Shown piece by piece: positions 1 to 64,000 of a DNA stretch of 64,000 bases (positions within the stretch are counted from its first letter, which is position 1; each line of letters starts with the position of its first letter). The position numbers and the translations under genes are program-made. The notes below the pieces were generated by a model. That model had not been told where the DNA came from, did no database searches, and saw nothing but the letters and a program-made list of their open reading frames with translations. The DNA lies in the NCBI GenBank assembly GCA_965200955.1, contig OZ241742.1, positions 2,951,072-3,015,071 on the forward strand, written 5' to 3'. Source of the stretch: Rhodothermales bacterium (GTDB lineage Bacteria; Bacteroidota; Rhodothermia; Rhodothermales; Bin80).

Positions 1-693
1 CATACAGGTGGTGGCTTAATTGATTCTGTTGAGAGAACTGTGGAAGTTCTTCGACATCACTATGAGCTTATCGATTTTATTGTTCCTAGACATGCTATGT
101 CAGCAGGTACGTTGTTCACATTATCTGGAGACAATATTTATATGAATTATTTCTCAAAATTAGGGCCAATTGATCCTCAATTCTATGTTGATGAAAAATG
201 GATTCCTGGATTAGCATACTTAGAGAAATTTAACCAGCTGAATGATAAATCTGAAAAAGGAACCTTAACACCGCTGGAATACGGTTTAGCACTTAAGCTT
301 GATGTAGCTGATATTCATCAGTATGAGCAGGCCCAAGAACATTCCGTAGAATTGTTAGAAAAATGGTTATCCTCATACAAGTTCAATACTTGGGATCAAA
401 CTCAAAATTCCCAGCAAAGAGTCACATTAACAATGAAGCAAGATAGAGCTAAGGAAATAGCATTAAAGTTGAATGATACGAAAAGATGGCATTCTCATTC
501 TCGCGGAATTTCAATGAATACTTTACAGGATGAGATTGGTTTGCTCATTAGAAATTTTGAAGAGGACCCTCATCTTAAAGCAATCGTTAAAAGATTACAC
601 ACACTCATTACTGACTATATGACAGAAACATCAGAAATGTCTATATTAGTCAGGTTAGTCAATTTTAACCAATCTGAAGACAATCATGAATAA
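1..693 (+). CDS. SDH-family Clp-fold serine protease (ClpP/SppA-like), 5' end outside window
   Basis: Frame 1 is open from nt 1 (HTGGGLIDS...). The motifs HTGGG, HAMSAGTLFTLSGDNIYM and LGPIDPQ match the HTPGG / AMSGGT / LGPxDPQ signature I recall for the serine-dehydrogenase-proteinase family. Confidence 0.7.
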   Translation, partial: HTGGGLIDSVERTVEVLRHHYELIDFIVPRHAMSAGTLFTLSGDNIYMNYFSKLGPIDPQFYVDEKWIPGLAYLEKFNQLNDKSEKGTLTPLEYGLALKLDVADIHQYEQAQEHSVELLEKWLSSYKFNTWDQTQNSQQRVTLTMKQDRAKEIALKLNDTKRWHSHSRGISMNTLQDEIGLLIRNFEEDPHLKAIVKRLHTLITDYMTETSEMSILVRLVNFNQSEDNHE

Positions 694-904
694 GATTGAT
701 TCAAAACGCAAAAGTTTCCCAAAATCGGGAAAGCATCCACCTCCCGATTATGTCCAAGTTGTCGAAGACATGGAAAATAGGCTTCGTCAAATGGGAATAA
801 AAATCACCCGTCCTGGCCCCCGGCTACCTGCTCCTGGACATGAAAAGGGACCTGCACACAATAAGCATTATCTATTAAGAAACCACAAAGGTTTTTATCA
901 ATAG
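686..904 (+). CDS. small hypothetical protein (72 aa, basic, Pro-rich)
   Basis: ORF overlaps the protease stop by 8 nt (ATGAATAA), which suggests coupling. No recognisable motif. Confidence 0.3.
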   Translation: MNKIDSKRKSFPKSGKHPPPDYVQVVEDMENRLRQMGIKITRPGPRLPAPGHEKGPAHNKHYLLRNHKGFYQ

Positions 905-936
905 ATTGAACAGAGCATTTCTTTGACGACAGTAGA

Positions 937-1595
937 TCATCTTTGTGATGCGACCATCAGATCTTTTGGTATGCATTCTAAAGTAATTCTTAGAGTCGTT
1001 TCCTTCTTATTTGGAGCCACTTACCAAATGTCGGCATGTGCTATAAAAATGGAAGCCTCATTATTTTTTGCGACTTGCTTTCCAGTAATTGGATCCTTGT
1101 CAAGATATGGTGTGGGTTGTATACGTAACATAATGTGTCCAAAGACAATATTGTTACTACGCAGGTTGGCTGTCTCTGCTAGCTGTTGTACAAAGTAGTT
1201 GTGCTTGTTCTGATTATAACACTTACAACACCGAGAATTAAATCATCTCGTGAAATTGCTATATCAACACTCTTCTGAGGCTTTTGCAAAACCTCAGATT
1301 TTTCGTAGAAATATTGCTCTGAAACACCTGTGACGTATTTTTTAGAGTTGACTGGGAGGTTTTGCAAAAGGTTCTTCTCATAGTATTTATCTGGAACTTT
1401 CTGTTCCTTACCCCCACTTTGGGACAATCCTTGAATGACATATTGTTTACCAAGTACATCCGTTAATTCGGAGATAATCCAGCCATGGAGCACCTTGATT
1501 TTCTGATTTGATCGGGGCCCATGATCTACATAAGATTGGTAGGAGTCCTGAACAGCATTGAGAAGTCTTTCCTTAAAGTTGCGTCCTTCAATCAT
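937..1595 (-). pseudogene. putative type II restriction endonuclease, decayed (1 frameshift near 1225, in-frame TAA near 1020)
   Basis: MIEGRNFKE... starts 8 nt inside the methylase stop. It reads VDIAISRDDLILGVV then, in another frame, KCYNQNKHNYFVQQLAETANLRSNNIVFG (a D...VxK PD-(D/E)XK-like core). It continues past a TAA to ...IPKDLMVASQR. The + strand ORF 923-1198 is the antisense shadow. Confidence 0.45.
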
Positions 1596-3076
1596 TTTGA
1601 GCGTAAATTTTTGGAGAAATAGGGAAGTCTTGAATGTAACGTTTCGCATAACTGAACCATCCACCTCGAAATGGCTGTGCAAACATTCTAATATGCTGAT
1701 CCATTTCTGGGGAATTCAGTTCATTGATCAAATCCTCAAGCGAAATGTTAATTTTGGGCTTCACACAATACCCTGAATAGGATAGAGTGTCTGGATCATT
1801 ACATATTTGAAAATTAGGCTCAGGATTCATCGTTGATGTTAGAATTTTTCGCCCCATAGCACTACGAATGGACACTTCACGTCCGTAACCATTCCACTTC
1901 ATTGGGCTAAACGTCCCCTTATCCCGCCCAAGTAAGCGGTCTTTATTTTCAAATAGCCATGAATATGCGAGCGGATATACCTCAGCAAACTCTTTTTCTG
2001 GGAGTAGTTTTCCAGTTTCAGAATAGGGGTAAATTGCGACGCGTTCAATCTTGTCTTTGCCATCTTTACGGACGGAGGCCTTCAGAATGCGACGTATTGC
2101 CCCTGTCTCAATGCGGCGAGGAATATCATTCAGGGCCACGGTGACATATTCTGACTCCCATTGAATCACAGGAGCTATGAATACTTTATCTGCAAGCGTC
2201 TGAATTCCCACTCGAATTTCTGCAATATTACCCAGCTTTAAGGATTGATTTGAATAGGATGTATCACTCTTGTTATTGACGATGCCCACCGTGCATGCAA
2301 TTTAATAAGATCACACGAATTGGAAAAATCCCCGTCAATCCAGTAATAGGTTTTTGTGGGAATACTGCGTTCACCTTTCCGAATATGAGCTATACATGTG
2401 TAAGTCGAAACACCTGAAAATACTTGATGGTCTCGAAAATCCCAAAGAGATACGATACCATGATTCGCATTTAAATCATGACGCATTGGTGCCCCAGCCT
2501 GATTGCGAATCCATCCGCTAGGGGAGATAAATAACAGGTTTCCTGCTTCTATTAAGAGTCTCAACCCTAACTCATAAAAGACGATGTACAAATCACTTGA
2601 ACCTTGAAAGTAGCTCCAATCTCCCGCATATATTTTGTCTCTACGCTCAGATTCAAGATGCTGAATACGAACATAATGAGGGTTTCCTACACCCAATCAA
2701 AAGAGTTTTCATCTTGATGCCATGCATCCAGAGCATCTACGACACGAATACGCCAAAAATCGTTAGAATAATGCTCTCCGAGAATGGCATGTTCGGCCAT
2801 GGAAAGGCGTTCTCTGCTATGATGTGCAGCTGTTGCATCAATATCAAATCCTGTTAACTGGCTAAGAGTAGATAAATATAAAGGCTGAGATTCTTCAGGG
2901 GCTTTACGCAGTCGTGGACAAATCTCCTCTGCTATTGGAATAAGAAAATCTCCCGATCCACATGCTGGATCACAGATTCAAACATCCTTCAATGATTCCA
3001 TGAACACCGTATTCAGCATTCTATGGACAATGTCAGATGGCGTATATACTTTATCGAAGTATTTTGCCAGATCCAT
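1588..3076 (-). pseudogene. gamma-class N6-adenine DNA methyltransferase (Eco57I/TaqI-like with TaqI_C-type specificity domain), decayed
   Basis: ATG at 3076 gives MDLAKYFDKVYTPSDIVHRML...SLKDV. An in-frame TGA (2978-2980) comes just before motif I ICDPACGSGDF. FDWV then shifts -1 at about 2697 into motif IV GNPHY. A second shift lies in the 2238-2289 overlap. The C-terminal LGNIAEIRVGIQTLADKVFI is TaqI_C-like. Confidence 0.8.
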
Positions 3077-3673
3077 TGATGTTAAGGTTCAGATGTGGTA
3101 TTTTCATACCATTCCAATGAATGATTAAACCGCAGGGATTCTTTCAATCTTTGTTGAAACATTCGGGAACTATATCGCAAAATCACAAGGGATATAACTC
3201 CCCAAAATATACATAATTTTGATGAATTTAAGGATGTAATTCTCTTTCTTATTGATACGGAAGATCCGAGATCTATATCATCAAGCCGGAAAAAACGTTT
3301 ACTTCGGTTACAATATGAATGAACCAGTAGCGTCCAGCTTCCATGCAAAACCAATCAAAAAATCAAACCTGAATAGATGAGTAACATCATCCTGAGGATA
3401 TAATCACACTTTCCAATCAACCTATCATCCCACTCAACCCTTCCAGTGATAGATGATTGCAACTTCAAGGTGAAGTAGTTCAGTCAAAGGATGATAAATG
3501 AGGCGGATTGATGGAACGAAACCATGTAGAAATAAACACCGAATTTATCTACTTCTAATGTTACACATTTTTTCCATCATGAACAACTATGCTCATGGAT
3601 CATCAGAAATAACACTCTATTTCTAAGTATTTGAGATAACTATATTTGAGCATCAATGAAAGGCAGCTGAATA

Positions 3674-6600
3674 TTATTGGACACGAAGGAAGTTTCCATG
3701 GTGTTCAGATTGTCCCCCAGCTGATGAAACATGGACTCTATATATGTATACTCCATTGGATAGACCGTCACCGCTGATGGCAAATTGATTCCCCCACCCT
3801 ACTCCAAATTCCTTAGGTATTGTTGTCAATACACTTCGCCCCATGAGATCAAAAACCTCAACTACTATACTCGACGGCGACGGAAGATCAAACTTTATAT
3901 GGGTCCTCTGAGAAAATGGATTTGGATAATTACCATGCAAGATAAAGTTTTTAGGTATCCCAGTATCTTCGGAGGAAACGGGTGACACCACTTCAATTGA
4001 AAATGAAATACCTGCCTTCTGAAGATTTGTGTCCGTTGCCGAATACTCATACCGCGTTTGGTTGAACGTCATCACTGGGGTTCCACTGATGGCTCTGGAC
4101 TCGTCGTCAAACGTTAATCCACTGGGTAGGTCTGGTTGAAGAGTGTACGTAATGGGCGGTTGACCTCCCACCGCCTCTGGTAAAACAATAGGGGTAATGC
4201 TCTCACCTCTCGTGTAGGATTGATCTTGAATGTCACTCGTGAAGGTGAACCCTGAGCATGAGGGACCACGTACCGTAGAAATTCGCTTCAGCCACTGCTG
4301 AAACTCAGCATCCGACGGGGCACATAACTGTTGTCCTCCAAAATCTAATTCTTCAAGTTTGGTCAGTTGCATCAAAGTTCTCGGCAACGTACCACTCAGT
4401 TCATTGTGAGAGATGATCAACTTACGAAGCTCTGATAGTTGACCAAATTCTTCAGGAATTACGCCAGATAATTGATTTCGGGAAAGATTAATATTTCGCA
4501 ATCGCCGCAGCTGGCCTAATTCCTTGGGGATCTCGCCTGATAGTACATTGTTGTGAAGATATAGAAAAATGACTCTGGTCAGATTTCCTAAATTTTTGGG
4601 AATAGGTCCAGTCAAAGAATTGTTCTCCATCGAAATGATCCCGGCATTGACTAAATTACCTAATGCATCGGGAATCTCACCGCTCAGAGAATTATCCTTC
4701 AACCCAAGTACATCTATCTGTGAGAGATTTCCTAACTCCCCTGGAATTATACCCCTAAGGTTATTGTTTTCCAAATTTAGATGTGTCAGAGCAAGTCCTG
4801 TCAACTTCACTCCATACCAACTAATGAGATCTGTGAAGGTATTCACATTCGTAGCATTCCAATTTTTATTGTTATGCCAACTGTCTCCATTGGTAGAATG
4901 ATATAGAGCATTCAAAGCAGACAGGGTAATATTTGTTTGGAGATTAATCCCGAATGTAAAGACATCCACATCATCAACAAACGCTCCCTCACGAATACGA
5001 GGATAAAAGTGCATGGTTTGTCCCAAACCCGCATTCGTTCCAACTTTAAAACGAAATACTACATCCATTGAATCATTGCTAGGCAAGTGACCGATTAGTA
5101 TCTCAGGCTGCTCCAGAGTAATGAACGGATTCAATACTGAAGGCACCATTTCTATGGTAGCATTTTGGGCATCTAACAAGTGATTGATAAGTTGAATGTT
5201 GATGGTCACCTCATCACCTGAATCAATCTGGCGGTCGCCATCATCATCAATCCAAGACCACTCTCGAACACGAATTCCAGGAAACTGTGGTGGTTGTAAG
5301 CTTGTGTATGCATTGATAAACCCACGACCTAACCGTCCATGGAGATATCCAAGATTATCATCATCAATATTTTCACTTGAATGTCGGAGATGCTCTCTCA
5401 ACCCATCAGCGGTCATCTCAGGAAAGCGGGCTTTAGTCAATGCAGCTATACCAGCGACTAACGGTGCAGAATAGGATGTACCATTACGGGCGAAATATCG
5501 GTTCTGCAGATCTGTAGTAATGATATTCACTCCTGGTGCAAACACATCTACGGTCTTACCATAAGCAGAAAACCTTGCCAATCTGCGTGAATCTCGTTCA
5601 GTTGAACCAACGGACAATACCCTAGAGTACCTCGCAGGATAATGAGGAAAATCCTTGGAGTCAAATGATCTGTTACCAGCTGATGCTATGACTAAGGATC
5701 CCAAATCAGTCGCCAGATCAAGGGTTTCGGCAACAGATCGCGATGGTTCAACAGGTACAAAATCAGTTTTCCCCCAACTGGCATTGATAATATCTGCACC
5801 ATTCATAGCTGCATACAAAACCCCTTCATAAAAGTAGTCTTGTTCAAAGGGTGCACAGTCTACTTTGATATGCATCAACTGTGCATTCCATGCTGCTCCA
5901 GCAATGCCAATTCCATTGTCTCTGACAGCACTGGCAACGCCCGCTACAGCCGTTCCATGATATCCTCCTGAATTCTGCTCATTGATCACACCTGGGTCAT
6001 GATTCAAAACATCTTGATCGCAGAAATTGACTCCCCGAATATCATCAACAAATCCATTCTGATCATCATCTATATTATTTCCAGCAACTTCATCTACATT
6101 CACCCACTGATTAGCCAAAAGATCCTCATGATTCCACTCTGTGCCAGTATCTACAATCGCGATCACCACATCGGATAATCGTTCTGCTCCCTTGATCAAC
6201 TCCCATGCCTCTGGTAATCTTAGATGATTTAAATAACCCTGTTGATCATAAAACGGATCATCTGGTTCCTCGCCTTGATGATCTTCAATGATCTGGTGGA
6301 CATGAACTGGCTCGGCATAAGTAACCCCTTCCTCTTTCATGAAGTCCCTTGCGATTTGATTCGGTGCTACATCGGCATAATAATGGACATAATAGGTGCG
6401 TTGCAATGCACTGAGATTTTTTGCAATCGTGTGCGTAGATTCCAAGTAGTCCAGAAATGGATACATACGTGTAATGGAATAGACACCATATTGAGATGCT
6501 TTATCATCAAATCCATGCAATCCCGTCTTGGTCACATCATGACCCATATATATATTCGGTTCAAATTGAACCACAATAACCTGGGTTGCATATCCGGTAT

Positions 6601-6685
6601 CCGATTGTTGTGCTAAAACAGGACACAAAACAGAAAACAAAACGATAATACCAAACACATATTTATACATTGGTCGTTCGTTCAA
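3674..6685 (-). CDS. secreted S8 subtilisin-like peptidase with plant-type LRRs, Ig-like (He_PIG-type) domain and T9SS C-terminal sorting domain
   Basis: Has a signal peptide and the catalytic triad contexts VDTGTEWNHEDL, HGTAVAGVASA and GTSYSAPLVAGIAAL. About 8 LRRs follow the pattern LxxLxLxxNxLSGxIPxxLGxL. ITYTLQPDLPSGLTFDDESRAISGTP is followed by NYPNPFSQRTHIKFDLP...GVYIYRV. Confidence 0.9.
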   Translation of the reverse strand: MNERPMYKYVFGIIVLFSVLCPVLAQQSDTGYATQVIVVQFEPNIYMGHDVTKTGLHGFDDKASQYGVYSITRMYPFLDYLESTHTIAKNLSALQRTYYVHYYADVAPNQIARDFMKEEGVTYAEPVHVHQIIEDHQGEEPDDPFYDQQGYLNHLRLPEAWELIKGAERLSDVVIAIVDTGTEWNHEDLLANQWVNVDEVAGNNIDDDQNGFVDDIRGVNFCDQDVLNHDPGVINEQNSGGYHGTAVAGVASAVRDNGIGIAGAAWNAQLMHIKVDCAPFEQDYFYEGVLYAAMNGADIINASWGKTDFVPVEPSRSVAETLDLATDLGSLVIASAGNRSFDSKDFPHYPARYSRVLSVGSTERDSRRLARFSAYGKTVDVFAPGVNIITTDLQNRYFARNGTSYSAPLVAGIAALTKARFPEMTADGLREHLRHSSENIDDDNLGYLHGRLGRGFINAYTSLQPPQFPGIRVREWSWIDDDGDRQIDSGDEVTINIQLINHLLDAQNATIEMVPSVLNPFITLEQPEILIGHLPSNDSMDVVFRFKVGTNAGLGQTMHFYPRIREGAFVDDVDVFTFGINLQTNITLSALNALYHSTNGDSWHNNKNWNATNVNTFTDLISWYGVKLTGLALTHLNLENNNLRGIIPGELGNLSQIDVLGLKDNSLSGEIPDALGNLVNAGIISMENNSLTGPIPKNLGNLTRVIFLYLHNNVLSGEIPKELGQLRRLRNINLSRNQLSGVIPEEFGQLSELRKLIISHNELSGTLPRTLMQLTKLEELDFGGQQLCAPSDAEFQQWLKRISTVRGPSCSGFTFTSDIQDQSYTRGESITPIVLPEAVGGQPPITYTLQPDLPSGLTFDDESRAISGTPVMTFNQTRYEYSATDTNLQKAGISFSIEVVSPVSSEDTGIPKNFILHGNYPNPFSQRTHIKFDLPSPSSIVVEVFDLMGRSVLTTIPKEFGVGWGNQFAISGDGLSNGVYIYRVHVSSAGGQSEHHGNFLRVQ

Positions 6686-7122
6686 TTAATGATACTATGT
6701 ATCGTGAAACTGCATAGATACATCCCTTAACCCTTTCTCACATGGACATCGGTTTTTCCTTAAATTTGCAAATCCATATGAACGAATGGGCATATCCTTA
6801 TCAACGCATTATGTTTCATGAGCACGCAATCGTTTCAACATCGCCCAATACTTCCCCTGTGAAAGATGGCTGACTGGTAATGAAAGAATGGATTTATGTG
6901 ATGATTAACGGTTTTAGATCCGATTTGGAATGCTCTCAAAGATTTATTGGTGGAGAATCACCCCACATGAACATAAAACCTCTCCAATAGAATAACGCTT
7001 CTCACATGTAACGATTTCGTTGTACCTAATTGAGATTTGAGTGTGAACGAAGTGGTTCATTTTGTGATATACACCTGATCTTTTTCACGCTCGTCTGAAC
7101 CTTTTGATCAAAATTTTTATCT

Positions 7123-7623
7123 ATGATGTTCAAGATTGACCCGCGTATTCCCGAAGATGGAGATTCTATTTTTAGTGTAAGTCAGTGGCTCCCTACCCCA
7201 CTAGAAAAAACCTTTGAGTTTTTTTCGGATGCTCGAAATTTAGAGCAGATTACACCCCCTTTCCTAAGTTTTCGCATCATCACGCCTACTCCGATTGAAA
7301 TGCGACCCGGAGCACTCATTGATTATCAATTGAAACTTCGAGGGTTTCCGATTCAATGGCGCACCGAAATCACAGAGTGGGAACCCCAGAAGGGCTTTAC
7401 TGATGTCCAACTCAAAGGCCCCTATCGAAAATGGGTCCACCGTCATGATTTTCGCGAAGAAAATGGTGGAACGCGGGTAGAAGATACAATTCACTATCGA
7501 GTTCCAGGAGGCCCTATCATTAATTCCTTGATCGTTCGACCTGATCTTGACAAAGTATTCGGGTATCGGCAACAGATGATCTCACAGCTACTCGTTGCTC
7601 CTCAAGATGAGTTGCCTTCATAG
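7123..7623 (+). CDS. SRPBCC-family (cyclase/dehydrase-like) ligand-binding protein
   Basis: 166 aa. The motifs FFSDARNLEQITPPFLSFRI...WRTEITEWEP...GPYRKWVHRHDF are typical of the SRPBCC subfamily often fused to YfcH-type epimerases. Confidence 0.65.
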   Translation: MMFKIDPRIPEDGDSIFSVSQWLPTPLEKTFEFFSDARNLEQITPPFLSFRIITPTPIEMRPGALIDYQLKLRGFPIQWRTEITEWEPQKGFTDVQLKGPYRKWVHRHDFREENGGTRVEDTIHYRVPGGPIINSLIVRPDLDKVFGYRQQMISQLLVAPQDELPS

Positions 7624-8053
7624 AATCGCCCTCATTCAACATTCTCACCCTATCTTTTCAAATCTTTTGTATCGTGGACGACGGTATCTTATCTGACATG
7701 GATCTTATGTTCATGATGTGATCCACTCTCAAATGGTAATGACTCTGAGCATGTACAACAAGAGTGTTTCTCTTTTTCTGATCAAAATAAAAATGAAAAA
7801 TTGTATAGGCTTTAGGGTGAGGGGGAACATTTTGATTTTTTGCTATCATCCAATGATTGGGAATTTTTGATCATCATCAGTTTGTCTTGTGTTCAATTAT
7901 TTCATCCCACTGGTTCTACCATGAATGATTTAACATAGAGTGTAAAAAAATAGCATTTTCGGGTTCAATTGTCAGTTCGGTTTCTCGGTGGGAATTGAGT
8001 CTACAGTTTTATTGGGTGTTGATGACTCTTAGGATTGTTCAGTGCACGGAGGT

Positions 8054-9207
8054 TTAACCTACGTCTTCTTTTGCCAGCCGAAGCCTTTCCTTGTGGCGTT
8101 TAAGTTCTGACTTCAGCCAGTCATGCATAGATGGAATGGGTATTGAATATGCTTGATCGTCTTTTACGATCACTCCCTTTTCCATGAACTTATTAAATAT
8201 ATCTTCCGCTTTCTCTGCATCATGCTCTTTCTTGAATTCTGAAATGATCATTTTTTTAGTGAAGGATGCTCCGGCTTGGACACCATTAATCGCCTGGGCT
8301 TAACATAGTACATCGTCACCATCCATCTGCTCAACGCACTGAGTGTAATACTGAATGCGCCCCTTTCTCCCAACATCCATTACTTCCTTCAAACCTTCGG
8401 GTGTCATCACGCCTCCATTTTCTATCAAATAGTCGGAGGCATTCCTTGCATATGAATGCACATGTCGCGGCCAGCCGAGTGTCTCCTTGACAATCGCATC
8501 AATCCATTCTGCAGGAAATTCTTTGACCCCTGCTTCAACCATAATCCAATCACGAATCACGGCACGCTCTGGATTTTCACTCAATTGCCCCACCTTACTA
8601 TATTCTTTTCGCCAAACCTAGAAATGTCTAAGACTTGCAGGGCAGCCAGCGATGTTCTGAGGCCTGCGGCAAGGAGAACAATGGGCTTACGAAGATGTGC
8701 GTTGTGGATGACATCAAGAAGTTCCTTGACCTCATCACGTTGCTCAACGGGGTACTCAATAGCAGATGATAACTTTTGAGCTTCATCCATCAAGAGGAGT
8801 AGTGGTTTTCGTTTGCGTTTCTTGGGTTTGGAAGATGAGGCCTCCAGCTTAAGAAGATCAGGCACACTCAGAGCAATGGTGTCGGGCATTGGTCTGTTCT
8901 TGTAGCCTAAAGCATTCATCATCTTTCTGGGATCCCAGAGCGTGGCAGGGGTAATCTGAACAACTTTCCATCCCCTCAACTTTGCTCTTTTTTTACACTG
9001 ATCAAGCAATGCTGATTTCCCTGAACCAGAATCACCAACGATAAGATGAATCGTTCCCTTTCTTGATGCACGAACATTGAATAGGATGTTATCAAATTCT
9101 TTCAAGATGGCGGTTCGTCCATGGAAATATGGAGTAGCACCCCGGTCAAACACCCCCGCTCGGGTATATTTGCTTTTCTTTTTAGCCATGAAGGACAATG
9201 TTTTCAA
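8054..9207 (-). pseudogene. AAA/P-loop ATPase (AAA_16/AAA_22-like), decayed
   Basis: Walker A is VGDSGSGKSAL and Walker B is LLLLMDEAQ. The frame shifts at about 8581-8593 (…EKNIVR / LGQLSENPE…). An in-frame TAA at 8300-8302 (GDDVLC*AQAING…) precedes the last 65-aa piece. Confidence 0.65.
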
Positions 9208-9526
9208 GCGTCTTTGTCAACATACAACATCCGTTTGAGTTTCTACAGTGCTAATAGATGGTAACTTAGAAGCGGCACAAAGAGATTTTTTGAGAGCATC
9301 TTGCTGGAATAAATGAAGTCTTGGAACTGACAAAGGCGCAATGATCCGTCAAAACCTACGGAACTCAGTAGACCTATGCTGTAAGCATTCAGTGGATTTG
9401 ACTCATGATTAAGATGATTTTCTAGAACCAGTGAATACTCGGGGCAAATCGTATCATGAGATCAACAGGATAAGATTCTGAGTGCGTGGGATGAGTATGT
9501 CAAATGAGCAACTGGTTCTTATCTAC

Positions 9527-9540
9527 CCTGAATTTCCAAC
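9527..9540. repeat. IS terminal inverted repeat (left)
   Basis: CCTGAATTTCCAAC is the exact reverse complement of 11525-11538. Confidence 0.8.
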
Positions 9541-9577
9541 CACGTTTTTTATGACGTTTCCCTTCGGATCTATCCGT

Positions 9578-11287
9578 TCATTGATATTCAAGAAAGAGCG
9601 TTCTGTCGTGCAACCAAGGAATCTTCCCTTGTGAGCCGATATAGCCTGCACTCCGCAGTTCTGAGTTGTGTGCATGTCGGTTGAATTTCACGATGACCCG
9701 GTCCTTGTCGGTGATGACTTTGCCGGATACTTTGACGAGTTTCTCAAACAGGGTTTTATTTTTCGCGACACGATAAAGCGGGTCCAGTCTTTTTGCAAAC
9801 GCTTGATAGAGCGTACTGGCGATGATGGTGAGTTGTAAATCCAGATCAATGCGCATCGGTATCGTGCTTGACAGTGCGTCCATGTGGAAGAAATTAATGG
9901 CATCCTGGATCGCGTTTTCAACCAGCATGCGCCGTGCGTATCTGTCAATGAGTTCAGCAGCACCCTGCTTCATGTAATTGGTAATCAGCAGGGTTGGCAG
10001 TTCATGTCCAAGTCCTTTGATTGCAAGTTGACGTAGTGGATCTGGATAATTCGTTAGCGTGATTATTTGATCCAGAACATAAGGCTTGGAGTACCTCCGT
10101 CCGATATTGTGAAGTTGGATCTTTTTCCATTGATCACTGGGGGACTGATTGATCTCATCCACGATAGAAGGCGCACGCTTGCGTAAGGTTAGGAAGTAGA
10201 TTCCAAGAGCATTGAGTCTGGCTAGATTTGCATAGGTCGTAAATCGACTGTCAAATACCAGATCCTTTGGAAGCTCGCCTGTTCGCTGTTTCCAACTTTC
10301 AATGAACGAAAAAATGGCATCATTCTGGGTTTCTTTGGTGATTTTAGCATCCCCATAGATCAAGACGCACTGGCTGGCTTCCCGAACCACCAAAGCTAGG
10401 ATCCCACGCTGACGACGGCTACGGCTCGAGACAAAATGTTTCTGCATCAGCAATTCATCTCCATGATAGGGAATCGTATGAAAATCCAAGTCAAATGACT
10501 TTTCCGAGGTTGGTACCCATTGTTGAGCGATCCGATGCCATCCTGCCATCAATCGATCCAGATGATCAAGGTCTACTCTGCTACTGTATTCGGACAAGGT
10601 GGATTTTTTGGGGATCACATTGAGTCCGGCAAACAGGGCTATGCCCTCGTCCAGAACACTTGGCATCACATGATAGGGGCGTCCAATTCCCCAGAGTTTG
10701 AGCGCTAGCAAGGAGCGGATCATGGTCAATGCAGGAATCCTCTTGCTAGTAGGCCAGGTGGTTAGAAGCTGCCCAATGTTGGCATCTGCCAACTCCCGTG
10801 CAAAGAGAAACAAGCCAGCGAACTGTGTAGAAAACGTTGACGACGTTGCGTGGAATCGGCGAACGTCAGCCTGTGCAGCAATGGTCACTTTGGGAGATGT
10901 ACGAATGGAGCGTCGTGGCAATTTTGGGATACCAGCCTGCTTGAGAACAAGTCCGATGGTGGTGGTCCCTGCCTTGATTCCCTCCTCCGATAGGCGTTGA
11001 TGAATCTCGGCATTGGAGAGATGTTCTTTAAGGCGTAATTCAAGGATGCGCTGATCGCGTTTGGAGCGTTGCACCTCTGCGGGGCGGTCAAACAAGGGAA
11101 TCGCCCCCGATTTGCGTAGTTCAGAGGCTAGATTACGGAGGGTTCCCTCATTGAGTCCGAACTGTTTAGCAATGGCGGCCCAGGGTTTTCCCTCAACAAA
11201 ATATGCACGCAGGGCTTCGTAGAGTCTGAGTTTGTGCAGATCGGGATTCAGGAAGAGATGTGCAAATTGTTGGGATGATTTTGTCAT
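9578..11287 (-). CDS. DDE transposase with N-terminal HTH
   Basis: The N-terminal AIAKQFGLNEGTLRNL looks like an HTH. It also has FDLDFHTIPYHGDE and a C-terminal Y-x2-R-x3-E signature (DRYARRMLVEN) typical of the IS4 superfamily. Confidence 0.8.
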   Translation of the reverse strand: MTKSSQQFAHLFLNPDLHKLRLYEALRAYFVEGKPWAAIAKQFGLNEGTLRNLASELRKSGAIPLFDRPAEVQRSKRDQRILELRLKEHLSNAEIHQRLSEEGIKAGTTTIGLVLKQAGIPKLPRRSIRTSPKVTIAAQADVRRFHATSSTFSTQFAGLFLFARELADANIGQLLTTWPTSKRIPALTMIRSLLALKLWGIGRPYHVMPSVLDEGIALFAGLNVIPKKSTLSEYSSRVDLDHLDRLMAGWHRIAQQWVPTSEKSFDLDFHTIPYHGDELLMQKHFVSSRSRRQRGILALVVREASQCVLIYGDAKITKETQNDAIFSFIESWKQRTGELPKDLVFDSRFTTYANLARLNALGIYFLTLRKRAPSIVDEINQSPSDQWKKIQLHNIGRRYSKPYVLDQIITLTNYPDPLRQLAIKGLGHELPTLLITNYMKQGAAELIDRYARRMLVENAIQDAINFFHMDALSSTIPMRIDLDLQLTIIASTLYQAFAKRLDPLYRVAKNKTLFEKLVKVSGKVITDKDRVIVKFNRHAHNSELRSAGYIGSQGKIPWLHDRTLFLEYQ

Positions 11288-11524
11288 AATAAAGTGTGAT
11301 TAAAATAAGAATACCAATATACTAATAAAATAACTAAAAACCAAAAAAAGGGGAATAAAAGGGTCAATGAGAGAAAAATATAGAAAAAATGGCTTAGATT
11401 TAATTTTTAGATTATTATTATATTAGTGATACTATAAATATAGTCACAAAAGAAAATGACAAATAAGACATGTGTCTGCACCATCATTGGTCCTAGACAC
11501 ACTGGAAGATCCTTTAAAGGTGGT

Positions 11525-11538
11525 GTTGGAAATTCAGG
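11525..11538. repeat. IS terminal inverted repeat (right)
   Basis: GTTGGAAATTCAGG is the exact reverse complement of 9527-9540. Confidence 0.8.
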
Positions 11539-11877
11539 CTACCGTTCTATGCCCCGTCTGGATCTACCCACAATGGTCTTTTTTGGACGATTCTCGGAAG
11601 ATTTGGCTCAACCATCAATCCAATCATTATGCTAACAGCTAATCTATTCACTTCTTCACGGTCTATCACCGCCCATACGTCAAAGCAGTTGTAGCAGAAA
11701 GTTTAAGCCTAAAAAATGTCCTGAGACGCGATGCAACTCAACATGAACGAAACCCAAAGTGGAAACTGCCGCCGTAAATCAGATAATGCCTCCTCGGAAT
11801 TTACTACACAAATTCGATGACTTTGGCCTCAGATACTCTCATCATGATATAGGACACCATCTGATTGAGTCAAGTAT

Positions 11878-14769
11878 TTAGAGTTGTTTGACAAATGCAA
11901 TGACATCGGCAAGTTCCTGCGGATCTCCAATTAAATCCTCGGGCATGGCGGATCGCGTGACAGGGGTTACACTGATGATATCAGACCGGATGAGGGTTTG
12001 ATCAGAATGCTCGTTCAACAGATAGAGGGCAGAAGCCGTTTCGGAAGCCACAACCCCCTGCAAGGTATCCCCCGAGACAGTCGCAATCTCCCACAATTCA
12101 TATCCCGTAGAAATCGCCTGAGAAGGCTTGATGATTGCAGCAGCGAGCATGGGCTCCGACCAGTGACGAACCGTACTTAGGTCGGGACCAAATCCTCTTG
12201 CATGGCAGGAAGCACAGACCGTAGCATACACCAGTGCACCCGATTCAATATCTCCATCCAAATCCGATGATGAAAGATCCACCGACTCATCCATGGTCCT
12301 CAGCAAAGCTCTCGCACGACTGCGCGTCGGCTCAGGAGTATCACGCATCAAGTAAACCCTGTGTCCCCATGATAATTCAGACGGAGATACAATCCCCGAT
12401 TCTAAGGCTTCAACAAAGAGATGAGCACGTACAGCTGTATTGAAGATGGGAAGAGCTTCATTCCTTAAACGGGGAGTCAAGCGTTCCCATTCTCCAAGGA
12501 TATGCTCTGCAACATGTACACCTTGACTAAAGCGTAAACCATGTAATACTTCAAGTTGAAGATCCAAGGGAGCATCCTGAGTAAACAACTGCAAGAGTAT
12601 ATTCGCATCAACCCTCGCTTTGGATAAGAGACGGACAGCACGAGTGCGTAGGTGTATAAGGGCCTGTTCGTCCTGAGCCAGAAGTCTTGATGTTTCTATC
12701 ACGACAGGGTCTAAAGCCTTAGAGGGTAATAAATCCAAAATGGCACTTGCGATAGCCTCATCTTCTGAGGCCCACATCCGATCAATCAACTGAGATGCTT
12801 GGTTTTCAGTGGGTACAACACTGGCAGAAGCCATTCCACGAAGTAAAGGGGCAAACCACCATTGACGATCCGCATTCTCAGTGAATAGTTGATCAAAAAG
12901 GATCTTCACATTCCTTTCTTGAACCATCGTTGCCGCAATCTTTTCCAGAAGTGCGGGCTGATCGGAGTGGCTCATGGCAGTGGAGAAAAGACGATCAGAG
13001 GGCATAGACAACTGTGCAGCAATCTGGACCCAGTGATCGTCCATGTCCTGCTGCAAAATCTCATCCTGCACAGAGAGCACCTCCTCGGAATCCATTCCCA
13101 TGATGCCCAGCGTTAGTAAGAGCTGATAACGAACTTGAGGATCAGGGTCATTCGCCATTTGGAGGAGGTGAGGACTCAGACTGCTCCATTGAGTTGAGTC
13201 CATTTCTGCAAGACGGATTGCATTTTCTCGAATTCGAGGATGGGCGTGCATCAATCCATTGAGAATGTCGTCTGTATGAAGAGCCCCCAACCCATGCAAA
13301 GTCCAGAGGGTATGAAGATTCCCCTCAGCAGACTGCTGCTGATCAAGATGCCTTCGGAGGTGAGTAATCGCTGACGTATCCTGGGCAGTGACAAGCATCC
13401 GCTGTGCAGTGAGTCTCCACCACCCATTTGGATCTGAGAGTCGTTCCACATACTGCTCTGCACTCATAGGCTCCATTGCATTGAGCCATGAGGGGGAGGA
13501 TGCACCTTCAGGAAAAACTCGATAAATTCTCCCCATTTGAATCCCCTGCTGCAGATCCCCAGCTGCAACCACGGCATCATCCATCCACTCTGGATGTTCA
13601 ACAATCTGCCGATAGTAATCCACCACATAGAGTGCACCATCCGGCCCAACACTAAAATTCACTGGGCGAAACCATCCGTCGGTAGAAGCTAAAAACTCGT
13701 GCCCCTCCGTGAGACGGGATGCCGTAAACACGCTTCCTGATGATCTAACCTGAGCTGCAAAGACCACATTATGAACGGGTTCTGCACTAAAGGTGACACT
13801 GCGATCATATGGGGCTGGAAATAAACCTCCATGATACCATGTGATCCCACAGGCGGATGTAAAAACTCCCCGATCTGTTAGTAATTGATGCTCTGGATCA
13901 ATCGTAATTGGAAAAACTCTCTCTTGTGGGCCGTGATCAAATGAATAATGGGCAGCTTCAGCAACGGCAACATTTAAGTTACGCTCCATATACCTGCCCG
14001 CTAAGGCCTCATGAAAAATAGGGTGGCTATTATCATTCAAAAAGTGATGTCCCCATTCATTAAACGTATGCCCAAACTGGCTTGAATTACTGCGCATTTC
14101 AAGTTCAAAAGAATCGGGTCGGAAGCGTACATTCCTGTCATGTGCGTTACGAGGAAGTCGGACGGCATCTGGTGCCGACGCGTAGTAAATTTCGCCTCCT
14201 GTGTCTCCAAAGGTATCGGCAAATTTTTCAGTCCATGACACAGTGCCGTAATTCGACAGATAGATCCAGTTATCAATCCCATAGAGAGGATTATTTACAT
14301 TGTACTGTGGGTTCGTGAGAGCAAATCCTGTCAGAATAACTTCACGAATATCTGAAATTCCATCTCCATCGGAATCCTCATAGTACAACACATCAGGTGC
14401 ATCGGTCACAAGTACACCGTCCTTCCAAGGCATGATGCCATTGGGTAGGGTTAAACCATGGGCAAAGAGGGTTGCTTGATCAGGGTAGCCATCACCATCT
14501 GTATCATGCAACATCTTAATACGCCCTGACCCGCTCGTGTCTAAGGGATACCCAGGCATCTCCACCACATACATCCTTCCTCGCTCGTCAACGGTCATGT
14601 CAACTGGATCCTGAATGAGAGGCTCCGAAGCAAATAACTCCACCTCAAACCCGTCTACGATCTCAAGCGTTTCCACGGATTGTTCTGGGCTGTAAGGAGG
14701 CCCTGAGGGCGGAGTGAATGAACAGCTCGCAACAGTGAAGGTAACGAAAAGCAAACAGAAACAGCGCAT
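11878..14769 (-). CDS. PVC-type heme-binding protein: membrane-bound-dehydrogenase-like beta-propeller + HEAT repeats + C-terminal cytochrome c (CxxCH)
   Basis: Has a signal/lipobox (VASCSF). EPLIQDPVDMTVDERGRMYVVEMPGYP matches the 'putative membrane-bound dehydrogenase domain'. A long helical repeat region follows, and VCASCHARG sits near the C-terminus. Confidence 0.7.
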   Translation of the reverse strand: MRCFCLLFVTFTVASCSFTPPSGPPYSPEQSVETLEIVDGFEVELFASEPLIQDPVDMTVDERGRMYVVEMPGYPLDTSGSGRIKMLHDTDGDGYPDQATLFAHGLTLPNGIMPWKDGVLVTDAPDVLYYEDSDGDGISDIREVILTGFALTNPQYNVNNPLYGIDNWIYLSNYGTVSWTEKFADTFGDTGGEIYYASAPDAVRLPRNAHDRNVRFRPDSFELEMRSNSSQFGHTFNEWGHHFLNDNSHPIFHEALAGRYMERNLNVAVAEAAHYSFDHGPQERVFPITIDPEHQLLTDRGVFTSACGITWYHGGLFPAPYDRSVTFSAEPVHNVVFAAQVRSSGSVFTASRLTEGHEFLASTDGWFRPVNFSVGPDGALYVVDYYRQIVEHPEWMDDAVVAAGDLQQGIQMGRIYRVFPEGASSPSWLNAMEPMSAEQYVERLSDPNGWWRLTAQRMLVTAQDTSAITHLRRHLDQQQSAEGNLHTLWTLHGLGALHTDDILNGLMHAHPRIRENAIRLAEMDSTQWSSLSPHLLQMANDPDPQVRYQLLLTLGIMGMDSEEVLSVQDEILQQDMDDHWVQIAAQLSMPSDRLFSTAMSHSDQPALLEKIAATMVQERNVKILFDQLFTENADRQWWFAPLLRGMASASVVPTENQASQLIDRMWASEDEAIASAILDLLPSKALDPVVIETSRLLAQDEQALIHLRTRAVRLLSKARVDANILLQLFTQDAPLDLQLEVLHGLRFSQGVHVAEHILGEWERLTPRLRNEALPIFNTAVRAHLFVEALESGIVSPSELSWGHRVYLMRDTPEPTRSRARALLRTMDESVDLSSSDLDGDIESGALVYATVCASCHARGFGPDLSTVRHWSEPMLAAAIIKPSQAISTGYELWEIATVSGDTLQGVVASETASALYLLNEHSDQTLIRSDIISVTPVTRSAMPEDLIGDPQELADVIAFVKQL

Positions 14770-15597
14770 TTATTGGTATAGTGTTTGGATTCCCCCTGAA
14801 AGTGTATACAGCTGTCTCACTTCATCTGGAGATAAATCTTTGTTAAAGAAAGAAAGGTCATCCATCTGTCCTCTATATTGTAATCCAAGACTTAAAAGAA
14901 CCTTACTCGCGTCCCATGTTAACTTCTGATCGCGTCCATGTAATTCGCCGACAAGTTCTCCATTTAGATAACCCTGAAAAACTGCGGTGTCTGCGTCGGT
15001 ATTGAACTTCCGAACAACCATCACAACATGAGTCCACGATTCACTGGAAAATGGATGATCGTCAATGGTGATCATGGGCATGACCCCAGGGGCCATGTCC
15101 TCCCATGGGTCTCCCTCTGGATTCCAAATGTGACGATCCGCAAATGCTGCTAACCGAAATTTTCGAGGTTGATTCCTGGTAAAGTCAACAAAAACGGATG
15201 CGTCATCCCAGCTACGCGGAGTCAGCATGATCGGATCCGACCACTCCCCTTCTGTCAAATCTTCATTTGGATCTACCTTAAGCCAAAATGAAATGGTCGC
15301 ATTCCAGTCCTGTTCTTGGTAAGCAACATTATCCATCCCCTTGAAAAAATAAGTAGCATCGGTATAGTCCGAAAAATGGAGTGCACCCCCAAACATCCCC
15401 CCATCCACAACAACAGACACTTCACTTTCAGATGGATCCGCAGGTACAGCACGATCAGAATCATCTAAGTTGTCAGCCTGATACAGAACAGGATCGCCCA
15501 TCGCAAATCTAGCCTCAAAGGTTGAATCAAAGGGGGCATGAAATGTGAGGGACTCTCCCAAAGAAGAAACCTGAATCAACAAAAGTAACAAAATCAT
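14770..15597 (-). CDS. secreted LamG/concanavalin-A-like lectin domain protein
   Basis: Has a signal peptide. GGALHF..., ATISFWLKV and LGLQYRGQMDDLSFFNKDLSPDEVRQLY fit the LamG jelly-roll pattern. Its stop abuts the next gene's start (14769/14770). Confidence 0.5.
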   Translation of the reverse strand: MILLLLLIQVSSLGESLTFHAPFDSTFEARFAMGDPVLYQADNLDDSDRAVPADPSESEVSVVVDGGMFGGALHFSDYTDATYFFKGMDNVAYQEQDWNATISFWLKVDPNEDLTEGEWSDPIMLTPRSWDDASVFVDFTRNQPRKFRLAAFADRHIWNPEGDPWEDMAPGVMPMITIDDHPFSSESWTHVVMVVRKFNTDADTAVFQGYLNGELVGELHGRDQKLTWDASKVLLSLGLQYRGQMDDLSFFNKDLSPDEVRQLYTLSGGIQTLYQ

Positions 15598-15754
15598 GTG
15601 GGGGCAAGGATCAACTGAAGATGGAAGGTCAAAGTAAGATGTTCATGACTGTTGGAAAGATACGAAATGATTTTTAAAGAAAATTGATCTCATGGTGTCC
15701 AAGGACTCCATGGATTCATTTGCATATCGTAGATCTACTATACATCATCATCCA

Positions 15755-16759
15755 TTACGAAACCCCTTCACTCATCTCAATCATGCGCTCAATCGGCTTT
15801 AATGCACGCCTTCGTATGGATTCTTCCATGGTGATTTCGGGTAATTCATGGTGCATGCACATGAAGAGTTTCTCAATGGTATTGAGTCGCATATGGGGAC
15901 ATTGGTTGCAATTACATCCACTTTCAGGAGGGGCAGCAATAAAGTGCTTCTGAGGAGAGTCTTTTCGCATCTGATGCAGGATTCCCTCTTCGGTGGCAAT
16001 GATGAATGAAGTGGTATCATTCTCTTTGGCATAGCGTCGAATTCCACTGGTGGATCCAATATAGTCTGCATGTCTCAGAACAGCCTCTTCACATTCTGGA
16101 TGTGCTAAAACTTTCGCATCAGGATGTTCCACTTTAAGGGTGAGTAATTTTCGCTCACTGAAGGTTTCATGAACAATACAGACCCCATCCCATATCGTTA
16201 ATTTCCTTTTGGTTTTCCGCTCAAGCCACCGGCCTAAGTTTCGATCAGGAGCAAAAATGACTGGCTGAGACTCTGGAATCATCCGTAATAAATGCTCAGC
16301 ATTGGTCGAAGTACAGATGATGTCGCTCCTGGCTTTGACCCCAGCAGAGCAGTTGATATAGGACATCACCAAGTGATCGGGATGCTGGTCACAAAATTCC
16401 GAAAATTCATCCGCCGGGCAGGTATCTGCAAGAGAACATCCTGCATTCAAGTCAGGAAGAATCACTTTTTTTTCGGGGGAGAGGATTTTGGCAGTTTCAG
16501 CCATAAAATGAACCCCAGCAAAAACAATGATGTCCGCTGATGTGGCAGACGCCTGCCGAGAGAGTCCTAATGAATCTCCAATAAAGTCAGCGACATCCTG
16601 AATCGCGGGCTCTTGATAGTAATGAGCCAGCAAGATCGCATTCTTCTTTTTTTTGAGAAGTTCAATCTCTTCGTAGAGATCAAGCGTGAGATCCACTGGA
16701 TCATCAACGAATCCTATTTGATCCGCTCTCTGCCGGAGCGATTGCATAGAGACCATCAT
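15755..16759 (-). CDS. nadA: quinolinate synthase
   Basis: [41 protein letters not shown], and conserved Cys contexts (AGCSLAD, INCSAG, CPHM). Confidence 0.9.
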
Positions 16760-16782
16760 GATTCATTTTGGGTTGAAAGTGA

Positions 16783-16796
16783 ACATGCTAGCATGT
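16783..16796. promoter_or_regulatory. 14-bp perfect palindrome ACATGCTAGCATGT in the nadA leader (candidate operator)
   Basis: Read directly from the sequence. It lies 24-37 nt upstream of the nadA ATG, in the 85-nt lolD-nadA spacer. A second near-palindrome TTGGAAATTCCAA sits at 16827-16839. Confidence 0.3.
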
Positions 16797-16844
16797 CAAC
16801 TCAAACCATTCAAGTTTGTGCCACTTTGGAAATTCCAACCGTCA

Positions 16845-17531
16845 TCAAGTTGTTTCTTCAAGAAGACGACCATCTTCCAATCTCAATACACGGTCACATA
16901 ACTGACTTAATACAGGGTTATGGGTCGCAATCACAAATGACTGTTGATACGTTTTGCTTAGATCAGAGATTTCTTCATGCAGAGCTGTAGCGGTTTTGGA
17001 ATCCAAACTGCCCGTAGGTTCATCGGCGAGCACCACAACGGGCTGGTTCATCAGTGCACGTGCCACAGCAACCCGCTGCTGTTCGCCCCCAGACAGTTCT
17101 GATGGACGATGGGTTAGACGAGAATCAAGCCCTAGTTGTGAGAGGAGCATCTTCGCACGGGGGCGTGCCTTGCGCAGTGAATCTCCACGGATCATGGCAG
17201 GCATGGCAACATTTTCAAGTGCACTGAATTCAGGAAGCAGATGATGAAACTGAAAGACAAAGCCAATCGATTGATTCCTCCATTGACTCAGAGATGCATC
17301 ATCCTGATCAAAAACATCTATCCCATTGTACAGGATGCGACCGTGATCGGGGCGGCCCAGAGCCCCTAGCATATGAAGCAATGTCGTTTTCCCCGTTCCA
17401 CTATCGCCAATAATAGCCACCATCTCTCCGGGGTGTACGTTCAGGGACACTCCCCTCAATACTTCAAGTCTGCCACCAGACCCCGTAGTAAAACCTTTAT
17501 GCACATTTTCTGCGGTCAGACTTGATGCCAT
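16845..17531 (-). CDS. lolD: ABC transporter ATP-binding protein, LolD/MacB-type
   Basis: Walker A GDSGTGKTT, signature LSGGEQQRVAVARAL, Walker B VVLADEPTGSLD. The symbol is assigned by family resemblance only. Confidence 0.75.
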   Translation of the reverse strand: MASSLTAENVHKGFTTGSGGRLEVLRGVSLNVHPGEMVAIIGDSGTGKTTLLHMLGALGRPDHGRILYNGIDVFDQDDASLSQWRNQSIGFVFQFHHLLPEFSALENVAMPAMIRGDSLRKARPRAKMLLSQLGLDSRLTHRPSELSGGEQQRVAVARALMNQPVVVLADEPTGSLDSKTATALHEEISDLSKTYQQSFVIATHNPVLSQLCDRVLRLEDGRLLEETT

Positions 17532-18787
17532 TAGAATCGGGTATTGACGACATTGGCAAACTTTGAACCAAAGGTATAGACAAATGCAATACTGGCGCTG
17601 AGCGTATAATCGGTGGCAAGTTCACGCTGCTGAAGCAGGATTTCTTCCAGCAACAGTTCACCAGCAGGTAACGAAAGCTGGTCACGGATCATTTCAAAAC
17701 GTGTTTGAAACTCCAGTGAAAATCCTTCAAACAGTCGGACAGAAACTGCGGTGTAAAACTCTGCACGCTGTTTGGAGGGGTCATGAAGATACTGGGATCC
17801 TTCAAGCCCACTAAATATATCCCCCCAAGGACGGCGTACAGCAACTCTGGCATCCAGTTCATGACGGGGCAGCCACTGCTGCAACTCACCAAAGATGGTT
17901 GTTTCAAAATAATCCGTGTAGGTCATCCCAATCTGATAGACAAAGGTGATGGCACGCCGGGTCGCTACATCATACGGAAAAAGACTATATTCAACACCCG
18001 GTACCAGCGATAGGGAATGCTTTAGATTCCGATCATTTCGCGTCACGTAGTCTAAAAATACTCCAACCGACCAATGAGGGCCAAGGCTTCGTATGACATA
18101 GCTGTCCAAACCATGGCGACTGATGCTGCTACGAACGGTTGGTCTGCCATCACGCTGAATGCGTACAAGATCATAATTAAAGTAAGGTCGGATTCTCGCT
18201 TTCCACTGCTCACTCCTATGATCTGCATAAAACCCCCAGCGAGAATCAAAAACAGTGCGATTGGATTCTAGATCCAATTCAAAATCTCCCCCATAAAGAT
18301 TGAAAACCCAGTGTTTCCATGGGTCTTCGGTTAGTACTTCGTCCGTCTCTGAATCATCGCGCTGCTGATACGTTAGTGATAGAATCTCAGGAACAGTGTC
18401 GTGTCCTACGAAAGGTGCCAGTCCTAATCGAATCGCATCATTAATGGTTTGACGCTGTTGGTCAGCAGAAGCATCCTGGGGGAGCACCCGTACGAGATTC
18501 AACTCTGATCCATCCAGAGTGCCACGCCCAATGAATGTGAGTTCATATTGTCCTCCCGCTAGGACGGTATTGCTTCGGGTAATGAAGATGTGCACATCTG
18601 CTTGACTGGGATCTCGTACATAATTCAGGAAATTTAATTCCGTTCGAATATGCAACTGGTCACAGCCATCACAATCTAGGTAAACACTTAGACGGTCGGC
18701 CGCAGATTCTTGGGCAACGATCACCGCTGGATGAAGCAGGGAGATTCCCAGAAAACCTATAATGAACACGGAAACTGCGATTCGCAT
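17531..18787 (-). CDS. outer-membrane beta-barrel protein of unknown function
   Basis: Has a signal peptide (…HPAVIVAQES), an alternating amphipathic pattern and a C-terminal ...VVNTRF (terminal Phe typical of OMPs). It shares 1-nt overlaps with both neighbours. Confidence 0.5.
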   Translation of the reverse strand: MRIAVSVFIIGFLGISLLHPAVIVAQESAADRLSVYLDCDGCDQLHIRTELNFLNYVRDPSQADVHIFITRSNTVLAGGQYELTFIGRGTLDGSELNLVRVLPQDASADQQRQTINDAIRLGLAPFVGHDTVPEILSLTYQQRDDSETDEVLTEDPWKHWVFNLYGGDFELDLESNRTVFDSRWGFYADHRSEQWKARIRPYFNYDLVRIQRDGRPTVRSSISRHGLDSYVIRSLGPHWSVGVFLDYVTRNDRNLKHSLSLVPGVEYSLFPYDVATRRAITFVYQIGMTYTDYFETTIFGELQQWLPRHELDARVAVRRPWGDIFSGLEGSQYLHDPSKQRAEFYTAVSVRLFEGFSLEFQTRFEMIRDQLSLPAGELLLEEILLQQRELATDYTLSASIAFVYTFGSKFANVVNTRF

Positions 18788-20172
18788 CAGGGTTGCAGGC
18801 CAAAGTCTTTCATTCGGGAACTCAACTGAGAGGGCTTGATGCCAATTTGTTTGGCAGTCGTGCTGACATTCCAGTGATTCTCATCCAGCTTTTGCTGAAG
18901 ATAGATCTGCTCAGCATGTTCACGAAAGCTAGAAAGGCTGTCGTGACCTGCAGCGACTGACTGCAACTGCCGTTTCATAGAGAATGCCGAAACGACCAGA
19001 CGCTGTACGTCACTCTTGGTAATTGATTCTTCTTCACAGAGGATCATGAGCCGCTCTACCACATTGCTCACCTCTCGGACATTTCCCTTCCATGGCAGCG
19101 ATGTCAGTTGATCCATTGCACTGGTGGTAAACTTCTTGGCAGGCAGTCCATTTCTTTTTGAAAGTTGGGTAGCAAAATGTTCAATCAGAGTCGGAAGATC
19201 TCCATGGCGATCTCTCACGGGAGGCATCGTGATCAGGATGACACTGAGTCTATGAAACAGGTCCTCACGAAAGTTACCCTCTTCAATTGCACTCTGCAGA
19301 TCTTTATTGGTCGCGGCAATCACACGCACATCCACATTAATGGTACGCTGGCCTCCTACTCTCGTAATCTGATTTTCCTGTAGAACGCGTAGGACTTTGG
19401 CCTGTGCAGACAAGCTCATATCGCCAATCTCATCCAGAAATAGCGTCCCACCATGAGCTTGTTCAAATTTGCCAATCCGTTGGCGATTTGCTCCCGTAAA
19501 GGAGCCTTTTTCATGCCCAAAAAGCTCACTCTCAATCAGTTCGGCGGGGATGGCGGCACAGTTTACTTCCACCATAGGCCCCTCATGGCGAGAACTTTGA
19601 GCATGTAACCACCGTGCGGCTAATTCTTTTCCGGTACCGGCTTCTCCCGTGATTAGGACTCTTGCATCCGTAGGTGCAACACGAGCAATGAGTTCCTTGA
19701 CCGATTGCATCGCAGGACTCTTCCCAATCATGGGCATCAAAGCGTGATGGGACTGCTGACTTAACGCCTGTTTTAGCCGCTGATTTTCAGTGACGATTTT
19801 TCCGCGTTCCAAGGCAGATCGAACCGTGACCAATAGATGCTGCAGATCTGGTGGCTTTTCAATAAAATGGAAGGCACCTGAGTGGGTTGCTTCTACAGCA
19901 GTCTTAATGTCTGCATGGCCACTAATCATGATCACTGGCAATTCAGGCCATGTCTCAACGCATTTTGAGAGTACTTCCAATCCATCCATCTTTGGCATTT
20001 TGATGTCTAAAAGCACCACATCAAATGTTTTCTTTCGGAGCTCAGCCAAAGCTATTTCCCCATTGGATGCCTCATGAACTTCAAACGATTCGTACTCCAG
20101 GATCTCGCGAAGTGTTCTTCGAATACTTTGCTGATCATCAACAATGAGCACGCGGGGAGAAGCCATGTTCAA
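18787..20172 (-). CDS. sigma-54-dependent response regulator (NtrC family: REC + AAA+ + Fis-type HTH)
   Basis: REC domain (VLLDIKMPKMDG, GAFHFIEKP). AAA+ domain with GEAGTGKE, the GSFTGA (GAFTGA-type) loop and TLFLDEIGD. The C-terminal HTH is WNVSTTAKQIGI. Confidence 0.9.
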   Translation of the reverse strand: MNMASPRVLIVDDQQSIRRTLREILEYESFEVHEASNGEIALAELRKKTFDVVLLDIKMPKMDGLEVLSKCVETWPELPVIMISGHADIKTAVEATHSGAFHFIEKPPDLQHLLVTVRSALERGKIVTENQRLKQALSQQSHHALMPMIGKSPAMQSVKELIARVAPTDARVLITGEAGTGKELAARWLHAQSSRHEGPMVEVNCAAIPAELIESELFGHEKGSFTGANRQRIGKFEQAHGGTLFLDEIGDMSLSAQAKVLRVLQENQITRVGGQRTINVDVRVIAATNKDLQSAIEEGNFREDLFHRLSVILITMPPVRDRHGDLPTLIEHFATQLSKRNGLPAKKFTTSAMDQLTSLPWKGNVREVSNVVERLMILCEEESITKSDVQRLVVSAFSMKRQLQSVAAGHDSLSSFREHAEQIYLQQKLDENHWNVSTTAKQIGIKPSQLSSRMKDFGLQP

Positions 20173-20879
20173 GACTGACGGGCGAGAACCATCCCCAACA
20201 TGTAATTGAATTCGTCAAGTAAATCGGTTTCTGGATAATTCTCCTTGGCTTCAAGGATCACTTCCTTGGCGGAATCCAGTTCACCCGACTCTACATAGGC
20301 TCGTGCAGCCGATCGTAAGTAGTAGGGAGCACGAATCACATTGTCATCATCCATATCTGCAGCACGCCGAAACAGATCAGCTGCCATGAGATACTCTCCT
20401 TGCAGTTCTAAAATGGCAGCACGGCCAGCGATCGCACTGGCTCCGAGAAAATCGTCACTCGCCTTGTAATCCGTAAAGTGCTCCAGTGCCAAATCAAACT
20501 CATTCAATTCAAAATGAGCATTGGCGGCATAAAAGCGAGCAGTATTGCCCGCGGGAGTACTCCCATAACGAGCTACAATATCCGTGAGACCGAGGATGTC
20601 TCCACTGCCGTCTAGGGCAATGCGATAGTTGGACCGTTCATACTCAAGGAGAATCCCTCCAAGAAACTCCTGTGCTTGGGTGTTACGAGTATCTTGAATA
20701 TAATTGTAGCCAACGATCCCCGCAATGATTAGGACGACACCTATCGCCATTACAGTGAGCAGTCTTCTGCTCTGAAGATAAAATGCAAGCAATGGTGTGT
20801 ACCAGCTTGACTTAGACTCAGATTGACTGCTACGTCTTGTGTTCATTGCTCCCTGAGGAGCCTTCATGGTTTTCATCAA
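20169..20879 (-). CDS. membrane-anchored TPR protein (YfgM-like)
   Basis: One N-terminal TM helix (LLTVMAIGVVLIIAGIVGY) is followed by TPR-like helical repeats. It overlaps the downstream regulator by 4 nt. Confidence 0.45.
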   Translation of the reverse strand: MMKTMKAPQGAMNTRRSSQSESKSSWYTPLLAFYLQSRRLLTVMAIGVVLIIAGIVGYNYIQDTRNTQAQEFLGGILLEYERSNYRIALDGSGDILGLTDIVARYGSTPAGNTARFYAANAHFELNEFDLALEHFTDYKASDDFLGASAIAGRAAILELQGEYLMAADLFRRAADMDDDNVIRAPYYLRSAARAYVESGELDSAKEVILEAKENYPETDLLDEFNYMLGMVLARQS

Positions 20880-21324
20880 AGGAAGAGGTTACATGAATCA
20901 AAAAGAAAGGATCTCAGGTGGCATAGAGACGATGCCAACCAGATGAGAAAAACGTGGAGACATCAAGTGAGTGATGTGACCAGTCGTCGCTTTCTCAATG
21001 AATACAACAGTAATAATTGATTATTGCTCTTATACGGAGATGATCCTGAATTGTAACCATGAACCGATAAGCAACCGTTCAAGACACCCATCAGTGATTC
21101 AATACGTTTTATAGCAATTCATCTACTATCAATGATCAATAGCAATGATGTGAAACCACTGGTACAGGATCAGGTCGTAGAGTGCATCATTTTCCGAATT
21201 GGTGCGTTATACGGTTTTCTGTTGAAAATGCTCACATTGTAGTCTCCATTTGGGAGGTGCCTCTCATCAAGGACATGCGGCTTTTCTACATCTCATTACA
21301 CTTCTTTCTACACCAATTAAACTT

Positions 21325-22335
21325 ATGGCTCATAAACTTGCTATTAATGGTTTCGGTCGGATTGGCCGTCTCACGCTTCGTTCCATCCTAGAACGCAAGC
21401 TTACCGCCTTTGATGTTGTCGCTGTCAATGATTTGACCGATGCAGCTACCCTCGCTCATTTATTTAAGTATGACTCCGTTCACGGAAAGTGGCCTGGTCA
21501 TGTCTCAGCCCAAGGAGACAATCTTTGCATTGATGATCTTACGATTCCAGTACTAAGTGAAAGAGATCCTTCCAATTTGCCTTGGCAATCATTCCATTGT
21601 GATGTTGTCATTGAATCAACCGGCTTTTTCCGTGATCGAGCTAGCGCTGGCAAACACCTGAGTGCTGGTGCCAAGAAGGTTGTGATCTCAGCCCCTGCCA
21701 AGGATCAAGTGGATGCAACGGTCGTTCTTGGTGTCAACGATCATGTCCTCACGGGTCAAGAGACGATCATTTCGAATGCGAGCTGCACAACAAACTGTAT
21801 TGCTCCGATGATCAAAGTTCTTGACGAAGCTTATGGGATTCAGAGTGGACTGATGACCACCGTTCACGCCTACACCAGTGATCAGCGTATCCAAGATGCA
21901 CCCCACAAAGATCTTCGACGTGCCCGTGCGGCTGCCTACTCTATTGTACCAACAACTACAGGTGCCGCTAAGGCGGTTGGTCTTGTGCTCCCACATATGC
22001 AGGGGAAACTTGATGGTATGGCTTTGCGAGTTCCCATTCCGAACGGCTCCCTCACTGATCTGACGGTTCAGGTTTCATCATCTCCTTCCAAAGAAGAGGT
22101 GAATTCCGAATTTAAGGCTACTGCCAGTGATTCATTAAAAGGAATCTTGGAGTACTCAGCAGAACCCATTGTGTCCATTGACATTGTGCATAATGCCCAT
22201 TCTGTGATTTTTGATAGCTTAGCAACCATGGTCCAAGGAAACACCATCAAGGTATTGGGCTGGTACGATAATGAGTGGGGATATGCTAACCGGGCCGTTG
22301 ACATTGCAGCACTCTTGGTCTCAAAGAGTAGCTGA
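21325..22335 (+). CDS. gap: glyceraldehyde-3-phosphate dehydrogenase (type I)
   Basis: MAHKLAINGFGRIGRL at the ATG at 21325; the ORF-track start at 21250 is an upstream extension. The active site is SNASCTTNC. The gene ends in TGA. Confidence 0.95.
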   Translation: MAHKLAINGFGRIGRLTLRSILERKLTAFDVVAVNDLTDAATLAHLFKYDSVHGKWPGHVSAQGDNLCIDDLTIPVLSERDPSNLPWQSFHCDVVIESTGFFRDRASAGKHLSAGAKKVVISAPAKDQVDATVVLGVNDHVLTGQETIISNASCTTNCIAPMIKVLDEAYGIQSGLMTTVHAYTSDQRIQDAPHKDLRRARAAAYSIVPTTTGAAKAVGLVLPHMQGKLDGMALRVPIPNGSLTDLTVQVSSSPSKEEVNSEFKATASDSLKGILEYSAEPIVSIDIVHNAHSVIFDSLATMVQGNTIKVLGWYDNEWGYANRAVDIAALLVSKSS

Positions 22336-22348
22336 GCATCGCTGAGCT

Positions 22349-23551
22349 ATGTCAAAATTGACTCTGAAGGATTTGGACTTGCAGGACAAGTGTGCACTGG
22401 TACGAGTTGATTTCAATGTGCCTTTGCAGCTTGCACCTGAATCCGAGTACTATACCGTTGCCGATGATACACGTGTCTTGGCTGCACTGCCTACGATACG
22501 TGCCATCACGGATGCAGGCGGCAAAGCGATTCTTGTAAGCCATCTTGGTCGCCCGAAGGGTCAACCTGACCCCAAGTTCAGCTTAGCACCCGTTGCAGAT
22601 CGCTTGAATGATCTCTTGGATACCAGTGTCCGATTTTCCAGCGAGACGATCGGCCCCATCGTGGAAAAGACGATTCGCACGATGCCAAATGGAAGTGTCT
22701 TGCTTCTGGAAAACACGCGTTTTTTCGCAGGGGAGACGACCAATGATGCTTCCTTTGCCGAAGAGCTTGCTCAACTTGGGGATGTATTTATCAATGATGC
22801 ATTCGGTACAGCTCATCGTGCACATGCCTCTAATGTTGGTGTTGCTGGTCATTTTCCCGATGCTGCGGCAGCTGGACATTTGCTTGAAAAAGAGTTGGTC
22901 CTATTAGGAAATGCTCTTGAATCCCCTACTCCACCTACCCTTGCCATCTTGGGAGGAGCCAAGGTTTCAGACAAGATGGGAGTCATCACAAATCTGATAG
23001 GAATCGTTGACCATATCCTCATTGGTGGAGCAATGGCCTACACGTTCCTGATGGCCAAGGGAGTGGCAGTTGGAAACTCTCTGGTTGAAAAGGAGCGCTT
23101 AGATGATGCTTTGAGGATGATGGATCTGGCAGGCGATAAACTACATCTACCAACCGATCATATCGTCAGTACTTCGCTTGAGTCACCTGAGGATGTTCAT
23201 TCTGTGTCTGATCCAATTGAAGACGGCTTCCTTGGATTTGACATCGGCCCTGAAACCATTCATCGCTACTGTGAACTAATCCATCTGGCCAAAACATGTA
23301 TTTGGAACGGACCTATGGGTGTTTTTGAAGTGGAGGCATTTGCCTCTGGTACGAATTCCATTGCCCAAGCCGTCGCTTCAGCAACGGATCATGGAGCAAC
23401 GACCATAATCGGTGGGGGGGATTCTGTTGCTGCAATCAAACAGGCACATCTGGATCAGCATGTATCTCATGTTTCCACGGGCGGAGGTGCCATGTTGAAA
23501 TTTCTTGAAGGAGAGTCCCTTCCTGGCTTGGATGCTTTAACAGATCGGTAA
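22349..23551 (+). CDS. pgk: phosphoglycerate kinase
   Basis: VRVDFNVP, SHLGRPKG, FINDAFGTAHRAHAS, STGGGAMLKFLEG. Confidence 0.95.
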   Translation: MSKLTLKDLDLQDKCALVRVDFNVPLQLAPESEYYTVADDTRVLAALPTIRAITDAGGKAILVSHLGRPKGQPDPKFSLAPVADRLNDLLDTSVRFSSETIGPIVEKTIRTMPNGSVLLLENTRFFAGETTNDASFAEELAQLGDVFINDAFGTAHRAHASNVGVAGHFPDAAAAGHLLEKELVLLGNALESPTPPTLAILGGAKVSDKMGVITNLIGIVDHILIGGAMAYTFLMAKGVAVGNSLVEKERLDDALRMMDLAGDKLHLPTDHIVSTSLESPEDVHSVSDPIEDGFLGFDIGPETIHRYCELIHLAKTCIWNGPMGVFEVEAFASGTNSIAQAVASATDHGATTIIGGGDSVAAIKQAHLDQHVSHVSTGGGAMLKFLEGESLPGLDALTDR

Positions 23552-23621
23552 CGAGATCACCATCTATGCAATATCTTATCTTTTATGCCTGAGAAAACAA
23601 GATCTGCAGTATCTTGATTGA

Positions 23622-25079
23622 TTACGTTGGCATCAAAACTTCTCGTACCCTATCCTGCCATTTCAAAAGACCCTTGATCTGGGATTCATCCAAATTTCCC
23701 CAAGGCTCTGATCTGTCCCGTAGTTCAAAACTAAAGATTTGATCGGGAGTAACGGAGCGTCTCTCCCTGCGTTCCAACTGACGAAGACGGCAGTAATTAT
23801 ACCAGCGTTGTCTTCCTTTATCATCCAATGATTCTGGGAAATTCCGAGCGATGTATCTAAAAACCAATTGTTTAACACGGCTATCATCCGATTGCACAGA
23901 ACGCCAGTCAAAATCGGGGGCTTGACTCAAAGCCTTTGTCATCAAGTCCATGTCTTGATCCGAAAAAAAACCGTCATAGATGGCCTCATCTGCATCTGGA
24001 GTCTTATCAGCATAAAACATATCTGATTGCCCCTTCTTCTTTTGGAGATACTCAGATAACGGATTCTTAAAATCGCGGGAATCCAATTGCTGAATCATCT
24101 CATGACGCTGGTGAATTTGGGCCTCATTCAGTTTCATGACATTGAGTAAGTCTTGTGCGGAAATTTTACTGGATACGAGTTCCCGCACGACCGACCACTG
24201 ACATACAAAGGGAGATTTCGTAATGTTGATGGGAAATGTAGCCCGGTAGGCCAATTTCTTATCATTCTGAGACCACTCTTGATAAGGTTTCATGAGTGGG
24301 CTTGGATCTTCGAAAAGATCAAACCCATAGGTGGTATTGCCTTCGTGGTAGTCCAGTGGGCTAAGGAGGGTTGAACAGCCTCGTTTGGTAGGAATCCTTC
24401 CGATGATATGAAGTACTGGATCATGACCTTGTAGAATCGTGGTTATAGCGTGTTTATCTCTCAAAGAAAGCCCATAATCCCAAATTTCTCTTACATTCTC
24501 GCGTATTAGCTTAGCAATTTGCCACATTTGTAGAGAATCCGCAAGTGCATCATGTTGATTGGCGAGTTCGCTATCGTCCAAGAAAGCACGAGCTAATGCA
24601 CCGAGTTGAAACGATGGATTTCCGTTCTCTTTTCTGGGCCACTTGGAGAGTGCCTCAGGGCGCAAGAAAAAGGTTGCACGCATCAATTCCAAGGTATCCC
24701 AGAATGAATTTCCATTTTTCCAATGCCATTGATAAGGATCCCTTAGATTCCGATAAAATAAGACTCTGGTAAATTCATGATCAAATTTCATTCCGTTATA
24801 GGCAACACTGCAGGTTTCGGGTTGACTTAATTCGTCATGAATGAGGGTAGCAAATTCGGATTCCGAGACACCTTCCTTATGGGCGGTCATGGGCATGATT
24901 CCATGTACACTCACAGCCCCTGGTCCAATTGCACAGTCCAGGGTTGGACGACACAGTAGGTTTAGATTGGGGCCAATTGGCTGAAGCTCATCGTCGGTTC
25001 GTAAACCACCAAATTGAACAATACGATCGCGGTAGGGAGATTTCCCCCATGTTTCGTAATCATACCAAAAGAAACTCAT
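23622..25079 (-). CDS. sbcB: exodeoxyribonuclease I
   Basis: FFWYDYETWG (DEDD Exo I motif), YNGMKFDHEF, HDALADS. The 485-aa length fits SbcB. Confidence 0.85.
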   Translation of the reverse strand: MSFFWYDYETWGKSPYRDRIVQFGGLRTDDELQPIGPNLNLLCRPTLDCAIGPGAVSVHGIMPMTAHKEGVSESEFATLIHDELSQPETCSVAYNGMKFDHEFTRVLFYRNLRDPYQWHWKNGNSFWDTLELMRATFFLRPEALSKWPRKENGNPSFQLGALARAFLDDSELANQHDALADSLQMWQIAKLIRENVREIWDYGLSLRDKHAITTILQGHDPVLHIIGRIPTKRGCSTLLSPLDYHEGNTTYGFDLFEDPSPLMKPYQEWSQNDKKLAYRATFPINITKSPFVCQWSVVRELVSSKISAQDLLNVMKLNEAQIHQRHEMIQQLDSRDFKNPLSEYLQKKKGQSDMFYADKTPDADEAIYDGFFSDQDMDLMTKALSQAPDFDWRSVQSDDSRVKQLVFRYIARNFPESLDDKGRQRWYNYCRLRQLERRERRSVTPDQIFSFELRDRSEPWGNLDESQIKGLLKWQDRVREVLMPT

Positions 25080-25744
25080 CTCTTAAAATTTTATATACAC
25101 AAGGATTTTTTGCAAGATCTCTATATCAACTATAAGATATGGACCGAGGTACTTCAAGAGAAATACTCCAACTCAATTTGAGATATTTTTGCAAACGGTT
25201 TCAATAACCCTTTAACAGATAATGAAATTTTTGTTCCTATCCTTTTCTTGGAGGATTCTTTTTATTTACCAGTAGAGTCTCCAGAACTATAGCATATTCT
25301 GTGAATGAAACGCCATAGATAGTGTCCATTTCTAATTTCACATCAATAGTATCCGCATCAAGGGAATGCACCAATTTAAGAAGGTATTCTGTACAATACT
25401 GTATGGAGAAAAATAGATCCGTTATACCGTAAGATGGTGTGACGCTTCCCCATAAAAACCCAGACTGGACTTTTCCAGTCCCTAGCAAGACACAAGTTTA
25501 GGTGGATCATGAGAATTCAATACTCCATCACATTGATTTCACATCGTTACTCCATTTTTATGATCTTCAAAATGATGCACGCTCATCATTTCCTTATTCA
25601 TTATTTTTCTGTATGAAAATGCCAATATGTGGAGCCGTTTGCAAAACCTACTTGACAATTCAAAAAATGCACCAAGGGCACTACAGGGCAATATTTCTGC
25701 TGAAATGCTGAGGTTTCGCAAACGGCTCATAATTTACATGGTTA

Positions 25745-26770
25745 TCATTCCTCACAATCTTGTAATTCTCCCCTCACTACACCCAGTGCTGCCTCATTCC
25801 AAGTACCGCCATCTGCACTCACTTGATGACGCTTGGTTGTATACCCTGCGAACACTCCAAGTCCGTTTTGCACATTGGAATAGAGTAAGTTCGGATTTTT
25901 GTCAGAAAAATTCGGTTCAGATATAAATAAATCTTGGATAACAATGGAGCGTTCATACGCAAACAAGTCAACACTCAGTGCCTGAAGTTGAATCATAAAA
26001 TGAGGTCCAATTGTGCTGAGGTATGTAGCATCAAATCGTAGCTCAAATTCCTGAGTACGTGCTTCAAAAAGTTGATCAGAGAAGTATGGGAAACCATAAT
26101 CGTAGAACCCCAATTCTGGAATAGTTGGATCATCCACGGTCTCAATATAGCTATGAAAATCAGGATAAGAGCTCCGAAAACGAAGCCCCCAAAGCCTGAT
26201 TGAATACTTTGGATCATCCCTAATTACACTCCCCCAATTTTCCAGATAACATACGGGAGAGACCTGATAGAGGGCGAGTGTGTAATAGTTGGGACCCGAC
26301 TGATCTTCCACCTTGAAGCGTATGGCATACTCATCTGTTTGAAGTGAATCATCTCTTGAGATATATCTAATTTCCAGTAATTCACTGCGAAGAAGAGGAG
26401 CCTGAGACGATGAAATCGTCCCGGGAAAGCCGGGAGCAATCACCTCGGCAGTGTAGTTAATCCCACTTTGAGGGTAATGATTGTGGACACTCCTATAAAA
26501 TCCACTACCGTCATACTCCAATGTATCAGAAAAATTATTCCTGCCTGAGATAATCACTTGTGCATTAGGTACAATTAAATCACTAAAATCTGATGTATCC
26601 AACAAGTGGACACTTTTACCGACTCGCATGCTCCATATACTATCAGAAGAAAAATATGACTCAATGATAAGTTTTGATTGATATCCATCAGGAATTTCTA
26701 AGTCTACCATTGATTCGCATGCGCTGAACCATGTAATCAATAGAATTAGTACCAGTTTACGCATCTTCAA
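25745..26770 (-). CDS. DUF4249-family lipoprotein (partner of the upstream TonB-dependent receptor)
   Basis: Has a lipoprotein signal (LLITWFSAC). It overlaps the end of the receptor gene by 14 nt. Size and position match the receptor-DUF4249 pairs of Bacteroidota. Confidence 0.55.
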   Translation of the reverse strand: MKMRKLVLILLITWFSACESMVDLEIPDGYQSKLIIESYFSSDSIWSMRVGKSVHLLDTSDFSDLIVPNAQVIISGRNNFSDTLEYDGSGFYRSVHNHYPQSGINYTAEVIAPGFPGTISSSQAPLLRSELLEIRYISRDDSLQTDEYAIRFKVEDQSGPNYYTLALYQVSPVCYLENWGSVIRDDPKYSIRLWGLRFRSSYPDFHSYIETVDDPTIPELGFYDYGFPYFSDQLFEARTQEFELRFDATYLSTIGPHFMIQLQALSVDLFAYERSIVIQDLFISEPNFSDKNPNLLYSNVQNGLGVFAGYTTKRHQVSADGGTWNEAALGVVRGELQDCEE

Positions 26771-29141
26771 AACTGTACTGTAGTGATAGAGCAGGAATAA
26801 GTTGTAGTAAACTGAGTTGATGGTAGGAGATCACGGATGTGTTTGAGGAATCATCATCTCTGGGGTATATGAACATGGGGTTTTGACGATTATAGGCATT
26901 ATAGACTCCGAGAGTGATTGTTCTTTCTGCCCAAGACCTTTGCTTCTTGAAATGAATAGTGAAATCTAGGCGATGGTAATTCGGCGCACGTGCCGAGTTG
27001 ACCGGACCCGTTTCAAGTGCACTATATGGGTATCCAAATCCATGTTCTGACCAAGCACCTACGGCAAAGCGGCCGGTATAAACCCATACCGGATATCCGC
27101 TCCCGTAAATCCATGCTGCTGATATGTGTGTTGATTCTGATAGCTGATATTGTAGTACAATGGAAATGTCATGGCGACGATCATATCCGTCTGGAAAGGA
27201 TTGCCCTTGATTGAGAAACGGGAATTGTCTTACAGATCTAGCCCAAGTATAGCCAGCCCACCCGCGTAAGTATCCATGTTTCTTACGAATGAATAGCTCC
27301 AAACCATATGCACTGCCTAATCCATTCTCCACTAAATCTGGCCAATCAAAAAACGCCGACCGAAATCGATCTGATCCTAAGGTATATTCAATATTGCCCC
27401 TCATACGCTTATAATAACCTTCAACTGAAACCTGATAACGACCATCTTGAATGCTATTGAAAATACCTAATGCAATTTGATACCCTTTCTGAGGTGAAAG
27501 TCGTTCCATACTCGGAATCCATAAATCCGTGGGAATTGCAGCACCACCGCCGGTCAGTAAATGTATATACTGTTTTGATCTGGCAAATGATGCTTTAATG
27601 GCGGTATGATTTCCCGCTCTCACATTCAATGCGAATCGAGGTTCAATAGAATACGATTGTTTTTCTTGTGCAGAATAACCAGAAAGGCGAAGTCCAGTGG
27701 ATACCTGTAAAATTGGAAGAACCTGAATTTCGTCTTCTACATAAAGTGCTAACTCCAAAGAGGGCAGAATACCTGTTGGAGTCTGAAGAAGGGTTAACGG
27801 AGGTCTATTAGACTCGTCAAGTCTTGTCTGCGTCGTGCCCGGTGAAAAGCGATGCAGAATCCCTTCTGCACCAAAACGCAGATAATGTCTAGGATTAGGG
27901 GCGTACTCAAAATCAATTTTAGCAGTCCAATCAAGAATTTCGGAAAGCCATGAATTTTCATAAGCTATACGGCCTGAATCATCGAGATCTTCTGATTCTG
28001 AGGTGGATCTAAAGCGATACTGAGTGATACCTAGTAGACTGTTTGCGAATAAATGATCGCCAATTAACCAATTCCAACGAAGAGAAACTAAACGATTATG
28101 CCAATCCACAGCAAACTTGCGGAATTCAGTTGCAAATCTTCTTTCAAGAAACGAGAATTTATCCTGTCCTGCATAAGCACTTACATAGAAGCGATTCTTC
28201 TGTGATAAAATATAATTGGCCTTAAAGTTCAAATCATAAAATCCCATACGATACTCATTTTGAGGGTCAGAAAACAAACGCAAAAAAGGATTGATATAGG
28301 TACTACGACCAGCCAACAAAAAAGAAGCACGATCTTTAGCTATCGGTCCTTCTATCATCAATCGAGAGGAAATAAGTCCTAACGAACTCTCTCCTCCAAA
28401 TCGTTTTAAGTTACCTTCCTTCATTGTGTAGTTGACTACAGAGGATAGTCGTCCCCCATATCGGGCTGGAAATCCACCCTTAATCAGCTCAACACCTTTC
28501 ATTGCAGATGCGTTAAATACACTAAAAAAACCAAATAAATGATTGGGATTATAAAGTGGAAGGCCATCAAGGAGGATTAAATTCTGATCGGCCCTCCCGC
28601 CTCGGATATATAATCCACTACTACCCTCAATTCCAGACTGTACACCCGGCAATAATTGCAATGTTTTCTGGATGTCTATTTCACCAAACACCACAGGAAG
28701 TATTTCAATTTCTTCAATTGAAATTTCATGCCTACTCATCTGGATTTCATCTATTGCAGTTTCTCTGGGAGCGACGACTTCCATGTCTTCTAGTGTCATC
28801 ACTCGTGGATTGAGTGTAAATGTAACGGTTGTATCTTTTAAGAGGTGGAGTCGGTTGAACTGGGCATCATATCCGATATGGGACACCATAAATAAATAAG
28901 AAGATGAATCCGTTGTTAAGCTGTAAAATCCATACTGATTAGTCGTTGCACCGATGTGAAGTTTTGGAATGAATACACTTGCCGCTGGAATTCGCTCACC
29001 ACTGGAAGAATCCTCTACGTAACCACTAATGGTCACCGTTTGAGCAAATCCTATACCAGCAAAAGAGCCCCACTGAAATATAACATAAGCCAATATCTTC
29101 AACCAGCTAAGCCTTTGCATGCCTGTATATAAAATTGTCAA
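26757..29141 (-). CDS. TonB-dependent receptor with N-terminal carboxypeptidase-regulatory-like domain
   Basis: VTISGYVEDSSSGERIPAASVFI...TTNQYGFYSL is the CarbopepD_reg domain. The plug region is QKTLQLLPGVQS...GLYIRGG. A long beta-barrel ends in ...LSLQYSF. The start may instead be M8 (29120). Confidence 0.85.
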   Translation of the reverse strand: MTILYTGMQRLSWLKILAYVIFQWGSFAGIGFAQTVTISGYVEDSSSGERIPAASVFIPKLHIGATTNQYGFYSLTTDSSSYLFMVSHIGYDAQFNRLHLLKDTTVTFTLNPRVMTLEDMEVVAPRETAIDEIQMSRHEISIEEIEILPVVFGEIDIQKTLQLLPGVQSGIEGSSGLYIRGGRADQNLILLDGLPLYNPNHLFGFFSVFNASAMKGVELIKGGFPARYGGRLSSVVNYTMKEGNLKRFGGESSLGLISSRLMIEGPIAKDRASFLLAGRSTYINPFLRLFSDPQNEYRMGFYDLNFKANYILSQKNRFYVSAYAGQDKFSFLERRFATEFRKFAVDWHNRLVSLRWNWLIGDHLFANSLLGITQYRFRSTSESEDLDDSGRIAYENSWLSEILDWTAKIDFEYAPNPRHYLRFGAEGILHRFSPGTTQTRLDESNRPPLTLLQTPTGILPSLELALYVEDEIQVLPILQVSTGLRLSGYSAQEKQSYSIEPRFALNVRAGNHTAIKASFARSKQYIHLLTGGGAAIPTDLWIPSMERLSPQKGYQIALGIFNSIQDGRYQVSVEGYYKRMRGNIEYTLGSDRFRSAFFDWPDLVENGLGSAYGLELFIRKKHGYLRGWAGYTWARSVRQFPFLNQGQSFPDGYDRRHDISIVLQYQLSESTHISAAWIYGSGYPVWVYTGRFAVGAWSEHGFGYPYSALETGPVNSARAPNYHRLDFTIHFKKQRSWAERTITLGVYNAYNRQNPMFIYPRDDDSSNTSVISYHQLSLLQLIPALSLQYSFEDA

Positions 29142-29404
29142 TGCAGTAACTATTCAATGGTTTGTAACAGCGACGTGTGCCAATAAAAATGCATGGGTAC
29201 TACGCCCCCTTGCAGGAAAGTAGAAACTCACCTTTGTGATTAAATCCGATTCCAATTTTAGTTCTTAGAAACCATCCATTAGAAGTTTTTCTACGGCGTG
29301 TGCAGCTCGGCTTTTCCACCTCCAGCAAAGCGATATAACATAGGTCTAAGGTCGGTTGACCTACTAATAGTGACCTGTGCTACTTGGACTGTGTAAGAAC
29401 AAGA

Positions 29405-31330
29405 CTAATCACCATACTTCGCTAACCCATCGTGGAGAAAATCTGTGAACTGCTCAGAAGAAACTACACCACTTAATTGGGCAAGAGGGCGATCCTTTGC
29501 CAAGCCATCCATGATGGCATAGGTTGGTAATGCCAGTGTGCCCGTTAACTGTTGCTGAATGGATTGAAACTCGCGACTCTGAGGTCCATCTGTATACAGT
29601 CGGCTCAAAACAAAATGATCCGCTAAAAGATGACGAACCTCCCCCCGTTCAATCACATTCACCTCCATCCCCCTGCAATTCGTGCATGTGTAGCCAGAAA
29701 AGTCAATGAACAGGGGTTGCTGTCGGAAGACAGATTCAGAGAACGCTCCAGGTAAATCATCCGTAATCCATTGATGCTCTACATCTGATTCAAAAAAACT
29801 AACTGTGTCTTGTTCTCGTGGAGGCAGATAGGAATCAACCCAGCCAAGTCGTCCCCCAAAAAGTCCGGGAAGTAGGTAAACCGAAAGCCCAAAAAACAAA
29901 ACACCACACATCAGTCTTAAGGCTCCAATCGGTTGTGAGTCAGATTTCAGCAATAATGGCAAGTGTCCAATCAAGTACAGTCCAGTCACAGCGGAGAGCA
30001 CAATCCAAAGAGCGATTGCAAGCGATCGATCAATGAAACCCAGCCCCCATACCAGATCTGCATTGGAAAAAAATTTAATCGCCGCTGCAATCTCAATAAA
30101 ACCAAACACAACGGCAGTCTCTCTCATCCACCTTCCACTACCGGGTAATTTCTTGAGAGCCTTGGGAAAACATGCAAATGCAACGAATGGAAGTGCAAAT
30201 GTACTACTAAATACAGCCATCCCCAAAATGCCATAAAACCAGTCTCCTTCAACCATACTCGGAAGGAGTAAGCCAACAAATGGTACGGTGCAGGTAAATG
30301 AAACAAGGGTCAGTGCAAGCCCCAGAAACAAGATACCAATATAGTCCTGTCGCTCCGATCCTTTTCGATCAAACCAGTTGGCGATCTTAGGTGGAAGCCC
30401 GAGGTTAAATGCGCCTAATAAAGATAATCCAAACACAAGGAAAGCAATACCAATTCCAACATTCACCCATGGATTTGAGGAAACAATATAAGCACCTGCA
30501 CTCCCCAAGAGTATGGACAAGCCTACACCTAGCCCTGTAAATGTGACTACAATAGCAAAGCCATAAAGCAAAGCCATCCGAATGGGTGCTTTCAAGGCAT
30601 GATTGCCAAAAAATGATACCGTCATCGGAATCATTGGGTAAATACAAGGCATCAGTAGAGCACCCATACCAGCACCAATCGCCAATAAGATAAATCCCCA
30701 TAACCCGCCAGATGAATTGATTGGTACGTCCGAAGGAGGCAAATTTTCAAGCTCAAGAGGACGATTGAGGCTTGTTAATTCCAAGGGCAGTGCAGAAACG
30801 ACAGGAGTATCAGGTAGCGGTGAAGATACCTGGGTGAATGTGGCTTGGATAGTGGTGGAATCGGGAGGAAGGCAGATCAACTGGTTGCAAATCATAAACG
30901 TTATCACTCCGCCAATATCACCACCCTTGAAATTTTCATTGATAGAGTAATCTCCCCATACCACTGCCCGTTGATGAAAATAGGTGACGACCTTGTCAAA
31001 ATACGGATCAAATCCCGATCGAACATCTAGGTGTCTAAAAGACTCTTGGCTGGATGTCAATCCATCTGGAATCGTATGGAGCCGGACATTAAGAGCACGA
31101 CTTGGAGGTGGAGAATCAAGGGCGTACATACGCCATGGCCCTCCATTGGGATCGTTCTTAGGCAGAACGCCTTCAAGAACAATGCGGGCGGAATCAAAAA
31201 AGTATTCTGCCCTTGCATCCCATGAGACGGATGATTGAGCAAAAGTGGAACCACTGTGAACTACGGATAGCGTAATTCCGATGAAGAACAAAACATTCCG
31301 ATTAGGCGTGACTATCGGCCGGGACAACAT
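29405..31330 (-). CDS. dsbD: thiol:disulfide interchange protein DsbD
   Basis: CcdA-type TM core with Cys in LLMPCIYPM and SFTCTVPF. The C-terminal thioredoxin carries the CxxC in GYTCTNCRGME. The ORF-track start (31432) runs 130 nt into rplI, so M35 at 31330 or nearby is more likely. The start remains uncertain. Confidence 0.8.
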   Translation of the reverse strand: MLSRPIVTPNRNVLFFIGITLSVVHSGSTFAQSSVSWDARAEYFFDSARIVLEGVLPKNDPNGGPWRMYALDSPPPSRALNVRLHTIPDGLTSSQESFRHLDVRSGFDPYFDKVVTYFHQRAVVWGDYSINENFKGGDIGGVITFMICNQLICLPPDSTTIQATFTQVSSPLPDTPVVSALPLELTSLNRPLELENLPPSDVPINSSGGLWGFILLAIGAGMGALLMPCIYPMIPMTVSFFGNHALKAPIRMALLYGFAIVVTFTGLGVGLSILLGSAGAYIVSSNPWVNVGIGIAFLVFGLSLLGAFNLGLPPKIANWFDRKGSERQDYIGILFLGLALTLVSFTCTVPFVGLLLPSMVEGDWFYGILGMAVFSSTFALPFVAFACFPKALKKLPGSGRWMRETAVVFGFIEIAAAIKFFSNADLVWGLGFIDRSLAIALWIVLSAVTGLYLIGHLPLLLKSDSQPIGALRLMCGVLFFGLSVYLLPGLFGGRLGWVDSYLPPREQDTVSFFESDVEHQWITDDLPGAFSESVFRQQPLFIDFSGYTCTNCRGMEVNVIERGEVRHLLADHFVLSRLYTDGPQSREFQSIQQQLTGTLALPTYAIMDGLAKDRPLAQLSGVVSSEQFTDFLHDGLAKYGD

Positions 31331-31757
31331 GGACAGCAAGTTGTGCATGAACATCGGCATGAAGCTTGACGGTGGCTGTATACTCACCAAGAATCTTGAT
31401 TTCTTCATTGATGGTGATGATGCGACGATCAATTTTGAACCCCTGTAGAGCTAAAGCAAGAGAAACCTGCTGAGCAGTGATCGCTCCAAAGATGCGATTC
31501 TCCGCTCCTACCTTCGCTTCAATTTTTACGATGGTATTTTCGAGTTGTCCCTTAATCTCATCAGCGTTGTTTTTCTCATGAGCTCGCCGCCGTGCCTGCT
31601 GACGCATTTGATCTTCAAAAGCACGAATCGTACCAGGGGTTGCCAGCTGAGCAAGCCCTTGTGGGATGAGCCAATTGCGACCGTAGCCATTTTTTACATT
31701 AATGATATCTCCCTCGTTACCGAGATTATGGACATCAGTCAATAAAATTACTTTCAT
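31302..31757 (-). CDS. rplI: 50S ribosomal protein L9
   Basis: MKVILLTDVHNLGNEGDIINVKNGYGRNWLIPQGLA is the canonical L9 N-terminus. Confidence 0.9.
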   Translation of the reverse strand: MKVILLTDVHNLGNEGDIINVKNGYGRNWLIPQGLAQLATPGTIRAFEDQMRQQARRRAHEKNNADEIKGQLENTIVKIEAKVGAENRIFGAITAQQVSLALALQGFKIDRRIITINEEIKILGEYTATVKLHADVHAQLAVHVVPADSHA

Positions 31758-31778
31758 GGGTAATCAAACTGGATTCAA

Positions 31779-32021
31779 TTAACGGACCGAATCAGCAACA
31801 TAAGGCAGTAATGCCAAATGCCGAGCACGCTTGATTGCACGGGCAATTAAACGTTGTTTTTTGGCAGGTATATCCAATACACGCCTTGGAAGCATCTTAC
31901 CTTGCTCGTTAATAAAGCGCTGTAAGTACTCCACATCTTTATAGTCAATATAGTTGGGAGTCATTTTAGTCCTCTTGATTTTGTGATACAGGAGCAGATT
32001 TCTTTTTATCCTTGGTGGCAT
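31779..32021 (-). CDS. rpsR: 30S ribosomal protein S18
   Basis: [24 protein letters not shown]...[20 protein letters not shown]. The start is either 32021 (a 56-nt overlap with rpsF) or the ATG at 31964, 1 nt after the rpsF stop. Confidence 0.9.
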
Positions 32022-32337
32022 GATAATGGGCGATCATACTTTTATCCATTGCCAGAATCAGAGATCGAAGCACATTATCATCAATGGTGAGAGCACGTTC
32101 AATACGTGGTATCATCGTACCTGGTCCCTCGAAATACAGGTTCACATAGTAACCATTTCGTTTCTTGTCAACCGGATACGCGAGTTTTTGAGTTCCCCAT
32201 TCATCAACATGGATGACGGTGCCACCAGCACCTTGAATGATGACGTTGATGCGAGCAACCACCTCAGCGGTCTGCTCAGCGGAGAGTACAGGAGTGAGGA
32301 TGTACGTTAATTCGTACATCTTACGGTTCATGGCCAT
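31966..32337 (-). CDS. rpsF: 30S ribosomal protein S6
   Basis: [16 protein letters not shown]...[13 protein letters not shown]. The likely start is the ATG at 32337 or 32319; the ORF-track start at 32406 is a leader extension. Confidence 0.9.
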
Positions 32338-32377
32338 ACTTATCCCTTCGGAATGACTGGTTATGAGTGATTGGTCA

Positions 32378-32400
32378 TGCCCCTGTATTTCACAGGGGCA
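32378..32400 (-). other. GC-rich stem-loop (9-bp stem, 5-nt loop) between prfA and rpsF
   Basis: TGCCCCTGT-gaaat-ACAGGGGCA on the minus strand, about 45 nt after the prfA stop and about 40 nt before the rpsF start. No U-tract follows it. Confidence 0.4.
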
Positions 32401-32444
32401 GGGCAAGAAAATTCGTTATATGTTACAGCCGTAGCGAGGTTCCC

Positions 32445-33524
32445 TTATGATGTGTGGGCCAACCGATCAGCATGATCGGCAGTCTGAAGAGCATTCAGTA
32501 ATTCGTCCAGTTCACCTTCAATGATCTTGCGAAGGGGGTAGTTTTTCATATCTCCCTCCAACCGATGATCAGTGACTCGATCCTGAGGAAAATTGTACGT
32601 TCGAATTTTGACGGAACGATCACCGGATCCGACAGCCTGTCGTCGAACCTCATCCCGTTCTGCATTGATCTCGCTCATCTTTTTCTCGTACAGTCTGGAC
32701 CGTAGCACCCTCATGGCCTTGTCTTTGTTTTTGTGCTGGCTTTTTTCATCCTGACAGGTGACAACCAATCCGGTGGGAAGATGCGTGATTCGAACTGCTG
32801 AGTCTGTAGTATTCACACTCTGCCCTCCAGGACCGCTGGAGCGGTATACATCAATCTTAAGATCACTGATTGCGATGTCTATCTCTACATCCGTGGCTTC
32901 TGGAAGCACGGCAACACTAGCTGCAGAGGTGTGTAACCGACCACTAGATTCGGTTTGGGGTACACGTTGAACCCGATGCACTCCATTTTCATACTTTAGG
33001 TTACCAAAGACATTTTTTCCTGAAACCCCAAATACCACCTCTTTGAAGCCGCCAACACTACCTGCCGAACTATTGATCTTGGTCAGTTTCCATCCATTGC
33101 GTGAAATATAGCGTTCATAGAGACGATATAAATCGGCAACAAACAACGCAGCTTCACTGCCACCTGTACCAGCCCGTATTTCCATGATTGCATCACGGGC
33201 ATCAGCAGGATCTTTGGGAGTCAATGCAATCTGGAGATCCGCTTCCATCTGAGGTAATTTAGCAGTAAGAGCTGTCAACTCCTCTCGTGCCATGATCACC
33301 AATTCTTCGTCCTCTTCATTCCTGATCAACGCCTTCATTTCTTCCGTATCTCTAAGAAGATCTTGATACTGATCAACCGCTGCAACGACTTCAGACAGCT
33401 CACGATGCTCTGGCCCTAGGGTGGCCATTTGATGAGGATCTGCGGCAATCGAGGGGTCCGAAATGAGCTGATTGACCTCAGAGAACCTCTCCTTGACCTC
33501 ATTAAGTTTTTCTAAGTCTAACAT
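32445..33524 (-). CDS. prfA: peptide chain release factor 1
   Basis: [17 protein letters not shown] carries the PxT-type anticodon motif, and [11 protein letters not shown] carries GGQ. Confidence 0.95.
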
Positions 33525-33701
33525 TTAACAGCGACCGTATGATCTTCTTTCTCAGATAGGTTCAGCATCAAGCGATGATCATCACTGATATAGTGAGATC
33601 GTTTGTAATGCCCATCCAAGCATCTACAAAATTTGGAGAATTAGTATTCAATTGCTAAATACGGATCAATTTACCTGTCTCTGTAATCACTCACACGACA
33701 A

Positions 33702-36005
33702 TTAAGATGTTAGTGACTGGAGACCGGATGCCTCAGAAATAAATTGCTGAAGTGTACTCCCCGAATTATCAACAAGTTTGTCTATTTCAGACAGAGAAAG
33801 CTTTAAACGATATTTAGGGTTGGAATGATCGACAGATTCCACAAGATGTATCTTTTCTAATTTCGGGAGAATTTTGTTTATAAAATGGCTTGACTGACTA
33901 CCTAATCGAAGAGTAATGTCATTGCGATTTATTGTGGTTGACCGATTGAACATCCGAATAAAACGCAATGTTGTTTTCACATCAGGATCAATGTTAAATT
34001 CCGTGGGTGATTCAAGGACCTCATCCTGAGGTGTTTTAAACCTGATATCAATACCTTTATTCCTTAAGACCGCACGCACATGAGTTGGATTGAAAATTTT
34101 TTGGTGATCTTCTTCCTCACCATTGCCAACCGATACTGAATCAAAAATACAATTTTCGAAAACTGTGCCGTCAAATCTAGGTCTTGAACGATCATCAAAT
34201 ATGAGCTCTGTAAAACGACAGTCATGGAACTGACTGTCAATAAAGATGGAATCATCTAAACTTGTTGAGCCAAACAGAGAGTCATGTACGCTAAGCCCAC
34301 GAATCTCGCGTTGCTGTAGAGAGTTCGGGGGGAAATTCGTTTCAGAGATTTTATATGGATTTGTTGCATGTCGTAATAATTCTAGTATAAGTGTTCCACA
34401 ATTTTCTCTGAAGTAAGATACCCTCGGCTTTTCTTGAGATAAATGTTCTAGGTCTGTGAGAATGTTATCAATTGTGATTGTGTCTTGATTATTTGTCAGA
34501 AAACGGGTTGCTTCAAGGATGACGGACTTGCTCAGAGCATTAGCATTTAAAATTAACCTTGCGTCTGATTTTTCAGATTTAATCAGTGACCGACCAAGAG
34601 CTTGTCCTAAATAAAATTCCAGAAAATCCTCATGATCAAAGCGAATTCTAGATTGTCGCGTAGGGCCCTGCGATTTATCCTCCCGAAGGAGTGAATGATC
34701 TTTGATTCGTCTACATATCTGTCTTTCCACATTAGAACTGAGATTATTCTCGGCTGTGAAAAACTCTATAACCAGTTCTATAATATCAAATCGAAGGGAA
34801 TCTACTGCATTGACCCACATTTCAGAAGCAATCTGTGAGAGCAATTTGTGATGTTGGTCAATTGTAAGGAGCGGAGAGTGATCAATCCCTGAACGATCAA
34901 TCCATTTATCTTGTGCCTCACGCTTAACTATGACTTCAATAAACTCGAAAAAGTAATCAACCTGCGTCTGACCAAGTTTTTCCAAGAATTTTTCTAAATC
35001 ATCATCTTCTTTCGCTACATCAATGAGTCTACGAACGAGTACGGCTCTTGTGAGCACTGGATGTTTTGAACTGTTGAGCCGTTTTTTTACGCGTTTGTAA
35101 AGCAGATCTGGGTTGGGTACACCGCGAAGTGATGCATATTTTGAAAAAACTTGACGATCCCATCTGTTGAGAACGAATCTCTGAATTTTTACATCATGAT
35201 CAGATCCAATAGATTCAAGTAATTTTGCTTGAGAATTTAGCGATTGATCGAAATATGCTTTTCGAGCTGCAATGAGTAGCGTACCAGATGAGGACAACTG
35301 ATCTACAAGATGCCCAAGAGCAGAGACTGCTTCAGTAGAACTCACATCTACAAGCACTTCTTCAAACCCATCAAATGCTGGAATAATTGCATTCATTTTT
35401 ATGAGTTCAATAAATGAATCATAGTATAAGTATGGAAATCGTAGCCGATTCATCAAAGAGGCAATCACAACATCATCAAAGCGCAGGAAAGATCTACCAC
35501 CAAGAGCAACTGGGAGAATTAATGTACTGGTTTTTTTGTTCTTGAATGCAAGGGCCTGTTCAATAGAAATTTTTTCAATCAAGGATGTTTTACCTTCTCC
35601 CGCATCAGAAGTGAGAAAATTAATTAATGTCATACCAGCGTGAAAATTCGTCAAACGCTTTCGCAAATGAGCAATAGAATCAATTGATTGATCTGTTTTC
35701 ACAGGCTCATTTTTCCAATCAAGTAGGTTAACATTTGGGGACACATAATTTTCCGGGGGTTGAATATAGTCAATAATACGCTGTGCAAGCATATCTATCT
35801 TCGCCAAATATGAGAATATCCAAGATCTTGCATAGCTCTCAACTCCATTATGAATGACAATCACACCATGCTGAGGATCGTTTTTGATCTCAGCTTCAAC
35901 TGGTTTACCTCGAATAAACATGAGTAGGTTGCCTTCGTCAACAACCATCTCGTTTTCTTGGTCTGTAAATGTGGTAACAATACGTTTGAAATCTTGGAAT
36001 TGCAT
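33702..36005 (-). CDS. NACHT-like (STAND) P-loop NTPase with pentapeptide repeats and a possible C-terminal winged-helix domain; N-terminal ~130 aa unknown
   Basis: Walker A is FLTSDAGEGKTSL (about 35583-35620). The NACHT-type Walker B is IIPAFDGFEEVLV, followed by LLIAARKAYF. Six consecutive xxFxx pentads read SLFGS TSLDD SIFID SQFHD CRFTE LIFDD. The gene starts 11 nt after the NYN gene stop. Confidence 0.6.
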   Translation of the reverse strand: MQFQDFKRIVTTFTDQENEMVVDEGNLLMFIRGKPVEAEIKNDPQHGVIVIHNGVESYARSWIFSYLAKIDMLAQRIIDYIQPPENYVSPNVNLLDWKNEPVKTDQSIDSIAHLRKRLTNFHAGMTLINFLTSDAGEGKTSLIEKISIEQALAFKNKKTSTLILPVALGGRSFLRFDDVVIASLMNRLRFPYLYYDSFIELIKMNAIIPAFDGFEEVLVDVSSTEAVSALGHLVDQLSSSGTLLIAARKAYFDQSLNSQAKLLESIGSDHDVKIQRFVLNRWDRQVFSKYASLRGVPNPDLLYKRVKKRLNSSKHPVLTRAVLVRRLIDVAKEDDDLEKFLEKLGQTQVDYFFEFIEVIVKREAQDKWIDRSGIDHSPLLTIDQHHKLLSQIASEMWVNAVDSLRFDIIELVIEFFTAENNLSSNVERQICRRIKDHSLLREDKSQGPTRQSRIRFDHEDFLEFYLGQALGRSLIKSEKSDARLILNANALSKSVILEATRFLTNNQDTITIDNILTDLEHLSQEKPRVSYFRENCGTLILELLRHATNPYKISETNFPPNSLQQREIRGLSVHDSLFGSTSLDDSIFIDSQFHDCRFTELIFDDRSRPRFDGTVFENCIFDSVSVGNGEEEDHQKIFNPTHVRAVLRNKGIDIRFKTPQDEVLESPTEFNIDPDVKTTLRFIRMFNRSTTINRNDITLRLGSQSSHFINKILPKLEKIHLVESVDHSNPKYRLKLSLSEIDKLVDNSGSTLQQFISEASGLQSLTS

Positions 36006-36016
36006 CTGACTGATAT

Positions 36017-36719
36017 TTACAATCTTTTTAGGGAATAGTGCTCACTACGAAGTTTTCTGAAAGGATTGCCTCGCCTCCTAATAGATTTGGGGATGAAGTG
36101 GATTAATTCAACATGATTGATAAGTGCATATCGAATGCCAGGCCACATATCATCATCTCCAGATACCAAAACAACAGGTTCTTTTGTAAACATGGACAAA
36201 TGAACTAAATCTGTAACGATCATTGAATCCACAAGTTTCTGTTCAGTCCTGTAAAAAGTGTCATCTGGTGTTACACTACATTGATCATGACCACAGATTT
36301 TTCTACGAAAAAAATGAATGTACCCCTGAGAGATAGCATTGACCCTTATCAACGCAGTGTGCGAAAGGAAAACTTTCTAATCTTAGAGGTGGCAGGTTTG
36401 ATCGAGTTCTAAATGTATTTGGAAAATGATTTCCTTCATCACATATTAGAGATGTAGCCAATTCGGGCCGATTAATTTTTATTTTTTGACCTAATACTTG
36501 AACCACTCGCGGAAAACTCCTCTTTATTTGACCAGATAACTTTGATGCTAAGGGTGTCAACTTATATCCTCTATATAACCATCCTCCATACAATCTGCAC
36601 TGTGAAACTTGTGAATCAGAAATTGAGACTGGAGATTTTTCCAGTATTTGTTCTATAATGTTAATGAGTCTCATTTCTTTTAGTCTTCCCAAGTTATCAT
36701 AGTCAATCAGAATGGTCAT
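36017..36719 (-). pseudogene. NYN/LabA-like (PIN-fold) nuclease with Cys4 zinc-ribbon-like insert, split by a +1 frameshift in an A7/T7 run
   Basis: MTILIDYDNL and RLYGGW are NYN N-terminal motifs. HCVDKGQC...SFF then changes frame at 36308-36314 to RRKICGHDQC...EQKLVDSMIVTDL...VVLVSGDDDMWPGIRYA (NYN C-terminal motifs). Removing one A restores a 233-aa ORF. Confidence 0.6.
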
Positions 36720-36783
36720 GGATCAAGTAATCTATCAATGAATGTGTATGGTGTGAAGCAATTATATTATTTCTCTGCTTATT

Positions 36784-37794
36784 TCAAACTTCAACAAAAT
36801 CTCGTCTAACAGCATGAGCAACTTGCTGAAGCTGAACAAATAAGTCAAAAAACTGATCAAGCCTCAGAACCTGCAATCCCCTTTCAGATGCACTGAGCAA
36901 GTCATCATGTCCATCTATGATCGCACCAGCCCCAACGGCCCCAGATGACAATGGAACGACGTAATCCCGAATGCCTACTCCTTGAGAGGGATCTACGATC
37001 ACGGGGAGATGACTTTTGGCTTTCGCAACCGAAACCCCAGAAAGATCAAGAGTATGCCGTGTGGCAACCTCAAAGGTACGAATCCCTCTCTCACACAAAA
37101 TGGCTTGCGAATTACCTGATTTCATGATGTACTCTCCTGACTTGATTCACTCTTGTATAGTCGTAGCCAAACCATATTAAAGTAACTCTGTCCGATAATT
37201 TCTACCAATGCACGCAAGAACTCAAAATTCCGATATAACGAGTTCCCACTTTAAAGTACTCGCATCATTACCAAATTGATCCATGGACTCAGTGGAATCA
37301 ACTTCTAAGATCAGTTTAACTCACATTCAGTAGCTACCTGACACTCCATTTCAACGCTTCCTCTGGATCTGTTGATACTCATGGAACGATGTGTGAGGCT
37401 TGACCATACTTGCACGAATCACAGATACACCTAATAAGACTATCTGAGTAAAACTATCTTTTGAAATTACTCTGTACATTCAATACTTGATAATGCTCCC
37501 ATCAAAATGACTATATTCCCCCACCCCAGTCTGAAATCCATCCACATCAATAATGGATGAATTGGAGCGGCCAGCACGACTGGCTAGTTTTTAGAGTTCG
37601 GTAACGCGTTGCACCTCAGCAACACCACGAAAATTGTTAATGATTCTGTAATCAAATCCAGGCCAAACCATATTAATCCTTAGTACGTTTGGCTGACTCC
37701 ACTGGAACAATGAATCAAACCCAAAGGCATTTAAGTTGGTGATAACGGCTTCAACTTCTTCTTCCGAAGCATGATTTTTCACGATAACAACCAT
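36784..37794 (-). pseudogene. aroF: type I-beta DAHP synthase with N-terminal ferredoxin-like regulatory domain, heavily decayed but still co-linear
   Basis: The N-terminal MVVIVKNHASEEEVEAV... resembles the Thermotoga-type regulatory domain. The middle reads KLASRAGRSNSSIIDVDGFQTGVGEYS...RASMVKPHTSFHEYQ (cf. GGAYKPRTSPYSFQG) with several stops. The C-terminal AILCERGIRTFEVATRHTLDLSGVSVAKAKSHLPVIVDPSQ is preceded by ATTIQE-TGA-IKSGEYI. Confidence 0.8.
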
Positions 37795-37842
37795 GGCAGC
37801 TACGTTTGATTGCGGAGATGTTAGGGTGTCAGTAGTTTCACG

Positions 37843-38583
37843 TCAACGGTAACGATCCAGTGCAAAGTTTTTTCCAAGATAGTGTTGACGAACCTCGGGA
37901 TCCGATGCTAGTTGTTCGGCTGTACCTGATTTCATGATATGTCCATCAAACAAAAGATAGGCACGATCTGTAATGGCTAAGGTTTCATGTACATTGTGAT
38001 CCGTAATCAAAATTCCAATCCCGAGATTAGCTAGCTCACAAATGATCTCCTGAATATGTTCAACCGTGATCGGATCCACGCCCGCAAATGGTTCATCAAG
38101 CAGAAAAAATTTGGGTTCAAGAGCCATTGACCGTGCAATTTCGGTTCGTCTTCGTTCCCCGCCAGAGAGGGTATAGGCCTTGGAAGTACGCACAGTATCC
38201 AGTCCAAATTGAGTGATTAACGTGTCTACTCGCTCATTCCGATCCTGCTTGGATAGGTTCTGAAATTCTAACACCGCATGGAGATTTTGTTCTACGGTTA
38301 GCTGCTGAAAAACACTGGTCTCCTGAGCTAGATACCCTAATCCACGCCGAGCACGCTGATACATGGGCAAACCGGTAATCTCCCTGTCAGCAAGAAAAAT
38401 TCTGCCCTGATTCGGAGATTCAAGCCCCACGATCATATGAAAAGAAGTGGTCTTACCCGCTCCATTGGGACCAAGTAACCCAACGACTTCACCACTTTGG
38501 ACCTGTAGGGAAACATCCTTGACAACGGTCCTCTTCTTGAATTTTTTCGTCAATTTTTCGGCACGTAATGTCAATTCTCCCAT
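37843..38583 (-). CDS. lptB: LPS export ABC transporter ATP-binding protein
   Basis: GPNGAGKTT, LSGGERRRTEIARSM, FLLDEPFAGVDP, and the LptB-specific C-terminal PEVRQHYLG. Confidence 0.9.
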   Translation of the reverse strand: MGELTLRAEKLTKKFKKRTVVKDVSLQVQSGEVVGLLGPNGAGKTTSFHMIVGLESPNQGRIFLADREITGLPMYQRARRGLGYLAQETSVFQQLTVEQNLHAVLEFQNLSKQDRNERVDTLITQFGLDTVRTSKAYTLSGGERRRTEIARSMALEPKFFLLDEPFAGVDPITVEHIQEIICELANLGIGILITDHNVHETLAITDRAYLLFDGHIMKSGTAEQLASDPEVRQHYLGKNFALDRYR

Positions 38584-39971
38584 CTTTGCATCCAGTGTAC
38601 AAAATCTCCCAGAAGTTGGTATTTAGAAGGCTTTTGCATCACATTCCATTGTAAGCCTTCAAGTTTTAAATCGTCTGTTACAGATTTTTGTGGGTGTCGG
38701 ATCCCTTTCACATCCGTACTAAACGACAGTGTCCTCAGAGAATCTCCTTCAAACATCATACGAATTTCATCCGAAGACGCTTCAATCGCGCCATCTGGAA
38801 GCCCCTCTTCGTCTGCATTGAAGTAGATAGCCTCTGCATTTGGGCCGATTATGATCACTCGCACCGAATCGTGCATCGTTCTACTCACTAATGTATGTCC
38901 CTTCACCTGATTGATTCGTTGAATCAAGCTGTCTTCCTCTGCTACAAATGCATTTCCCCAAATCATCAAAGAATCGACGTTCCCGTCATGGATAATGACC
39001 TTCATTGTATCTCCAGACAGTTGAGTTTGATTCATCCATACAAATGGGAGCCCATAGAGCCATATCTCTTCATTTGATCCATGACCTAAACGTTGATAGG
39101 CTACCGAATCAGCTGTTGCAGAAAGAGAGCTGTTCCAGATTCGTACATTTCTTGTTGCATCAAGCCGAGATGTATTCATGCGATCCTGAAGATGCATCAC
39201 ATCTGCACGAATGATTAGCGTATCAACGGAGAGAGAATCATATTCTATGTTGATGAAGATTGGATCCCCCTCAACAATCGCCAGTGAATCATTCGCATTA
39301 TACTCAAATCGTTCTCCTGCAATCCAGAGCGAGTCATTGAGGGTGGTTCTGAGATAGCGAACGGACCCTTGGGCTAATGAGATAGAATGCTCGCGATAAT
39401 GCAGGAGTGAATCAGCAAAGAGCCGAGCATCCTCTGACTCCATCATCACATCTCCCGACATATCCGCAATCTTCGTATCTGTCCAATAGAATCCTGAATC
39501 TCCAACCAATGTGGTCAATGAATCAATCAGCACAAGCCCTTCTGGAAACTCTACTCGTCGTTCTTCAACATAATAGACTCCTTTTGGGGAAGTGGTTACA
39601 ACCTCGCCATCGGTCAGTCGGACATTCCCTACTGCCCGTCCAATTTCCAGATCTTCATTATAATCTAGAGCATCTGCCTCAAGGGTATCTCCTTGATCAA
39701 TCAATACAGAATTGCCCGTAAATGATGTCTGACTCCGAGTTACATTACGAACGGCTTGATCAGAGGTGATTTCGGTAGATCCGTAGTTGACGCGCACATC
39801 TCCGTTGATGAATTGCAGAAATTCATCTTGATTTTGCTGACCAACCAATGAGTCACCCTGAACGAATACCGAGTCCGTATCAGCATATGCATAATACCCC
39901 GTCACTGTCTCTGGAGGATTTCCCTTCGGCATCAGCAATACAACAATCAACCATAATGTAACAGCTTTCAT
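38571..39971 (-). CDS. periplasmic OstA/LptA-family protein (multi-domain, 466 aa)
   Basis: Has a signal peptide and repeated OstA-like beta-jellyroll patterns (GDV..., ADSL.Y..., GN...). It is sandwiched with overlaps between the lptC-like gene and lptB. Confidence 0.5.
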   Translation of the reverse strand: MKAVTLWLIVVLLMPKGNPPETVTGYYAYADTDSVFVQGDSLVGQQNQDEFLQFINGDVRVNYGSTEITSDQAVRNVTRSQTSFTGNSVLIDQGDTLEADALDYNEDLEIGRAVGNVRLTDGEVVTTSPKGVYYVEERRVEFPEGLVLIDSLTTLVGDSGFYWTDTKIADMSGDVMMESEDARLFADSLLHYREHSISLAQGSVRYLRTTLNDSLWIAGERFEYNANDSLAIVEGDPIFINIEYDSLSVDTLIIRADVMHLQDRMNTSRLDATRNVRIWNSSLSATADSVAYQRLGHGSNEEIWLYGLPFVWMNQTQLSGDTMKVIIHDGNVDSLMIWGNAFVAEEDSLIQRINQVKGHTLVSRTMHDSVRVIIIGPNAEAIYFNADEEGLPDGAIEASSDEIRMMFEGDSLRTLSFSTDVKGIRHPQKSVTDDLKLEGLQWNVMQKPSKYQLLGDFVHWMQRWEN

Positions 39972-40657
39972 GAATCAGGAATGATCTTTGCCTGAAACCT
40001 GCCAATCTGATACGCACCCAAATCTTCGGTTGCCTCAAGTCCAACGCCCGAAACAATTTCATCAGGTGTACGAATCGTCACAAAGCTGTGCGTCCGTAAT
40101 CGATGATCACTTTCCCACCACTCAAGCCAATCCGTTGTGAGCATCCGCTGATCCGTCGTTTCAATTCGAACATTGCCCTCAGCAGTAAAATACTCTTCCT
40201 TTTCGTGATAAGTTACACGATCTGCCTCCAAGAATGCTGATTGTACACCAGTGGAATCAAAAATTTCAATCTCTACTTTCCGATCAACTCCATAAAGATA
40301 CTGAATCGTAGAATCCCCCCGCCCTATCCACTGGACATGATCTGCAGAAATACGTACTCTTGGAAAACTCTCATCTACATCCGAAGCTGCCTGCGACAGG
40401 ACAATTTGGACATTCCAACTTTCTTTGGAGGGACTGTCAAAAGACGATCCATACACGCCTGATACATCCTGCTGCGTACATGATGTTAGAAGTACGGCAA
40501 AAAGGATCAAGAGTATCAGACTCGTGGAAAGACGAACCGATTGCAATGTACAGTCATCTTGTGTGAACCACTTGATAAAGGAAGATATTGACAAGAAATC
40601 AACGGATGAGAAATGAAAAGGCGGAAATTCATCAAACTCTCTTTTAATCAGAACCAT
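39968..40657 (-). CDS. lptC: LptC-like LPS export periplasmic protein (lipobox LLTSC)
   Basis: The C-terminal half (EADRVTYHEKEEYFTAEGNVRIET...LTTDWLEWWESDHRLRTHSFVTIRTPDEIVSGVGLEA) follows the LptC pattern. It overlaps the OstA gene by 4 nt. The start is uncertain. Confidence 0.5.
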   Translation of the reverse strand: MVLIKREFDEFPPFHFSSVDFLSISSFIKWFTQDDCTLQSVRLSTSLILLILFAVLLTSCTQQDVSGVYGSSFDSPSKESWNVQIVLSQAASDVDESFPRVRISADHVQWIGRGDSTIQYLYGVDRKVEIEIFDSTGVQSAFLEADRVTYHEKEEYFTAEGNVRIETTDQRMLTTDWLEWWESDHRLRTHSFVTIRTPDEIVSGVGLEATEDLGAYQIGRFQAKIIPDS

Positions 40658-40835
40658 GGAATTAATCAGATATGATCATCCAGAGGATTTAAGAGGTCAT
40701 CACTATCGCTCAGTATTCTGTCGAGAATGCAATACAAGTGTGTATTGCCACCCCATCACCTTGTGCACTGTCTATTGTAAGTCATTCTTTGGCACGCTGA
40801 ATGATGAGATCAGCGTTCACAAATGTACATAAATG

Positions 40836-40908
40836 AGCGGGAAACGAGACTTGAACTCGCGACCTTCTGCATGGCAAGCAGATGCTCTACCAACTGAGCT
40901 ATTCCCGC
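40836..40908 (-). tRNA. tRNA-Gly (anticodon GCC)
   Basis: The minus strand reads GCGGGAATAGCTCAGTTGGTAGAGCATCTGCTTGCCATGCAGAAGGTCGCGAGTTCAAGTCTCGTTTCCCGCT. It folds as a cloverleaf, with anticodon loop TTGCCAT. CCA is not encoded. Confidence 0.9.
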
Positions 40909-41169
40909 TGTTGGACAGGTTACACGCTAAGTCACAACCATGGTTCCAACCGTGGCATCACGACATCACAATCCTTAAACATAAACAACATGATCGTGCT
41001 ATCACATCAATCTGATGCAATCAATTTTGTGGTTGAACCAAGATATACTCCTATGAACACAGAGGCACCATTGAAACGATTGGCTACCCGTAAAAACGCT
41101 CGGATCATTTCAATCATTCTTTTTGCACGTATCATCGAATACTCATAAAATGACCCACATGCACCTCCG

Positions 41170-41645
41170 TAGAGCCACTGTCGTGAAATTTGGCTATCAT
41201 CCGAAAAACCTACGAACCTGATGGAAGCTTCAAGTTGTTAAGTTCTAATTGAAGCCCTGCTCCCCACTCATTTGAGGGGGAGGCTTCTCATACTCTCTCC
41301 TTCCCGTTATGTCAACACTTCATGTGGACATCTGCAGACCATAAAAGATCAAAAGACAGCTGAGTTGAAGACAAAAATGGATTTGGGGAATTAGAGGGAC
41401 CATAAAGTCCTCAGCCAAATCCGGTTCTTCCTCGTATTGACAGGGGAAACTATTCAATGGTAAATTTTAGGATATCCTGTCCTCCATTCATTCCACTGCC
41501 TTGAAGGTAAACTGCACTGGAGGACTGTAGCCAGAGGGGTTCATTGATGCTTCTGGTTGAAACATCAATCCCAATGGAAGTTCAAAAAGATTCAGAATAT
41601 ATTGGGTTAGGGGCTTGCCCAGATTACTTCTTTTTTTGAATCTCT
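41170..41645 (-). pseudogene. remnant of a T9SS-secreted protein (last Ig-like repeat + sorting domain), multiple stops
   Basis: The minus-strand translation QYILNLFELPLGLMFQPEASMNPSGYSPPVQFTF...VSPVNT parallels IQYTLNLFDLPLGLMFDVSARTISGTP...VVSPVNT of the 43163 gene. The nucleotide similarity is visible (41555-41610 vs 43600-43650). Confidence 0.4.
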
Positions 41646-41650
41646 ACGAA

Positions 41651-42715
41651 CTAGAAGTTACCTCTTGGATGAAGAAACCCTTTTTTTATGAGCAATTCGG
41701 CATTTAAGATTGCACCGCCCGCGGCTCCTCTAACCGTGTTGTGGGACAAGACAACAAACTTGTAATCTAACACTTCGCATGGACGAATTCTGCCGATACT
41801 CACGGTCATTCCTTGTCCAAGATCCAAATGTCTTCGTGGCTGAGGGAAACGTTCTTCATCAAAAATATTCAGAAATTTCGCTGGCATTGAAGGTAAATCA
41901 AGATCTGCAATAGGACTTGAATACGATTCCATCGCCTGACGAATTCCAGCAGGGGTCGTATTAGAGTCCAACTGCACCGAAACGCATTCAAGATGCCCTT
42001 CCAAAACAGGTACACGATTGCATTGAGCACTGATGGCGATGGAAGCCTTCTGCAATTGATTTCCATCCAGAAATCCAAGCAGTTTATTGGGTTCTTGAAC
42101 TAGTTTATCCTCTTCTCCACCAATAAATGGGACCACATTTCCCAATGCATCTAGAGAAGAGACCCCTGGATATCCCGCACCAGAAAGAGCCTGCATCGTA
42201 GTTACATGCACAGCCTTGACACCGAAGCAGTCATGGAGAGGCTTTAATGCACATGTTAAACCGACCGTTGAACAATTGGGGTTCGTTACAATGTATCCAT
42301 TACTCTGCCAATCCTGTTGGTGAATGAGAGCGATGTGATCAGGGTTGACCTCGGGGATGAGTAGCGGAACACGCTCGTCCATCCGATAACTCTTCGCATT
42401 GGAAATTACAGGAAAACCGGCTTTAGCAAGATGTGGCTCCGCATGATCGGCAACGGAAGCATGAAGTCCTGAAAACACAAAATCACAAGGTAAATCGCGA
42501 CCCAAAGGCAATACTTCCATGGATGCCACATACGCTGGAATATCTGCAGTCCCAATCCAGTTGACCGCTTCACTATATCGACATCCTGCAGATCGCTCAG
42601 ATGCAACCAGAGCCGACACCTTAAACCAGGGATGGTCCGCCAGAAGTTCTATAAACTTTTGGCCAACTGCTCCAGTGGCACCGAGAATTCCAGCCCGAAG
42701 CTTACGCATCATCAT
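41651..42715 (-). CDS. asd: aspartate-semialdehyde dehydrogenase
   Basis: AGILGATGAVGQ, NPNCSTVGL (active-site Cys), ALSGAGYPG. The gene ends in TAG. Confidence 0.9.
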   Translation of the reverse strand: MMMRKLRAGILGATGAVGQKFIELLADHPWFKVSALVASERSAGCRYSEAVNWIGTADIPAYVASMEVLPLGRDLPCDFVFSGLHASVADHAEPHLAKAGFPVISNAKSYRMDERVPLLIPEVNPDHIALIHQQDWQSNGYIVTNPNCSTVGLTCALKPLHDCFGVKAVHVTTMQALSGAGYPGVSSLDALGNVVPFIGGEEDKLVQEPNKLLGFLDGNQLQKASIAISAQCNRVPVLEGHLECVSVQLDSNTTPAGIRQAMESYSSPIADLDLPSMPAKFLNIFDEERFPQPRRHLDLGQGMTVSIGRIRPCEVLDYKFVVLSHNTVRGAAGGAILNAELLIKKGFLHPRGNF

Positions 42716-43162
42716 CTTACAAGTGAATGAATTGACCGCATTTTACGATATTGGGCACTCTTTGTAACAAGCTTAACCGAAGAAATTGAATTTGATGCTC
42801 ATCTTAATCCATCATTGCCACTCATAGAATCGGGGGAGGAAACATTCCAAATCACTTTTTACGACAGAACGAATCCATTTTCATCATGAATATCTGATTG
42901 ATGTCAAGAAAGCAAAACCATCCTACAAAGAACCAAAAAATCTAAACCTTGAAAATAAAATCCGTAAAAATAATCGCCCATCGCCCACTCATTGAACGAT
43001 CCACACAAAACCATAGGATCTATAAATTTAGATCATTCTTTTCTTGACCCTGATAAGTGTTGTAACGATGGAGTCCATACCTACCCATCGTGTCTTATTC
43101 ATGGACTGGAGTGGAACTCGTTCAACGTATGAAGTAACAGATCTTTATACCTACGTCTATCA

Positions 43163-46100
43163 TCAAATACTCGTAAAATGACCGACATAAACATCTGCAG
43201 AACCACTGTCCTGAGATGTAGCCATCATCCGATATACATACGATCCTGACGGAAGCTTCAGATCATCTAGTTCTAATTCAAGACCTGTTCCTGCACTCAT
43301 GCTGACTGGAGACTTTTCATACACACGCCGGCCCGTAATGTCTAACACCTCTACCTGTATTTGAGCGGATCTCGGCAGATCAAACACCAACTGGGTTGAA
43401 TGCACAAATGGGTATGGGTAATTGGAGTGCACCACAAATTCTTCCACCAAATGTGCTTGCTCTTGCGTATTGACTGGAGAAACCACTTCAATGGTACAGT
43501 TCAAGCTATCCTGCCCACCTTTGGTATCCACTGCCATATAGGTAAACGGCCCGGGCGGACTAATGACCATGGGGGTACCACTGATAGTCCTCGCTGAAAC
43601 ATCAAACATCAACCCTAATGGAAGATCAAAAAGATTCAGTGTGTATTGGATTGGAGTCCTCCCACCGGTCACTTCAGGTAAAATAAGCGGAGGAATCGCC
43701 TGCCCTCTTGAATAGGATTGATGATCAATGCTCTCACTAAAGGATAGTGCGTACACTTCAAGATTGAACTTCAGACTGGCCACCATACCCGTAGCATCCT
43801 CTACTGCCCATGTATACAAGGTCTCTGGGGTGATGTTTGAAGGAGTTCCGCTGATCGTACGAGTAGACTCATTTAAAGTTAATCCCTTGGGAAGTGTTGG
43901 TGTCAACGTATAGTCATAAGGCATCACTCCCCCATTTGGTGCAGGTAGACTCCACTCTGAAAGTACAATTCCTACAGGATAGAATTGATTTTCTATAGTA
44001 GTGGCTAAATGATACGACTGCATTCGTCGTTGCATTCCTGATCGGTGATGAAACACTTGCCCCTTCAGAATTGATGGCACTGACCCGATAGTAATGAGTC
44101 GTATTCGGCGGAAGATTTGTATGATCGTAGGAGGTTACCGCAGATCTGGTATTGGATTCTATATCCATCCATCCAGAGATTCCATCAAAAAAACCTTCAA
44201 TCCGGTAACCGGTGATCTCTGCTCCTCCATCAGCAAGAGGTGCAATCCACGAAAGACTGATCCTCGTCGTTCCAGTAGCCGTCGCCGTTAACCCGGTGGG
44301 TGCATCAGGAACCGTGACGATATCGTCGGACTCTGTAGTAGCATTGACCACATCTGAAACTGCCCCTGCACCTGTAGCGTTGAGGGGACTGACACGATAG
44401 TGGCGAACGGTATTCGGCCGCAAAGGACTGTCTGAATATGAAGTGATCGTAGAACCCGTATTGGACTCCAAATCCGTCCATCCAAACGTTCCCGAGGGAG
44501 ACACTTCAATCCACTAACCTGTTATTGGTGCATCTCCATAATCGGATGGAGCATTCCAGGAAAGATTGATCTATTCACTCCCCGAAGCGATTGCTGATAC
44601 ATCTGTTGGCACACTTGGAAGTGCTTCCGATAATGGTTCAGTCGTTGCACTCACCACATTAGAAGAGGCACCTGAACCCTCAGAGTTAACAGCACTGACA
44701 CGATAGTAACGAGTCGTATTTAGAGAAAGATTTGTCTCAGAATATCTGGTCGCCCTAGAACCCGTGTCATCCACTAAATCCGTCCATCTAGATGATCCAT
44801 CTGGAGACACCTCAATCCAATAACCGGTAATCGCCGTGCCTCCATCATCAGATGGTTCATCCCATGATAGATCAATCGTCCTACTCCCAGAAGCTGTCGC
44901 AGTTAATCCAGTGGGAGCATCAGGAATCGTAGTGGCTGGTACTATGGTCGCTTGACTACACTGGAAGCATCACCAGTGCCCACAGAATTGATGGCACTCA
45001 CTCGGTAGTAACGAGTGGTATTTGGCGAAAGATTCGTGTCAGAATTGGTGGTGGTTTTTGAACCCGTGTCCGCCACTATATTCGTCCACTCAGAAGATCC
45101 ATTTGGAGACCCTTCTATCCGATATCCGCGAATCTCTGCTCCTCCATCATCAGATGGGGAGCTCCATGAAAGAACAATGGTCGTACTGCCCGAAGCGGTC
45201 TCAGATACTTGGATAGGTGCACTTGGAAGGGCTTCCGTGCTGGACCCAGTGGTTGCAGAAACGACATTTGAAGAGACACCCGAACCAGCCGTGTTGATTG
45301 CACTGACACGATAGTGGTGAGTCGTATTCGGAGAAAGATTGGTATGAGAGTATCCAGTGACACCTGAATTCGTATTGGACTCCAAATCGATACACCCTGT
45401 CCTTACATTAGAAGAAACTTCAATCTGGTAACCGGTAATGGATGCACCTCCGTTATTGGATGGTGCGTTCCACGATAGGTTGATGGTCGTACTTCCCGAA
45501 GGTGCAGCAGATAGTGAAATGGGTGCGTCTGGGACGGTGACCGTAACTGCGGGAGCAGTGGTTGCACTGACCACATTTGATGATGTACCCAAACCAGCGG
45601 AATTGATAGCCCGTACACGATAGTGACGGGTCGTGTTCGGAGAGAGATTACGGTGGGAGTATTGGGTGGCATCTGAATCCGCATTGGACACTAAATCCTT
45701 CCACCCAGATGTTCCATTTGGAGATACTTCAATCCTGGTAGCCTGTAATGGATGCGCCTCCATTATCAGATGGTGCCCCCATGAAAGATCAACCGTTCTA
45801 CTCCCAGAAGCCGTAGCGGTTAATCCAGTGGGTGCATCAGGGACGCTTACCGTCTCTTCATCCGCCGGATCACTCCTCACATATACGGACAGGGAAGGTC
45901 TTCCTGTACCAATCGAATTGATCGCGCTCACCCTATAGTATAGAAATGTTGAGGGCTTTAAATTCTTGTGAGTATAACCAGTGGTATCTGAACGAGTGTC
46001 CTGTTCCACAGCATACCAACCAGATCCAGATTTTAAGGCTTCAATCTGATAGGCAGTGATCGTTGCTCCCCCAGTATTTGATGGCGCTTGCCAAGAAAGA

Positions 46101-47556
46101 TCAATCATCGTACTACTCGAGGCGGATGTTTTTAGGTTAGTCGGTGCATCAGGAAGGGAATAAGTAGTCGCTTTGACTACCTTTGATTTTGTACCTGCTC
46201 CCTTAAGTTTTGATAACGCTAACACGGTAGTAATGAGTTGACCCTAGTTTCAGATTACTGTGAGTGTATGTAGTCTCAGTGTTTTCGGTATTGACATCCA
46301 GTGGTGACCACACTAATTATAGCGTGAGGTTTCTATCCTGTATCCGGTGATTTCCGCTCCCCCATCATCTGATGGTGGATTCCAAGAAAGTTTGATCTAA
46401 TTACCACTGATGGGAGTTGCAGACAGGTCGGTAGGAACTGCTGGAGCCATAAGCGGCCGAGAAGTCGTTGCCTTCGCGATATTGGATGCTTCACCAGTAC
46501 CAATACACTCACTGCACTTACGCGATAGTAACGGGTCACTCCAGGAGAAAGAAACTTATCGGAATACGTCGTAGAACTAGAAAATCCTCTTTGAATCTCC
46601 CAGTCTGATCTTCCATTTGGAGAAACATCAATTCTGTATCCATTAATTTCAACACCTCCATTATCGGTCGGTGCACTCCACGAAAGATTAATCGTATTTT
46701 CACCTGATGCCTGAGCCTTCAATCTCGTCGTCGCATCTGGAATATTAAACGTTCTGAATGAGCCTGATTCAGACCATGATGAATGAAAGCCACCAGGACC
46801 CAAAGATTGGGTACGAAACCGAAATACCGTTACCGGTGTACTTCAAGGAACAGTATAGAATGTTTGTAAGAGATCCACCAGTAGAAATTCTTGACCATGA
46901 TGAACTACCTGTTTTAACTTCAAGATGAATCCCTCTACTTGGTATTTGAGCATCTGGAAAGCTCCATTTAATCAATAAAGTATAGACATCAATAGCACGT
47001 GAGTGCAACGTAATGTTCAAGATGATCGATTGATGAATTTGTAACAAAGTTTCATCAGATTCAAAATAAAATGGATGTCCCATATTGCCCTACTCTACCA
47101 TGTATGCAATCGGAGAAGAAAAAACTGATGGAGCAGAGCACTGTTCTACTGATGTGACTCCTGACAAACCTCCATCATAATGCACAACCATGCGATGGGA
47201 ATCTTCATACTCATGTTCATCATCGTCATTTGAAAAAACTTCTTGTACTATCAATTTCTCTGTGAAAATTCTATGCTGAGGATGAAGGATTATGTGATCC
47301 ACAGACTCAGCACTCTGGCAGTAGTACCCATCCTTTGTAAGGATGATGTGTTTTGAGAAGTCGCAGATGATCTTAAATCATCGGATATCTCTGGTTGATC
47401 CTCAGAAAAAATATACCGCTTCAACGTAGGTTCAGGATGTTCCTAAACATGACTGTTCTGGGAGTAGACCATCAAATATGTACCAACGAAATCATACTCT
47501 GTCGTAATAACTTCACCGAAAAGAGATGATAGGACAAATAAAAAAACATCAGCATA
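43163..47556 (-). pseudogene. giant T9SS surface protein (signal peptide, ~9-10 FN3 repeats, 2 Ig-like He_PIG repeats, Por sorting domain) broken into at least 7 pieces
   Basis: Six ORF-track pieces, plus unlisted frames, all read the same repeat: PDAPTGLTATASGSxTIxLSWxAPSxxGGAxITGYxIEVSPxGxSxWxDL...NLSPNTTxxYRVSAINSxG. In-frame TAGs lie at 44571-44573 and 44514-44516. Frameshifts lie at about 44945, 44030, 46230-46330, 46480 and 46800. The C-terminus is NYPYPFVHSTQLVFDLP...GSYVYRM. Confidence 0.75.
44080..46800 (-). repeat. tandem array of diverged ~0.3-kb (about 100-104 codon) FN3-encoding repeats
   Basis: LSW motifs recur at aa 43, 147 and 250 of the 427-aa piece. The copies are clearly related at nucleotide level but not identical. 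Confidence 0.8.
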
Positions 47557-48854
47557 AGTCTAAATGAACAAAAACAAAGAAAATCAATGAAGTACCAAAT
47601 AGATCAGTTGAATTTATTACTTTCAACTCCTACAACAATTTATTTTTACCCTGACGTACTTATGAAGCGATCTCAAGTCAAGGCATACTACTTTTCATAC
47701 AAAAATTCTAATTAAGATTGTCCTGCACAGATCTTTGAAGATTGCACAGTAGGACAGGGTGAAGAACTGATAGCCCAAAAATGTACATGTGCGAATTTTG
47801 AGTGCACACGATGATCCCCCTACAAAATCCAAGTGGACTCTGTGCGGAAGGAGAACTCATCATCCAAATATTCAGACCATTCGCAGGCTTAGATGATAAA
47901 CCACGATCTATAATGAGATTTAGAAAATATTCAATAGGTTGACAGACTCCAGGAGGGTTGAATGGGAGTCCATCAGAATAAAGATGGATGCACGATGCTC
48001 TATCCGCGGGGAATCATCATAATGGGGAGCGGGGAGGAAGGCAGGATCCTTTTCAAATTGACTGATAACCAAGGATTCCCACAGTGAGTCAGATGCATCA
48101 AGGGGAAGGTCTTCGAATCCTCGAATAAACAGCAGAAACATTCCCAACTCATACAGACAGAGATGAGACATCAGAATACCTCGCACTAAGAACCTGCAAT
48201 GTGGTCACACGCACAGCCTTAACACCAAATACGCTTTTGGAAATGTTGGGGAGTTCAACTTATCAAACAACATAGATACCTGTCTGAGATACATATCATC
48301 CAAATCAATGGTGTGACGGAGGCTTTTATTTCACAGAGGGTAGTGAGGCATATTCTCCACGCGAAAACTCTCTGGATAGAGGTTCAAGAAATAGATCTAT
48401 GCCCTTATATCATAATACGTATAGAGAAGAACTTCAAAAAACGCAAAACTATAGAAAACTGAAGCACACCAAAATATATTCCTTCGTAAGGCAACCAGAC
48501 AATCGTGCTCCACCCTATCCTTTTACTACTTCGACTTGGAGTTACTGGCCATCAATCTGATATAATTGGGGCGATTGCATCATGCAAGGATGATTGCTGA
48601 TAGTTTGATCATCAAGGGTTTGAAACAACTCAATAAAAGCGTCAAGCATACAAAGTAAGATGTGAACTTACTCGGGGATTGAAATTGCTGTAGAACTGAA
48701 TGATTTCTATTGCAAATCAAGAACTCCTCCCAGCCGTCAAGGGTCATGGTATTGGAGAACAACGCGACATAGGATTCCAGATGGAAGGATGGATCAATTT
48801 TAAGTAAAGAGGTTCAAAACGTTGATGCAATGATGATCCCAAAACACCGAATGA

Positions 48855-51594
<2,740 letters not shown>

Positions 51595-51737
51595 CTAATA
51601 TACAACAAAAATTAATAAAAGTTGCATTTTTGTGAAATTTTGTGAAAATAGTGCCGATTTGTTGTCATATTTATGACCCGGGTAAATAGCTAAGGTCTAA
51701 GATAACCCCTTCTGCGACTTGTGTTACGTGTATCTCT

Positions 51738-52900
51738 ATGATCTGTGATAGATTAAAACTATTCAAAAAATGGGGGAACGATTTAGTCACAAGACTAATT
51801 CGTCCGAAATACTGCAAGTCAACGAAAATGAGGAAAGCCACATTAATCTTCAAGTCATGTGTTCGTATCATCAGGAAAAAAGAACTTGTGCATCACTGGT
51901 CTTTTCTTGATACACACGGTGAAAAACTACCGGCACATGCATTGATGGCATTCAAGTATTGGGAATACGAGATCCAATATTACTCTCTCAATGTTCTTCG
52001 TGATGTTAGCCTACATTTAGCGGCTCATGGCTCATTTTGGAGGCCTTTTCTCAAAGATTCTGAGCTTACCCCATCAATGAAAATGGAAATTGAATCCGTT
52101 CTCAAAGATGTGAATGATCTCATTGTGTCATCCCATGCCAGTTTTAACCAAGTAAAATCTCAATTGTGTCATCTGCAATCTCTTGTTCCTTTTGTCAGAT
52201 GAAGATTCTATTTCCATTGAGGCTGTCCCAACTCCTGCTTTTGAGATTGTCTCTAAAGCAGAAGTTAAGGTCGGCACTTTTACTGGCGCTAAAATTCCAC
52301 TCTCCTGACATGGAGAAGGTACTCAAAGCCTTGCAGTTTTGATGCTATTTTTCGCTTTTCTGAAAAGTCATCCGAAAAATACTTCAATTTTAGCATTGGA
52401 GGAACCAGAAGCTCATCTACATCCATCAGCAACCCGAATTTTATGGATGCTCATTCAAGATTGTGCACATCAACGAATAATTTCAACCCACAGCGGTGAA
52501 CTCATTTCAGGTGCAGAAATGGTGATATTAGACATCTATCCCGAACCTCCGATGGAATTCAGGCATTTCAAATATCTAATGATCATTTATCTGACGAGAA
52601 AACCTTGAAATTCAATCACCATATTAGAAGAAGTAGAGGAGAATTGTTATTCGCACGTTGCTAGTTATTAGTAGAAGGGCAAACTGAAGTATGGATTTAT
52701 GAAGCAGCCGCTCAAACTTGTAACATTGATCTCCATCAAGCAGGCATCCTATTCGTTGAATTTCAACAATCTGGTGGAGTAGAAATGCTCGTCAAAGTGG
52801 CTAATCCCTTAGGAATTGAATGGTACTGAGTTGGAGATAACGATCATGAGTCTTCTAAAATTTAAAGCACGTCACTATTTTCGAGAAAAAGTGTCCCTCA
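51738..52900 (+). pseudogene. OLD-family (ABC-ATPase + Toprim) nuclease, 5'-truncated and decayed
   Basis: IPLS-TGA(52306)-HGEGTQSLAVLMLF...ILALEEPEAHLHPSA...IISTHSGEL, with a frameshift near 52520. Then RGELLFARC-TAG(52662)-LLVEGQTEVW...GIEWY-TGA(52827)-VGDNDHE (Toprim ExG...DxD). No Walker A region remains. Assignment of the first ORF (51738-52202) is weak. Confidence 0.55.
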
Positions 52901-53117
52901 TCATCGTATAGGGTGGTTTGACTAGCAGAGGTAGGAAACGACTTATGAAGTCTACCAATGGGTGTTTGAACAACGAAATCGAGTACCCGTAGGACATTAG
53001 AATCGTGCCGACATCGTGACTCTAAACCCCCATTAGATGGAACAGCAGATAGTTCCACGAGGTGCATTAGACTTTGAATTGATGAAAGTTTGAACCAGTT
53101 CAACATTACGTAGTAAC

Positions 53118-53384
53118 GTGCATGTTAAGAATCTTAAACATGAAATTTTCATGATACCTCAAGATGTTGAGAAAGTCTGCAAAACCAAGGTGGAACTTCT
53201 TGCTGCACTTCAAGATGTAGAAGTATCTGACGAAGTGTGGATTGAATTATCTAACATCGTGGGTAAATTCTTTGCCCAACGAGCAACATTGAAAGCCAAT
53301 CAAGTTGTAGATAAAGAAGGCTGGACTGAAGATGATTTTCACCGTCTTGCACATACGCACATGCGTACTCCTTACCGTCCTTGA
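53118..53384 (+). CDS. putative antitoxin of the adjacent PIN toxin
   Basis: An 88-aa acidic protein that ends 3 nt before the PIN gene ATG. The call rests on position and size only. Confidence 0.4.
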   Translation: MHVKNLKHEIFMIPQDVEKVCKTKVELLAALQDVEVSDEVWIELSNIVGKFFAQRATLKANQVVDKEGWTEDDFHRLAHTHMRTPYRP

Positions 53385-53387
53385 ACA

Positions 53388-53805
53388 ATGTGCCTCCGAT
53401 CCGTAATTGATACGAACATTCTTCTAGTCTCAATTTCGGACAGATCACCTTATCATTGGTTTTTGATGGGCTACATAAGGGTTTCTATTCCCTATTATTA
53501 GTACGCAGATTGCTCTTGAATACGAAGAAGTAATTGGGCAAAAAATGGGACAAAGCGCAGCCTCAGATGTGATTGAAGCCCTTGAATGTCTTTCTAACGT
53601 ATTGCTTATCTCTAAACACTATCAATGGAACATGATAAAATCTGATCCAGATGATAACAAGTTTACGGATTGTGCAGTTGCCGGAAGAGCTGACTGTATA
53701 GTAACCTACGATAAGCATTTCAAAGAACTGAATCAAACTCATTTCCCTTCTATCTCAACGGTAACTCCCGAAGAATTCAAAATCTTACTGAATAGTCCAT
53801 CTTGA
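53388..53805 (+). pseudogene. PIN-domain toxin (TIGR00305-like), two frameshifts
   Basis: Frame a reads MCLRSVIDTNILLVSISDRSPYHW. Frame b reads FDGLHKGFYSLLL, after the shift at the T5 run 53460-53464. Frame c reads TQIALEYEEVIGQ...KSDPDDNKFTDCAVAGRADCIVTYDKHF, after the shift near 53500. Confidence 0.65.
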
Positions 53806-54247
53806 ATGATGTGTTGCGGTCTATAACTATCAATGCAAGGTTTTGCCCATTTTTTCACTTAGAAACAATTCTTAATTAATTCTTTCGACCGCCAATTCAT
53901 CTTTTCTACACAGGTTTGTATATCCGAACAATTCGTAATGCGAGAAGAATTAGTTACACCAATCAAAACGATATAGTGCAGTTGATGGACATTAGTCTTC
54001 AAGTTGATACTCCTGAGCTATCCAAGGACAACACAAACAGTCCTCCACTTAACTTTAACCTTTTTGTACTATGAACAACCTACAACCTTTCTCTGTATCG
54101 GGAGAATATCCATGCGAATCAAGTTCCTATCAAAATACGAATTGATGCTACATCTCAAGTACGCGATGCTATTTTCATGCTAATCAAAGATCTCGGAATG
54201 AGTCCAATCAAATGCGTGATGGAGTATGTGGAGTCCTTCTGGTTCGC

Positions 54248-55702
54248 TCACCTGCGGGGCAAATCCCCCACTCCCTTCGTTGGTAAAGCAATAAATCCTG
54301 ATAAGTAAGCATCTGCATGTCGTGCCGCTTCACGGCCTTCACTGATTGCCCATACCACTAAGGACTGTCCTCTACGAGCATCCCCCGCAGCAAAAATTCC
54401 GGGCATATTCGTCTGATACTGATGATCCGTCTTAAAATTACTGCGTCGGTCAAGTTTAATCCCAAGAGGATCCGCGATACCATCTGACTCGGGTCCGCTG
54501 TATCCAATGGCAAGAAGAACCAAATCAGCTGGCCAGTCTTGATGGGTATCTGGATGTTCAATAATTTTCTGCCCCTTGAACTCGGTCCGAACCGTTTTCA
54601 AACTTTTCACTTGACCATGTTTGCCCATAAATTCCTTGGTCATGATACTCCAGTGACGATCACCGCCTTCCTGATGCGAGGAACTGGTTCGAAGAACCAT
54701 CGGGTAATAAGGCCAAGGTTGATGATCTGGACGCTCATCAGGAGGAGTAGGCAGGAGTTCAAACTGCGTTACAGACTTGGCACCCTGTCGATTTGCCGTC
54801 CCTACACAGTCGCTACCAGTATCCCCTCCACCGATGACGATGACATGTTTTCCAGCTGCATTGATCTGATGAATATTCTCCCGGCACAGATCATCACCTA
54901 GATTAAGCTTATTCTGTTGACGCAGATAATCAAATGCATAGTGAATTCCCGTTAATTTTCGTCCTCGTACGGGTAGATTTCGAGGCTTGGTGGCACCTGT
55001 ACAAATGATCACAGCATCAAACTCCTGAAGGCGTGAACATGCATAAGAACCGCCTACATTGGCACGGGTGATAAACTGAATCCCGCTTTTTTTCAAAAGA
55101 TCCAAACGACGATCCAAGACCCATTTCTCTAACTTAAAGTCAGGAATCCCATAGCGGAGGAGCCCTCCAATTCTGTCATCCCGTTCTAATACGGTGACGC
55201 GATGACCCGCTTGATTCATCTGATCAGCAGCCGCGAGCCCCGCAGGACCTGAACCGATGACCGCGACCTGCTTCCCAGTCCGCCGAGCAGGCTGTTGAGA
55301 CTTTACCCATCCCTCACGAAATGCATACTCAATAATTTCCTGCTCAATCTGCTCAATCGTCACAGGATCGTCAATGATGCCAAGCACACATGCAGTTTCA
55401 CAGGGGGCGGGACAAATTCGACCGGTAAATTCTGGAAAATTATTGGTAGCCGTGAGTCGTTGATAAGCTGCTTTCCAATCTCCTTGATAAACAAGATCAT
55501 TCCAGTCGGGAATGACATTCCCGAGCGGACAGCCAGATTGACAAAATGGAATCCCGCAATCCATACATCTGGCAGCCTGATGACGCAGACTCTCTTCCGC
55601 AAATGGTTCATACACCTCACGCCAGTCCTGAAGTCGATCCCCGACAGATCGATAAGCAGGCAGCTCCCGCTGATACTCAATAAATCCGGTCGTTTTTCCC
55701 AT
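54248..55702 (-). CDS. gltD: glutamate synthase small subunit (NADPH)
   Basis: MGKTTGFIEYQRELP starts at the ATG at 55702, 5 nt after the gltB stop. CMDCGIPFC is the Fe-S site, and VAVIGSGPAGLAAA is the dinucleotide fold. The ORF-track start at 55828 is an extension into gltB. Confidence 0.9.
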   Translation of the reverse strand: MGKTTGFIEYQRELPAYRSVGDRLQDWREVYEPFAEESLRHQAARCMDCGIPFCQSGCPLGNVIPDWNDLVYQGDWKAAYQRLTATNNFPEFTGRICPAPCETACVLGIIDDPVTIEQIEQEIIEYAFREGWVKSQQPARRTGKQVAVIGSGPAGLAAADQMNQAGHRVTVLERDDRIGGLLRYGIPDFKLEKWVLDRRLDLLKKSGIQFITRANVGGSYACSRLQEFDAVIICTGATKPRNLPVRGRKLTGIHYAFDYLRQQNKLNLGDDLCRENIHQINAAGKHVIVIGGGDTGSDCVGTANRQGAKSVTQFELLPTPPDERPDHQPWPYYPMVLRTSSSHQEGGDRHWSIMTKEFMGKHGQVKSLKTVRTEFKGQKIIEHPDTHQDWPADLVLLAIGYSGPESDGIADPLGIKLDRRSNFKTDHQYQTNMPGIFAAGDARRGQSLVVWAISEGREAARHADAYLSGFIALPTKGVGDLPRR

Positions 55703-55707
55703 GATGG

Positions 55708-58700
55708 TTATGCAGCAATGGCCACCTGACTGTTTTCTTTGGAGAGACGCTCTAATGCGTTTCGATATTCTATCGGCATGACCATTACAAAATCTTCTAA
55801 GATGCTCTCCCAGTTCTCTAGGGTCCACTGGGCGGCAACACTTCCAGTCAATTGCAAGTGATTTTCGATCATGATCTTCAACTCGCGGATATTCTCAGGT
55901 TGATCTACAGGCAACAACTCCACCGATTCCATATTGCAGCGTCCATTTCTGAATTCTTTTGTGCCATCAACAACATAAGCAATTCCTCCACTCATACCCG
56001 CGGCAAAGTTTCTGCCCGTTTCTCCAAGAACAACAACACGCCCCCCCGTCATATACTCACATCCATGGTCCCCGACAGCCTCCACAACAGCAAGAACTCC
56101 ACTATTTCTGACACAGAACCGTTCACCAGCCCCCCCATGAATATAGGCTTCTCCACTCGTAGCCCCATAGAATGCTACATTGCCAACCGTGATATTTCGA
56201 TGGGGTGTGTATGTGGCTTGAGGGGGAGGAGAAATGATGAGTTTTGCACCCGAGAGTCCCTTTCCAAAATAATCGTTTGCATCCCCAAGAATATTGAACG
56301 TGATCCCCCTTGTTGCGAAAGCTGCAAAGCTTTGACCTCCTGAGCCAGTACAATTAAACGTAATGGTGTCATCACTAAGTGGATGATCACGAAAACGCTT
56401 GGATATTTCGTGACTTAGCATGGCACCAACGGTTCGATTGGTGTTTCTTATCTCAATGTCGGCCAAAACATGTTTTCTGTGATTCAATGCAGGTTTGGCG
56501 AGTTGGATGAGCTCATGATCCAGTGCACCATCAAGTCCATGATCCTGTTCAGTGGTGCTAAACTTCTGGAGGATCTTGGGCACCTTCGGGTGGACAAGGA
56601 TTTTAGATAGATTCAGGTGACGTGCCTTCCAGTGCGTTATATTGCGCCGTGGTTTCAGGAGATCTACCCGCCCACACATTTCCTTGAGGGTCCTGAATCC
56701 AAGCTTCGCCATAATCTGCCGAAGCTCTTCGGCAACAAAATGCAAGTAGTTCACCACATGCTCTGGCTCCCCTGCAAATTTTTTGCGAAGTTCTGGGTCC
56801 TGAGTTGCAATCCCGACGGGGCATGTATTGAGATGACATTTTCGCATCATAATACATCCTAATGCCACCAGTGGGGCGGTTGCAAATCCAAATTCGTCCG
56901 CTCCCAATAGTGCGGCAATAGCAACATCCCTGCCGGTTTTCATTTGACCATCACATTCCACAACAATACGGCTACGCAGTCCGTGGTTGACTAGGGTCTG
57001 ATGGGTCTCAGATAGTCCCAGCTCCCATGGAAGCCCCGCGTGCATGATAGATGTCTTGGGAGAGGCACCCGTACCACCATCGGTCCCACTGATCAGTACC
57101 ACATCCGCTTTTCCCTTGGCGACACCAGCTGCAACCGTCCCCACCCCCACTTCAGAAACGAGTTTTACACTAATCCGTGCACTTGAATTGGCATTTTTCA
57201 AGTCATGAATCAGTTGTGCCAAATCTTCAATCGAGTAGATATCGTGATGAGGAGGTGGAGAAATCAGTCCTACGTACGGAGTTGAGTGCCGGAGTCGAGC
57301 AATCCAGGGATATACCTTGTTGCCTGGTAGTTGCCCCCCTTCGCCCGGTTTTGCACCCTGTGCAATCTTAATTTGAATTTCATCAGCACTTTCAAGATAA
57401 TCAATGGTGACTCCGAACCTGCCCGATGCGACCTGCTTAATTCTACTGCGCCTCGGATTGTCTCGGCCATATCGCTCTGGGCCCTCTCCTCCTTCGCCCG
57501 TATTACTCTTACCACCGATCTGATTCATCGCAATGGCAAGCGCCTCATGGGTTTCACCGCTAATAGAGCCATTAGACATGGCACCCGTCTTGAACAACTT
57601 CACAATTTCAGTCCAGGGCATAACCTCATCAAGATCAATAGACTCTGTATTTTTATAGTCAAAGGTCAAAAGCCCTCTGAGGGTATTGACATCGCCCTTG
57701 TTGATCTCATCAGAAAAAGCTTGATAGGAATGATGGGACTTGGATCGTGCAGCCTCCTGCATATTCGCTATGGCACTAGGAGAAAAAGCATGACGCTCCC
57801 CTCCCCTGCGCCACTGATATTGTCCACCAACATCCAAAGGATAGATTCCAGAAATTTGTTTTTTAGGAAAAGCCCGCTCGTGACGCAGTTGGACTTCTTG
57901 AGATATGATATCCAGTCCAACACCTCCGATTCTTGATGAAGTTCCACAGAAATACTCGTTCACAAGATCCTCTCCAATTCCTAAGGCCTCAAAAATCTGT
58001 GCGCCCCGATAGCTCTGCAACGTTGAGATCCCCATCTTGGACATCACTTTCAGCAAGCCATATCCTATGGAATAGATATATCGGTCAACAGCCTCGGATT
58101 CAGATATGTCCATGATCCTCTGCTTGCAGACCAAATCACGAACCGTATCCAATGCGACATAAGGACAAATCGCTTCAGCTCCGTAACCAATCAACATGGC
58201 AAAATGATGGACCTCTCTGGGTTCTCCGCTATCGATGATCAATCCGCATCGCAGACGAAGTCCTTTTTTGATCAGGTAATGATGGACTGCACTTGTGCCC
58301 AATAACGCAGGAATAGGAAGATCATCCACCCCAGCACTCCGATCAGATAGCACCACCAGATGGCAACCTTGACTGATGGCCTGTGCTGCTTCCTCTTGAA
58401 GTCGTTCCAATGCCATAGAAAGTTGTCCTGCTCGAAAAGACATGTCCAAAGTAGCCACTCCTGGAATACCAGCATCAATGCTGGCAAGATCTGTTTCGGT
58501 GAGGATGGGTTGTTCAAGTCGCAACTTTGAACAGTGGCGTGGACCTTCATTGAAGAGATTCCCACTGCTACCCAAATTCATCGCAAGAGAGGTCACCATA
58601 TACTCTCGGATGGCATCCAGGGGTGGATTCGTCACCTGGGCAAACAGCTGCTTAAAGTAGTCGTAAAGGAGTCTTGGGCGATCAGAAAGAACAGCAAGAG

Positions 58701-60180
58701 GGGTGTCATTACCCATTGCTCCCAGCGGCTCTTTTCCTTGTTGCCCCATAGGAGCAATCAGCAAACGTAAATCTTCTAGAGTATATCCATACATCTGCTG
58801 ATACTGGATCAACGAGTACTGCGAAGCTCTTGGTTCGCATGGAGGAAGGGAATCCAGCGTAGTTTGATGGTCATTGAGCCAAACTCGATAGGGGGCCCGG
58901 GTTGAAATTTGATCCTTGATTTCCTCGTCATCAATCAGTCGCCTTTCCTCCAAATCAATGAGAAACATGCGCCCTGGCTTGAGTCGACCTTTCTGTAGGA
59001 CATTGGACTCAGCGATGTCACCTACGCCGGTTTCCGAAGCTAGAATGACATATCCATCCTTGGTGACGGTATAGCGGGAGGGGCGTAACCCATTACGATC
59101 CAACAATGCACCCGCGAAGCGGCCATCGGTGAAGAGTACATCAGCGGGACCATCCCATGGATCCATCAAGTTGCTGTGATACTGATAGAACGCACGCTTG
59201 TCGTCAGACATGTGTTCTGCACGCTCCCATGCTTCAGGAATCAGCATCATCATGGCATGTGGTAAAGATCGTCCAGTATGATACAGCAGCTCCAGAGCAT
59301 TATCCAGGGCCATAGAATCACTTCCTCCCTCACGAATGACGGGGACAAGTTTCTTAACATCTTCTCCAAAGTCTTCACTTCTGAACATCACCTCCGCGGC
59401 ATGCATTTGATTGATGTTACCCCGCAGGGTATTGATTTCACCATTGTGACATAGAAAACGAAATGGCTGTGCCAATGACCACTCTGGAAATGTATTGGTA
59501 CTAAAACGAGAGTGGACCATTGCGAGGGCACTTTTAAAGCGTGCGGAACCAAAGTCAGGAAAGTATTGAGTGATTTGGGTCGGCATCAGCATTCCCTTGT
59601 AGACCATGGTATAGCCCGAAAGACTTGCTACATAGGCCCCATCAAGGTGATGGGTAATCACATTTTTCTGGAAGATTTTTCGAATCACATAGAGTTGGCG
59701 TTCAAATGCTTGGGTGGTAAGAGTATTGTGGCGATGGATGAAACATTGCCAGATATGCGGCTCCGTTTCTTTGGCACTTGGTCCGATCGCGTTGGAATCC
59801 ACAGGAACTTGCCGCCATGCAAAGATCTGGGTTCCAAAAGATGCAACGATCTCTTCAAGCAGTGTCTTGCATTGAGATTCATATTTTGCGGGAACGAAGA
59901 GTGTCCCAGCCCCATAGTCACCAAGGTCGGGAAGGTGTGAAACCTCCCGTTCAAAGAACTCATGGGGTAACTGGATTAGAATTCCAGCACCATCGCCCGT
60001 TGATTCATCACAACTGCAAGCACCTCTATGGTTGAGTTCTTCCAGTATTTGCAATCCTTTTTTGATGACTCCGTGCGATGGTGTTCCATCCACACGGCAG
60101 TACAGGCCGACACCGCAGGCATCGTGCTCAAATGCAGGATCATACAAGCCTTCAGATCTAATCATCTTTCGTTCGTTCAA
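55708..60180 (-). CDS. gltB: glutamate synthase large subunit
   Basis: 1490 aa. YDPAFEHDACGVG is the Ntn amidotransferase Cys. The FMN/Fe-S central domain (CHLNTCPVGIATQD) and the GXGXG C-terminal domain are present. Confidence 0.95.
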   Translation of the reverse strand: MNERKMIRSEGLYDPAFEHDACGVGLYCRVDGTPSHGVIKKGLQILEELNHRGACSCDESTGDGAGILIQLPHEFFEREVSHLPDLGDYGAGTLFVPAKYESQCKTLLEEIVASFGTQIFAWRQVPVDSNAIGPSAKETEPHIWQCFIHRHNTLTTQAFERQLYVIRKIFQKNVITHHLDGAYVASLSGYTMVYKGMLMPTQITQYFPDFGSARFKSALAMVHSRFSTNTFPEWSLAQPFRFLCHNGEINTLRGNINQMHAAEVMFRSEDFGEDVKKLVPVIREGGSDSMALDNALELLYHTGRSLPHAMMMLIPEAWERAEHMSDDKRAFYQYHSNLMDPWDGPADVLFTDGRFAGALLDRNGLRPSRYTVTKDGYVILASETGVGDIAESNVLQKGRLKPGRMFLIDLEERRLIDDEEIKDQISTRAPYRVWLNDHQTTLDSLPPCEPRASQYSLIQYQQMYGYTLEDLRLLIAPMGQQGKEPLGAMGNDTPLAVLSDRPRLLYDYFKQLFAQVTNPPLDAIREYMVTSLAMNLGSSGNLFNEGPRHCSKLRLEQPILTETDLASIDAGIPGVATLDMSFRAGQLSMALERLQEEAAQAISQGCHLVVLSDRSAGVDDLPIPALLGTSAVHHYLIKKGLRLRCGLIIDSGEPREVHHFAMLIGYGAEAICPYVALDTVRDLVCKQRIMDISESEAVDRYIYSIGYGLLKVMSKMGISTLQSYRGAQIFEALGIGEDLVNEYFCGTSSRIGGVGLDIISQEVQLRHERAFPKKQISGIYPLDVGGQYQWRRGGERHAFSPSAIANMQEAARSKSHHSYQAFSDEINKGDVNTLRGLLTFDYKNTESIDLDEVMPWTEIVKLFKTGAMSNGSISGETHEALAIAMNQIGGKSNTGEGGEGPERYGRDNPRRSRIKQVASGRFGVTIDYLESADEIQIKIAQGAKPGEGGQLPGNKVYPWIARLRHSTPYVGLISPPPHHDIYSIEDLAQLIHDLKNANSSARISVKLVSEVGVGTVAAGVAKGKADVVLISGTDGGTGASPKTSIMHAGLPWELGLSETHQTLVNHGLRSRIVVECDGQMKTGRDVAIAALLGADEFGFATAPLVALGCIMMRKCHLNTCPVGIATQDPELRKKFAGEPEHVVNYLHFVAEELRQIMAKLGFRTLKEMCGRVDLLKPRRNITHWKARHLNLSKILVHPKVPKILQKFSTTEQDHGLDGALDHELIQLAKPALNHRKHVLADIEIRNTNRTVGAMLSHEISKRFRDHPLSDDTITFNCTGSGGQSFAAFATRGITFNILGDANDYFGKGLSGAKLIISPPPQATYTPHRNITVGNVAFYGATSGEAYIHGGAGERFCVRNSGVLAVVEAVGDHGCEYMTGGRVVVLGETGRNFAAGMSGGIAYVVDGTKEFRNGRCNMESVELLPVDQPENIRELKIMIENHLQLTGSVAAQWTLENWESILEDFVMVMPIEYRNALERLSKENSQVAIAA

Positions 60181-60566
60181 ATGAAGAACCCTCTATCACC
60201 TTGAAAAATGTGAAGATTCTATTTTACTATAATAAGCAATTTTTTGTCCAATTTCATAAACATTATTTAGTGCAAAATTAATCCTTAAACGAAAATTTGG
60301 CTAATTAGTTTAATTATTGCTATTTTTATATAATTAGACCTTAATTTTTACAGACATACTTTTACATATCCGTAAAAATTAAACTTGTTAATTTTCATCT
60401 TAACAGATTTTTAACAAATTTTTTGTAACTTAATTGCGTAAAATGATTGGATTTTTCTTATCTTTGTTCAAAATGACACTATTTAGTGCGTTTTTGTTTG
60501 TTTTTGATGTTGAATCCACTCATTCTACCGAAATTACTTTTCACTAACTTACTTTCTTCGTTTTTT

Positions 60567-61271
60567 ATGTTAAATCGTTTCTTTTTTTATCGCATTGCAG
60601 TGCTTGCTCCGCTTTTCCTCATACCTATGCTGAGTCAGGCTCAGTCAGTTAGTTTGGGGGCCGACTTTGTCAACCGCTATGTCTGGCGTGGTTATGATTT
60701 TGGGAATTCATTCAGTGTCCAACCTGATTTGTCTTTCAGTTCTGGTGGATTCTCTATCGGATCTTGGGCATCTTATTCAATTAGTGCAGATGGAGGTTCT
60801 GCTGATGAGCATGACCTGTATGCTTCCTATAGTATTGGATTGCCTAATTCTGGTAGTATTGATCTTATAGTGACGGATTACTATTTCCCTAACGGCGGGG
60901 ATTGGAGTAATTTTGATAGTGACGGAGAAGGAGCACACTGGATTGAGCTTATGGGATCGGTTACCCTCCCAGAATCGTTCCCTTTAACCTTGGCCGCCGC
61001 CTTCATGGTACATAATGATCCCGATAATTCGCTCTATGTTGAGGGATCTGTACCGTTCTCCGTTGCTGATGTAGAGATGGGATTGACGTTGGGCCTGGTT
61101 GCTGGTAAAAGCAATTTTTATGGCGTGACGGGGACTCATTTAGTCAATTTGGGTATTTCTGCCGGCAAAGAAATCCAAATCACAGAATCCTTCGCATTGC
61201 CGCTATTCGCTGGGTATATCATTAATCCAGCCACAGATAAATCACACTTGGTCTTTGGGTTCTCCCTCTGA
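60567..61271 (+). CDS. TorF-family small outer-membrane porin
   Basis: Signal peptide from the ATG at 60567 (MLNRFFFYRIAVLAPLFLIPMLSQAQS). DFVNRYVWRGYDFGN...GSWASYS is typical of the family. The C-terminus is ...LVFGFSL. Confidence 0.55.
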   Translation: MLNRFFFYRIAVLAPLFLIPMLSQAQSVSLGADFVNRYVWRGYDFGNSFSVQPDLSFSSGGFSIGSWASYSISADGGSADEHDLYASYSIGLPNSGSIDLIVTDYYFPNGGDWSNFDSDGEGAHWIELMGSVTLPESFPLTLAAAFMVHNDPDNSLYVEGSVPFSVADVEMGLTLGLVAGKSNFYGVTGTHLVNLGISAGKEIQITESFALPLFAGYIINPATDKSHLVFGFSL

Positions 61272-61297
61272 TCATTCTTTTTTGTGTCAAATGATTG

Positions 61298-61342
61298 GAA
61301 GGTGTGCAGACAAACTCCGCTCTGCACACCTTCTTTGTGTTT
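61298..61342 (+). terminator. rho-independent terminator of the porin gene
   Basis: Perfect 13-bp stem GAAGGTGTGCAGA / TCTGCACACCTTC with a 10-nt loop, followed by TTTGTGTTT. Confidence 0.8.
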
Positions 61343-61604
61343 AGTCACTCACCAGCCATACGCTGGTACACTTGAATGTGCAGTAACTGTCTCTGGGGTT
61401 CAAGAGGAATTTTTTGCAATCTTTCAAAAATTCATTCGCCTATCAACTCCTACTTGTGATGTATACTCCCCCTTTCTCCTTCTGACATTCTCGTGGTCTA
61501 ACCATTTATGGCCTCTCTACTGGCTCAGTAGTTCTACGATTCATTTACGAATTGCATACTTAAGGCAGGTTGTGTGTATACGGGGCTTATTATGATCTGC
61601 TTAA

Positions 61605-62624
61605 ATGACTGATACAGTTCTTGATCCCGTTTTTGAGATGGGCATTCCCCTTGTTGATCATCTCTCTCGTCAGGAGATTTTTGATCGCTACCGCCAAACG
61701 ATTGGTGATGCTGCTAGAACGCATTGGCAAATCATCTACCTCAAAAGCCATGACAAACAATCTAAAGATATATCTGAGGTCACTGGATACAGCGTTAATG
61801 TGATCCGGAAGATCATCATCCGCTATAACGAGTTAGGTCCCGATGGATTTATTGAAGATAATGCCACCCCCGATCAAGTGAAGTCTGATTACCTCAGAAA
61901 AAGTAATGAACTGGATACCGCTCGGGTTGCCCAGCAGGAGATGCTTTCTGCTACCATCCCCGAACATCCAGAACTCAATATTGATGCTTTTCTCAAAACA
62001 GCTACTGAACTTAGTGGAGACTACTACGATTTCTTCCTTTCAAACGATGGAGTTCTCACGCTTGCCATAGGTGATGCTACTGGCCATGGAACCACAGCTG
62101 GCATGATGGTGGCAGCCACCAAAGCTCTCTTTCAAGGGTCAGCCAATGATTGCGATCTCATCGGTTTGATCCGTACGATGTCAAAAACCATTAAGAGCGT
62201 CAATCTTCCGAGTACCTTTATGCATCTGACTTTGGCACGCTATGATGCTGGGGTACTCAGATTGGTTGGAGCAGGAATGCCTCCTCTACTGATGTATCGG
62301 GATACGACGCAAACCGTTGAAGATATCGTACTCAAGGGAATGCCCCTTGGGAGCTATACCGAATATCCTTATGAAAAAGTAGAAGTTCCGTTTGCTCCAG
62401 GGGATACGGTTTTTTTCATGAGCGATGGACTGTTAGATCTCTTGAGTCCATGTGGAGAAAGGCTCCAGTTGGAACGAGTGAGGCAATTCTTCACTGAAGC
62501 TGCCAATCAATCCCCCAGTGAAATCATTGCTCATATCCGAAAAGGAGGAATTGCATGGCGAGCTGAACGCCCCTTGAAAGATGATGTGACCCTGCTGGTT
62601 TTACAGCGTAAGGCTATCTCTTGA
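61605..62624 (+). CDS. PP2C/SpoIIE-family phosphatase fused to an N-terminal transposase-type HTH domain
   Basis: The C-terminal part has GDYYDFF, IGDATGHGTTAGMMVA, FFMSDGLLD and DDVTLLVL. The N-terminal WQIIYLKSHDKQSKDISEVTGYSVNVIRKIIIRYNELGPDGFIED resembles IS630-type HTH modules. Confidence 0.7.
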   Translation: MTDTVLDPVFEMGIPLVDHLSRQEIFDRYRQTIGDAARTHWQIIYLKSHDKQSKDISEVTGYSVNVIRKIIIRYNELGPDGFIEDNATPDQVKSDYLRKSNELDTARVAQQEMLSATIPEHPELNIDAFLKTATELSGDYYDFFLSNDGVLTLAIGDATGHGTTAGMMVAATKALFQGSANDCDLIGLIRTMSKTIKSVNLPSTFMHLTLARYDAGVLRLVGAGMPPLLMYRDTTQTVEDIVLKGMPLGSYTEYPYEKVEVPFAPGDTVFFMSDGLLDLLSPCGERLQLERVRQFFTEAANQSPSEIIAHIRKGGIAWRAERPLKDDVTLLVLQRKAIS

Positions 62625-62842
62625 GAGAGTCATCACTTGCGATTGATAGCGGTATTCATGGTGAACCCATTGATCCGATTACGAATGCAGGTGGGCTTGT
62701 CAAATTTTCATTTCTGTTTGATGTTACCCATGATTCCGAAACGCCAACGATGTTACATTGGATATCACACATTTAGATGATTCTGTATCTAAATTCATCT
62801 TTGTGCGTTCAAAGCGTTTCACTATCCTATTTATGATTTGTT

Positions 62843-63715
62843 GTGGCTATAATCATTGATGGCAAAGCCATTGCTTCCGAAGTGCGGACAGAGATACGTG
62901 AAGATGTTGATCAATGGGTAGCACTTGGAAACGCCCCTCCCTATCTTGCAGTCGTCTTAGTAGGAGATAACCCTGCATCCGCATCGTATGTTCGTGGGAA
63001 AATTAAAGCCAGTCAAAATGTAGGAATTGCTGGGGATACGTTGACCTTTGATGCTATGATTTCTGAAGAGGAGCTTCTGGAGGTCATTGAAGATCTCAAT
63101 TCCAGCCCCAAAGTGAATGGAATTCTGGTCCAATTACCCCTTCCAAATCATATCAATGCATCTTGTGTGATTGAAGCAATGGATCCAAATAAGGATGTAG
63201 ATGGACTCCACACCGTCAATGCAGGCCGACTAGCCACAGACCAGACAGGATTTGTCCCATGTACTCCTGCTGGAATTATTGAACTTTTGCATCGATCAAA
63301 GATTCCCACTCAAGGGAAACATGCCGTCATTATCGGACGCTCAAACCTTGTAGGTCGACCATTGGGCAACCTTCTCTTGCAGAAGGTCAATAACGCTACC
63401 GTTACCATTTGCCACAGTCGTACGCAGAATCTACCAGACATCTGCCGTCAGGCCGACATTCTTGTTGCTGCCATTGGTCGTGCTGAATTCGTGACAAGGG
63501 ATATGATCAAACCCGGTGCTACTGTCATAGATGTAGGCATCAACCGAGTTGATGCCCCTTCCACTGCTCGCGGATATTATCTGACTGGTGATGTGGACTA
63601 TCAAGCTGCCACAGAGGTTGCTGGTTATATTACTCCCGTCCCCGGTGGGGTAGGTCCAATGACGATTGCAATGCTCTTAAAAAATACATTGATGGCTACT
63701 AAGCAACAAAAATAA
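62843..63715 (+). CDS. folD: bifunctional methylenetetrahydrofolate dehydrogenase/cyclohydrolase
   Basis: GTG start. LAVVLVGDNPASASYVRGK, NGILVQLPLP, VIGRSNLVGRPL, PVPGGVGPMT. Confidence 0.95.
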   Translation: MAIIIDGKAIASEVRTEIREDVDQWVALGNAPPYLAVVLVGDNPASASYVRGKIKASQNVGIAGDTLTFDAMISEEELLEVIEDLNSSPKVNGILVQLPLPNHINASCVIEAMDPNKDVDGLHTVNAGRLATDQTGFVPCTPAGIIELLHRSKIPTQGKHAVIIGRSNLVGRPLGNLLLQKVNNATVTICHSRTQNLPDICRQADILVAAIGRAEFVTRDMIKPGATVIDVGINRVDAPSTARGYYLTGDVDYQAATEVAGYITPVPGGVGPMTIAMLLKNTLMATKQQK

Positions 63716-64000
63716 TGCAAGTTGCACCGCAAGAAACTCAAGTTGCTGATACGACTCAGGTCGCAGATCCTGCATCCACAGCAAGCGACTCGCTGGCCCT
63801 CCTTAGTCCATCGGATACTGTTTCATCTGAGACAGTGACGCTTCCGCAGGCATTCCTAGATGCAGGCACTCTTGTGTATCAGGGACGGTTTTCGGATGCA
63901 TGGTCTGCTGTTTCCATAGATATTGCCTCTGGCATTGCTGGGTTGGCACCAAAAATTGTCGCAGCAATCGTCGTGTTCATCATCTTTTACACGGCATATC
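63715..64000 (+). CDS. hypothetical membrane protein, 3' end outside window (possibly an MscS-family N-terminus)
   Basis: The ATG overlaps the folD stop (TAATG). The frame stays open to the window edge and ends in a hydrophobic helix, LAPKIVAAIVVFIIFYTAY. The function is a guess. Confidence 0.3.
   Translation, partial: MQVAPQETQVADTTQVADPASTASDSLALLSPSDTVSSETVTLPQAFLDAGTLVYQGRFSDAWSAVSIDIASGIAGLAPKIVAAIVVFIIFYTAY

Follow-up and report, generated by a model that had tools for sequence, protein, structure and literature searches.

Nine of about 45 genes in a 64-kb stretch of a 4.19-Mb Rhodothermales genome (the window, the whole stretch of DNA analysed, which may be an atypical run of islands) were identified as pseudogenes, counting a restriction-modification (R-M) pair as two genes. 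They probably reflect genuine and ongoing lineage-specific decay under relaxed selection, that is, genome erosion of the drift type. Processes of this kind are familiar, and the window adds a fresh example. Pseudogenes occupy 18% of the bases of the window and intact coding sequence 68%, with 14% falling in neither class. The dead genes belong mostly to anti-phage defence, toxin and surface-adhesin classes, together with one gene of amino-acid biosynthesis; all housekeeping genes in the window are intact.

Identification of pseudogenes

Loci were judged using Pfam and PADLOC profiles, intact homologues or sister-strain alleles. The comparison set comprised sister lineages B, C, E and F (including strains L083 and L091) and the closest relatives, L001 and L002, whose coverage spans 23.8-56 kb of the window and leaves the R-M pair and the ATPase gene outside. 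Fragments were found to be colinear across the lesions with an intact homologue or a profile: aroF with the L001 gene, the ATPase with P0001, the NYN gene with its 233-aa homologues, the endonuclease with P0239 and P0241, and the methylase, GajA-like and PIN genes with profiles. On these grounds each of the eight loci named as broken in the original prediction was confirmed, and every stop codon that it listed was found at its position. The roughly 30 core genes that it described as intact correspond to 36 intact ORFs, about a third of which are non-core (Table 1).

Table 1. Features of the window discussed in the text.
Feature	Position	Strand	Remarks
Type II restriction endonuclease pseudogene	1024..1631	-	tblastn with ~240-aa homologues P0239, P0241, P0245
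MITE, 95 bp, in endonuclease gene	1277..1371	.	Terminal inverted repeats of 15-16 bp, TTTTGCAAAACCTC core; target duplication ~5 bp
Eco57I/TaqI-like N6-adenine methylase pseudogene	1591..3076	-	Eco57I/N6_Mtase profile match
S8 subtilase, intact, ~998 aa	3674..6670	-	Pfam LRR and He_PIG; T9SS-tail match borderline, just sub-threshold
AAA_16/STAND-like ATPase pseudogene	8057..9189	-	Homologues are single proteins of 370-440 aa
Intact IS element	9524..11541	-	17-bp terminal inverted repeats; 569-aa DDE transposase, weak IS1380-like match
Intact accessory island, TonB-dependent receptor and DUF4249	25745..29093	-	Missing from L001/L002
767-aa protein, intact	33702..36005	-	Directly downstream of NYN, same island
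NYN-domain pseudogene	36020..36722	-	PF01936 in several homologues
aroF (DAHP synthase, type I-beta, ferredoxin-like domain) pseudogene	36787..37842	-	Conserved syntenic position
Degenerate copy of adhesin 3' end (He_PIG region and C-terminal tail)	41130..41650	-	Between tRNA-Gly and asd
Adhesin pseudogene	43163..47556	-	Many FN3 repeats, He_PIG, weak sub-threshold Por_Secre_tail (T9SS-tail) match; N-terminal limit uncertain
OLD-family (Gabija GajA-like) nuclease remnant	51690..52900	+	PADLOC GajA E = 2e-107
Intact 77-codon ORF upstream of PIN	53151..53381	+	Candidate antitoxin, from position and size
PIN_3 toxin pseudogene	53385..53805	+	One frameshift near 53480-53500

Restriction-modification pair

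The endonuclease gene has been interrupted by the 95-bp MITE and has suffered a frameshift with loss of about six amino acids at the SVK motif (~1218-1240), which carries the presumed catalytic lysine. The 3' third of the gene is gone, removing about 90 C-terminal residues. Lineage C likewise has the SVK frameshift and the shortened 3' end. No profile or structure match was obtained for the endonuclease, which was identified from its position and its ~240-aa homologues. Strain L083 has an empty site at the position of the MITE and a copy of its own elsewhere, flanked by its own duplication; further copies comprise a diverged one at 25637-25723 and another, in the same genome, inside P0257.

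The methylase gene is broken by a stop (TGA at 2978-2980) and by the loss of single bases at 2689 and 2283. Exchanging the lesions for the alleles of sister strains (2980 A>G, +T after 2689, +A after 2283) yielded a 500-codon ORF colinear with positions 82-572 of 607 of the PADLOC MTase_II model. Motif I (DPACGSGDFL) is present and motif IV reads NPHY, as against NPPY in L083. Lineages B and F also have the TGA at 2978, with CGA in lineage C only. The two frameshifts are found in this genome alone, and lineages B, C and F each have others of their own. Since the endonuclease lesion is shared and most methylase lesions are lineage-private, the sharing of lesions suggests that the endonuclease was inactivated before the methylase, the TGA at 2978 itself being present in three lineages.

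ATPase, mobile elements and intact accessory genes

The ATPase gene has lost 1 bp at 8591 and, in frame, 27 bp at 8814, and contains a TAA at 8300-8302. In lineages B, C and F there is instead a TAG at 8294-8296, and a full-length ORF was recovered when sister-strain alleles were swapped in. The nearby IS element is private to this genome, being absent from lineages B and F; at this site lineage C appears to have a full-length type III R-M system. Lineage F has an IS110 element. Mobile-element insertions differ between strains, as seen in the private IS, the MITE sites relative to L083 and the IS110 of lineage F.

The assertion that nearly every accessory gene is a pseudogene was overstated, given that the S8-LRR protease (full length in lineages B and C), the TonB receptor and DUF4249 genes, the 767-aa protein, the ORF upstream of PIN and the IS transposase are all intact. 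The 767-aa protein had no match in Pfam, NCBIfam, PADLOC or the PDB. Genes intact here are not always so elsewhere: in the sister strain L091 a 1-bp deletion splits the TonB receptor, and the 2.9-kb heme-protein gene, cited in the original prediction as an uninterrupted core gene, is interrupted by a CAA>TAA nonsense change in a sister strain.

NYN gene and aroF

The NYN gene is broken by one +1 frameshift, where the run at 36308-36314 has gained an A, and its sequence is identical in lineage B. When joined, its fragments give a protein of 233 aa, exactly the length of the family. Lineage E has the gene intact, at 233 aa, as does an NCBI MAG that probably belongs to lineage F.

Relative to the intact syntenic 347-aa orthologue, aroF has eight frameshifts and four stops (TAA 37680, TAA 37591, TAA 37177 and TGA 37147). 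It is intact in L001 and L002 and dead in lineages W, B and E; the sequence is 100% identical in lineage B and most of the lesions are common to lineage E. On this comparison of lineages aroF is an old loss, long dead in all lineages seen. It had been grouped with the accessory genes, yet it is biosynthetic and syntenic and the nearest relatives retain it intact; with it the loss of function reaches beyond the accessory genes.

The frameshifts of aroF occur in compensating pairs, and a 65-aa downstream ORF of the ATPase, called separately, is kept in all lineages. Both features would fit continued expression of the interrupted ORFs, whether the genes work in pieces or are recoded by programmed frameshifting or readthrough of stop codons. 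The chance that this is so is judged to be minute, since all three stop codons are found among the lesions, the positions of lesions vary between strains, the conserved SVK motif of the endonuclease and NPPY motif of the methylase have been destroyed, ends of genes have been deleted and the alternating frameshift pattern of aroF is disrupted in lineage E.

Adhesin and its degenerate copy

About eight frameshifts and three stops were found in the adhesin gene. TAG 44571, TAG 44514 and a frameshift near 44960 are among the lesions shared with lineages B and E, and indels at 44003, 45734, 45775, 46205 and 46315 are private. The locus between tRNA-Gly and asd had been described as a T9SS remnant. 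It is indeed broken and proved to be a degenerate copy of the 3' end of the adhesin: positions 41130-41603 are 72% identical to 43158-43652 of the adhesin, with many indels, and no Pfam match was found for the copy.

OLD nuclease remnant and PIN locus

The GajA-like remnant covers only positions 125-449 of the 569 in the model, with both ends missing. Its stops (TGA 52306, TAG 52662 and TGA 52827) were confirmed and frameshifts are also present. The substitutions AGA>TGA 52306, TGG>TAG 52663 and TGT>TGA 52829 are private with respect to lineage C, with which a frameshift near 52600 is held in common. No GajB helicase follows the remnant, from which it is about 250 bp to the small ORF upstream of PIN. 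A complete Gabija system (GajA OLD-family ATPase-nuclease with GajB helicase) is ruled out by the partial coverage of GajA and the lack of GajB. The C-terminal part of the ATPase domain and the OLD-type TOPRIM domain are recognisable as in Gabija; unlike Gabija, the segment with Walker A is missing, GajB is absent and the reading frame is broken by three nonsense codons and several frameshifts. To judge from its sequence, the locus is a remnant of a Gabija system that no longer works.

After repair of its frameshift the PIN gene, which lies outside the sister-strain sequence coverage, spans positions 1-115 of the 115 in PIN_3. The 77-codon ORF upstream had no family match and is possibly the antitoxin of PIN.

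Authenticity of the lesions

The lesions of aroF and NYN, the TGA at 2978 and the shared adhesin lesions are repeated base for base in independent assemblies of the same species, and the shared endonuclease lesions are also reproduced in independent sequence data. The region of NYN and aroF (35967-39059) is 100% identical in an independent MAG that has 76 SNPs elsewhere. Fourteen indels are private to this genome, nine of them in pseudogenes and five in intergenic DNA, with none in 28.8 kb of intact coding sequence; the probability that all would miss intact coding sequence by chance is 0.375^14, P about 1e-6. Every gene carrying a private lesion has a different break in another lineage, and these independent breaks in the same genes of sister strains argue for erosion and not sequencing error.

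Errors of sequencing, assembly or polishing, perhaps in strain-variable regions of low coverage, might still be considered for the private lesions, which lack a second assembly of the same lineage or confirmation from their own reads, and for the NYN frameshift, which falls within a 7-base homopolymer. This explanation has very little probability. The NYN frameshift is among the lesions seen in the independent MAG, none of the three private frameshifts whose context was examined lies in a homopolymer, and five lesions are base substitutions that give stop codons. With shared lesions reproducible and placement non-random, the pattern does not fit an artefact, and the claim that they are real mutations and not random error is upheld.

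Selection on broken and intact genes

In the part of the window syntenic with the nearest relatives, five of nine accessory genes are broken as against one of 14 core genes (Fisher P = 0.018). Estimates of pN/pS, which rest on 3-40 changes per gene with divergence along the window forming a mosaic of 1% to 10%, were 0.79 for the endonuclease, 0.73 for the ATPase, 0.82 for the OLD remnant and 0.8-1.1 for the adhesin. Control genes (ribosomal protein, prfA and OstA) gave 0-0.2 and the S8-LRR protease 0.28, while the 767-aa protein, at a nucleotide difference of 10% from lineage E, had a dN/dS of 0.19. Values near neutrality were obtained for these four pseudogenes and not for the methylase (0.36) or aroF (0.42). 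As the value for the methylase is not 1, its reading as a dead gene fits only with recent inactivation. Given the mosaic divergence, some lesions counted as independent may be already dead alleles that arrived by recombination instead of arising in place.

The same genes have been struck independently in up to four lineages, and the two different premature stops of the ATPase lie two codons apart. Such parallel knock-outs might indicate adaptive inactivation, with selection favouring loss of defence, toxin and adhesin genes for reasons of autoimmunity, cost or host recognition. This is considered distinctly unlikely: neutrality also predicts parallel lesions once a gene is dead, most of the genes have an older shared lesion, pN/pS is near 1 with no sign of positive selection, and neutral decay needs fewer assumptions. 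A related proposal, tentative and on balance doubtful, is that the independent loss of the same defence, toxin and adhesin genes, by breaks at differing positions in at least four co-existing lineages of one species, marks a recent population-wide release from phage defence and surface adhesion, or selection against them, after a change of lifestyle. If true, the strains would form a natural time series from which the order of decay of R-M, toxin-antitoxin and Gabija modules could be read directly.

Erosion or turnover of islands

Apart from aroF, every pseudogene is located in a low-GC island or a strain-variable locus; those within the coverage of L001 and L002 are in insertions absent from these relatives. 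The GC content of most islands is 0.37-0.42 against 0.44-0.49 for core genes, the exceptions being the ATPase and the adhesin (0.45-0.46). This placement would also be expected if defence and adhesin islands were simply turning over, being acquired horizontally, used for a short time and then left to decay, in a genome that is otherwise healthy and possibly free-living, with neither genome-wide erosion nor host restriction. Strain-dependent island content (one site holds an IS, a type III R-M system or nothing, and lineage F has IS110), the genome size and the purifying selection on core and some accessory genes also accord with turnover. It is nonetheless judged unlikely, for aroF is syntenic, biosynthetic and long dead in every lineage seen, the heme-protein and TonB receptor genes are broken in sister strains, the dead DNA has been kept instead of deleted, and the load of dead genes is heavy. 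Pseudogenes usually make up a few per cent, and the share in this window is far above that.

The original prediction had spoken of erosion of defence, surface and toxin-antitoxin functions. Lesions are concentrated there; restriction to these functions does not hold at population level, where the broken heme-protein gene of a sister strain extends erosion beyond them. Streamlining, which had been offered as one cause, does not fit with an intact coding share of 68%, nine pseudogenes, 14% of bases unclassed, retention of dead DNA, active IS and MITE elements and a genome of 4.19 Mb. Low coding density, the intact IS and the mobility of the 95-bp MITE point to erosion of the drift type and not to streamlining.

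Under drift-type erosion, once a function was no longer needed, nonsense mutations, small indels, IS and MITE insertions and deletions of gene ends would build up at a near-neutral rate, so that co-existing strains would show differing breaks in the same genes. The order of decay would follow addiction logic. The retained dead DNA, the intact coding density and the active mobile elements would place the process at an early stage. The genome is not small, and several accessory genes are intact and constrained, observations that stand against an erosion reading.

Contigs of the same species are labelled ROBB21-1, read as a sponge metagenome study, and the name of a related MAG, Plut_, suggests a coral host. 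From these record labels, association with a marine invertebrate and host restriction are plausible.

Implications and comparison with known systems

Gene callers break these pseudogenes into several 'proteins', and surveys of MAGs that count R-M, FN3 and defence domains would score the dead fragments as functional. The dead aroF raises the possibility of dependence on a host or community for aromatic amino acids. No earlier report of pseudogene accumulation in Rhodothermales was found. Several strains on hand show decay still in progress and, if it is genome-wide, the genome would be an example of early-stage erosion outside the insect-symbiont models.

R-M systems are known to decay to orphan or dead methylases, and toxin-antitoxin pairs by inactivation of the toxin, according to the logic of addiction modules. 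The window resembles this course in that the endonuclease lesion is shared while methylase lesions are mostly private, and in that PIN is frameshifted while the small ORF upstream is open. It differs in that the order is read from the sharing of lesions with no dated phylogeny, and in that the antitoxin is only a candidate.

R-M systems, adhesins of the FN3 and cadherin types and eukaryote-like repeats are enriched in sponge symbionts (Robbins et al. 2021, PMC8163846), and the ROBB21-1 labels of the same-species contigs are taken to refer to this work. An R-M pair, an FN3 adhesin and an LRR protein are all present in this genome, as in that signature; unlike it, both R-M genes and the FN3 adhesin gene are pseudogenes here.

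Incipient genome erosion has been described in recently host-restricted bacteria, including Sodalis glossinidius (PMC7067036) and 'Streptomyces philanthi' (PMC8092579). The window shares with such genomes its frameshift and nonsense pseudogenes, low functional coding density, active IS and MITE elements, retention of dead DNA, loss of a biosynthetic gene and lower GC content of pseudogenes. Mycobacterium leprae is another example of such erosion. In contrast to host-restricted eroding genomes, the present one measures 4.19 Mb and is sampled over 64 kb, the housekeeping genes of the window are intact, host restriction is no more than plausible, and decay has fallen mostly on acquired islands and not on the whole gene set.

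Gene content and genomic context

The window (64 kb, 44% GC) represents 1.5% of the genome (source contig of 4,189,794 bp, in NCBI and ENA) and contains 36 protein ORFs that are intact, besides one tRNA-Gly and a SAM riboswitch. Its housekeeping genes comprise nadA, gap, pgk, those for ribosomal proteins L9, S18 and S6, RF1 (prfA), lptB, asd, metX, the O-acetylhomoserine sulfhydrylase gene, gltD, gltB and folD. Outside this core the gene for a PVC-type heme protein is intact, as are those for an S8-LRR-He_PIG protease with a borderline match to a T9SS C-terminal tail, a TonB-dependent receptor with DUF4249, an IS transposase and a 767-aa island protein; with the last four surviving, the original prediction that nearly every accessory gene is dead was too broad. 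One mechanically called ORF of 536 aa reads through the SAM riboswitch; its true start is the methionine of MSQNGQ, giving approximately 443 aa.

A genome-collection scan with RF1 placed the window in the Rhodothermales; the OstA-like protein as query retrieved no relative. The nearest species representatives, L001 and L002, show 81% identity in RF1 and about 70% nucleotide identity. Both share the order gltD-sulfhydrylase-metX-asd-tRNA-(184-aa ORF)-ostA-lptB-aroF-prfA-S6-S18-L9-dsbD-sbcB, with aroF intact, and relative to this backbone the window carries four insertions (Table). Within the stretch covered by L001 and L002, every pseudogene but aroF lies within one of the four insertions or, in the case of the adhesin-tail remnant, in the short spacer between tRNA-Gly and asd. 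The restriction-modification (R-M) pair and the ATPase gene lie outside that coverage, at a locus with strain-dependent content. Most islands have a G+C content of 0.37-0.42 compared with 0.44-0.49 for core genes, the exceptions being the ATPase and adhesin genes at about 0.45. Two further intervals, adjoining the adhesin and PIN genes respectively, yielded no convincing ORF and no family match, and may be older remnants that have decayed past recognition.

Table. Positions of features and lesions in the window
Feature	Position	Strand	Remarks
MITE	1277-1371		Private; 95 bp; inside endonuclease gene; terminal inverted repeats 15-16 bp, target duplication ~5 bp
R-M locus frameshift	1520		Lineage F, which also has an IS110 insertion
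Methylase frameshifts	1674, 2551		Lineage C
Methylase frameshifts	1865, 2357		Lineage B
Methylase frameshifts	2283, 2689		Private
ATPase gene, homologous region	8057-9189		AAA_16/STAND-like
ATPase TAG	8294-8296		Lineages B, C, F
ATPase TAA	8300		Private
ATPase frameshift	8591		Private
ATPase 27-bp deletion	8814		Private
IS element, intact	9524-11541		Private; 17-bp inverted repeats; 569-aa DDE transposase (weak IS1380-like match)
Heme gene CAA>TAA	13924-13926		Lineage B; codon 282
Insertion	25.1-29.4 kb		
MITE, diverged copy	25637-25723		~70% identical; between sbcB and DUF4249
TonB receptor 1-bp deletion	27047		One lineage E strain (L091)
TonB receptor leader 1-bp deletions	29127, 29141		Private relative to B and E
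Insertion	33.5-36.9 kb		
767-aa protein gene	33702-36005	minus	
aroF	36787-37842		
Insertion	42.7-49.1 kb		
Interval adjoining adhesin	47557-48854		1.3 kb, GC 0.40
Mechanical 536-aa ORF	49984-51594		
SAM riboswitch	51458-51578	minus	77.5 bits; upstream of O-acetylhomoserine sulfhydrylase gene
Insertion	51.6-54.2 kb		
Interval adjoining PIN gene	53806-54247		0.44 kb, low GC

Inactivated genes

Stop-to-stop translation and profile searches bore out all eight loci claimed to be broken (R-M pair, ATPase, NYN, aroF, 'T9SS remnant', FN3 adhesin, OLD and PIN), together nine genes, and every stop codon named in the original prediction was present at its position. The 'T9SS remnant' is indeed broken but is a decayed copy of the adhesin 3' end. 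Exchange of three positions for sister-strain alleles restored a 500-codon methylase ORF, colinear with the type II methylase profile. The repaired endonuclease gave no tblastn match among plasmids and no match in Pfam or PADLOC.

Members of the ATPase family are single proteins of 370-440 aa, and TAA 8300 is therefore a true premature stop; a natural gene boundary at this position was ruled out, as homologues continue through it as one protein. At 8294-8302 the sequence is TAA-GCC-CAG in the window's genome and TTA-GCC-TAG in lineages B, C and F; the intact homologue P0001 has Leu-Ala-Glu. The two premature stops differ and lie two codons apart, having arisen either by separate nonsense mutations, each in one of two divergent alleles, or by reversion followed by a new stop. 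The family is highly paralogous, with many distinct members of this length on a few contigs; these contigs are of 3.7-4.2 Mb, the window's own genome among them, and some strains have truncated forms of several paralogues.

The NYN gene is one frameshift short of the family's exact 233 aa. Its Pfam score is sub-threshold (17 bits), the label resting on precomputed PF01936 matches in homologues. The gene is intact in lineage E, and an intact 233-aa copy is also present in an NCBI MAG, probably of lineage F. The gene for the 767-aa protein lies approximately 12 bp downstream in the same island; its product had no match in Pfam, NCBIfam, PADLOC or PDB, and the two may be partners in a two-gene defence module.

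Compared with its intact syntenic orthologue, aroF carries eight frameshifts and four stops. The frameshifts fall into four close +1/+2 pairs, each returning the sequence to its original frame, an alternation broken in lineage E by further indels; the pairing could reflect chance, aligner bias or the trace of compensated frameshifts predating gene death. The pseudogene is old: it shares most lesions with lineage E, and its GC has drifted down. A single frameshift repair of the PIN gene covers the whole profile, and the small ORF upstream of this toxin gene stays open. The OLD gene is a GajA-like remnant with both ends gone and, unlike in Gabija, is without GajB.

Lesions in sister lineages

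Exact-protein look-up recovered contigs from four or more further lineages, with 97-99.4% identity to the window: B (GCA_026709435.1, SAMN13943199), C (JGI 3300009877, SRR22390445), E (JGI 3300009846, three SRR runs) and F (GCA_026708685.1, SAMN13943200). Lineage B differs from the window by 76 SNPs over 14 kb, yet shows zero differences across all of NYN and aroF. The window shares TGA 2978 in the methylase with lineages B and F, and the adhesin TAG codons and several adhesin frameshifts with B and E. These lesions recur in independent assemblies and are therefore real. Other lesions are private to the window's genome, including five indels in the adhesin at 44003, 45734, 45775, 46205 and 46315 and three nonsense codons in OLD at 52306, 52663 and 52829, besides those in the Table; private lesions derive from one assembly, that of the window. 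The sister lineages have lesions of their own, among them additional stops within the adhesin gene of B and of E.

Two genes intact in the window are broken elsewhere: the heme gene in lineage B, and the TonB receptor in lineage E strain L091, where it is split into 252 + 463 aa. The predicted decay of defence, surface and toxin-antitoxin functions is real and selective but is not confined to accessory functions, with aroF dead, nor, across the population, to these three classes, with the heme gene broken in B. For the TonB receptor, the start codon called in lineages B and E lies downstream of the two private deletions in the 5' leader.

Sequencing error and recoding

An indel was counted as private where two or more other lineages concur and the window differs. 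Nine of the 14 fell in pseudogenes, five were intergenic and none lay in the 28.8 kb of intact CDS, a pattern with a probability of about 1e-6 under random placement. Circularity is avoided because every privately lesioned gene is also broken in another lineage. Sequence context was examined for three of the private frameshifts, none of which lies in a homopolymer. Together with the recurrence of lesions in independent assemblies, this placement upholds the view that they are not random error. Phase variation was rejected, the NYN lesion being the only one in a homopolymer. Recoding, whether through another genetic code or through readthrough of stops, was also rejected, as each of the three stop codons ends normal genes as well as occurring among the lesions.

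Selection and recombination

The dN/dS-type comparison proposed for the fragments gave mixed values. Values of pN/pS, which rest on small counts, were 0.73 for the ATPase, 0.79 for the endonuclease, 0.82 for OLD and 0.8-1.1 for the adhesin, with 0.36 for the methylase and 0.42 for aroF; L9, S6, S18, prfA and ostA gave 0-0.2, the intact S8 protease 0.28 and other intact genes with few changes 0.3-0.6.

Divergence from lineage E (contig L090, across 33.7-37.2 kb) is mosaic: 10% in the 767-aa gene (dN/dS 0.19), approximately 8% across the NYN 5' half and aroF 3' end, 0.6% in the NYN 3' half and approximately 1% elsewhere, including the flanking core genes. Around OLD, 29 of 30 differences from lineage C are packed into 1.45 kb. 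Such sharp transitions suggest recombination tracts at island borders, which would limit the precision of pN/pS.

Mobile elements

In lineage C the MITE occupies another site, upstream of the methylase (contig L083, 4505-4599), and each of the two strains is empty at the site occupied in the other. A further copy in the window's genome is translated inside a called protein (P0257). A scan of metagenome contigs for the MITE pattern returned 0 matches, in a collection apparently without the samples concerned. Where the window's genome alone has the IS element, lineages B and F have a spacer of approximately 0.7 kb and lineage C an apparently full-length type III R-M system (1042-aa Res, 528-aa Mod).

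Mode of decay

The evidence fits a loss of constraint followed by neutral decay, with help from mobile elements. Of the two R-M genes, the endonuclease has lost its conserved SVK lysine to a frameshift shared with lineage C, and its 3' end is truncated in both lineages. The methylase has mostly lineage-private lesions and is the more constrained gene. The endonuclease thus appears to have died before the methylase, although TGA 2978 of the methylase is itself common to three lineages. Endonuclease-first loss is the order expected of an addiction module.

Sponge Rhodothermia have been described by Robbins et al. 2021 (PMC8163846), and record labels suggest host association of the window's organism. 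Searches of the literature turned up no account of pseudogene-rich Rhodothermales from sponges; BioSample SAMN13943199, a putative sample link to that study, appeared neither in papers nor in the Robbins supplements.

Overall, the observation of decay is confirmed and its interpretation partly supported. The streamlining originally put forward was not borne out: retained dead DNA, an intact coding density of 68%, an intact IS and a MITE whose insertion sites differ from strain to strain match drift-type erosion. The case adds one more example of a process already described (PMC7067036, PMC8092579, PMC9336565); its most useful feature is the parallel lineage-specific lesions.

Follow-up and report, generated by a model that had tools for sequence, protein, structure and literature searches.

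The 64,000-nucleotide stretch of the Rhodothermales bacterium genome analyzed here (hereinafter the window; contig OZ241742.1 of assembly GCA_965200955.1) contains a cassette of two co-directional genes flanked by prfA (PCRF and RF-1 domains) and by two DAHP-synthase fragments. This arrangement agrees with an earlier note on the same DNA, which described two genes 11 nt apart between prfA and a dead aroF. The upstream gene (gene 1) encodes an NYN-like protein and the downstream gene (gene 2) an NLR-like NTPase. The features discussed below are the following:

33702-36719, minus strand: the cassette (gene 1 and gene 2)
36017-36719, minus strand: gene 1, frameshifted; NYN-like nuclease carrying a Cys4 insert, ORFs 36303-36719 (138 aa) and 36017-36352 (111 aa), repaired product 233 aa
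36278-36356, minus strand: Cys4 module C122-x5-C128 ... C142-x4-C147, an insertion into the NYN fold that presumably binds zinc
36308-36314, minus strand (A7 on plus): T7 homopolymer whose one additional base splits gene 1
36006-36016, minus strand: operon junction, an 11-nt spacer from the stop codon of gene 1 to the ATG of gene 2, read from the sequence
33702-36005, minus strand: gene 2, NLR-like (NACHT-type STAND) NTPase, intact ORF of 767 aa
35640-36005, minus strand: N-terminal domain, aa 1-122, beta-sheet and helices; specific to the family, proposed as the surface at which the NYN protein docks or is activated
34971-35648, minus strand: NTPase core, aa ~120-345, with the highest conservation in the family (0.76)
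35586-35609, minus strand: Walker A, DAGEGKTS, aa 134-141 (G136-E-G-K139-T140); G136, G138, K139 and T140 invariant in 54 homologues
35358-35384, minus strand: Walker B, FDGFEEV, aa 211-217 (D212-G-F-E215-E216); D212, G213 and E215 invariant, E216 in at least 90%
within the NTPase core, minus strand: candidate sensor-1 residue R248
34362-34970, minus strand: helical and winged-helix region, aa 346-548, with helical/WHD-like secondary structure
34632-34640, minus strand: F456-D457-H458 motif, invariant columns
34086-34361, minus strand: pentapeptide-repeat beta-helix, aa ~549-640, presumed sensor; short regular strands in the model
33702-34085, minus strand: alpha/beta domain at the C-terminus, aa 641-767, with a possible winged-helix-like fold; belongs to the variable half

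Both genes are beyond chance occurrence, with full-length homologues of each protein numbering in the hundreds, and the motifs picked out in the earlier note from the letters of this single genome turned out to be invariant or near-invariant columns of the respective families (54 homologues for gene 2 and 70 for gene 1).

Gene 1 contains all the proposed NYN/LabA hallmarks (ILIDYDNL, RLYGGW, EQKLVD and LVSGDDDMWP) as well as the C-x5-C...C-x4-C module. The residues D6, Y44-G-G-W47, Q160-K-x-V-D164 and S186-x-D188-x-D190 are invariant among the 70 homologues, including the PIN-like acidic positions D6, D164, D188 and D190, and D8, N9 and D189 are each retained in at least 90%. The Pfam NYN profile (PF01936) matches 52 of the 70 homologues (best E 2e-7), and precomputed matches to this profile exist for several gene 1 homologues; the repaired window protein itself scores below the threshold (E 0.0075, 17.2 bits against 24.2). 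In the structural model of gene 1 (pLDDT 88, alpha/beta fold), the best named matches in BFVD are LabA-like/NYN proteins, with E-values of only 0.02-0.2, and comparison with the PDB, by sequence or by Foldseek, yields no significant match. The family-level profile matches, the invariant acidic motifs and the named structural matches all support the NYN assignment. The protein shares with NYN/LabA-like PIN-fold nucleases (PF01936) the pattern D-x-D-N, (E)QKxVD and SxDDD but differs from them in the Cys4 insert of ~40 residues and in its constant pairing with a STAND gene. Within the insert, all 70 homologues have C122, C128 and C142, and at least 90% have C147; the model has pLDDT values of 70-86 across this stretch, and the module presumably binds zinc. 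By analogy, we propose that gene 1 encodes a metal-dependent NYN (PIN-like) endonuclease, the substrate of which is most likely RNA, so that it would be an RNase.

The window copy of gene 1 is split at an A-run, as the earlier note had implied. The DNA alignment with two related contigs, L001 and L002, both of which have T6 at this run and an intact 233-aa gene 1, reveals one extra T as the only indel in the gene; full-length, 233-aa homologues (P0121 and P0243, 95% identical) are also available. Such a +1 frameshift in a homopolymer means that the local effector copy is either recently inactivated or mis-assembled, and the window copy of the cassette may be inactive. That it is a decaying, non-functional relic is a serious possibility to which we give slightly less credence than to its opposite: the frameshift ends gene 1 after 138 aa, ahead of the EQKLVD and SGDDD catalytic motifs, the adjoining aroF is down to two fragments, and related Rhodothermales genomes show recurrent nuclease knock-outs. 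However, the frameshift is the sole lesion and gene 2 is intact; L001 is 97% identical to the window overall, and across the 300 nt past the frameshift, only ~3 substitutions separate the window copy from the intact gene of L001. An assembly error is plausible, given that the extra base is part of a homopolymer in a 4.19-Mb single contig; further one-base differences from L001 are also located at short runs, and the U7 run could conceivably permit low-level transcriptional slippage. The relic explanation concerns this genome only and is compatible with the interpretation of the family developed below.

More than 1062 homologues of gene 2, about 750-770 aa in length, were identified. The AlphaFold model of the protein (pLDDT 82.6, pTM 0.73) finds its best Foldseek matches in the PDB among animal NLRs, namely NLRC4 (E 6e-14), NOD2 (8e-13) and NLRP3 (1e-10), accompanied by NLRP9 and NAIP5 (E 6e-14 to 1e-9 for the set); the top 44 matches are all NLRs, and Cdc6/ORC first appears at 2.8e-8. 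The alignments with NLRs span ~720-770 columns at 10-13% identity, with TM-scores of only about 0.36, lowered by the way the domains are oriented and by a repeat domain of another type. These alignments extend over the helical and winged-helix region, including H458, a putative equivalent of the ADP-contacting WHD histidine of NLRs. The Walker B motif of gene 2 fits the NACHT signature D[GAS]hDE defined by Kibby et al. (10.1101/2022.07.19.500537), with Glu, not Asp, in the first acidic position. The fold and the motifs thus bear out the NACHT-like reading proposed in the earlier note, whereas the Pfam NACHT profile (PF05729) does not match the window protein and matches only one of the 54 homologues (E 0.004), compared to 10 of the 54 for nSTAND_NTPase5 (PF25199) and 7 for AAA_16. 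Because the NACHT profile misses the window protein and the sequence profiles tilt slightly to nSTAND5, any clade assignment within the STAND class is tentative; we call gene 2 NACHT-like on account of its fold and motifs, without claiming proven membership of the NACHT clade.

The N-terminal domain is specific to this family. It contains the invariant residues F6, R8, F13, D15, W62, L73-A74 and R76-I77, and when 1.84 billion representatives were searched with its profile, no more than 229 clusters (50% identity) contained it; among the best 150 matches listed, it occupies residues 1 to ~122 of ~745-770-aa proteins, with the exception of short fragment proteins in which it is located at or near the start. 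Thus, the gene 2 family is compact, with one fixed architecture. These 122 aa match no recognizable enzymatic family; the domain shows no similarity to gene 1, and no CARD, PYD or other adaptor is common to the two proteins.

The beta-helix that follows the winged-helix region consists of six clean pentapeptides (SLFGS TSLDD SIFID SQFHD CRFTE LIFDD), the number originally counted, and about 3-4 looser ones. The assignment was corroborated by the family profile, which matches McbG-like 2xt4 (E 9e-6), MfpA (2bm4, 6e-5) and Qnr in the PDB, and by Pfam Pentapeptide_4 matches in 23 of the 54 members. The beta-helix is the only feature in common with Qnr, MfpA, McbG and the Hailong protein HalA, all of which lack a STAND NTPase or NYN partner: Qnr and MfpA are stand-alone DNA mimics, and HalA, a defense effector with such repeats, is a channel protein with a nucleotidyltransferase partner. 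The C-terminal domain is modeled with four helices (674-684, 694-718, 738-747 and 752-766) and two strands (722-724 and 731-734) and, judging from the model, is possibly winged-helix-like; it shows only weak profile matches to DUF4898, and neither the window protein nor the 54 homologues match a recognized HTH family of Pfam in this region.

Comparison of related strains shows that the sensor half of gene 2 has been swapped by recombination. The gene is 97-98% identical to its L001 counterpart at the nucleotide level in the N-terminal and NTPase parts, compared to 78% in the pentapeptide region and 82% in the C-terminal domain. Two strains whose flanks are 98-99% identical show a dS of 0.04-0.09 over aa 1-349 and of 0.69-0.84 over aa 431-767, with dN/dS values alike in both halves (about 0.17).

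The two genes form an obligate, co-diverging pair. Gene 1 lies directly upstream of gene 2, on the same strand, in 84 of the 86 loci anchored on gene 2, the two exceptions being a contig edge and a degraded gene 2; conversely, all 55 metagenome loci anchored on gene 1 with room for a neighbor carry gene 2 directly downstream, starting within 400 nt on the same strand. The pairwise identities of the two proteins are strongly correlated (r = 0.88, Mantel 0/999), and in tandem divergent paralogous pairs, each gene 2 keeps its own nuclease. The nuclease gene has been knocked out repeatedly with gene 2 left intact, by an ISL3 element in L014 and an IS4-type element in L027, and is interrupted also in L009, L011, L016 and L025, in addition to the window frameshift. 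A strict, co-inherited pair with recurrent loss of the nuclease, low G+C and patchy spread, adjoined on one viral contig by a Panacea-type antitoxin gene, is what might be expected of a toxin-antitoxin or addiction module, in which the ATPase would restrain a toxic NYN nuclease and persistence would be due to post-segregational killing, not to invader sensing. We consider this explanation distinctly unlikely: known antitoxins are far simpler than an NLR-fold protein of 767 aa that has a repeat sensor, the 72,556 plasmids searched, where addiction modules are common, contain no homologue, and swapping of the sensor half alone fits a receptor, not an antitoxin; furthermore, toxin-antitoxin and abortive-infection roles can coexist.

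The pair is patchily distributed over at least 13 phyla, including culturable Proteobacteria, and it has a lower G+C content than its flanks in 76 of 80 loci (median difference -7.6 points), as is the case in the window, where the cassette has 37.9% G+C compared to 43.6-45.1% in the 5-kb flanks. The low G+C supports the horizontal acquisition suggested in the earlier note, but a recent acquisition is too simple a reading because five further species-level genomes of Rhodothermales have the cassette at the same aroF-prfA site. Known mobile elements rarely carry the pair, given that no homologue was found in the plasmids mentioned above, in 50,697 phage genomes or in E. coli, and that 2.9 million IMG/VR contigs yielded only 5. 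In a P2-like prophage, the pair is flanked by an integrase fragment on one side and by the tail genes gpD, gpU and tape-measure on the other, and on another viral contig, the pair adjoins the Panacea antitoxin and a portal gene.

The defense-island association proposed for the pair was borne out strongly. The pair is inserted between hsdS and hsdR of type I restriction-modification (RM) operons in five loci (L067, L073, L078, L079 and L085) and adjoins type I RM genes in four (L037, L043, L055 and L072); the neighbor proteins of ~46 loci, analyzed in two batches, include complete type I RM sets (restriction endonuclease, methyltransferase and specificity subunit) 7 times and a type I methyltransferase 11 times. 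Other neighbors are Abi_2, TIR, DarT with Macro (DarTG), RhuM and YhcG, and an acidobacterial locus has a DUF1156 methylase, a HEPN protein and an SNF2 helicase close to the pair. For reference, Lee et al. 2026 (10.64898/2026.01.04.697583) give 0.015 as the background for a random gene to lie within 5 kb of a defense system.

This distribution makes it very improbable that the cassette is a cellular regulatory module, with gene 2 a MalT/AfsR-like STAND regulator acting through a winged-helix-like C-terminus and gene 1 a LabA-like RNase of host RNA metabolism. STAND NTPases do include transcription regulators, as noted in Lee et al. 2026 (10.64898/2026.01.04.697583), the C-terminal domain could be winged-helix-like, and the site by prfA and ribosomal protein genes is the same in all six Rhodothermales genomes. 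However, the pair is sporadic across phyla and, outside Rhodothermales, shows no conserved housekeeping neighbors; it is embedded in a prophage hotspot and in RM operons of type I, its G+C is systematically low, tandem divergent paralogues exist, IS inactivation is frequent, and the C-terminus lacks a recognized HTH family match.

Searches of the reference collections agree with the earlier impression that the pair belongs to no named system. PADLOC 2.0.0 assigned none of the three ORFs to a family, NCBIfam 20.0 returned only an 18-bit match of the pentapeptide region to HalA (cut-off 250), and Pfam offers no family-level name for either protein. Two members of the gene 2 family, WP_101098484.1 and WP_108463373.1, are among the 656 curated defense-related STAND NTPase seeds of Lee et al. 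2026 (10.64898/2026.01.04.697583), so that the sensor family, although apparently unnamed, is catalogued and not wholly novel; the text of that work and the part of its supplement that was searched link no Avs number or phage trigger to it.

Among the characterized systems, bNACHT proteins (Kibby et al. 2023, 10.1101/2022.07.19.500537) have in common with gene 2 the NLR-like NTPase fold matches, the D[GAS]hDE-type Walker B and a C-terminal region that varies among close relatives, and both pentapeptide repeats and nucleases are listed among their sensor and effector domains. Unlike the N-terminally fused effectors of bNACHT, the effector here is encoded by a gene of its own, which is strictly co-inherited; the N-terminal domain of gene 2 is found only in its own family, the Pfam NACHT profile misses the window protein, and none of the tested bNACHT sequences tabulated by Kibby et al. 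contains the motifs of the family. With Avs proteins (Gao et al. 2022; Lee et al. 2026, 10.64898/2026.01.04.697583), the cassette shares the effector/STAND NTPase/C-terminal sensor logic and the location in defense islands, whereas most Avs, as described in the latter source, combine TPR-like helical-repeat sensors with fused effectors, in contrast to the beta-helix sensor and separate nuclease seen here. In animal NLRs, the best structural matches, the recruitment of effectors via CARD or PYD would be analogous to the action of gene 1 in trans, but the sensors are LRRs, in place of which gene 2 has pentapeptide repeats, and the two proteins of the cassette share no CARD or PYD.

The folds, the motifs and the strict pairing support the Avs/bNACHT-type logic of a sensor NTPase with a separate nuclease effector that had been put forward for this locus, and the cassette looks like an unnamed anti-phage defense system. 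From sequence and genomic context, we consider it probable that this is a two-gene, NLR/Avs-type immunity operon directed against phages or other mobile elements, in which the sensor activates a separate NYN nuclease. By analogy with the systems above, gene 2 would serve as both sensor and switch, its C-terminal half (beta-helix and terminal domain) binding an invader-derived ligand; binding would release the ADP-locked NACHT-type NTPase, allowing nucleotide exchange and oligomerization of gene 2, and the clustered N-terminal domains would then bind or activate the gene 1 nuclease, which would degrade RNA and so stop the growth of the infected cell or the replication of the invader. Contact between the two proteins is inferred from their co-inheritance, the sole support for this step. 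A more specific, inflammasome-like version, in which the pentapeptide beta-helix, having the fold of the DNA mimics Qnr and MfpA, would bait a phage DNA-binding protein, the NTPase would oligomerize, the N-terminal domain would recruit the Zn-ribbon NYN RNase in trans and specificity would be renewed by allelic swapping of the sensor half, is rather unlikely to hold in full.

If the immunity interpretation is correct, the cassette would represent a distinct architecture in bacterial NLR-like immunity, with a beta-helical (pentapeptide) sensor replacing TPRs or LRRs and with a nuclease recruited in trans via a family-specific N-terminal domain instead of being fused to the receptor. It would also provide a simple two-protein model of NLR oligomerization switching on a separate effector, and the presence of homologues in culturable Proteobacteria makes the family experimentally tractable. 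The recurrent nuclease knock-outs, possibly including the window copy, suggest a measurable autoimmunity cost, and the swapping of the sensor half between strains is a natural case of receptor specificity being reshuffled.

The two genes lie on the minus strand, with 11 nt between the end of gene 1 and the ATG of gene 2, and are flanked by prfA (PCRF and RF-1) and two DAHP-synthase fragments, the co-directional layout beside a dead aroF that had been read from the sequence in the earlier note:

33702-36005, minus strand: gene 2 (putative sensor ATPase), intact ORF, 767 aa
36017-36719, minus strand: gene 1 (NYN-like nuclease), split into ORFs 36303-36719 (138 aa) and 36017-36352 (111 aa)
36308-36314, minus (coding) strand: T7 run in gene 1 (A7 on the plus strand), site of the frameshift
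36784-37125, minus strand: aroF (DAHP synthase) remnant, 113 aa, corresponding to the catalytic domain
37591-37794, minus strand: aroF remnant, 67 aa, corresponding to the ferredoxin-like domain

Gene 1 reads as two ORFs because of the seven T residues in this run; deletion of one T in silico yields a 233-aa product whose full length aligns with homologues of 233 aa. One homologue, P0121, is 95% identical to the repaired protein, and another, P0243 (MCY4001216.1), adjoins MCY4001217.1, which is more than 90% identical to the gene 2 protein. In a DNA alignment, two related contigs carry T6 where the window has T7; this is the sole indel in gene 1 and is followed by only about 3 substitutions in the 300 nt downstream, and therefore the lesion is either a very recent mutation or a homopolymer error. 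The window comes from a single contig of 4.19 Mb. Further 1-base indels separate the window from the closely related contig L001 (at approximately 45775, 45734, 44003, 41452, 41111, 40543, 29141, 29126 and 26768, several in short homopolymers); these could be real differences or assembly errors in homopolymer length and thus bear on the genuineness of the frameshift. For the copy in this genome only, a dead relic is a reading that we take seriously without favoring it. The aroF gene is fragmented likewise in L001; at the same position, it is intact (340 aa) in locus L007, and full-length homologues (338-344 aa) are present in L008, L010, L011 and L015. A scan for sigma-70 promoters and terminators gave no difference from shuffled sequence. 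A tRNA-Gly(GCC) gene (40835-40908, minus strand) is located about 4 kb from the cassette, with no evident connection to it.

Four lines of evidence establish that gene 1 and gene 2 form a genuine pair. Of 86 loci retrieved through gene 2 (80 from species-representative genomes), 84 have a gene 1 homologue immediately upstream in the same orientation; the two exceptions are a contig edge and a locus with a degraded gene 2. Reciprocally, 65 metagenome loci were collected with gene 1 as the anchor; 55 have sufficient room, and in each of these gene 2 starts no more than 400 nt downstream. Loci with more similar gene 1 proteins also have more similar gene 2 proteins (pairwise identities, r = 0.88; Mantel test, 0/999). 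Finally, L008 contains tandem pairs (9283-16318) in which each sensor is accompanied by its own nuclease; with identities of just 48% between the gene 2 copies and 43% between the gene 1 copies, these are old paralogues. Duplicate pairs within one genome, tandem or nearby, were also found in L015 and L018, and L047 has gene 1 in the opposite orientation to gene 2.

The repaired gene 1 protein itself scores 17.2 bits against the Pfam NYN profile, below the 24.2 threshold; at the family level, however, PF01936 is matched by 52 of 70 homologues (best E-value 2e-7). Residues D6, Y44-G-G-W47, T102, R104, Q160-K-x-V-D164 and S186-x-D188-x-D190 are invariant in the family, including the acidic motifs, and the inserted cysteine module previously noticed is conserved as well (C122, C128 and C142 invariant, C147 in at least 90% of the sequences). 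PADLOC and NCBIfam scans of the protein returned nothing usable, the family profile had no match among PDB sequences, and a Foldseek search of the structural model against the PDB gave no significant match.

The gene 2 protein contains a Walker A region, DAGEGKTS (aa 134-141), and a Walker B region, FDGFEEV (aa 211-217). Single-sequence comparison with Pfam, and searches of NCBIfam, PADLOC and PDB, detected only weak pentapeptide matches, and an exact look-up of the window's own product found no record. More than 1062 homologues make up the family; almost all are 745-775 aa long, and every one is annotated as 'hypothetical'. In the family alignment, G136, G138, K139 and T140 of Walker A and D212, G213 and E215 of Walker B are invariant, as are H315, T319, F456, D457, H458 and N535, and R248 and E216 are kept in at least 90% of the sequences. 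The protein also contains an FDHxxFxEF motif that we take to resemble the winged-helix histidine motif of NLRs. The AlphaFold model computed from the family alignment (pLDDT 82.6, pTM 0.73) matches NLRC4 (E-value 6e-14) and NOD2 (8e-13), followed by NLRP3, NLRP9 and NAIP5, with weaker Cdc6/ORC matches appearing first at about 1e-8. The DGFEE sequence of Walker B agrees with the NACHT signature D[GAS]hDE (Kibby et al., 10.1101/2022.07.19.500537). Among 54 family members, nSTAND_NTPase5 is matched by 10, AAA_16 by 7 and NACHT by a single one. Thus, the protein can be assigned with confidence to the STAND NTPases and is termed NACHT-like by fold and motif, an assignment that is less clear at the level of sequence profiles; the NACHT-style Walker motifs originally proposed are present.

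Outside the NTPase, the six clean pentapeptides pointed out before (SLFGS TSLDD SIFID SQFHD CRFTE LIFDD, followed by looser ones) belong to a beta-helix at aa ~549-640, supported by profile comparisons with PDB (McbG-like protein 2xt4, E-value 9e-6; MfpA, 6e-5) and Pfam (Pentapeptide_4 in 23 of 54 members). The last 127 residues, for which a wHTH had been proposed, form an alpha/beta domain that matched no family and might be winged-helix-like. The first 122 residues, already singled out as an unfamiliar N-terminus, are a conserved domain; searching 1.84 billion representative proteins with its profile retrieved only 229 clusters. In the best 150 matches listed, this domain always occupies residues 1 to ~122 of ~745-770-aa proteins, except for short fragment proteins with the domain at or near the start; therefore, the architecture is fixed rather than modular, and re-use in other architectures was not seen among these matches. 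An adaptor (EAD-like) domain common to the two proteins was ruled out (hhalign probability 0.15%).

The pair is present in at least 13 phyla, its hosts including Bacteroidota, Acidobacteriota, Binatia, Thermodesulfobacteriota, Gemmatimonadota, alpha-, beta- and gamma-Proteobacteria, Spirochaetota, Latescibacterota, Planctomycetota, Verrucomicrobiota, Lentisphaerota, Myxococcota and Bacillota. In 76 of 80 loci, the pair is poorer in G+C than its flanks (median difference -7.6 points), and in the window its G+C content is 37.9% versus 43.6-45.1%, in line with the horizontal acquisition suggested earlier. A fresh arrival in this lineage is not what is observed, however: the pair lies between aroF (intact there) and prfA in five further species-level Rhodothermales genomes and is therefore long-resident. 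Across loci, the neighbors are otherwise unrelated, and the expectation that the two genes would be found together within defense islands was borne out. In 5 loci, the pair separates hsdS from hsdR in a type I restriction operon, and in 4 more it adjoins such an operon; Abi_2, TIR, DarT with Macro, RhuM and YhcG genes lie alongside, and an acidobacterial locus has a DUF1156 methylase, a HEPN protein and an SNF2 helicase close by. Five IMG/VR contigs bear the pair, among them a P2-like prophage (UViG 2511231013_000001, 7141-21657), where it has an integrase fragment on one side and the tail genes gpD, gpU and tape-measure gene on the other, and a viral contig (L152, 6035-14294), where it adjoins a Panacea-domain antitoxin, an IS1 fragment and a T4-like portal gene. 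In these surroundings, a cellular STAND regulator with an RNase appears very improbable as an account of the pair. Searches of PLSDB plasmids and INPHARED phages with gene 2 (tblastn) and of E. coli genomes with the Lonsdalea copy (blastn) gave no match, and a homology search from a Cronobacter seed fragment yielded fragments only.

Comparison with L001 reveals a sharp mosaic boundary:

33525-34700, minus strand for gene 2: 3' half of gene 2 with the adjoining prfA-side spacer, 70-82% identical to L001 within surroundings that are 97-99% identical

Identity is 98-99% in the housekeeping flanks and 97-98% in the segments of gene 2 for its N-terminal part and the NTPase, versus 75-82% from approximately residue 430 through the C-terminus and into the downstream spacer. 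The dS increases from 0.04-0.09 to 0.69-0.84 (~8-fold) with dN/dS remaining at ~0.17, which indicates that the sensor half was replaced by recombination with a divergent allele; positive selection in situ is ruled out because it is dS, not dN/dS, that rises. A second small divergent patch (36500-36650, gene 1 codons ~25-75; 86.7% versus ~99% identity in the remaining gene 1) may be another recombination tract.

In several genomes, gene 1 is independently interrupted with gene 2 whole:

L014, 8596-9819: ISL3-family transposase; gene 2 intact
L027, 8465-9625: IS4-type DDE transposase; gene 2 intact
L009, 8532-9775: 1.2-kb insert without a recognizable transposase; gene 2 intact

Gene 1 is also split in L011, L016 and L025. 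Such recurrent interruptions fit a costly effector, and some of the splits could be long-read assembly errors. An addiction or toxin-antitoxin module is a rather unlikely reading of the pair, and we continue to regard it as more probably a defense operon.

Neither protein is named by any model of PADLOC 2.0.0 or NCBIfam 20.0, and no description of a system combining NYN, NACHT and pentapeptide repeats was found in the literature searched. The bNACHT sensor and effector domains include pentapeptide repeats and nucleases, and the gene 2 family motifs are absent from all bNACHT sequences tested in that study (Kibby et al., 10.1101/2022.07.19.500537). In the available parts of the STAND survey of Lee et al. 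2026 (10.64898/2026.01.04.697583), two clear family members, WP_101098484.1 (Stenotrophomonas) and WP_108463373.1 (Cronobacter sakazakii), are among the 656 seed NTPase domains, described as 'previously predicted defence-related STANDs', and neither NYN nor pentapeptide repeats nor two-gene operons come up in the main text. Thus, as far as found in these parts, the sensor family is catalogued already, yet not named or characterized. Seed 67 in Supplementary Table 1 of that survey (MCE2559043.1, Acidobacteria) has a similar NTPase layout (GAGKT ... PIIDGFDELL ... ASARSTYFDF) and, by these motifs, looks like a sister family of gene 2.

Collectively, the original observation and its interpretation are upheld: the pair is a well-supported candidate defense operon with the familiar logic of a STAND sensor and a nuclease, in a previously undescribed arrangement of a trans-encoded putative Zn-ribbon NYN effector and a pentapeptide-repeat sensor with a private N-terminal domain. 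By analogy with NLRs, Avs and bNACHT proteins, the C-terminal half of the gene 2 protein would bind an invader-derived ligand, upon which the NTPase would exchange ADP for ATP and oligomerize; the clustered N-terminal domains might then bind the NYN nuclease or switch it on, and this enzyme, probably an RNase, would halt the infected cell or the invader.

What the first reader, a model, noticed from the sequence alone, without database searches (positions are those of the whole stretch)
36303..36352. The nuclease effector is split only by a +1 shift in an A7/T7 homopolymer
The two NYN half-ORFs overlap by 50 nt. The only lesion is at the run of seven A (+ strand 36308-36314); with six A the gene reads ...GVHSFFRRKICGHDQC... 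as one 233-aa protein. Unlike the other broken genes here, it has no extra stops or further shifts. The lesion is therefore either very recent, a slipped-strand ON/OFF switch on a toxic effector, or a read error.
Basis: seen in the sequence. Interest (0 to 1): 0.55.

Follow-up and report, generated by a model that had tools for sequence, protein, structure and literature searches.

The report
Inherited frameshift kills NYN effector gene
A one-base insertion in a run of T's has broken the putative nuclease gene of a two-gene NLR-like immune cassette in a probable sponge-associated bacterium; the same lesion is in independent assemblies of a sister strain, so it is a real, inherited, ordinary gene-killing mutation, not a sequencing error or a demonstrated on/off switch.

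Summary
Two minus-strand ORFs (36303-36719 and 36017-36352) are halves of one 233-aa gene, split only by a seventh A at + 36308-36314 (T7 on the coding strand). Removing one base restores a protein 95% identical to intact 233-aa homologues.

The lesion is not a read error. Two short-contig metagenome assemblies of a 99.3%-identical sister strain (L009, L010) carry the same T7. They also carry a nonsense codon (R32*) in the adjacent 767-aa gene. Nine other conspecific contigs, in three haplotypes, have T6 and an intact gene. A sister species has T5. Tract length therefore tracks haplotype, and the tract is short and not conserved. I found no frameshift-stimulating signals.

The gene is a divergent NYN-like protein with a four-cysteine insert. 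Its partner has a NACHT (NLR-like) fold with pentapeptide repeats. The pair is adjacent in 46 of 48 species loci.

In those loci the NYN gene is broken with the partner intact 10 times, by stop codons, IS insertions and truncations. The reverse occurs 4 times (p about 2e-4 given gene sizes).

Verdict: a recent, heritable pseudogenising slip, one case of recurrent loss of this effector. It is ordinary in kind and of modest interest.

The parts
36308..36314 (-). Frameshift site: T7 on the coding strand (A7 on +), within codons TCA TTT TTT TCG TAG. The ancestral state T6 encodes Phe136-Phe137.
   Evidence: T6 in L001-L008 and L015, T5 in L016, T7 in the window, L009 and L010.
36017..36719 (-). 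NYN-like gene, now a pseudogene; 233 aa when one T is removed. Invariant D6, D164, D188 and D190, plus a four-Cys insert (C122, C128, C142, C147).
36303..36719 (-). 5' fragment ORF (138 aa). It carries D6 and the first Cys pair and ends at a TAG one codon after the tract.
   Evidence: P0245 is this fragment, called on the 4,189,794-nt source contig.
36017..36307 (-). 3' part of the gene in the +1 frame. It carries the second Cys pair and D164, D188 and D190. The mechanical ORF extends to 36352.
33702..36005 (-). Partner gene, 767 aa, intact in the window. It has an N-terminal beta-rich domain, a NACHT-type STAND NTPase (Walker A GEGKTS, Walker B DGFEE), helical domains, pentapeptide repeats (about 550-640) and a C-terminal winged-helix-like part. 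It starts 11 nt after the NYN stop.
35910..35912 (-). Codon 32 of the partner gene. It is CGA (Arg) in the window and TGA (stop) in the T7-carrying sister strain L009/L010.

Best explanation
A genuine, heritable one-base expansion (T6 to T7) in the Phe-Phe codons pseudogenised the NYN-like gene. The most likely cause is replication slippage. This gene is the upstream member of a two-gene cassette: a NYN-like putative nuclease followed by a NACHT/pentapeptide-repeat STAND NTPase. The cassette is plausibly an NLR-like conflict or defence module, with the NACHT protein as sensor/switch and the NYN-like protein as effector. The shift separates catalytic Asp6 and the first Cys pair from Asp164, Asp188, Asp190 and the second Cys pair, so neither fragment should be active. 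The event happened once, recently, in one haplotype of a probably sponge-associated Rhodothermales-like population, and has been inherited since. In a sister strain the partner gene has since acquired a stop codon, so the cassette is decaying in this lineage. Shown: the lesion, its inheritance, its restriction to one haplotype, the second lesion in the partner gene, and the recurrent breakage of this gene elsewhere. Inferred: nuclease activity, sensor/effector roles, the slippage mechanism, and whether loss is favoured by toxicity or merely tolerated.
For: The frameshift is real and is the sole lesion. The same T7 is in L009 and L010, which are 99.2-99.3% identical to the window and contain no N. 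Nine conspecific contigs in three other haplotypes carry T6 and an intact 233-aa ORF. L009/L010 add R32* in the partner gene. Between haplotypes, dN/dS is 0.32-0.35 for the NYN gene and 0.19-0.20 for the partner. The 3' 429 nt are identical to haplotype B, so the gene was functional until recently. The active-site and Cys residues are split by the shift. The pair is conserved and adjacent in 46 of 48 species loci in several phyla. The partner has a NACHT fold (Foldseek, NLRC4 E = 7e-14) and pentapeptide repeats. The NYN gene is broken with the partner intact in 10 of 48 loci by varied lesions; the reverse occurs in 4 of 48; binomial p = 1.9e-4 against gene length.
Against: No read-level data could be inspected, so T6/T7 heterogeneity within one population is not excluded. 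L009 and L010 show identical differences from the window and may be two assemblies of one sample, so independent confirmation may rest on a single extra data set. The T7 tract could in principle revert, or be bypassed at low level by transcriptional slippage. The NYN assignment is sub-threshold for this protein (17.2 bits against a cut-off of 24.2), and the confident model found no PDB match. Neither protein matched any PADLOC model, so a defence function is inferred only.
Confidence: 0.8

Rival explanations
1. Phase-variable contingency switch: the T tract flips between T6 (ON) and T7 (OFF) at high frequency, letting the population toggle a toxic effector.
For: The lesion lies in a homopolymer and is the only defect, and restoring T6 gives back the exact ancestral protein. 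T6 and T7 alleles occur in metagenomes with adjacent BioSample numbers, SAMN13943200 and SAMN13943199. The gene is a putative toxic effector that is often lost.
Against: From general knowledge, a 6-7 nt A/T tract is shorter than tracts that phase-vary efficiently. It is one of 21 A/T runs of 7 nt or more, and its T6 ancestor one of 59 A6/T6 runs, in the window. Tract length is fully congruent with haplotype: T7 only in haplotype C, T6 in three others. The tract is T5 in the sister species and absent in distant orthologues. The T7 lineage has gone on to lose the partner gene. Other lineages lose the gene by stops, IS elements and deletions, not at a common tract.
Confidence: 0.07
2. Recoding: the T7 allele is still expressed at a low level through +1 ribosomal frameshifting or transcriptional slippage on U7, giving an attenuated dose of full-length effector.
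For: A slip anywhere in the U7 run yields exactly the wild-type sequence ...SFFRRK. A zero-frame UAG lies one codon after the run. From general knowledge, transcriptional slippage can rescue frameshifts at poly(A/T) tracts in some endosymbionts.
Against: The frameshifted configuration is not conserved; every other orthologue examined is in frame. The 83 nt downstream are less structured than shuffled controls (z = +1.65). The only Shine-Dalgarno-like AGGGG ends 8 nt before the run, not the roughly 3 nt used in prfB, and the stop is not in the A site of the slip codon (sequence; prfB rule from general knowledge). Seven residues is below the run length at which slippage is efficient (general knowledge). 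The partner gene is knocked out in the sister strain.
Confidence: 0.05
3. Assembly or read artefact: the true sequence is T6 and the extra base is a homopolymer consensus error in the 4.19-Mb source contig.
For: The source is a single 4,189,794-nt contig. That suggests a long-read assembly, where residual errors concentrate in homopolymers (general knowledge).
Against: The identical T7 is in two other assemblies of a different strain. Homopolymer lengths agree at 84 of 89 runs of 5 nt or more with L010, and only one of the five discordant runs is a length change. Housekeeping genes at 29.4-36.0 kb carry no frameshifting indel relative to haplotype B, L009 or L010.
Confidence: 0.03

Closest known systems
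Bacterial NLR-related (bNACHT) anti-phage proteins (Kibby et al., bioRxiv 10.1101/2022.07.19.500537)
   Same: The partner protein has a NACHT-type STAND NTPase fold with Walker A GEGKTS and Walker B DGFEE. It has a C-terminal superstructure-forming repeat sensor, pentapeptide repeats, which is one of the sensor classes listed in that paper. Nucleases are among the effector domains described there.
   Different: [quoted passage not shown] Here the putative nuclease is a separate upstream gene in a tightly conserved pair. The Pfam NACHT model does not hit and PADLOC has no match. No phage-defence test exists for this family.
NTP-dependent conflict systems with PIN-type RNase effectors (Kaur, Burroughs, Iyer, Aravind, eLife 2020, PMC7159879)
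   Same: That survey reports a PIN metal-dependent RNase fused to a Zn-binding domain as an effector, PIN combined with NACHT, and pentapeptide repeats as scaffolding or sensor modules. The present NYN-like (PIN-like) protein has a four-Cys insert and pairs with a NACHT-pentapeptide protein.
   Different: Those are mostly ternary vWA-MoxR systems or single polypeptides. I did not find this exact two-gene arrangement described. Here the Zn-binding element is inserted within the domain, not C-terminal.
NYN domain / LabA-like PIN-fold nucleases (Pfam PF01936)
   Same: 40 of 50 family members hit PF01936 (best E = 2e-7). The motifs resemble the NYN acidic motifs (from general knowledge): an N-terminal xIDYDN motif, and QKLVDS plus VSGDDD with invariant Asp.
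   Different: The window protein scores below the gathering threshold. Only profile positions 71-119 of 145 align. A confident AF2 model (pLDDT 86.6) found no solved NYN/PIN structure by Foldseek. There is a family-specific four-Cys insert.
Homopolymer-slippage pseudogenes and phase-variable (contingency) loci (general knowledge, no paper read here)
   Same: A one-base length change in a mononucleotide run inside a coding sequence switches the reading frame.
   Different: Contingency loci have long, conserved tracts whose length varies independently of the flanking haplotype. Here the tract is 6-7 nt, lineage-specific and congruent with haplotype. It therefore behaves like an ordinary slippage pseudogene.

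Membership tests
NYN domain (PF01936, PIN-like nuclease) | Profile-HMM match at or above the Pfam gathering score | tested here: inconclusive
   The window protein scores 17.2 bits against a cut-off of 24.2, E = 0.0075. 40 of 50 family members match at E <= 0.01, best 2e-7.
NYN domain (PF01936, PIN-like nuclease) | Conserved acidic active-site residues on the N-terminal strand and in the C-terminal SxDxD-type motif | tested here: met
   D6, D164, D188 and D190 are invariant in 50 sequences and all are retained in the window.
NYN domain (PF01936, PIN-like nuclease) | Fold similarity to a solved NYN/PIN structure | tested here: not met
   The AF2 model has pLDDT 86.6. Foldseek against PDB gave no hit with E < 0.4 and no NYN/PIN entry. 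A profile search of PDB sequences gave nothing relevant.
NYN domain (PF01936, PIN-like nuclease) | Metal-dependent nuclease activity | not testable with these tools
   Needs biochemistry.
NACHT-clade STAND NTPase (bacterial NLR-related) | P-loop Walker A, and Walker B of the hhhhDGxDE type | tested here: met
   G136-E-G-K-T140 and D212-G-F-E-E216 are invariant or nearly so in 32 homologues. That this pattern is NACHT-typical is from general knowledge.
NACHT-clade STAND NTPase (bacterial NLR-related) | Fold similarity to NACHT NTPases | tested here: met
   The AF2 model has pLDDT 83.2. Foldseek hits are NLRC4 (7e-14), NOD2 (1e-11), NLRP9 and NLRP3, all with probability 1.0; 119 hits have E <= 0.001.
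NACHT-clade STAND NTPase (bacterial NLR-related) | Match to sequence models (Pfam NACHT, PADLOC bNACHT/Avs models) | tested here: not met
   No NACHT hit at E <= 0.1 in Pfam. No PADLOC hit. NCBIfam gave only a weak pentapeptide-region hit to HalA.
NACHT-clade STAND NTPase (bacterial NLR-related) | C-terminal repeat-type sensor domain | tested here: met
   The profile hits pentapeptide-repeat proteins of PDB (McbG-like, 9.6e-5; 2bm4, 1.9e-4) over positions about 533-620. The model shows short beta-strands at 551-637.
NACHT-clade STAND NTPase (bacterial NLR-related) | Protection against phage or other invaders | not testable with these tools
   Context only: in L012-L014 the neighbours are a ResIII helicase-like gene and an AbiJ_NTD4 gene, and in L011 a DDE transposase.
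Phase-variable contingency locus (mononucleotide tract) | Tract long enough for high-frequency slippage | tested here: not met
   The tract is T6/T7. The window alone has 21 A/T runs of 7 nt or more. The length threshold itself is from general knowledge.
Phase-variable contingency locus (mononucleotide tract) | Tract length varies among close relatives independently of the flanking haplotype | tested here: not met
   T7 occurs only in haplotype C (window, L009, L010). T6 occurs in L001-L004, L005-L008 and L015.
Phase-variable contingency locus (mononucleotide tract) | Tract conserved across orthologues | tested here: not met
   L016 has TTTTTCC (T5). L011 and L012 have no run at this position.
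Phase-variable contingency locus (mononucleotide tract) | Length heterogeneity among reads of one population | not testable with these tools
   No read data are available here.
Programmed +1 frameshift / transcriptional-slippage gene | Out-of-frame arrangement conserved in orthologues | tested here: not met
   All other full-length homologues are single ORFs.
Programmed +1 frameshift / transcriptional-slippage gene | Stimulatory signals (closely spaced Shine-Dalgarno-like element, A-site stop, downstream structure) | tested here: not met
   The AGGGG ends 8 nt upstream of the run and the UAG is one codon beyond the slip codon. The downstream 83 nt fold no better than shuffles, z = +1.65.

The most novel reading that the evidence does not exclude
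The T7 allele is not dead but is a reversible or leaky OFF state of a toxic NYN-like effector. It would revert by T7-to-T6 slippage, or be read through at low level by transcriptional or ribosomal slippage on U7. Silencing the effector while keeping the NACHT sensor would then be a recurrent, selected way for host-associated bacteria to park an NLR-like immune module without paying its autoimmune cost.
Probability: 0.07. Interest if true: 0.55.

Novelty: new member of a known kind. Interest (0 to 1): 0.27.

Why it matters
The frameshift itself is an ordinary slippage pseudogene, and its main value is for annotation. The two half-ORFs should be merged and flagged as one pseudogene, and the lesion should not be 'corrected' as an assembly error. 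Two side results are of some use. First, the gene pair is a widespread, tightly linked cassette: a NYN-like protein plus a NACHT-pentapeptide protein. It occurs in Rhodothermales, Acidobacteriota, Binatia, Gemmatimonadota and other mostly uncultured lineages. It is absent from PADLOC and from Pfam NACHT models, so it is a candidate split-gene variant of bacterial NLR-like immunity worth testing. Second, the putative effector is broken much more often than its three-fold longer partner (10 against 4 of 48 species loci). That pattern is a testable hint that the effector is costly or dispensable while the sensor is retained.

Tried and rejected
- **Exact-product look-ups:** the 138-aa fragment, the window's 767-aa protein and P0118 were not on record. 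The source contig was traced only through cluster membership.
- **DNA pattern scans:** Genome contigs and metagenome contigs found nothing with either a variable-tract or a fixed pattern. Contig L002 is a JGI metagenome contig that contains both patterns, so those collections evidently do not hold these samples. The negatives say nothing about allele frequency.
- **Defence and family models:** PADLOC and NCBIfam gave no useful family for either protein.
- **Structure searches for the NYN-like protein:** Foldseek against PDB and the profile search of PDB sequences gave no meaningful match. The NYN label therefore rests on Pfam family-level hits and motifs.
- **Plasmids:** tblastn of the repaired protein against plasmids gave no match.
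- **Second copy:** there is no second copy of the gene in the window.
- **Frameshift signals:** downstream RNA structure and the promoter/terminator scan (at shuffle level) showed nothing.
- **General homopolymer error problem in the window:** considered and rejected. Against L010, only one of 89 runs of 5 nt or more differs by an indel.

Full report
**1. The observation**

The + strand carries exactly seven A at 36308-36314. On the coding (minus) strand the sequence reads TCA TTT TTT TCG TAG. The upstream ORF (36303..36719, 138 aa) therefore ends ...GVHSFFS*. The downstream frame is open from 36352 to 36017. The 50-nt overlap is only a mechanical consequence of where the first TTG falls in that frame.

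Removing one A gives a 233-aa protein reading ...GVHSFFRRKICGHDQC.... Adding one gives nothing. tblastn shows two collinear segments, residues 1-137 and 132-233, in different frames, and no other defect or second copy in the window.

The repaired protein has 117 homologues, most of about 230-240 aa. The best is 95% identical over the full length, E = 1e-148.

**2. The lesion is real**

- **Source.** The window comes from a 4,189,794-nt contig. The 138-aa fragment (P0245) and the partner protein (P0118) are recorded on it.
- **Intact relatives.** Syntenic contigs from other assemblies fall into haplotypes. L001-L004 (haplotype A) and L005-L008 (haplotype B) are 97-98% identical to the window. 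They carry T6 and an intact 233-aa gene, and the extra T is the only indel in the gene. L015, a fourth haplotype, also has T6.
- **Relatives sharing the lesion.** L009 (ENA ERZ23497193, SAMN13943199) and L010 (GCA_026709435.1, JAPOSY010000199.1) are 99.2-99.3% identical to the window. They carry the same T7 and contain no N.
- **Homopolymer agreement.** The window and L010 agree in length at 84 of 89 runs of 5 nt or more. Only one of the five discordant runs is an indel.
- **Flanking genes.** Housekeeping genes around the cassette show no frameshifting indels relative to haplotype B, L009 or L010.

A read or assembly error is therefore excluded for practical purposes. One caveat remains: L009 and L010 show identical differences from the window and may be two assemblies of one sample.

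**3. Age and fate of the lesion**

- **Recent.** Codons 91-233 are identical to haplotype B apart from the extra T. Every invariant residue of the family is retained.
- **Functional until recently.** Between haplotypes, dN/dS is 0.32-0.35 for this gene and 0.19-0.20 for its partner.
- **Already inherited.** The window and L009/L010 differ elsewhere by about 0.7%.
- **Further decay.** In L009/L010 the adjacent gene has CGA to TGA at codon 32 (window 35912) and a T14A change. These are the only coding differences in the cassette.

**4. Tests for a switch or a recoding site**

- **Tract length.** It is T5 (TTT TTC) in the sister species L016, where the flanking DAHP synthase is still intact. It is T6 in three conspecific haplotypes and T7 in one. 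There is no run at this position in distant orthologues L011 and L012.
- **Phylogenetic pattern.** Tract length is fully congruent with haplotype, as expected of a single mutational event.
- **Not unusual.** The tract is one of 21 A/T runs of 7 nt or more in the window.
- **No stimulatory signals.** The downstream 83 nt fold worse than shuffles (z = +1.65). The only Shine-Dalgarno-like element ends 8 nt upstream of the run, and the zero-frame stop is one codon beyond the slip codon.

Nothing supports programmed frameshifting or a contingency locus. Low-level reversion or slippage cannot be excluded without reads or expression data.

**5. What the gene and its neighbour are**

*The broken gene.*
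- Its own Pfam NYN hit is sub-threshold (17.2 against 24.2 bits). However, 40 of 50 family members hit PF01936, best E = 2e-7.
- The alignment has invariant D6, D164, D188 and D190, and four conserved Cys (C122, C128, C142, C147) forming an insert.
- The shift falls between the two Cys pairs and separates D6 from the other acidic residues.
- A confident AF2 model (pLDDT 86.6) found no PDB match. I therefore call it NYN-like, not a proven NYN nuclease.

*The neighbour (33702..36005, 767 aa).*
- It starts 11 nt after the NYN stop.
- It has no Pfam, PADLOC or NCBIfam family.
- Its AF2 model (pLDDT 83.2) matches NACHT NLR proteins strongly: NLRC4 E = 7e-14, plus NOD2 and NLRP3.
- It has Walker A GEGKTS and Walker B DGFEE, and its profile hits pentapeptide-repeat proteins.

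*The pair.*
- The two genes are adjacent in 46 of 48 species-representative loci from Rhodothermales, Vicinamibacterales, Bryobacterales, Binatia, Longimicrobiales and others. They sit in unrelated genomic contexts.
- Within the species the cassette is a recombination mosaic. NYN codons 25-90 and the NACHT C-terminal half reach dS of 0.26-0.84 between haplotypes that are otherwise about 3% apart.
- This fits an NLR-like conflict module with a separate nuclease effector. Related architectures are described in bioRxiv 10.1101/2022.07.19.500537 and PMC7159879. The function itself is inferred.

**6. A wider pattern**

| State in the 48 species loci | Count |
|---|---|
| Both genes intact | 32 |
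| NYN-like gene broken, partner full-length | 10 |
| Partner broken, NYN-like gene intact | 4 |
| Partner absent | 2 |

- **Lesions in the NYN-like gene.** Single stop codons occur in L024, L027 and L043. An ISL3 element is inserted in L044, an IS4-type element in L057, and an unidentified 1.24-kb insertion in L034. Truncations or frameshifts occur in L045, L050, L051 and L064.
- **Lesions in the partner.** It is broken in L019, L031 and L042, and possibly only divergent in L062.
- **Statistics.** Given gene lengths of 702 and 2304 nt, the excess has binomial p = 1.9e-4.
- **Ascertainment.** The loci were found through NYN motifs, so complete NYN deletions are missed. This makes the bias conservative.
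- **Reading.** The lesions are heterogeneous, which again argues for recurrent loss rather than a site-specific switch.

The window's T7 is one more instance of that loss.

**7. Verdict**

This is a real, recent, inherited frameshift pseudogene in the putative effector of an NLR-like two-gene cassette. It is ordinary in mechanism. Interest is modest. It comes mainly from the unannotated cassette and the effector-biased decay.

Noticed in passing
window 35910-35912 (minus strand); L010 about 9896; L009: The sister strain that shares the T7 also has a nonsense mutation (R32*, CGA to TGA) and a T14A change in the NACHT-like partner gene. The partner is intact in the window.
   Followed up: yes
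L017-L064 (48 species-representative loci): The NYN-like gene is broken with the partner intact in 10 loci, by stops, IS insertions and truncations. The reverse occurs in 4 loci, although the partner is 3.3 times longer (binomial p = 1.9e-4).
   Followed up: partly
L044 5550-6833; L057 3717-4988; L034 5505-6746: Three independent insertions of about 1.25 kb interrupt the NYN-like gene at different codons. They are an ISL3 transposase element, an IS4-type (DDE_Tnp_1 + DUF4372) element, and an element encoding only a 126-aa repeat protein with no Pfam match.
   Followed up: partly
window 36450-36647 (NYN codons 25-90) and 33702-34655 (NACHT codons 451-767): The cassette is a recombination mosaic. 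These segments reach dS of 0.26-0.84 against some conspecific haplotypes, while neighbouring segments are identical. dN/dS stays below 0.4. L015 shares the window's NACHT C-terminus, but its NYN 3' part and NACHT N-terminus are highly diverged.
   Followed up: partly
window about 37126-37800 (minus strand): The DAHP synthase is a pseudogene (fragments of 113 and 67 aa) in every conspecific contig, but intact (339 aa) in sister species L016. It differs between haplotypes by four to five indels (37252, 37417, 37451-3, 37713), an older decayed gene that contrasts with the single-lesion NYN gene.
   Followed up: partly
window 43160-46810 (minus strand): The fn3-repeat surface-protein genes carry strain-specific frameshifts. 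There is an extra C at 44003 and a compensating pair at 45776 (G6 to G5) and 45734 (+G). These are private to the window relative to L010. Other indels (46505, 46316, 46205) differ among haplotypes. The internal repeats are about 67% identical.
   Followed up: no
window 36733-36744 and 41632: A 12-nt indel lies just upstream of the NYN ATG; it is absent in haplotype B. A 16-nt indel lies between two A-runs downstream of the semialdehyde dehydrogenase gene; that sequence is present in haplotype B.
   Followed up: no
L018 5001-10690; contigs of 4,148,270 and 4,076,850 nt (P0009/P0029, P0126/P0148): Some genomes carry two copies of the cassette. In L018 two divergent cassettes sit in tandem.
   Followed up: no
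repaired protein residues 118-150 (window about 36270-36368): Four conserved cysteines (CX5C...CX4C; three invariant, C147 in at least 90% of sequences) form an insert in the NYN-like domain, probably a zinc-binding element. The confident AF2 model of the whole protein has no detectable PDB neighbour.
   Followed up: partly
window 39968-40657 (minus strand), indel at 40544: A one-base difference near the 5' end of the 221/229-aa gene upstream of the OstA-like gene changes the predicted N-terminus between haplotypes. The window and L010 are called as 229 aa, the others as 221 or 196 aa.
   Followed up: no

What the first reader, a model, noticed from the sequence alone, without database searches (positions are those of the whole stretch)
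43163..47556. A 4.4-kb FN3-repeat T9SS adhesin gene shattered by both nonsense and frameshift mutations
About nine to ten diverged ~100-aa FN3 repeats, then two Ig-like repeats and a Por sorting domain, can be followed through at least three frames. Two TAG codons 54 nt apart lie in the repeat frame. One replaces the conserved Tyr of ITGYxIEV (44514-44516), and the other falls at a variable repeat position (44571-44573). The signal-peptide region (about 47556) is also interrupted. What must have been the largest surface protein in the window is no longer made as one chain.
Basis: seen in the sequence. Interest (0 to 1): 0.55.

Follow-up and report, generated by a model that had tools for sequence, protein, structure and literature searches.

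The report
Dead FN3-repeat surface-protein gene
This is a real, recently inactivated and still decaying pseudogene of a large secreted fibronectin-III-repeat surface protein in a Rhodothermales bacterium (probably sponge-associated), which makes it an ordinary kind of feature, although an unusually well documented one.

Summary
On the minus strand, 47555-43163 carries one former gene: an N-terminal region with no known family, nine Pfam-confirmed FN3 repeats (a tenth is only suggested), two He_PIG Ig-like domains and a T9SS-type C-terminal domain. It can only be read by switching among all three frames.

The window allele has about 10 frameshifting indels and 6 in-frame stops, including both reported TAGs at exactly 44571-73 and 44514-16.

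It is not an artefact. Four other independent assemblies (97-98% identical) carry the same locus, and it is broken in all of them. They share five lesions, and each also has private ones. Intact neighbouring genes have no frame-breaking indels. pN/pS is about 1.1-1.4 in the pseudogene and 0.2-0.6 in the neighbours. No intact allele was found among 5.8 billion protein clusters.

More than 20 related genomes lack the gene and have metX directly next to asd. In the window, the 1.07 kb upstream of the pseudogene is a heavily decayed second asd copy, giving the layout metX, ψasd, ψFN3, asd. This fits an old duplicative insertion followed by recent death of the FN3 gene.

The window holds several other pseudogenes. 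Interest is low to moderate.

The parts
43163..47555 (-). Whole FN3-repeat / He_PIG / CTD pseudogene. The conceptual product is about 1,460 aa, of which the 1,310 aa from R0 to the stop was repaired and scanned.
47090..47555 (-). N-terminal region of unknown family. Candidate start is the ATG at 47555-47553, followed by a T7 run and a hydrophobic stretch in another frame. TAG at 47445-47443. Frame change near 47317 (L081 has +A there). The window-specific +G at 47093 creates the TAG at 47092-47090.
   Evidence: No Pfam match and no homologue, so the frame assignment here is tentative.
46745..47089 (-). Putative divergent FN3-like unit R0, with a frameshift at about 46855 and a TGA at 46845-46843. 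Both lesions are present in every allele.
   Evidence: The FN3 nature is judged by motif only and is not confirmed by Pfam.
46460..46740 (-). FN3 repeat R1, with a frameshift at 46507 shared by all alleles.
46160..46444 (-). FN3 repeat R2. TAG at 46399-46397 (CAG in L082/L084). The 1-nt deletion at 46316 is window-only. The 1-nt insertion at 46206 is in the window and L081.
45857..46153 (-). FN3 repeat R3, intact.
   Evidence: 154 bits.
45545..45841 (-). FN3 repeat R4. A -G in a G-run at 45781 (window and L081) is compensated 46 nt downstream by a window-only +G at 45735. As a result 14 codons are out of frame inside the 427-aa ORF.
45227..45532 (-). FN3 repeat R5, intact.
   Evidence: 158 bits.
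44945..45226 (-). FN3 repeat R6. A 1-nt deletion at 44952 in the linker to R7 is present in the window and L082/83. L081 is in frame there.
44619..44924 (-). FN3 repeat R7, intact.
   Evidence: 165 bits.
44325..44618 (-). FN3 repeat R8, with TAG at 44573-44571 and TAG at 44516-44514 (Tyr of ITGYxIEV). Both are in all five alleles. The other alleles also have TGG->TAG at about 44557.
44019..44309 (-). FN3 repeat R9. A +C at 44004 in the linker to He_PIG is present in the window and L081. L082/83/84 read through here.
43478..43942 (-). Two He_PIG (putative Ig) domains.
   Evidence: 68.8 bits against a cut-off of 24, 2 stretches..
43163..43444 (-). T9SS type-A-like C-terminal sorting domain plus the stop codon.
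   Evidence: TIGR04183 scores 21.3 against a cut-off of 23, and PF18962 scores 16.8 against 27. The module is 38% identical (E 4e-45) to the He_PIG+CTD of the intact T9SS cargo at 3674-6685.
47656..48718 (-). ψasd, a heavily decayed second copy of aspartate-semialdehyde dehydrogenase. It lies where asd sits in related genomes, directly after metX.
   Evidence: and 28 for synteny.
41651..42715 (-). Intact asd, downstream flank.
48855..49991 (-). Intact metX (homoserine O-acetyltransferase), upstream flank.

Best explanation
The region is the corpse of one lineage-specific gene for a large cell-surface protein. The order of parts was: an unknown N-terminal region, nine (perhaps ten) FN3 domains, two He_PIG Ig-like domains, and a type-IX-secretion C-terminal sorting domain.

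When intact, the product would have been exported by Sec, recognised through its CTD by the T9SS, and displayed on or released from the outer membrane. There the FN3/Ig stalk most plausibly mediated attachment. This functional step is inferred from domain content, not shown.

The gene is absent from this position in more than 20 related Rhodothermales, where metX abuts asd. In this lineage it lies between a decayed asd copy (ψasd) and the working asd. The gene therefore most likely arrived in an old duplicative or Campbell-type insertion that left two asd copies, one of which then rotted. This step is also inferred.

Much later the FN3 gene itself was inactivated. Five lesions (two frameshifts, one TGA, two TAGs) are shared by all sampled strains and so predate their divergence. 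Since then each strain has collected private 1-nt indels and nonsense mutations. Substitutions fall equally on all codon positions, with pN/pS about 1, which indicates neutral decay. These points are shown directly.

No fragment keeps both an export signal and the CTD, so no functional surface protein can be made.
For: Architecture:
- Searches show 9 fn3, 2 He_PIG and a C-terminal CTD-like domain.
- The He_PIG+CTD module is 38% identical (E 4e-45) to that of an intact S8-protease/LRR T9SS cargo in the same window, whose CTD passes TIGR04183 (28.3 against a cut-off of 23).

The lesions are real:
- The same locus was recovered from ENA ERZ23497209 (L081), JGI 3300009910 and 3300009846 (L082, L083) and Logan SRR22390445 (L084), at 97-98.6% nucleotide identity.
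- Both R8 TAGs, the 46507 frameshift, and the R0 frameshift and TGA are in all of them.
- Other lesions are strain-specific.
- The repeats are only 65-73% identical at the DNA level, so repeat collapse is implausible.
- Only one indel lies in a homopolymer.

Neutral evolution:
- There are 0 frame-breaking indels in 7,961 nt of intact neighbouring genes, against 9 and 6 in the 4.4-kb pseudogene (p = 9e-5 and 2e-3).
- pN/pS is 1.40 and 1.08, against 0.19-0.62 in neighbours (Fisher p = 6e-5 and 3e-3).
- Codon-position counts are uniform (16/19/12), against a third-position bias in neighbours.

No intact allele:
- The best non-self hits are at most 59% identical.
- All members of the three 90% clusters are 502 aa or shorter, across at least 6 assemblies.

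Lineage-specific insertion:
- metX and asd are adjacent (110-160 bp apart) in L001-L025, and there is no FN3 homologue at that position.

ψasd:
- Three matches to asd are collinear, all at an offset of about 6004 nt.
- The asd HMM scores 9.0 bits against a shuffle maximum of 2.7.
- The global DNA alignment scores -10, against -185 +/- 11.5 for shuffles and -164 to -193 for control regions.
- ψasd is closer to the window's own asd than to the asd genes of 22 relatives, including those of equal GC.
Against: - The CTD scores fall just below the curated thresholds (21.3 against 23, and 16.8 against 27).
- The T9SS machinery genes themselves are not in the window.
- No signal peptide could be demonstrated, and the N-terminal ~230 aa has no detectable homologue. 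The original start, and any catalytic or binding head domain, are therefore unknown.
- 'Adhesin' rests on domain content alone.
- Lesions are distributed in every pairwise combination of strains (window+L081, window+L082, L081+L082). This does not fit a simple tree and needs recombination or recurrent mutation.
- Several strain-specific indels restore local frame (45735 in the window, 44952 in L081, 44004 in L082). This could be chance, or it could hint at residual selection on parts of the array.
- The duplication model for ψasd is not supported by any detectable similarity in the flanks beyond the asd coding region.
- The sponge origin is inferred only from sample and MAG labels.
Confidence: 0.88

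Rival explanations
1. Sequencing or assembly artefact. Under this reading the gene is intact in the cell, and the frameshifts and stops come from long-read indel errors or from mis-assembly of the repeat array.
For: The region is a tandem array with a period of about 300 nt. The window ORF is held on a 4.19-Mb chromosome-scale contig, which may be a long-read assembly. One indel lies in a G5/G6 run (45781).
Against: Five independent assemblies from different archives reproduce the locus and share the two TAGs, the TGA and two frameshifts. L082 and L083, from two JGI samples, have identical indel states. About 8 kb of neighbouring intact genes show no frame-breaking difference between the window and the other assemblies. 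The repeats are only 65-73% identical, which is too diverged to collapse. Nonsense substitutions are not a typical long-read error, and most indels are not in homopolymers.
Confidence: 0.02
2. The gene is still functional through recoding or switching: programmed ribosomal frameshifting, TAG read-through or reassignment, or slipped-strand phase variation of a contingency locus.
For: In the window allele, five of the six in-frame stops are TAG, while only 2 of 29 long ORFs in the window end in TAG. One indel sits in a G-run and one in a TGGA x3 repeat. Some strain-specific indels restore local frame.
Against: About 10 frameshifts in both directions would need simultaneous correction. Their positions are polymorphic among strains that are about 98% identical, rather than conserved. 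Most lie in non-repetitive sequence. Other alleles carry TAA stops and the window carries a TGA. TAG does terminate two long ORFs. pN/pS of about 1 and uniform codon-position substitution show there is no selection on the encoded protein.
Confidence: 0.03
3. Partial survival. One or more fragments are still expressed and useful as smaller proteins, for example the 427-aa FN3 ORF at 44942-46225 or the 305-aa He_PIG+CTD ORF at 43163-44080. This would make it a gene in pieces rather than a dead gene.
For: Long open frames persist. In the window, the -1 shift at 45781 is compensated by a +1 at 45735, which preserves the 427-aa ORF. Gene callers, and NCBI MAG annotations in particular, list the fragments as proteins.
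Against: No fragment combines an N-terminal export signal with the CTD, so none can be a T9SS substrate. The fragments differ in extent between strains: 502, 388, 285, 283, 223, 177 and 113 aa. The C-terminal ORF is itself broken in L081 (frameshift at 43472) and in L082/83 (two TAA stops). pN/pS computed over all in-frame segments is about 1. No promoter-like or terminator-like signal exceeds chance.
Confidence: 0.07

Closest known systems
T9SS type-A CTD cargo proteins of Bacteroidota with FN3/Ig stalks (surface adhesins and enzymes carrying TIGR04183 / PF18962), for example the intact S8-protease-LRR-He_PIG-CTD protein at window 3674-6685
   Same: Both have a modular extracellular architecture that ends in He_PIG plus a roughly 70-90-aa C-terminal sorting domain with the N-Y-P-x-P-F motif region. 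The modules are 38% identical (E 4e-45). Both belong to a lineage that uses T9SS cargo.
   Different: The gene here is non-functional. Its CTD scores slightly below the curated cut-offs. No signal peptide is demonstrable. Its head region has no known family.
Eukaryote-like FN3-domain proteins enriched and laterally transferred in sponge-associated bacteria (Robbins et al. 2021, PMC8163846; Kelly et al. 2022, PMC9531527)
   Same: It is a multi-FN3 protein in a Rhodothermales lineage whose nearest relatives carry sponge-MAG labels. The nearest FN3-array homologues (40-59% identity) often also carry ankyrin or LRR domains. The gene is lineage-specific and sits at a variable locus, as expected for an acquired accessory gene.
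   Different: The papers describe enrichment of intact genes. This is a copy being lost, and the host association of this genome was not verified here.
Pseudogenes of surface and accessory genes in bacteria under relaxed selection or recent host restriction (classical bacterial pseudogene decay)
   Same: Multiple small indels and nonsense mutations, pN/pS of about 1, strain-specific additional lesions, and other pseudogenes nearby.
   Different: Nothing is mechanistically different. The unusual aspect is only the level of documentation: five alleles that show shared and private lesions.

Membership tests
Fibronectin type III repeat protein (Pfam PF00041) | Domain HMM match above the gathering score, in tandem copies | tested here: met
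   fn3 scores 150 bits on the 427-aa ORF. On the repaired 1,310-aa protein it scores 313 bits in 9 stretches, against a cut-off of 25.
He_PIG putative Ig domain (PF05345) | HMM match above the gathering score | tested here: met
   68.8 bits against a cut-off of 24, in 2 stretches.
T9SS type-A cargo (TIGR04183 / PF18962 CTD) | C-terminal sorting-domain HMM at or above the curated cut-off | tested here: not met
   TIGR04183 scores 21.3 against 23. PF18962 scores 16.8 against 27. These are near misses and are consistent with decay.
T9SS type-A cargo (TIGR04183 / PF18962 CTD) | The domain lies at the extreme C-terminus and is homologous to a bona fide CTD in the same genome | tested here: met
   The domain occupies the last ~90 codons before the stop. 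It is 38% identical (E 4e-45) to the He_PIG+CTD of the protein at 3674-6685, whose CTD passes TIGR04183 at 28.3 bits.
T9SS type-A cargo (TIGR04183 / PF18962 CTD) | N-terminal Sec signal peptide | tested here: inconclusive
   There is a candidate ATG at 47555 and a hydrophobic stretch, but only across a putative frameshift. There is no homologue to anchor the frame.
T9SS type-A cargo (TIGR04183 / PF18962 CTD) | T9SS machinery (PorK/L/M/N, SprA, PorU/V) encoded in the genome | not testable with these tools
   Only the 64-kb window is available, and no machinery genes were seen in it. The presence of another CTD cargo is indirect support.
Pseudogene (non-functional gene remnant) | Reading frame disrupted relative to homologous domain models | tested here: met
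   Searches show about 10 frameshifts and 6 stops in the window allele.
Pseudogene (non-functional gene remnant) | Lesions reproducible in independent data, so not errors | tested here: met
   Five alleles from four archives or samples.
Pseudogene (non-functional gene remnant) | Neutral evolution: pN/pS of about 1, no codon-position bias, indels tolerated | tested here: met
Pseudogene (non-functional gene remnant) | No transcript or protein product | not testable with these tools
   No expression data are available.
Phase-variable contingency locus | Frameshifts confined to simple-sequence tracts that switch reversibly | tested here: not met
   Only 45781 (a G-run) and 44175 (TGGA x3) lie in repeats. 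The other indels are in complex sequence, and nonsense mutations are also present.
Programmed ribosomal frameshift / stop-codon recoding | Conserved shift or read-through site with purifying selection on both frames | tested here: not met
   The sites are polymorphic among strains that are about 98% identical, and pN/pS is about 1.

The most novel reading that the evidence does not exclude
The locus may be one visible piece of ongoing genome erosion in a sponge-associated Rhodothermales population.

- An accessory 'eukaryote-like' FN3 attachment protein was acquired long ago by an insertion that duplicated asd. The second asd copy has since rotted to ψasd.
- That protein has recently been discarded.
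- The same 64 kb also holds a dead DAHP synthase, a dead restriction-modification methylase, OLD-nuclease remnants and a frameshifted small gene.
- Lesions are shuffled among strains by recombination.

If the whole 4.19-Mb chromosome shows the same pseudogene load, this lineage would be a useful natural time series for how an extracellular sponge symbiont loses host-interaction and biosynthetic genes.
Probability: 0.25. Interest if true: 0.5.

Novelty: new member of a known kind. Interest (0 to 1): 0.3.

Why it matters
On its own this is an ordinary pseudogene, and annotation pipelines will simply report four to six 'fibronectin type III domain-containing protein' fragments.

Its value is practical and contextual:
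- It shows that these fragments are remnants of one dead gene and should not be counted as FN3 'eukaryote-like proteins' in comparative studies of symbiont genomes.
- It provides a clean, multi-allele example of neutral decay, with shared and private lesions, pN/pS of about 1 and tolerated indels. This can calibrate the indel-to-substitution ratio and pseudogene age in this lineage.
- Together with ψasd and the other pseudogenes in the window, it flags a genome that may have an unusually high pseudogene load and deserves a genome-wide census.

Tried and rejected
- Orthologue at the syntenic site. tblastn of all fragments against 80 asd-anchored loci from GTDB genomes found only one unrelated CTD hit, so the gene is not syntenic in relatives.
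- Intact allele elsewhere. Protein searches with the C-terminal module and with the FN3 ORF found only fragments of the same locus, or FN3 proteins at most 59% identical.
- N-terminal domain identity. The Pfam scan and the homology search on a repaired 233-aa N-terminal sequence returned nothing.
- More alleles from JGI metagenome contigs. Two exact-pattern scans around the Tyr->TAG site returned no match. The first pattern overlapped a SNP, and the second was verified against all alleles. The collection evidently lacks these samples.
- Exact-product look-ups for the window's asd and for P0142 found no record, so the source record and host could not be named.
- Tandem Repeats Finder does not see the array because the copies are too diverged.
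- The promoter and terminator scan found no more than chance.
- Similarity between the ψasd and asd flanks, which would delimit the duplicated unit, was not above shuffles.
- TAG reassignment was considered because most in-frame stops are TAG. It was rejected because of the frameshifts, the TGA and TAA stops, and the use of TAG as a normal terminator.
Full report
WHAT IS THERE

The feature lies on the minus strand. Three-frame translation of 47750-43100 shows, from N- to C-terminus:
- a ~460-nt region with no recognisable family (47555-47090);
- a possible divergent FN3-like unit (about 47089-46745);
- nine canonical FN3 repeats of about 100 aa;
- two He_PIG Ig-like domains;
- a C-terminal sorting-type domain ending at a triple stop (43165-43163).

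I built a profile from the best repeats and searched it against the three frames. It places the repeats at R1 46740-46460, R2 46444-46160, R3 46153-45857, R4 45841-45545, R5 45532-45227, R6 45226-44945, R7 44924-44619, R8 44618-44325 and R9 44309-44019. E-values run from 1e-17 to 1e-53.

Pfam agrees:
- fn3 and He_PIG pass their gathering scores on the individual ORFs.
- A conceptually repaired 1,310-aa protein gives fn3 in 9 stretches (313 bits) and He_PIG in 2.

The CTD is a near miss. TIGR04183 scores 21.3 bits against a cut-off of 23, and PF18962 scores 16.8 against 27. However, the He_PIG+CTD module aligns at 38% identity (E 4e-45) with the C-terminus of an intact S8-protease/LRR protein in the same window (3674-6685). 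That protein's CTD passes TIGR04183.

The repeats have start-to-start spacings of 292-315 nt and are only 65-73% identical at the DNA level.

THE LESIONS

The reading path changes frame at these positions:
- about 47317;
- about 46855;
- 46507;
- 46316;
- 46206;
- 45781 and 45735, a compensating pair that leaves 14 out-of-frame codons inside the 427-aa ORF;
- 44952;
- 44004.

A further shift in the T7 run just after the candidate ATG at 47555 is possible but not demonstrable.

In-frame stops lie at:
- 47445-43 (TAG, frame uncertain);
- 47092-90 (TAG);
- 46845-43 (TGA);
- 46399-97 (TAG);
- 44573-71 (TAG);
- 44516-14 (TAG).

The second one does replace the Tyr of ITGYxIEV. The 'interrupted signal peptide' remains unverified because the N-terminal ~230 aa has no Pfam match and no homologue.

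REAL MUTATIONS, NOT ARTEFACT

A protein search with the C-terminal module returned fragments 93-97% identical to it. Their contigs carry the same neighbourhood: gltD, PIN/OLD remnants, metY, metX, the FN3 fragments, asd, lptC/A/B. The contigs are:
- L081 from ENA ERZ23497209;
- L082 and L083 from JGI 3300009910 and 3300009846;
- L084 from Logan SRR22390445.

They are 97-98.6% identical to the window, and the gene is broken in every one.

Lesions shared by all alleles:
- both R8 TAGs;
- the 46507 frameshift;
- the R0 frameshift and its TGA.

Lesions shared by two lineages:
- window and L081: TAG 46399, +T 46206, -G 45781, +C 44004;
- window and L082/83: -T 44952;
- L081 and L082-84: TGG->TAG at about 44557.

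Private lesions:
- window: +G 47093, -A 46316, +G 45735;
- L081: +A 47317, -T 46505, +A 45620, -TGGA 44175, -C 43472;
- L082/83: two CAA->TAA mutations in the C-terminal module.

These are documented. Every pairwise sharing pattern occurs, which suggests recombination among strains or occasional recurrence.

The intact neighbours show no frame-breaking indel between strains. These are asd, metX, metY, lptB, the lptA-like gene and 33702-36005, 7,961 nt in total. The pseudogene shows 9 indels (against L081) and 6 (against L082).

Between-strain pN/pS is 1.40 and 1.08 in the pseudogene, with substitutions spread evenly over codon positions. In the neighbours it is 0.19-0.62 with a strong third-position bias (Fisher p = 6e-5 and 3e-3). 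The gene has therefore evolved neutrally since before these strains diverged.

The ratio of indels to substitutions between strains is roughly 1:10. Given about 9-10 indels in the window allele, inactivation appears only modestly older than the strain divergence. This is an inference.

NO INTACT COPY

- The FN3 ORF finds only its own allele at 90% identity or above. Everything else is at most 59% identical.
- All members of the three 90% clusters are 502 aa or shorter, across at least six assemblies.
- One member, P0142, is exactly the window's ORF and lies on a 4,189,794-bp contig.
- Two pattern scans of the JGI metagenome collection found nothing.

ORIGIN OF THE LOCUS

The asd protein identifies the organism as a Rhodothermales bacterium. 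Its nearest genomes are 77% identical at the amino-acid level. Several carry labels used for sponge MAGs (CAR3, IRC3, RHO1, SB0661) or belong to a series of chromosome-level MAGs. The sponge association is inferred, not verified.

In more than 20 of these relatives metX ends 110-160 bp upstream of asd, and no FN3 homologue lies there. Three relatives have a different insert at the same spot, an AlbA_2/Schlafen-like gene. The FN3 gene is therefore a lineage-specific accessory gene at a variable site.

The 1.07 kb between metX and the pseudogene (48718-47656) is not featureless spacer. It is a heavily decayed asd:
- Two protein matches and one DNA match to the window's own asd are collinear at a constant offset of about 6004 nt.
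- An asd HMM scores 9.0 bits there, against a maximum of 2.7 in 200 shuffles.
- The global DNA alignment scores -10, against -185 +/- 11.5 for shuffles and -164 to -193 for control regions.
- ψasd is closer to the window's intact asd than to the asd of 22 relatives, including relatives of equal GC.

The layout is metX, ψasd, ψFN3, asd. The simplest reading is an old duplicative (Campbell-like or tandem) event that placed the FN3 gene between two asd copies. The redundant upstream copy began to decay at once and is now about 62% identical. The FN3 gene stayed functional for much longer and died recently. I found no similarity in the flanks that would delimit the duplicated unit, so this model remains an inference.

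FUNCTION WHEN ALIVE

The domain content is an FN3 stalk, Ig-like domains and a T9SS CTD. A sister cargo with the same C-terminal module lies in the same window. Both point to a Sec- and T9SS-exported cell-surface protein.

Multi-FN3 proteins are reported as enriched and laterally transferred 'eukaryote-like' attachment proteins in sponge-associated MAGs (PMC8163846, PMC9531527). Many of the nearest FN3-array homologues also carry ankyrin or LRR domains. 'Adhesin' is plausible but unproven, because the head domain is unknown.

RIVALS

- Artefact is excluded by the independent assemblies and by the clean neighbours.
- Recoding or phase variation is excluded for several reasons. There are many bidirectional shifts in complex sequence. 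Their positions are polymorphic among near-identical strains. TGA and TAA stops are present. pN/pS is about 1.
- Residual function of fragments is unlikely. No fragment has both an export signal and a CTD. Fragment boundaries differ between strains. The C-terminal ORF is itself broken in other alleles.

Two small oddities remain. Five of six in-frame stops in the window allele are TAG, although TAG ends only 2 of 29 long ORFs. Several private indels happen to restore the local frame.

CONTEXT NOTICED

The window has a high load of dead genes:
- a DAHP synthase with many in-frame stops at 36796-37809;
- a small gene split over two frames at 36020-36518;
- an Eco57I-like methylase in three frames at 1179-2696;
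- OLD-nuclease fragments at 51738-53100.

There is also a DDE transposase at 9578-11287. ORFs of 200 aa or more cover only 66% of the window.

VERDICT

This is an ordinary biological phenomenon, a pseudogene of a known kind of surface protein. It is unusually well resolved here, and it has an interesting history (ψasd) and neighbourhood. Interest is 0.3.

Noticed in passing
window 47656-48718 (-): The 'intergenic' DNA upstream of the pseudogene is a heavily decayed second copy of asd (about 62% nt identity to the intact asd at 41651-42715). It sits exactly where asd lies in relatives, which gives the layout metX, ψasd, ψFN3, asd.
   Followed up: yes
window 36796-37809 (-): DAHP synthase pseudogene (FXD + DAHP_synth_1 type). 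It is 44% identical to the intact L001 orthologue over 348 aa but carries many in-frame stops. The other strains also show it only as fragments and differ from the window by several 1-2-nt indels.
   Followed up: partly
window 36020-36518 (-): The homologue of a 167-aa ORF in L001 is split across two frames: residues 2-68 at 36518-36318 and residues 73-167 at 36304-36020. It is probably another frameshifted gene.
   Followed up: partly
window 1179-2696 (-): Three overlapping ORFs in different frames, one of which matches the Eco57I restriction-modification methylase family. It looks like a frameshifted R-M gene.
   Followed up: partly
window 51738-54248: About 2.6 kb between gltD and metY holds OLD-family/TOPRIM fragments, a PIN_3 toxin-like ORF and indel-rich non-coding DNA. 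In relatives this spacer is only about 0.4-0.6 kb, so this is a decayed, lineage-specific defence/TA islet.
   Followed up: partly
window 3674-6685 (-): An intact 1,003-aa T9SS cargo: S8 subtilase, leucine-rich repeats, He_PIG and CTD. Its C-terminal module is paralogous (38% identity) to that of the pseudogene.
   Followed up: partly
window 33702-36005 (-): A 767-aa ORF with no Pfam family is 10.4% divergent from L082 but only 2.2% from L081, while its neighbours differ by about 1%. It is a recombinant or hypervariable gene. It has a weak, sub-threshold hit to the anti-phage HalA model.
   Followed up: no
window 9578-11287 (-): A 569-aa ORF with an HTH and a DDE_Tnp_1_4 transposase domain. 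This is an insertion-sequence transposase.
   Followed up: no
window 43163-47555 (in-frame stops): Five of the six in-frame stops in the window allele are TAG, although TAG ends only 2 of 29 long ORFs in the window. This is probably chance or mutational bias. The other alleles add TAA stops.
   Followed up: partly
window 45735-45781 (-): A -1 frameshift (G-run) and a window-specific +1 frameshift 46 nt downstream compensate each other. This keeps a 427-aa ORF open with 14 nonsense-free out-of-frame codons. Other alleles have neither change, or only the first.
   Followed up: yes
L006 7988-9799, L008 5780-7495, L010 7989-9800: In three relatives the metX-asd spacer holds a different insert, a 517-588-aa AlbA_2/Schlafen-like protein. 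This spacer is therefore a recurrent insertion site for accessory genes.
   Followed up: partly
whole window: ORFs of 200 aa or more cover only about 66% of the 64 kb. Together with at least 6 pseudogenes, this suggests a low coding density and a high pseudogene load.
   Followed up: partly
window 51458-51578 (-): SAM (S-box) riboswitch upstream of the metY-metX operon (Rfam RF00162, 77.5 bits).
   Followed up: no
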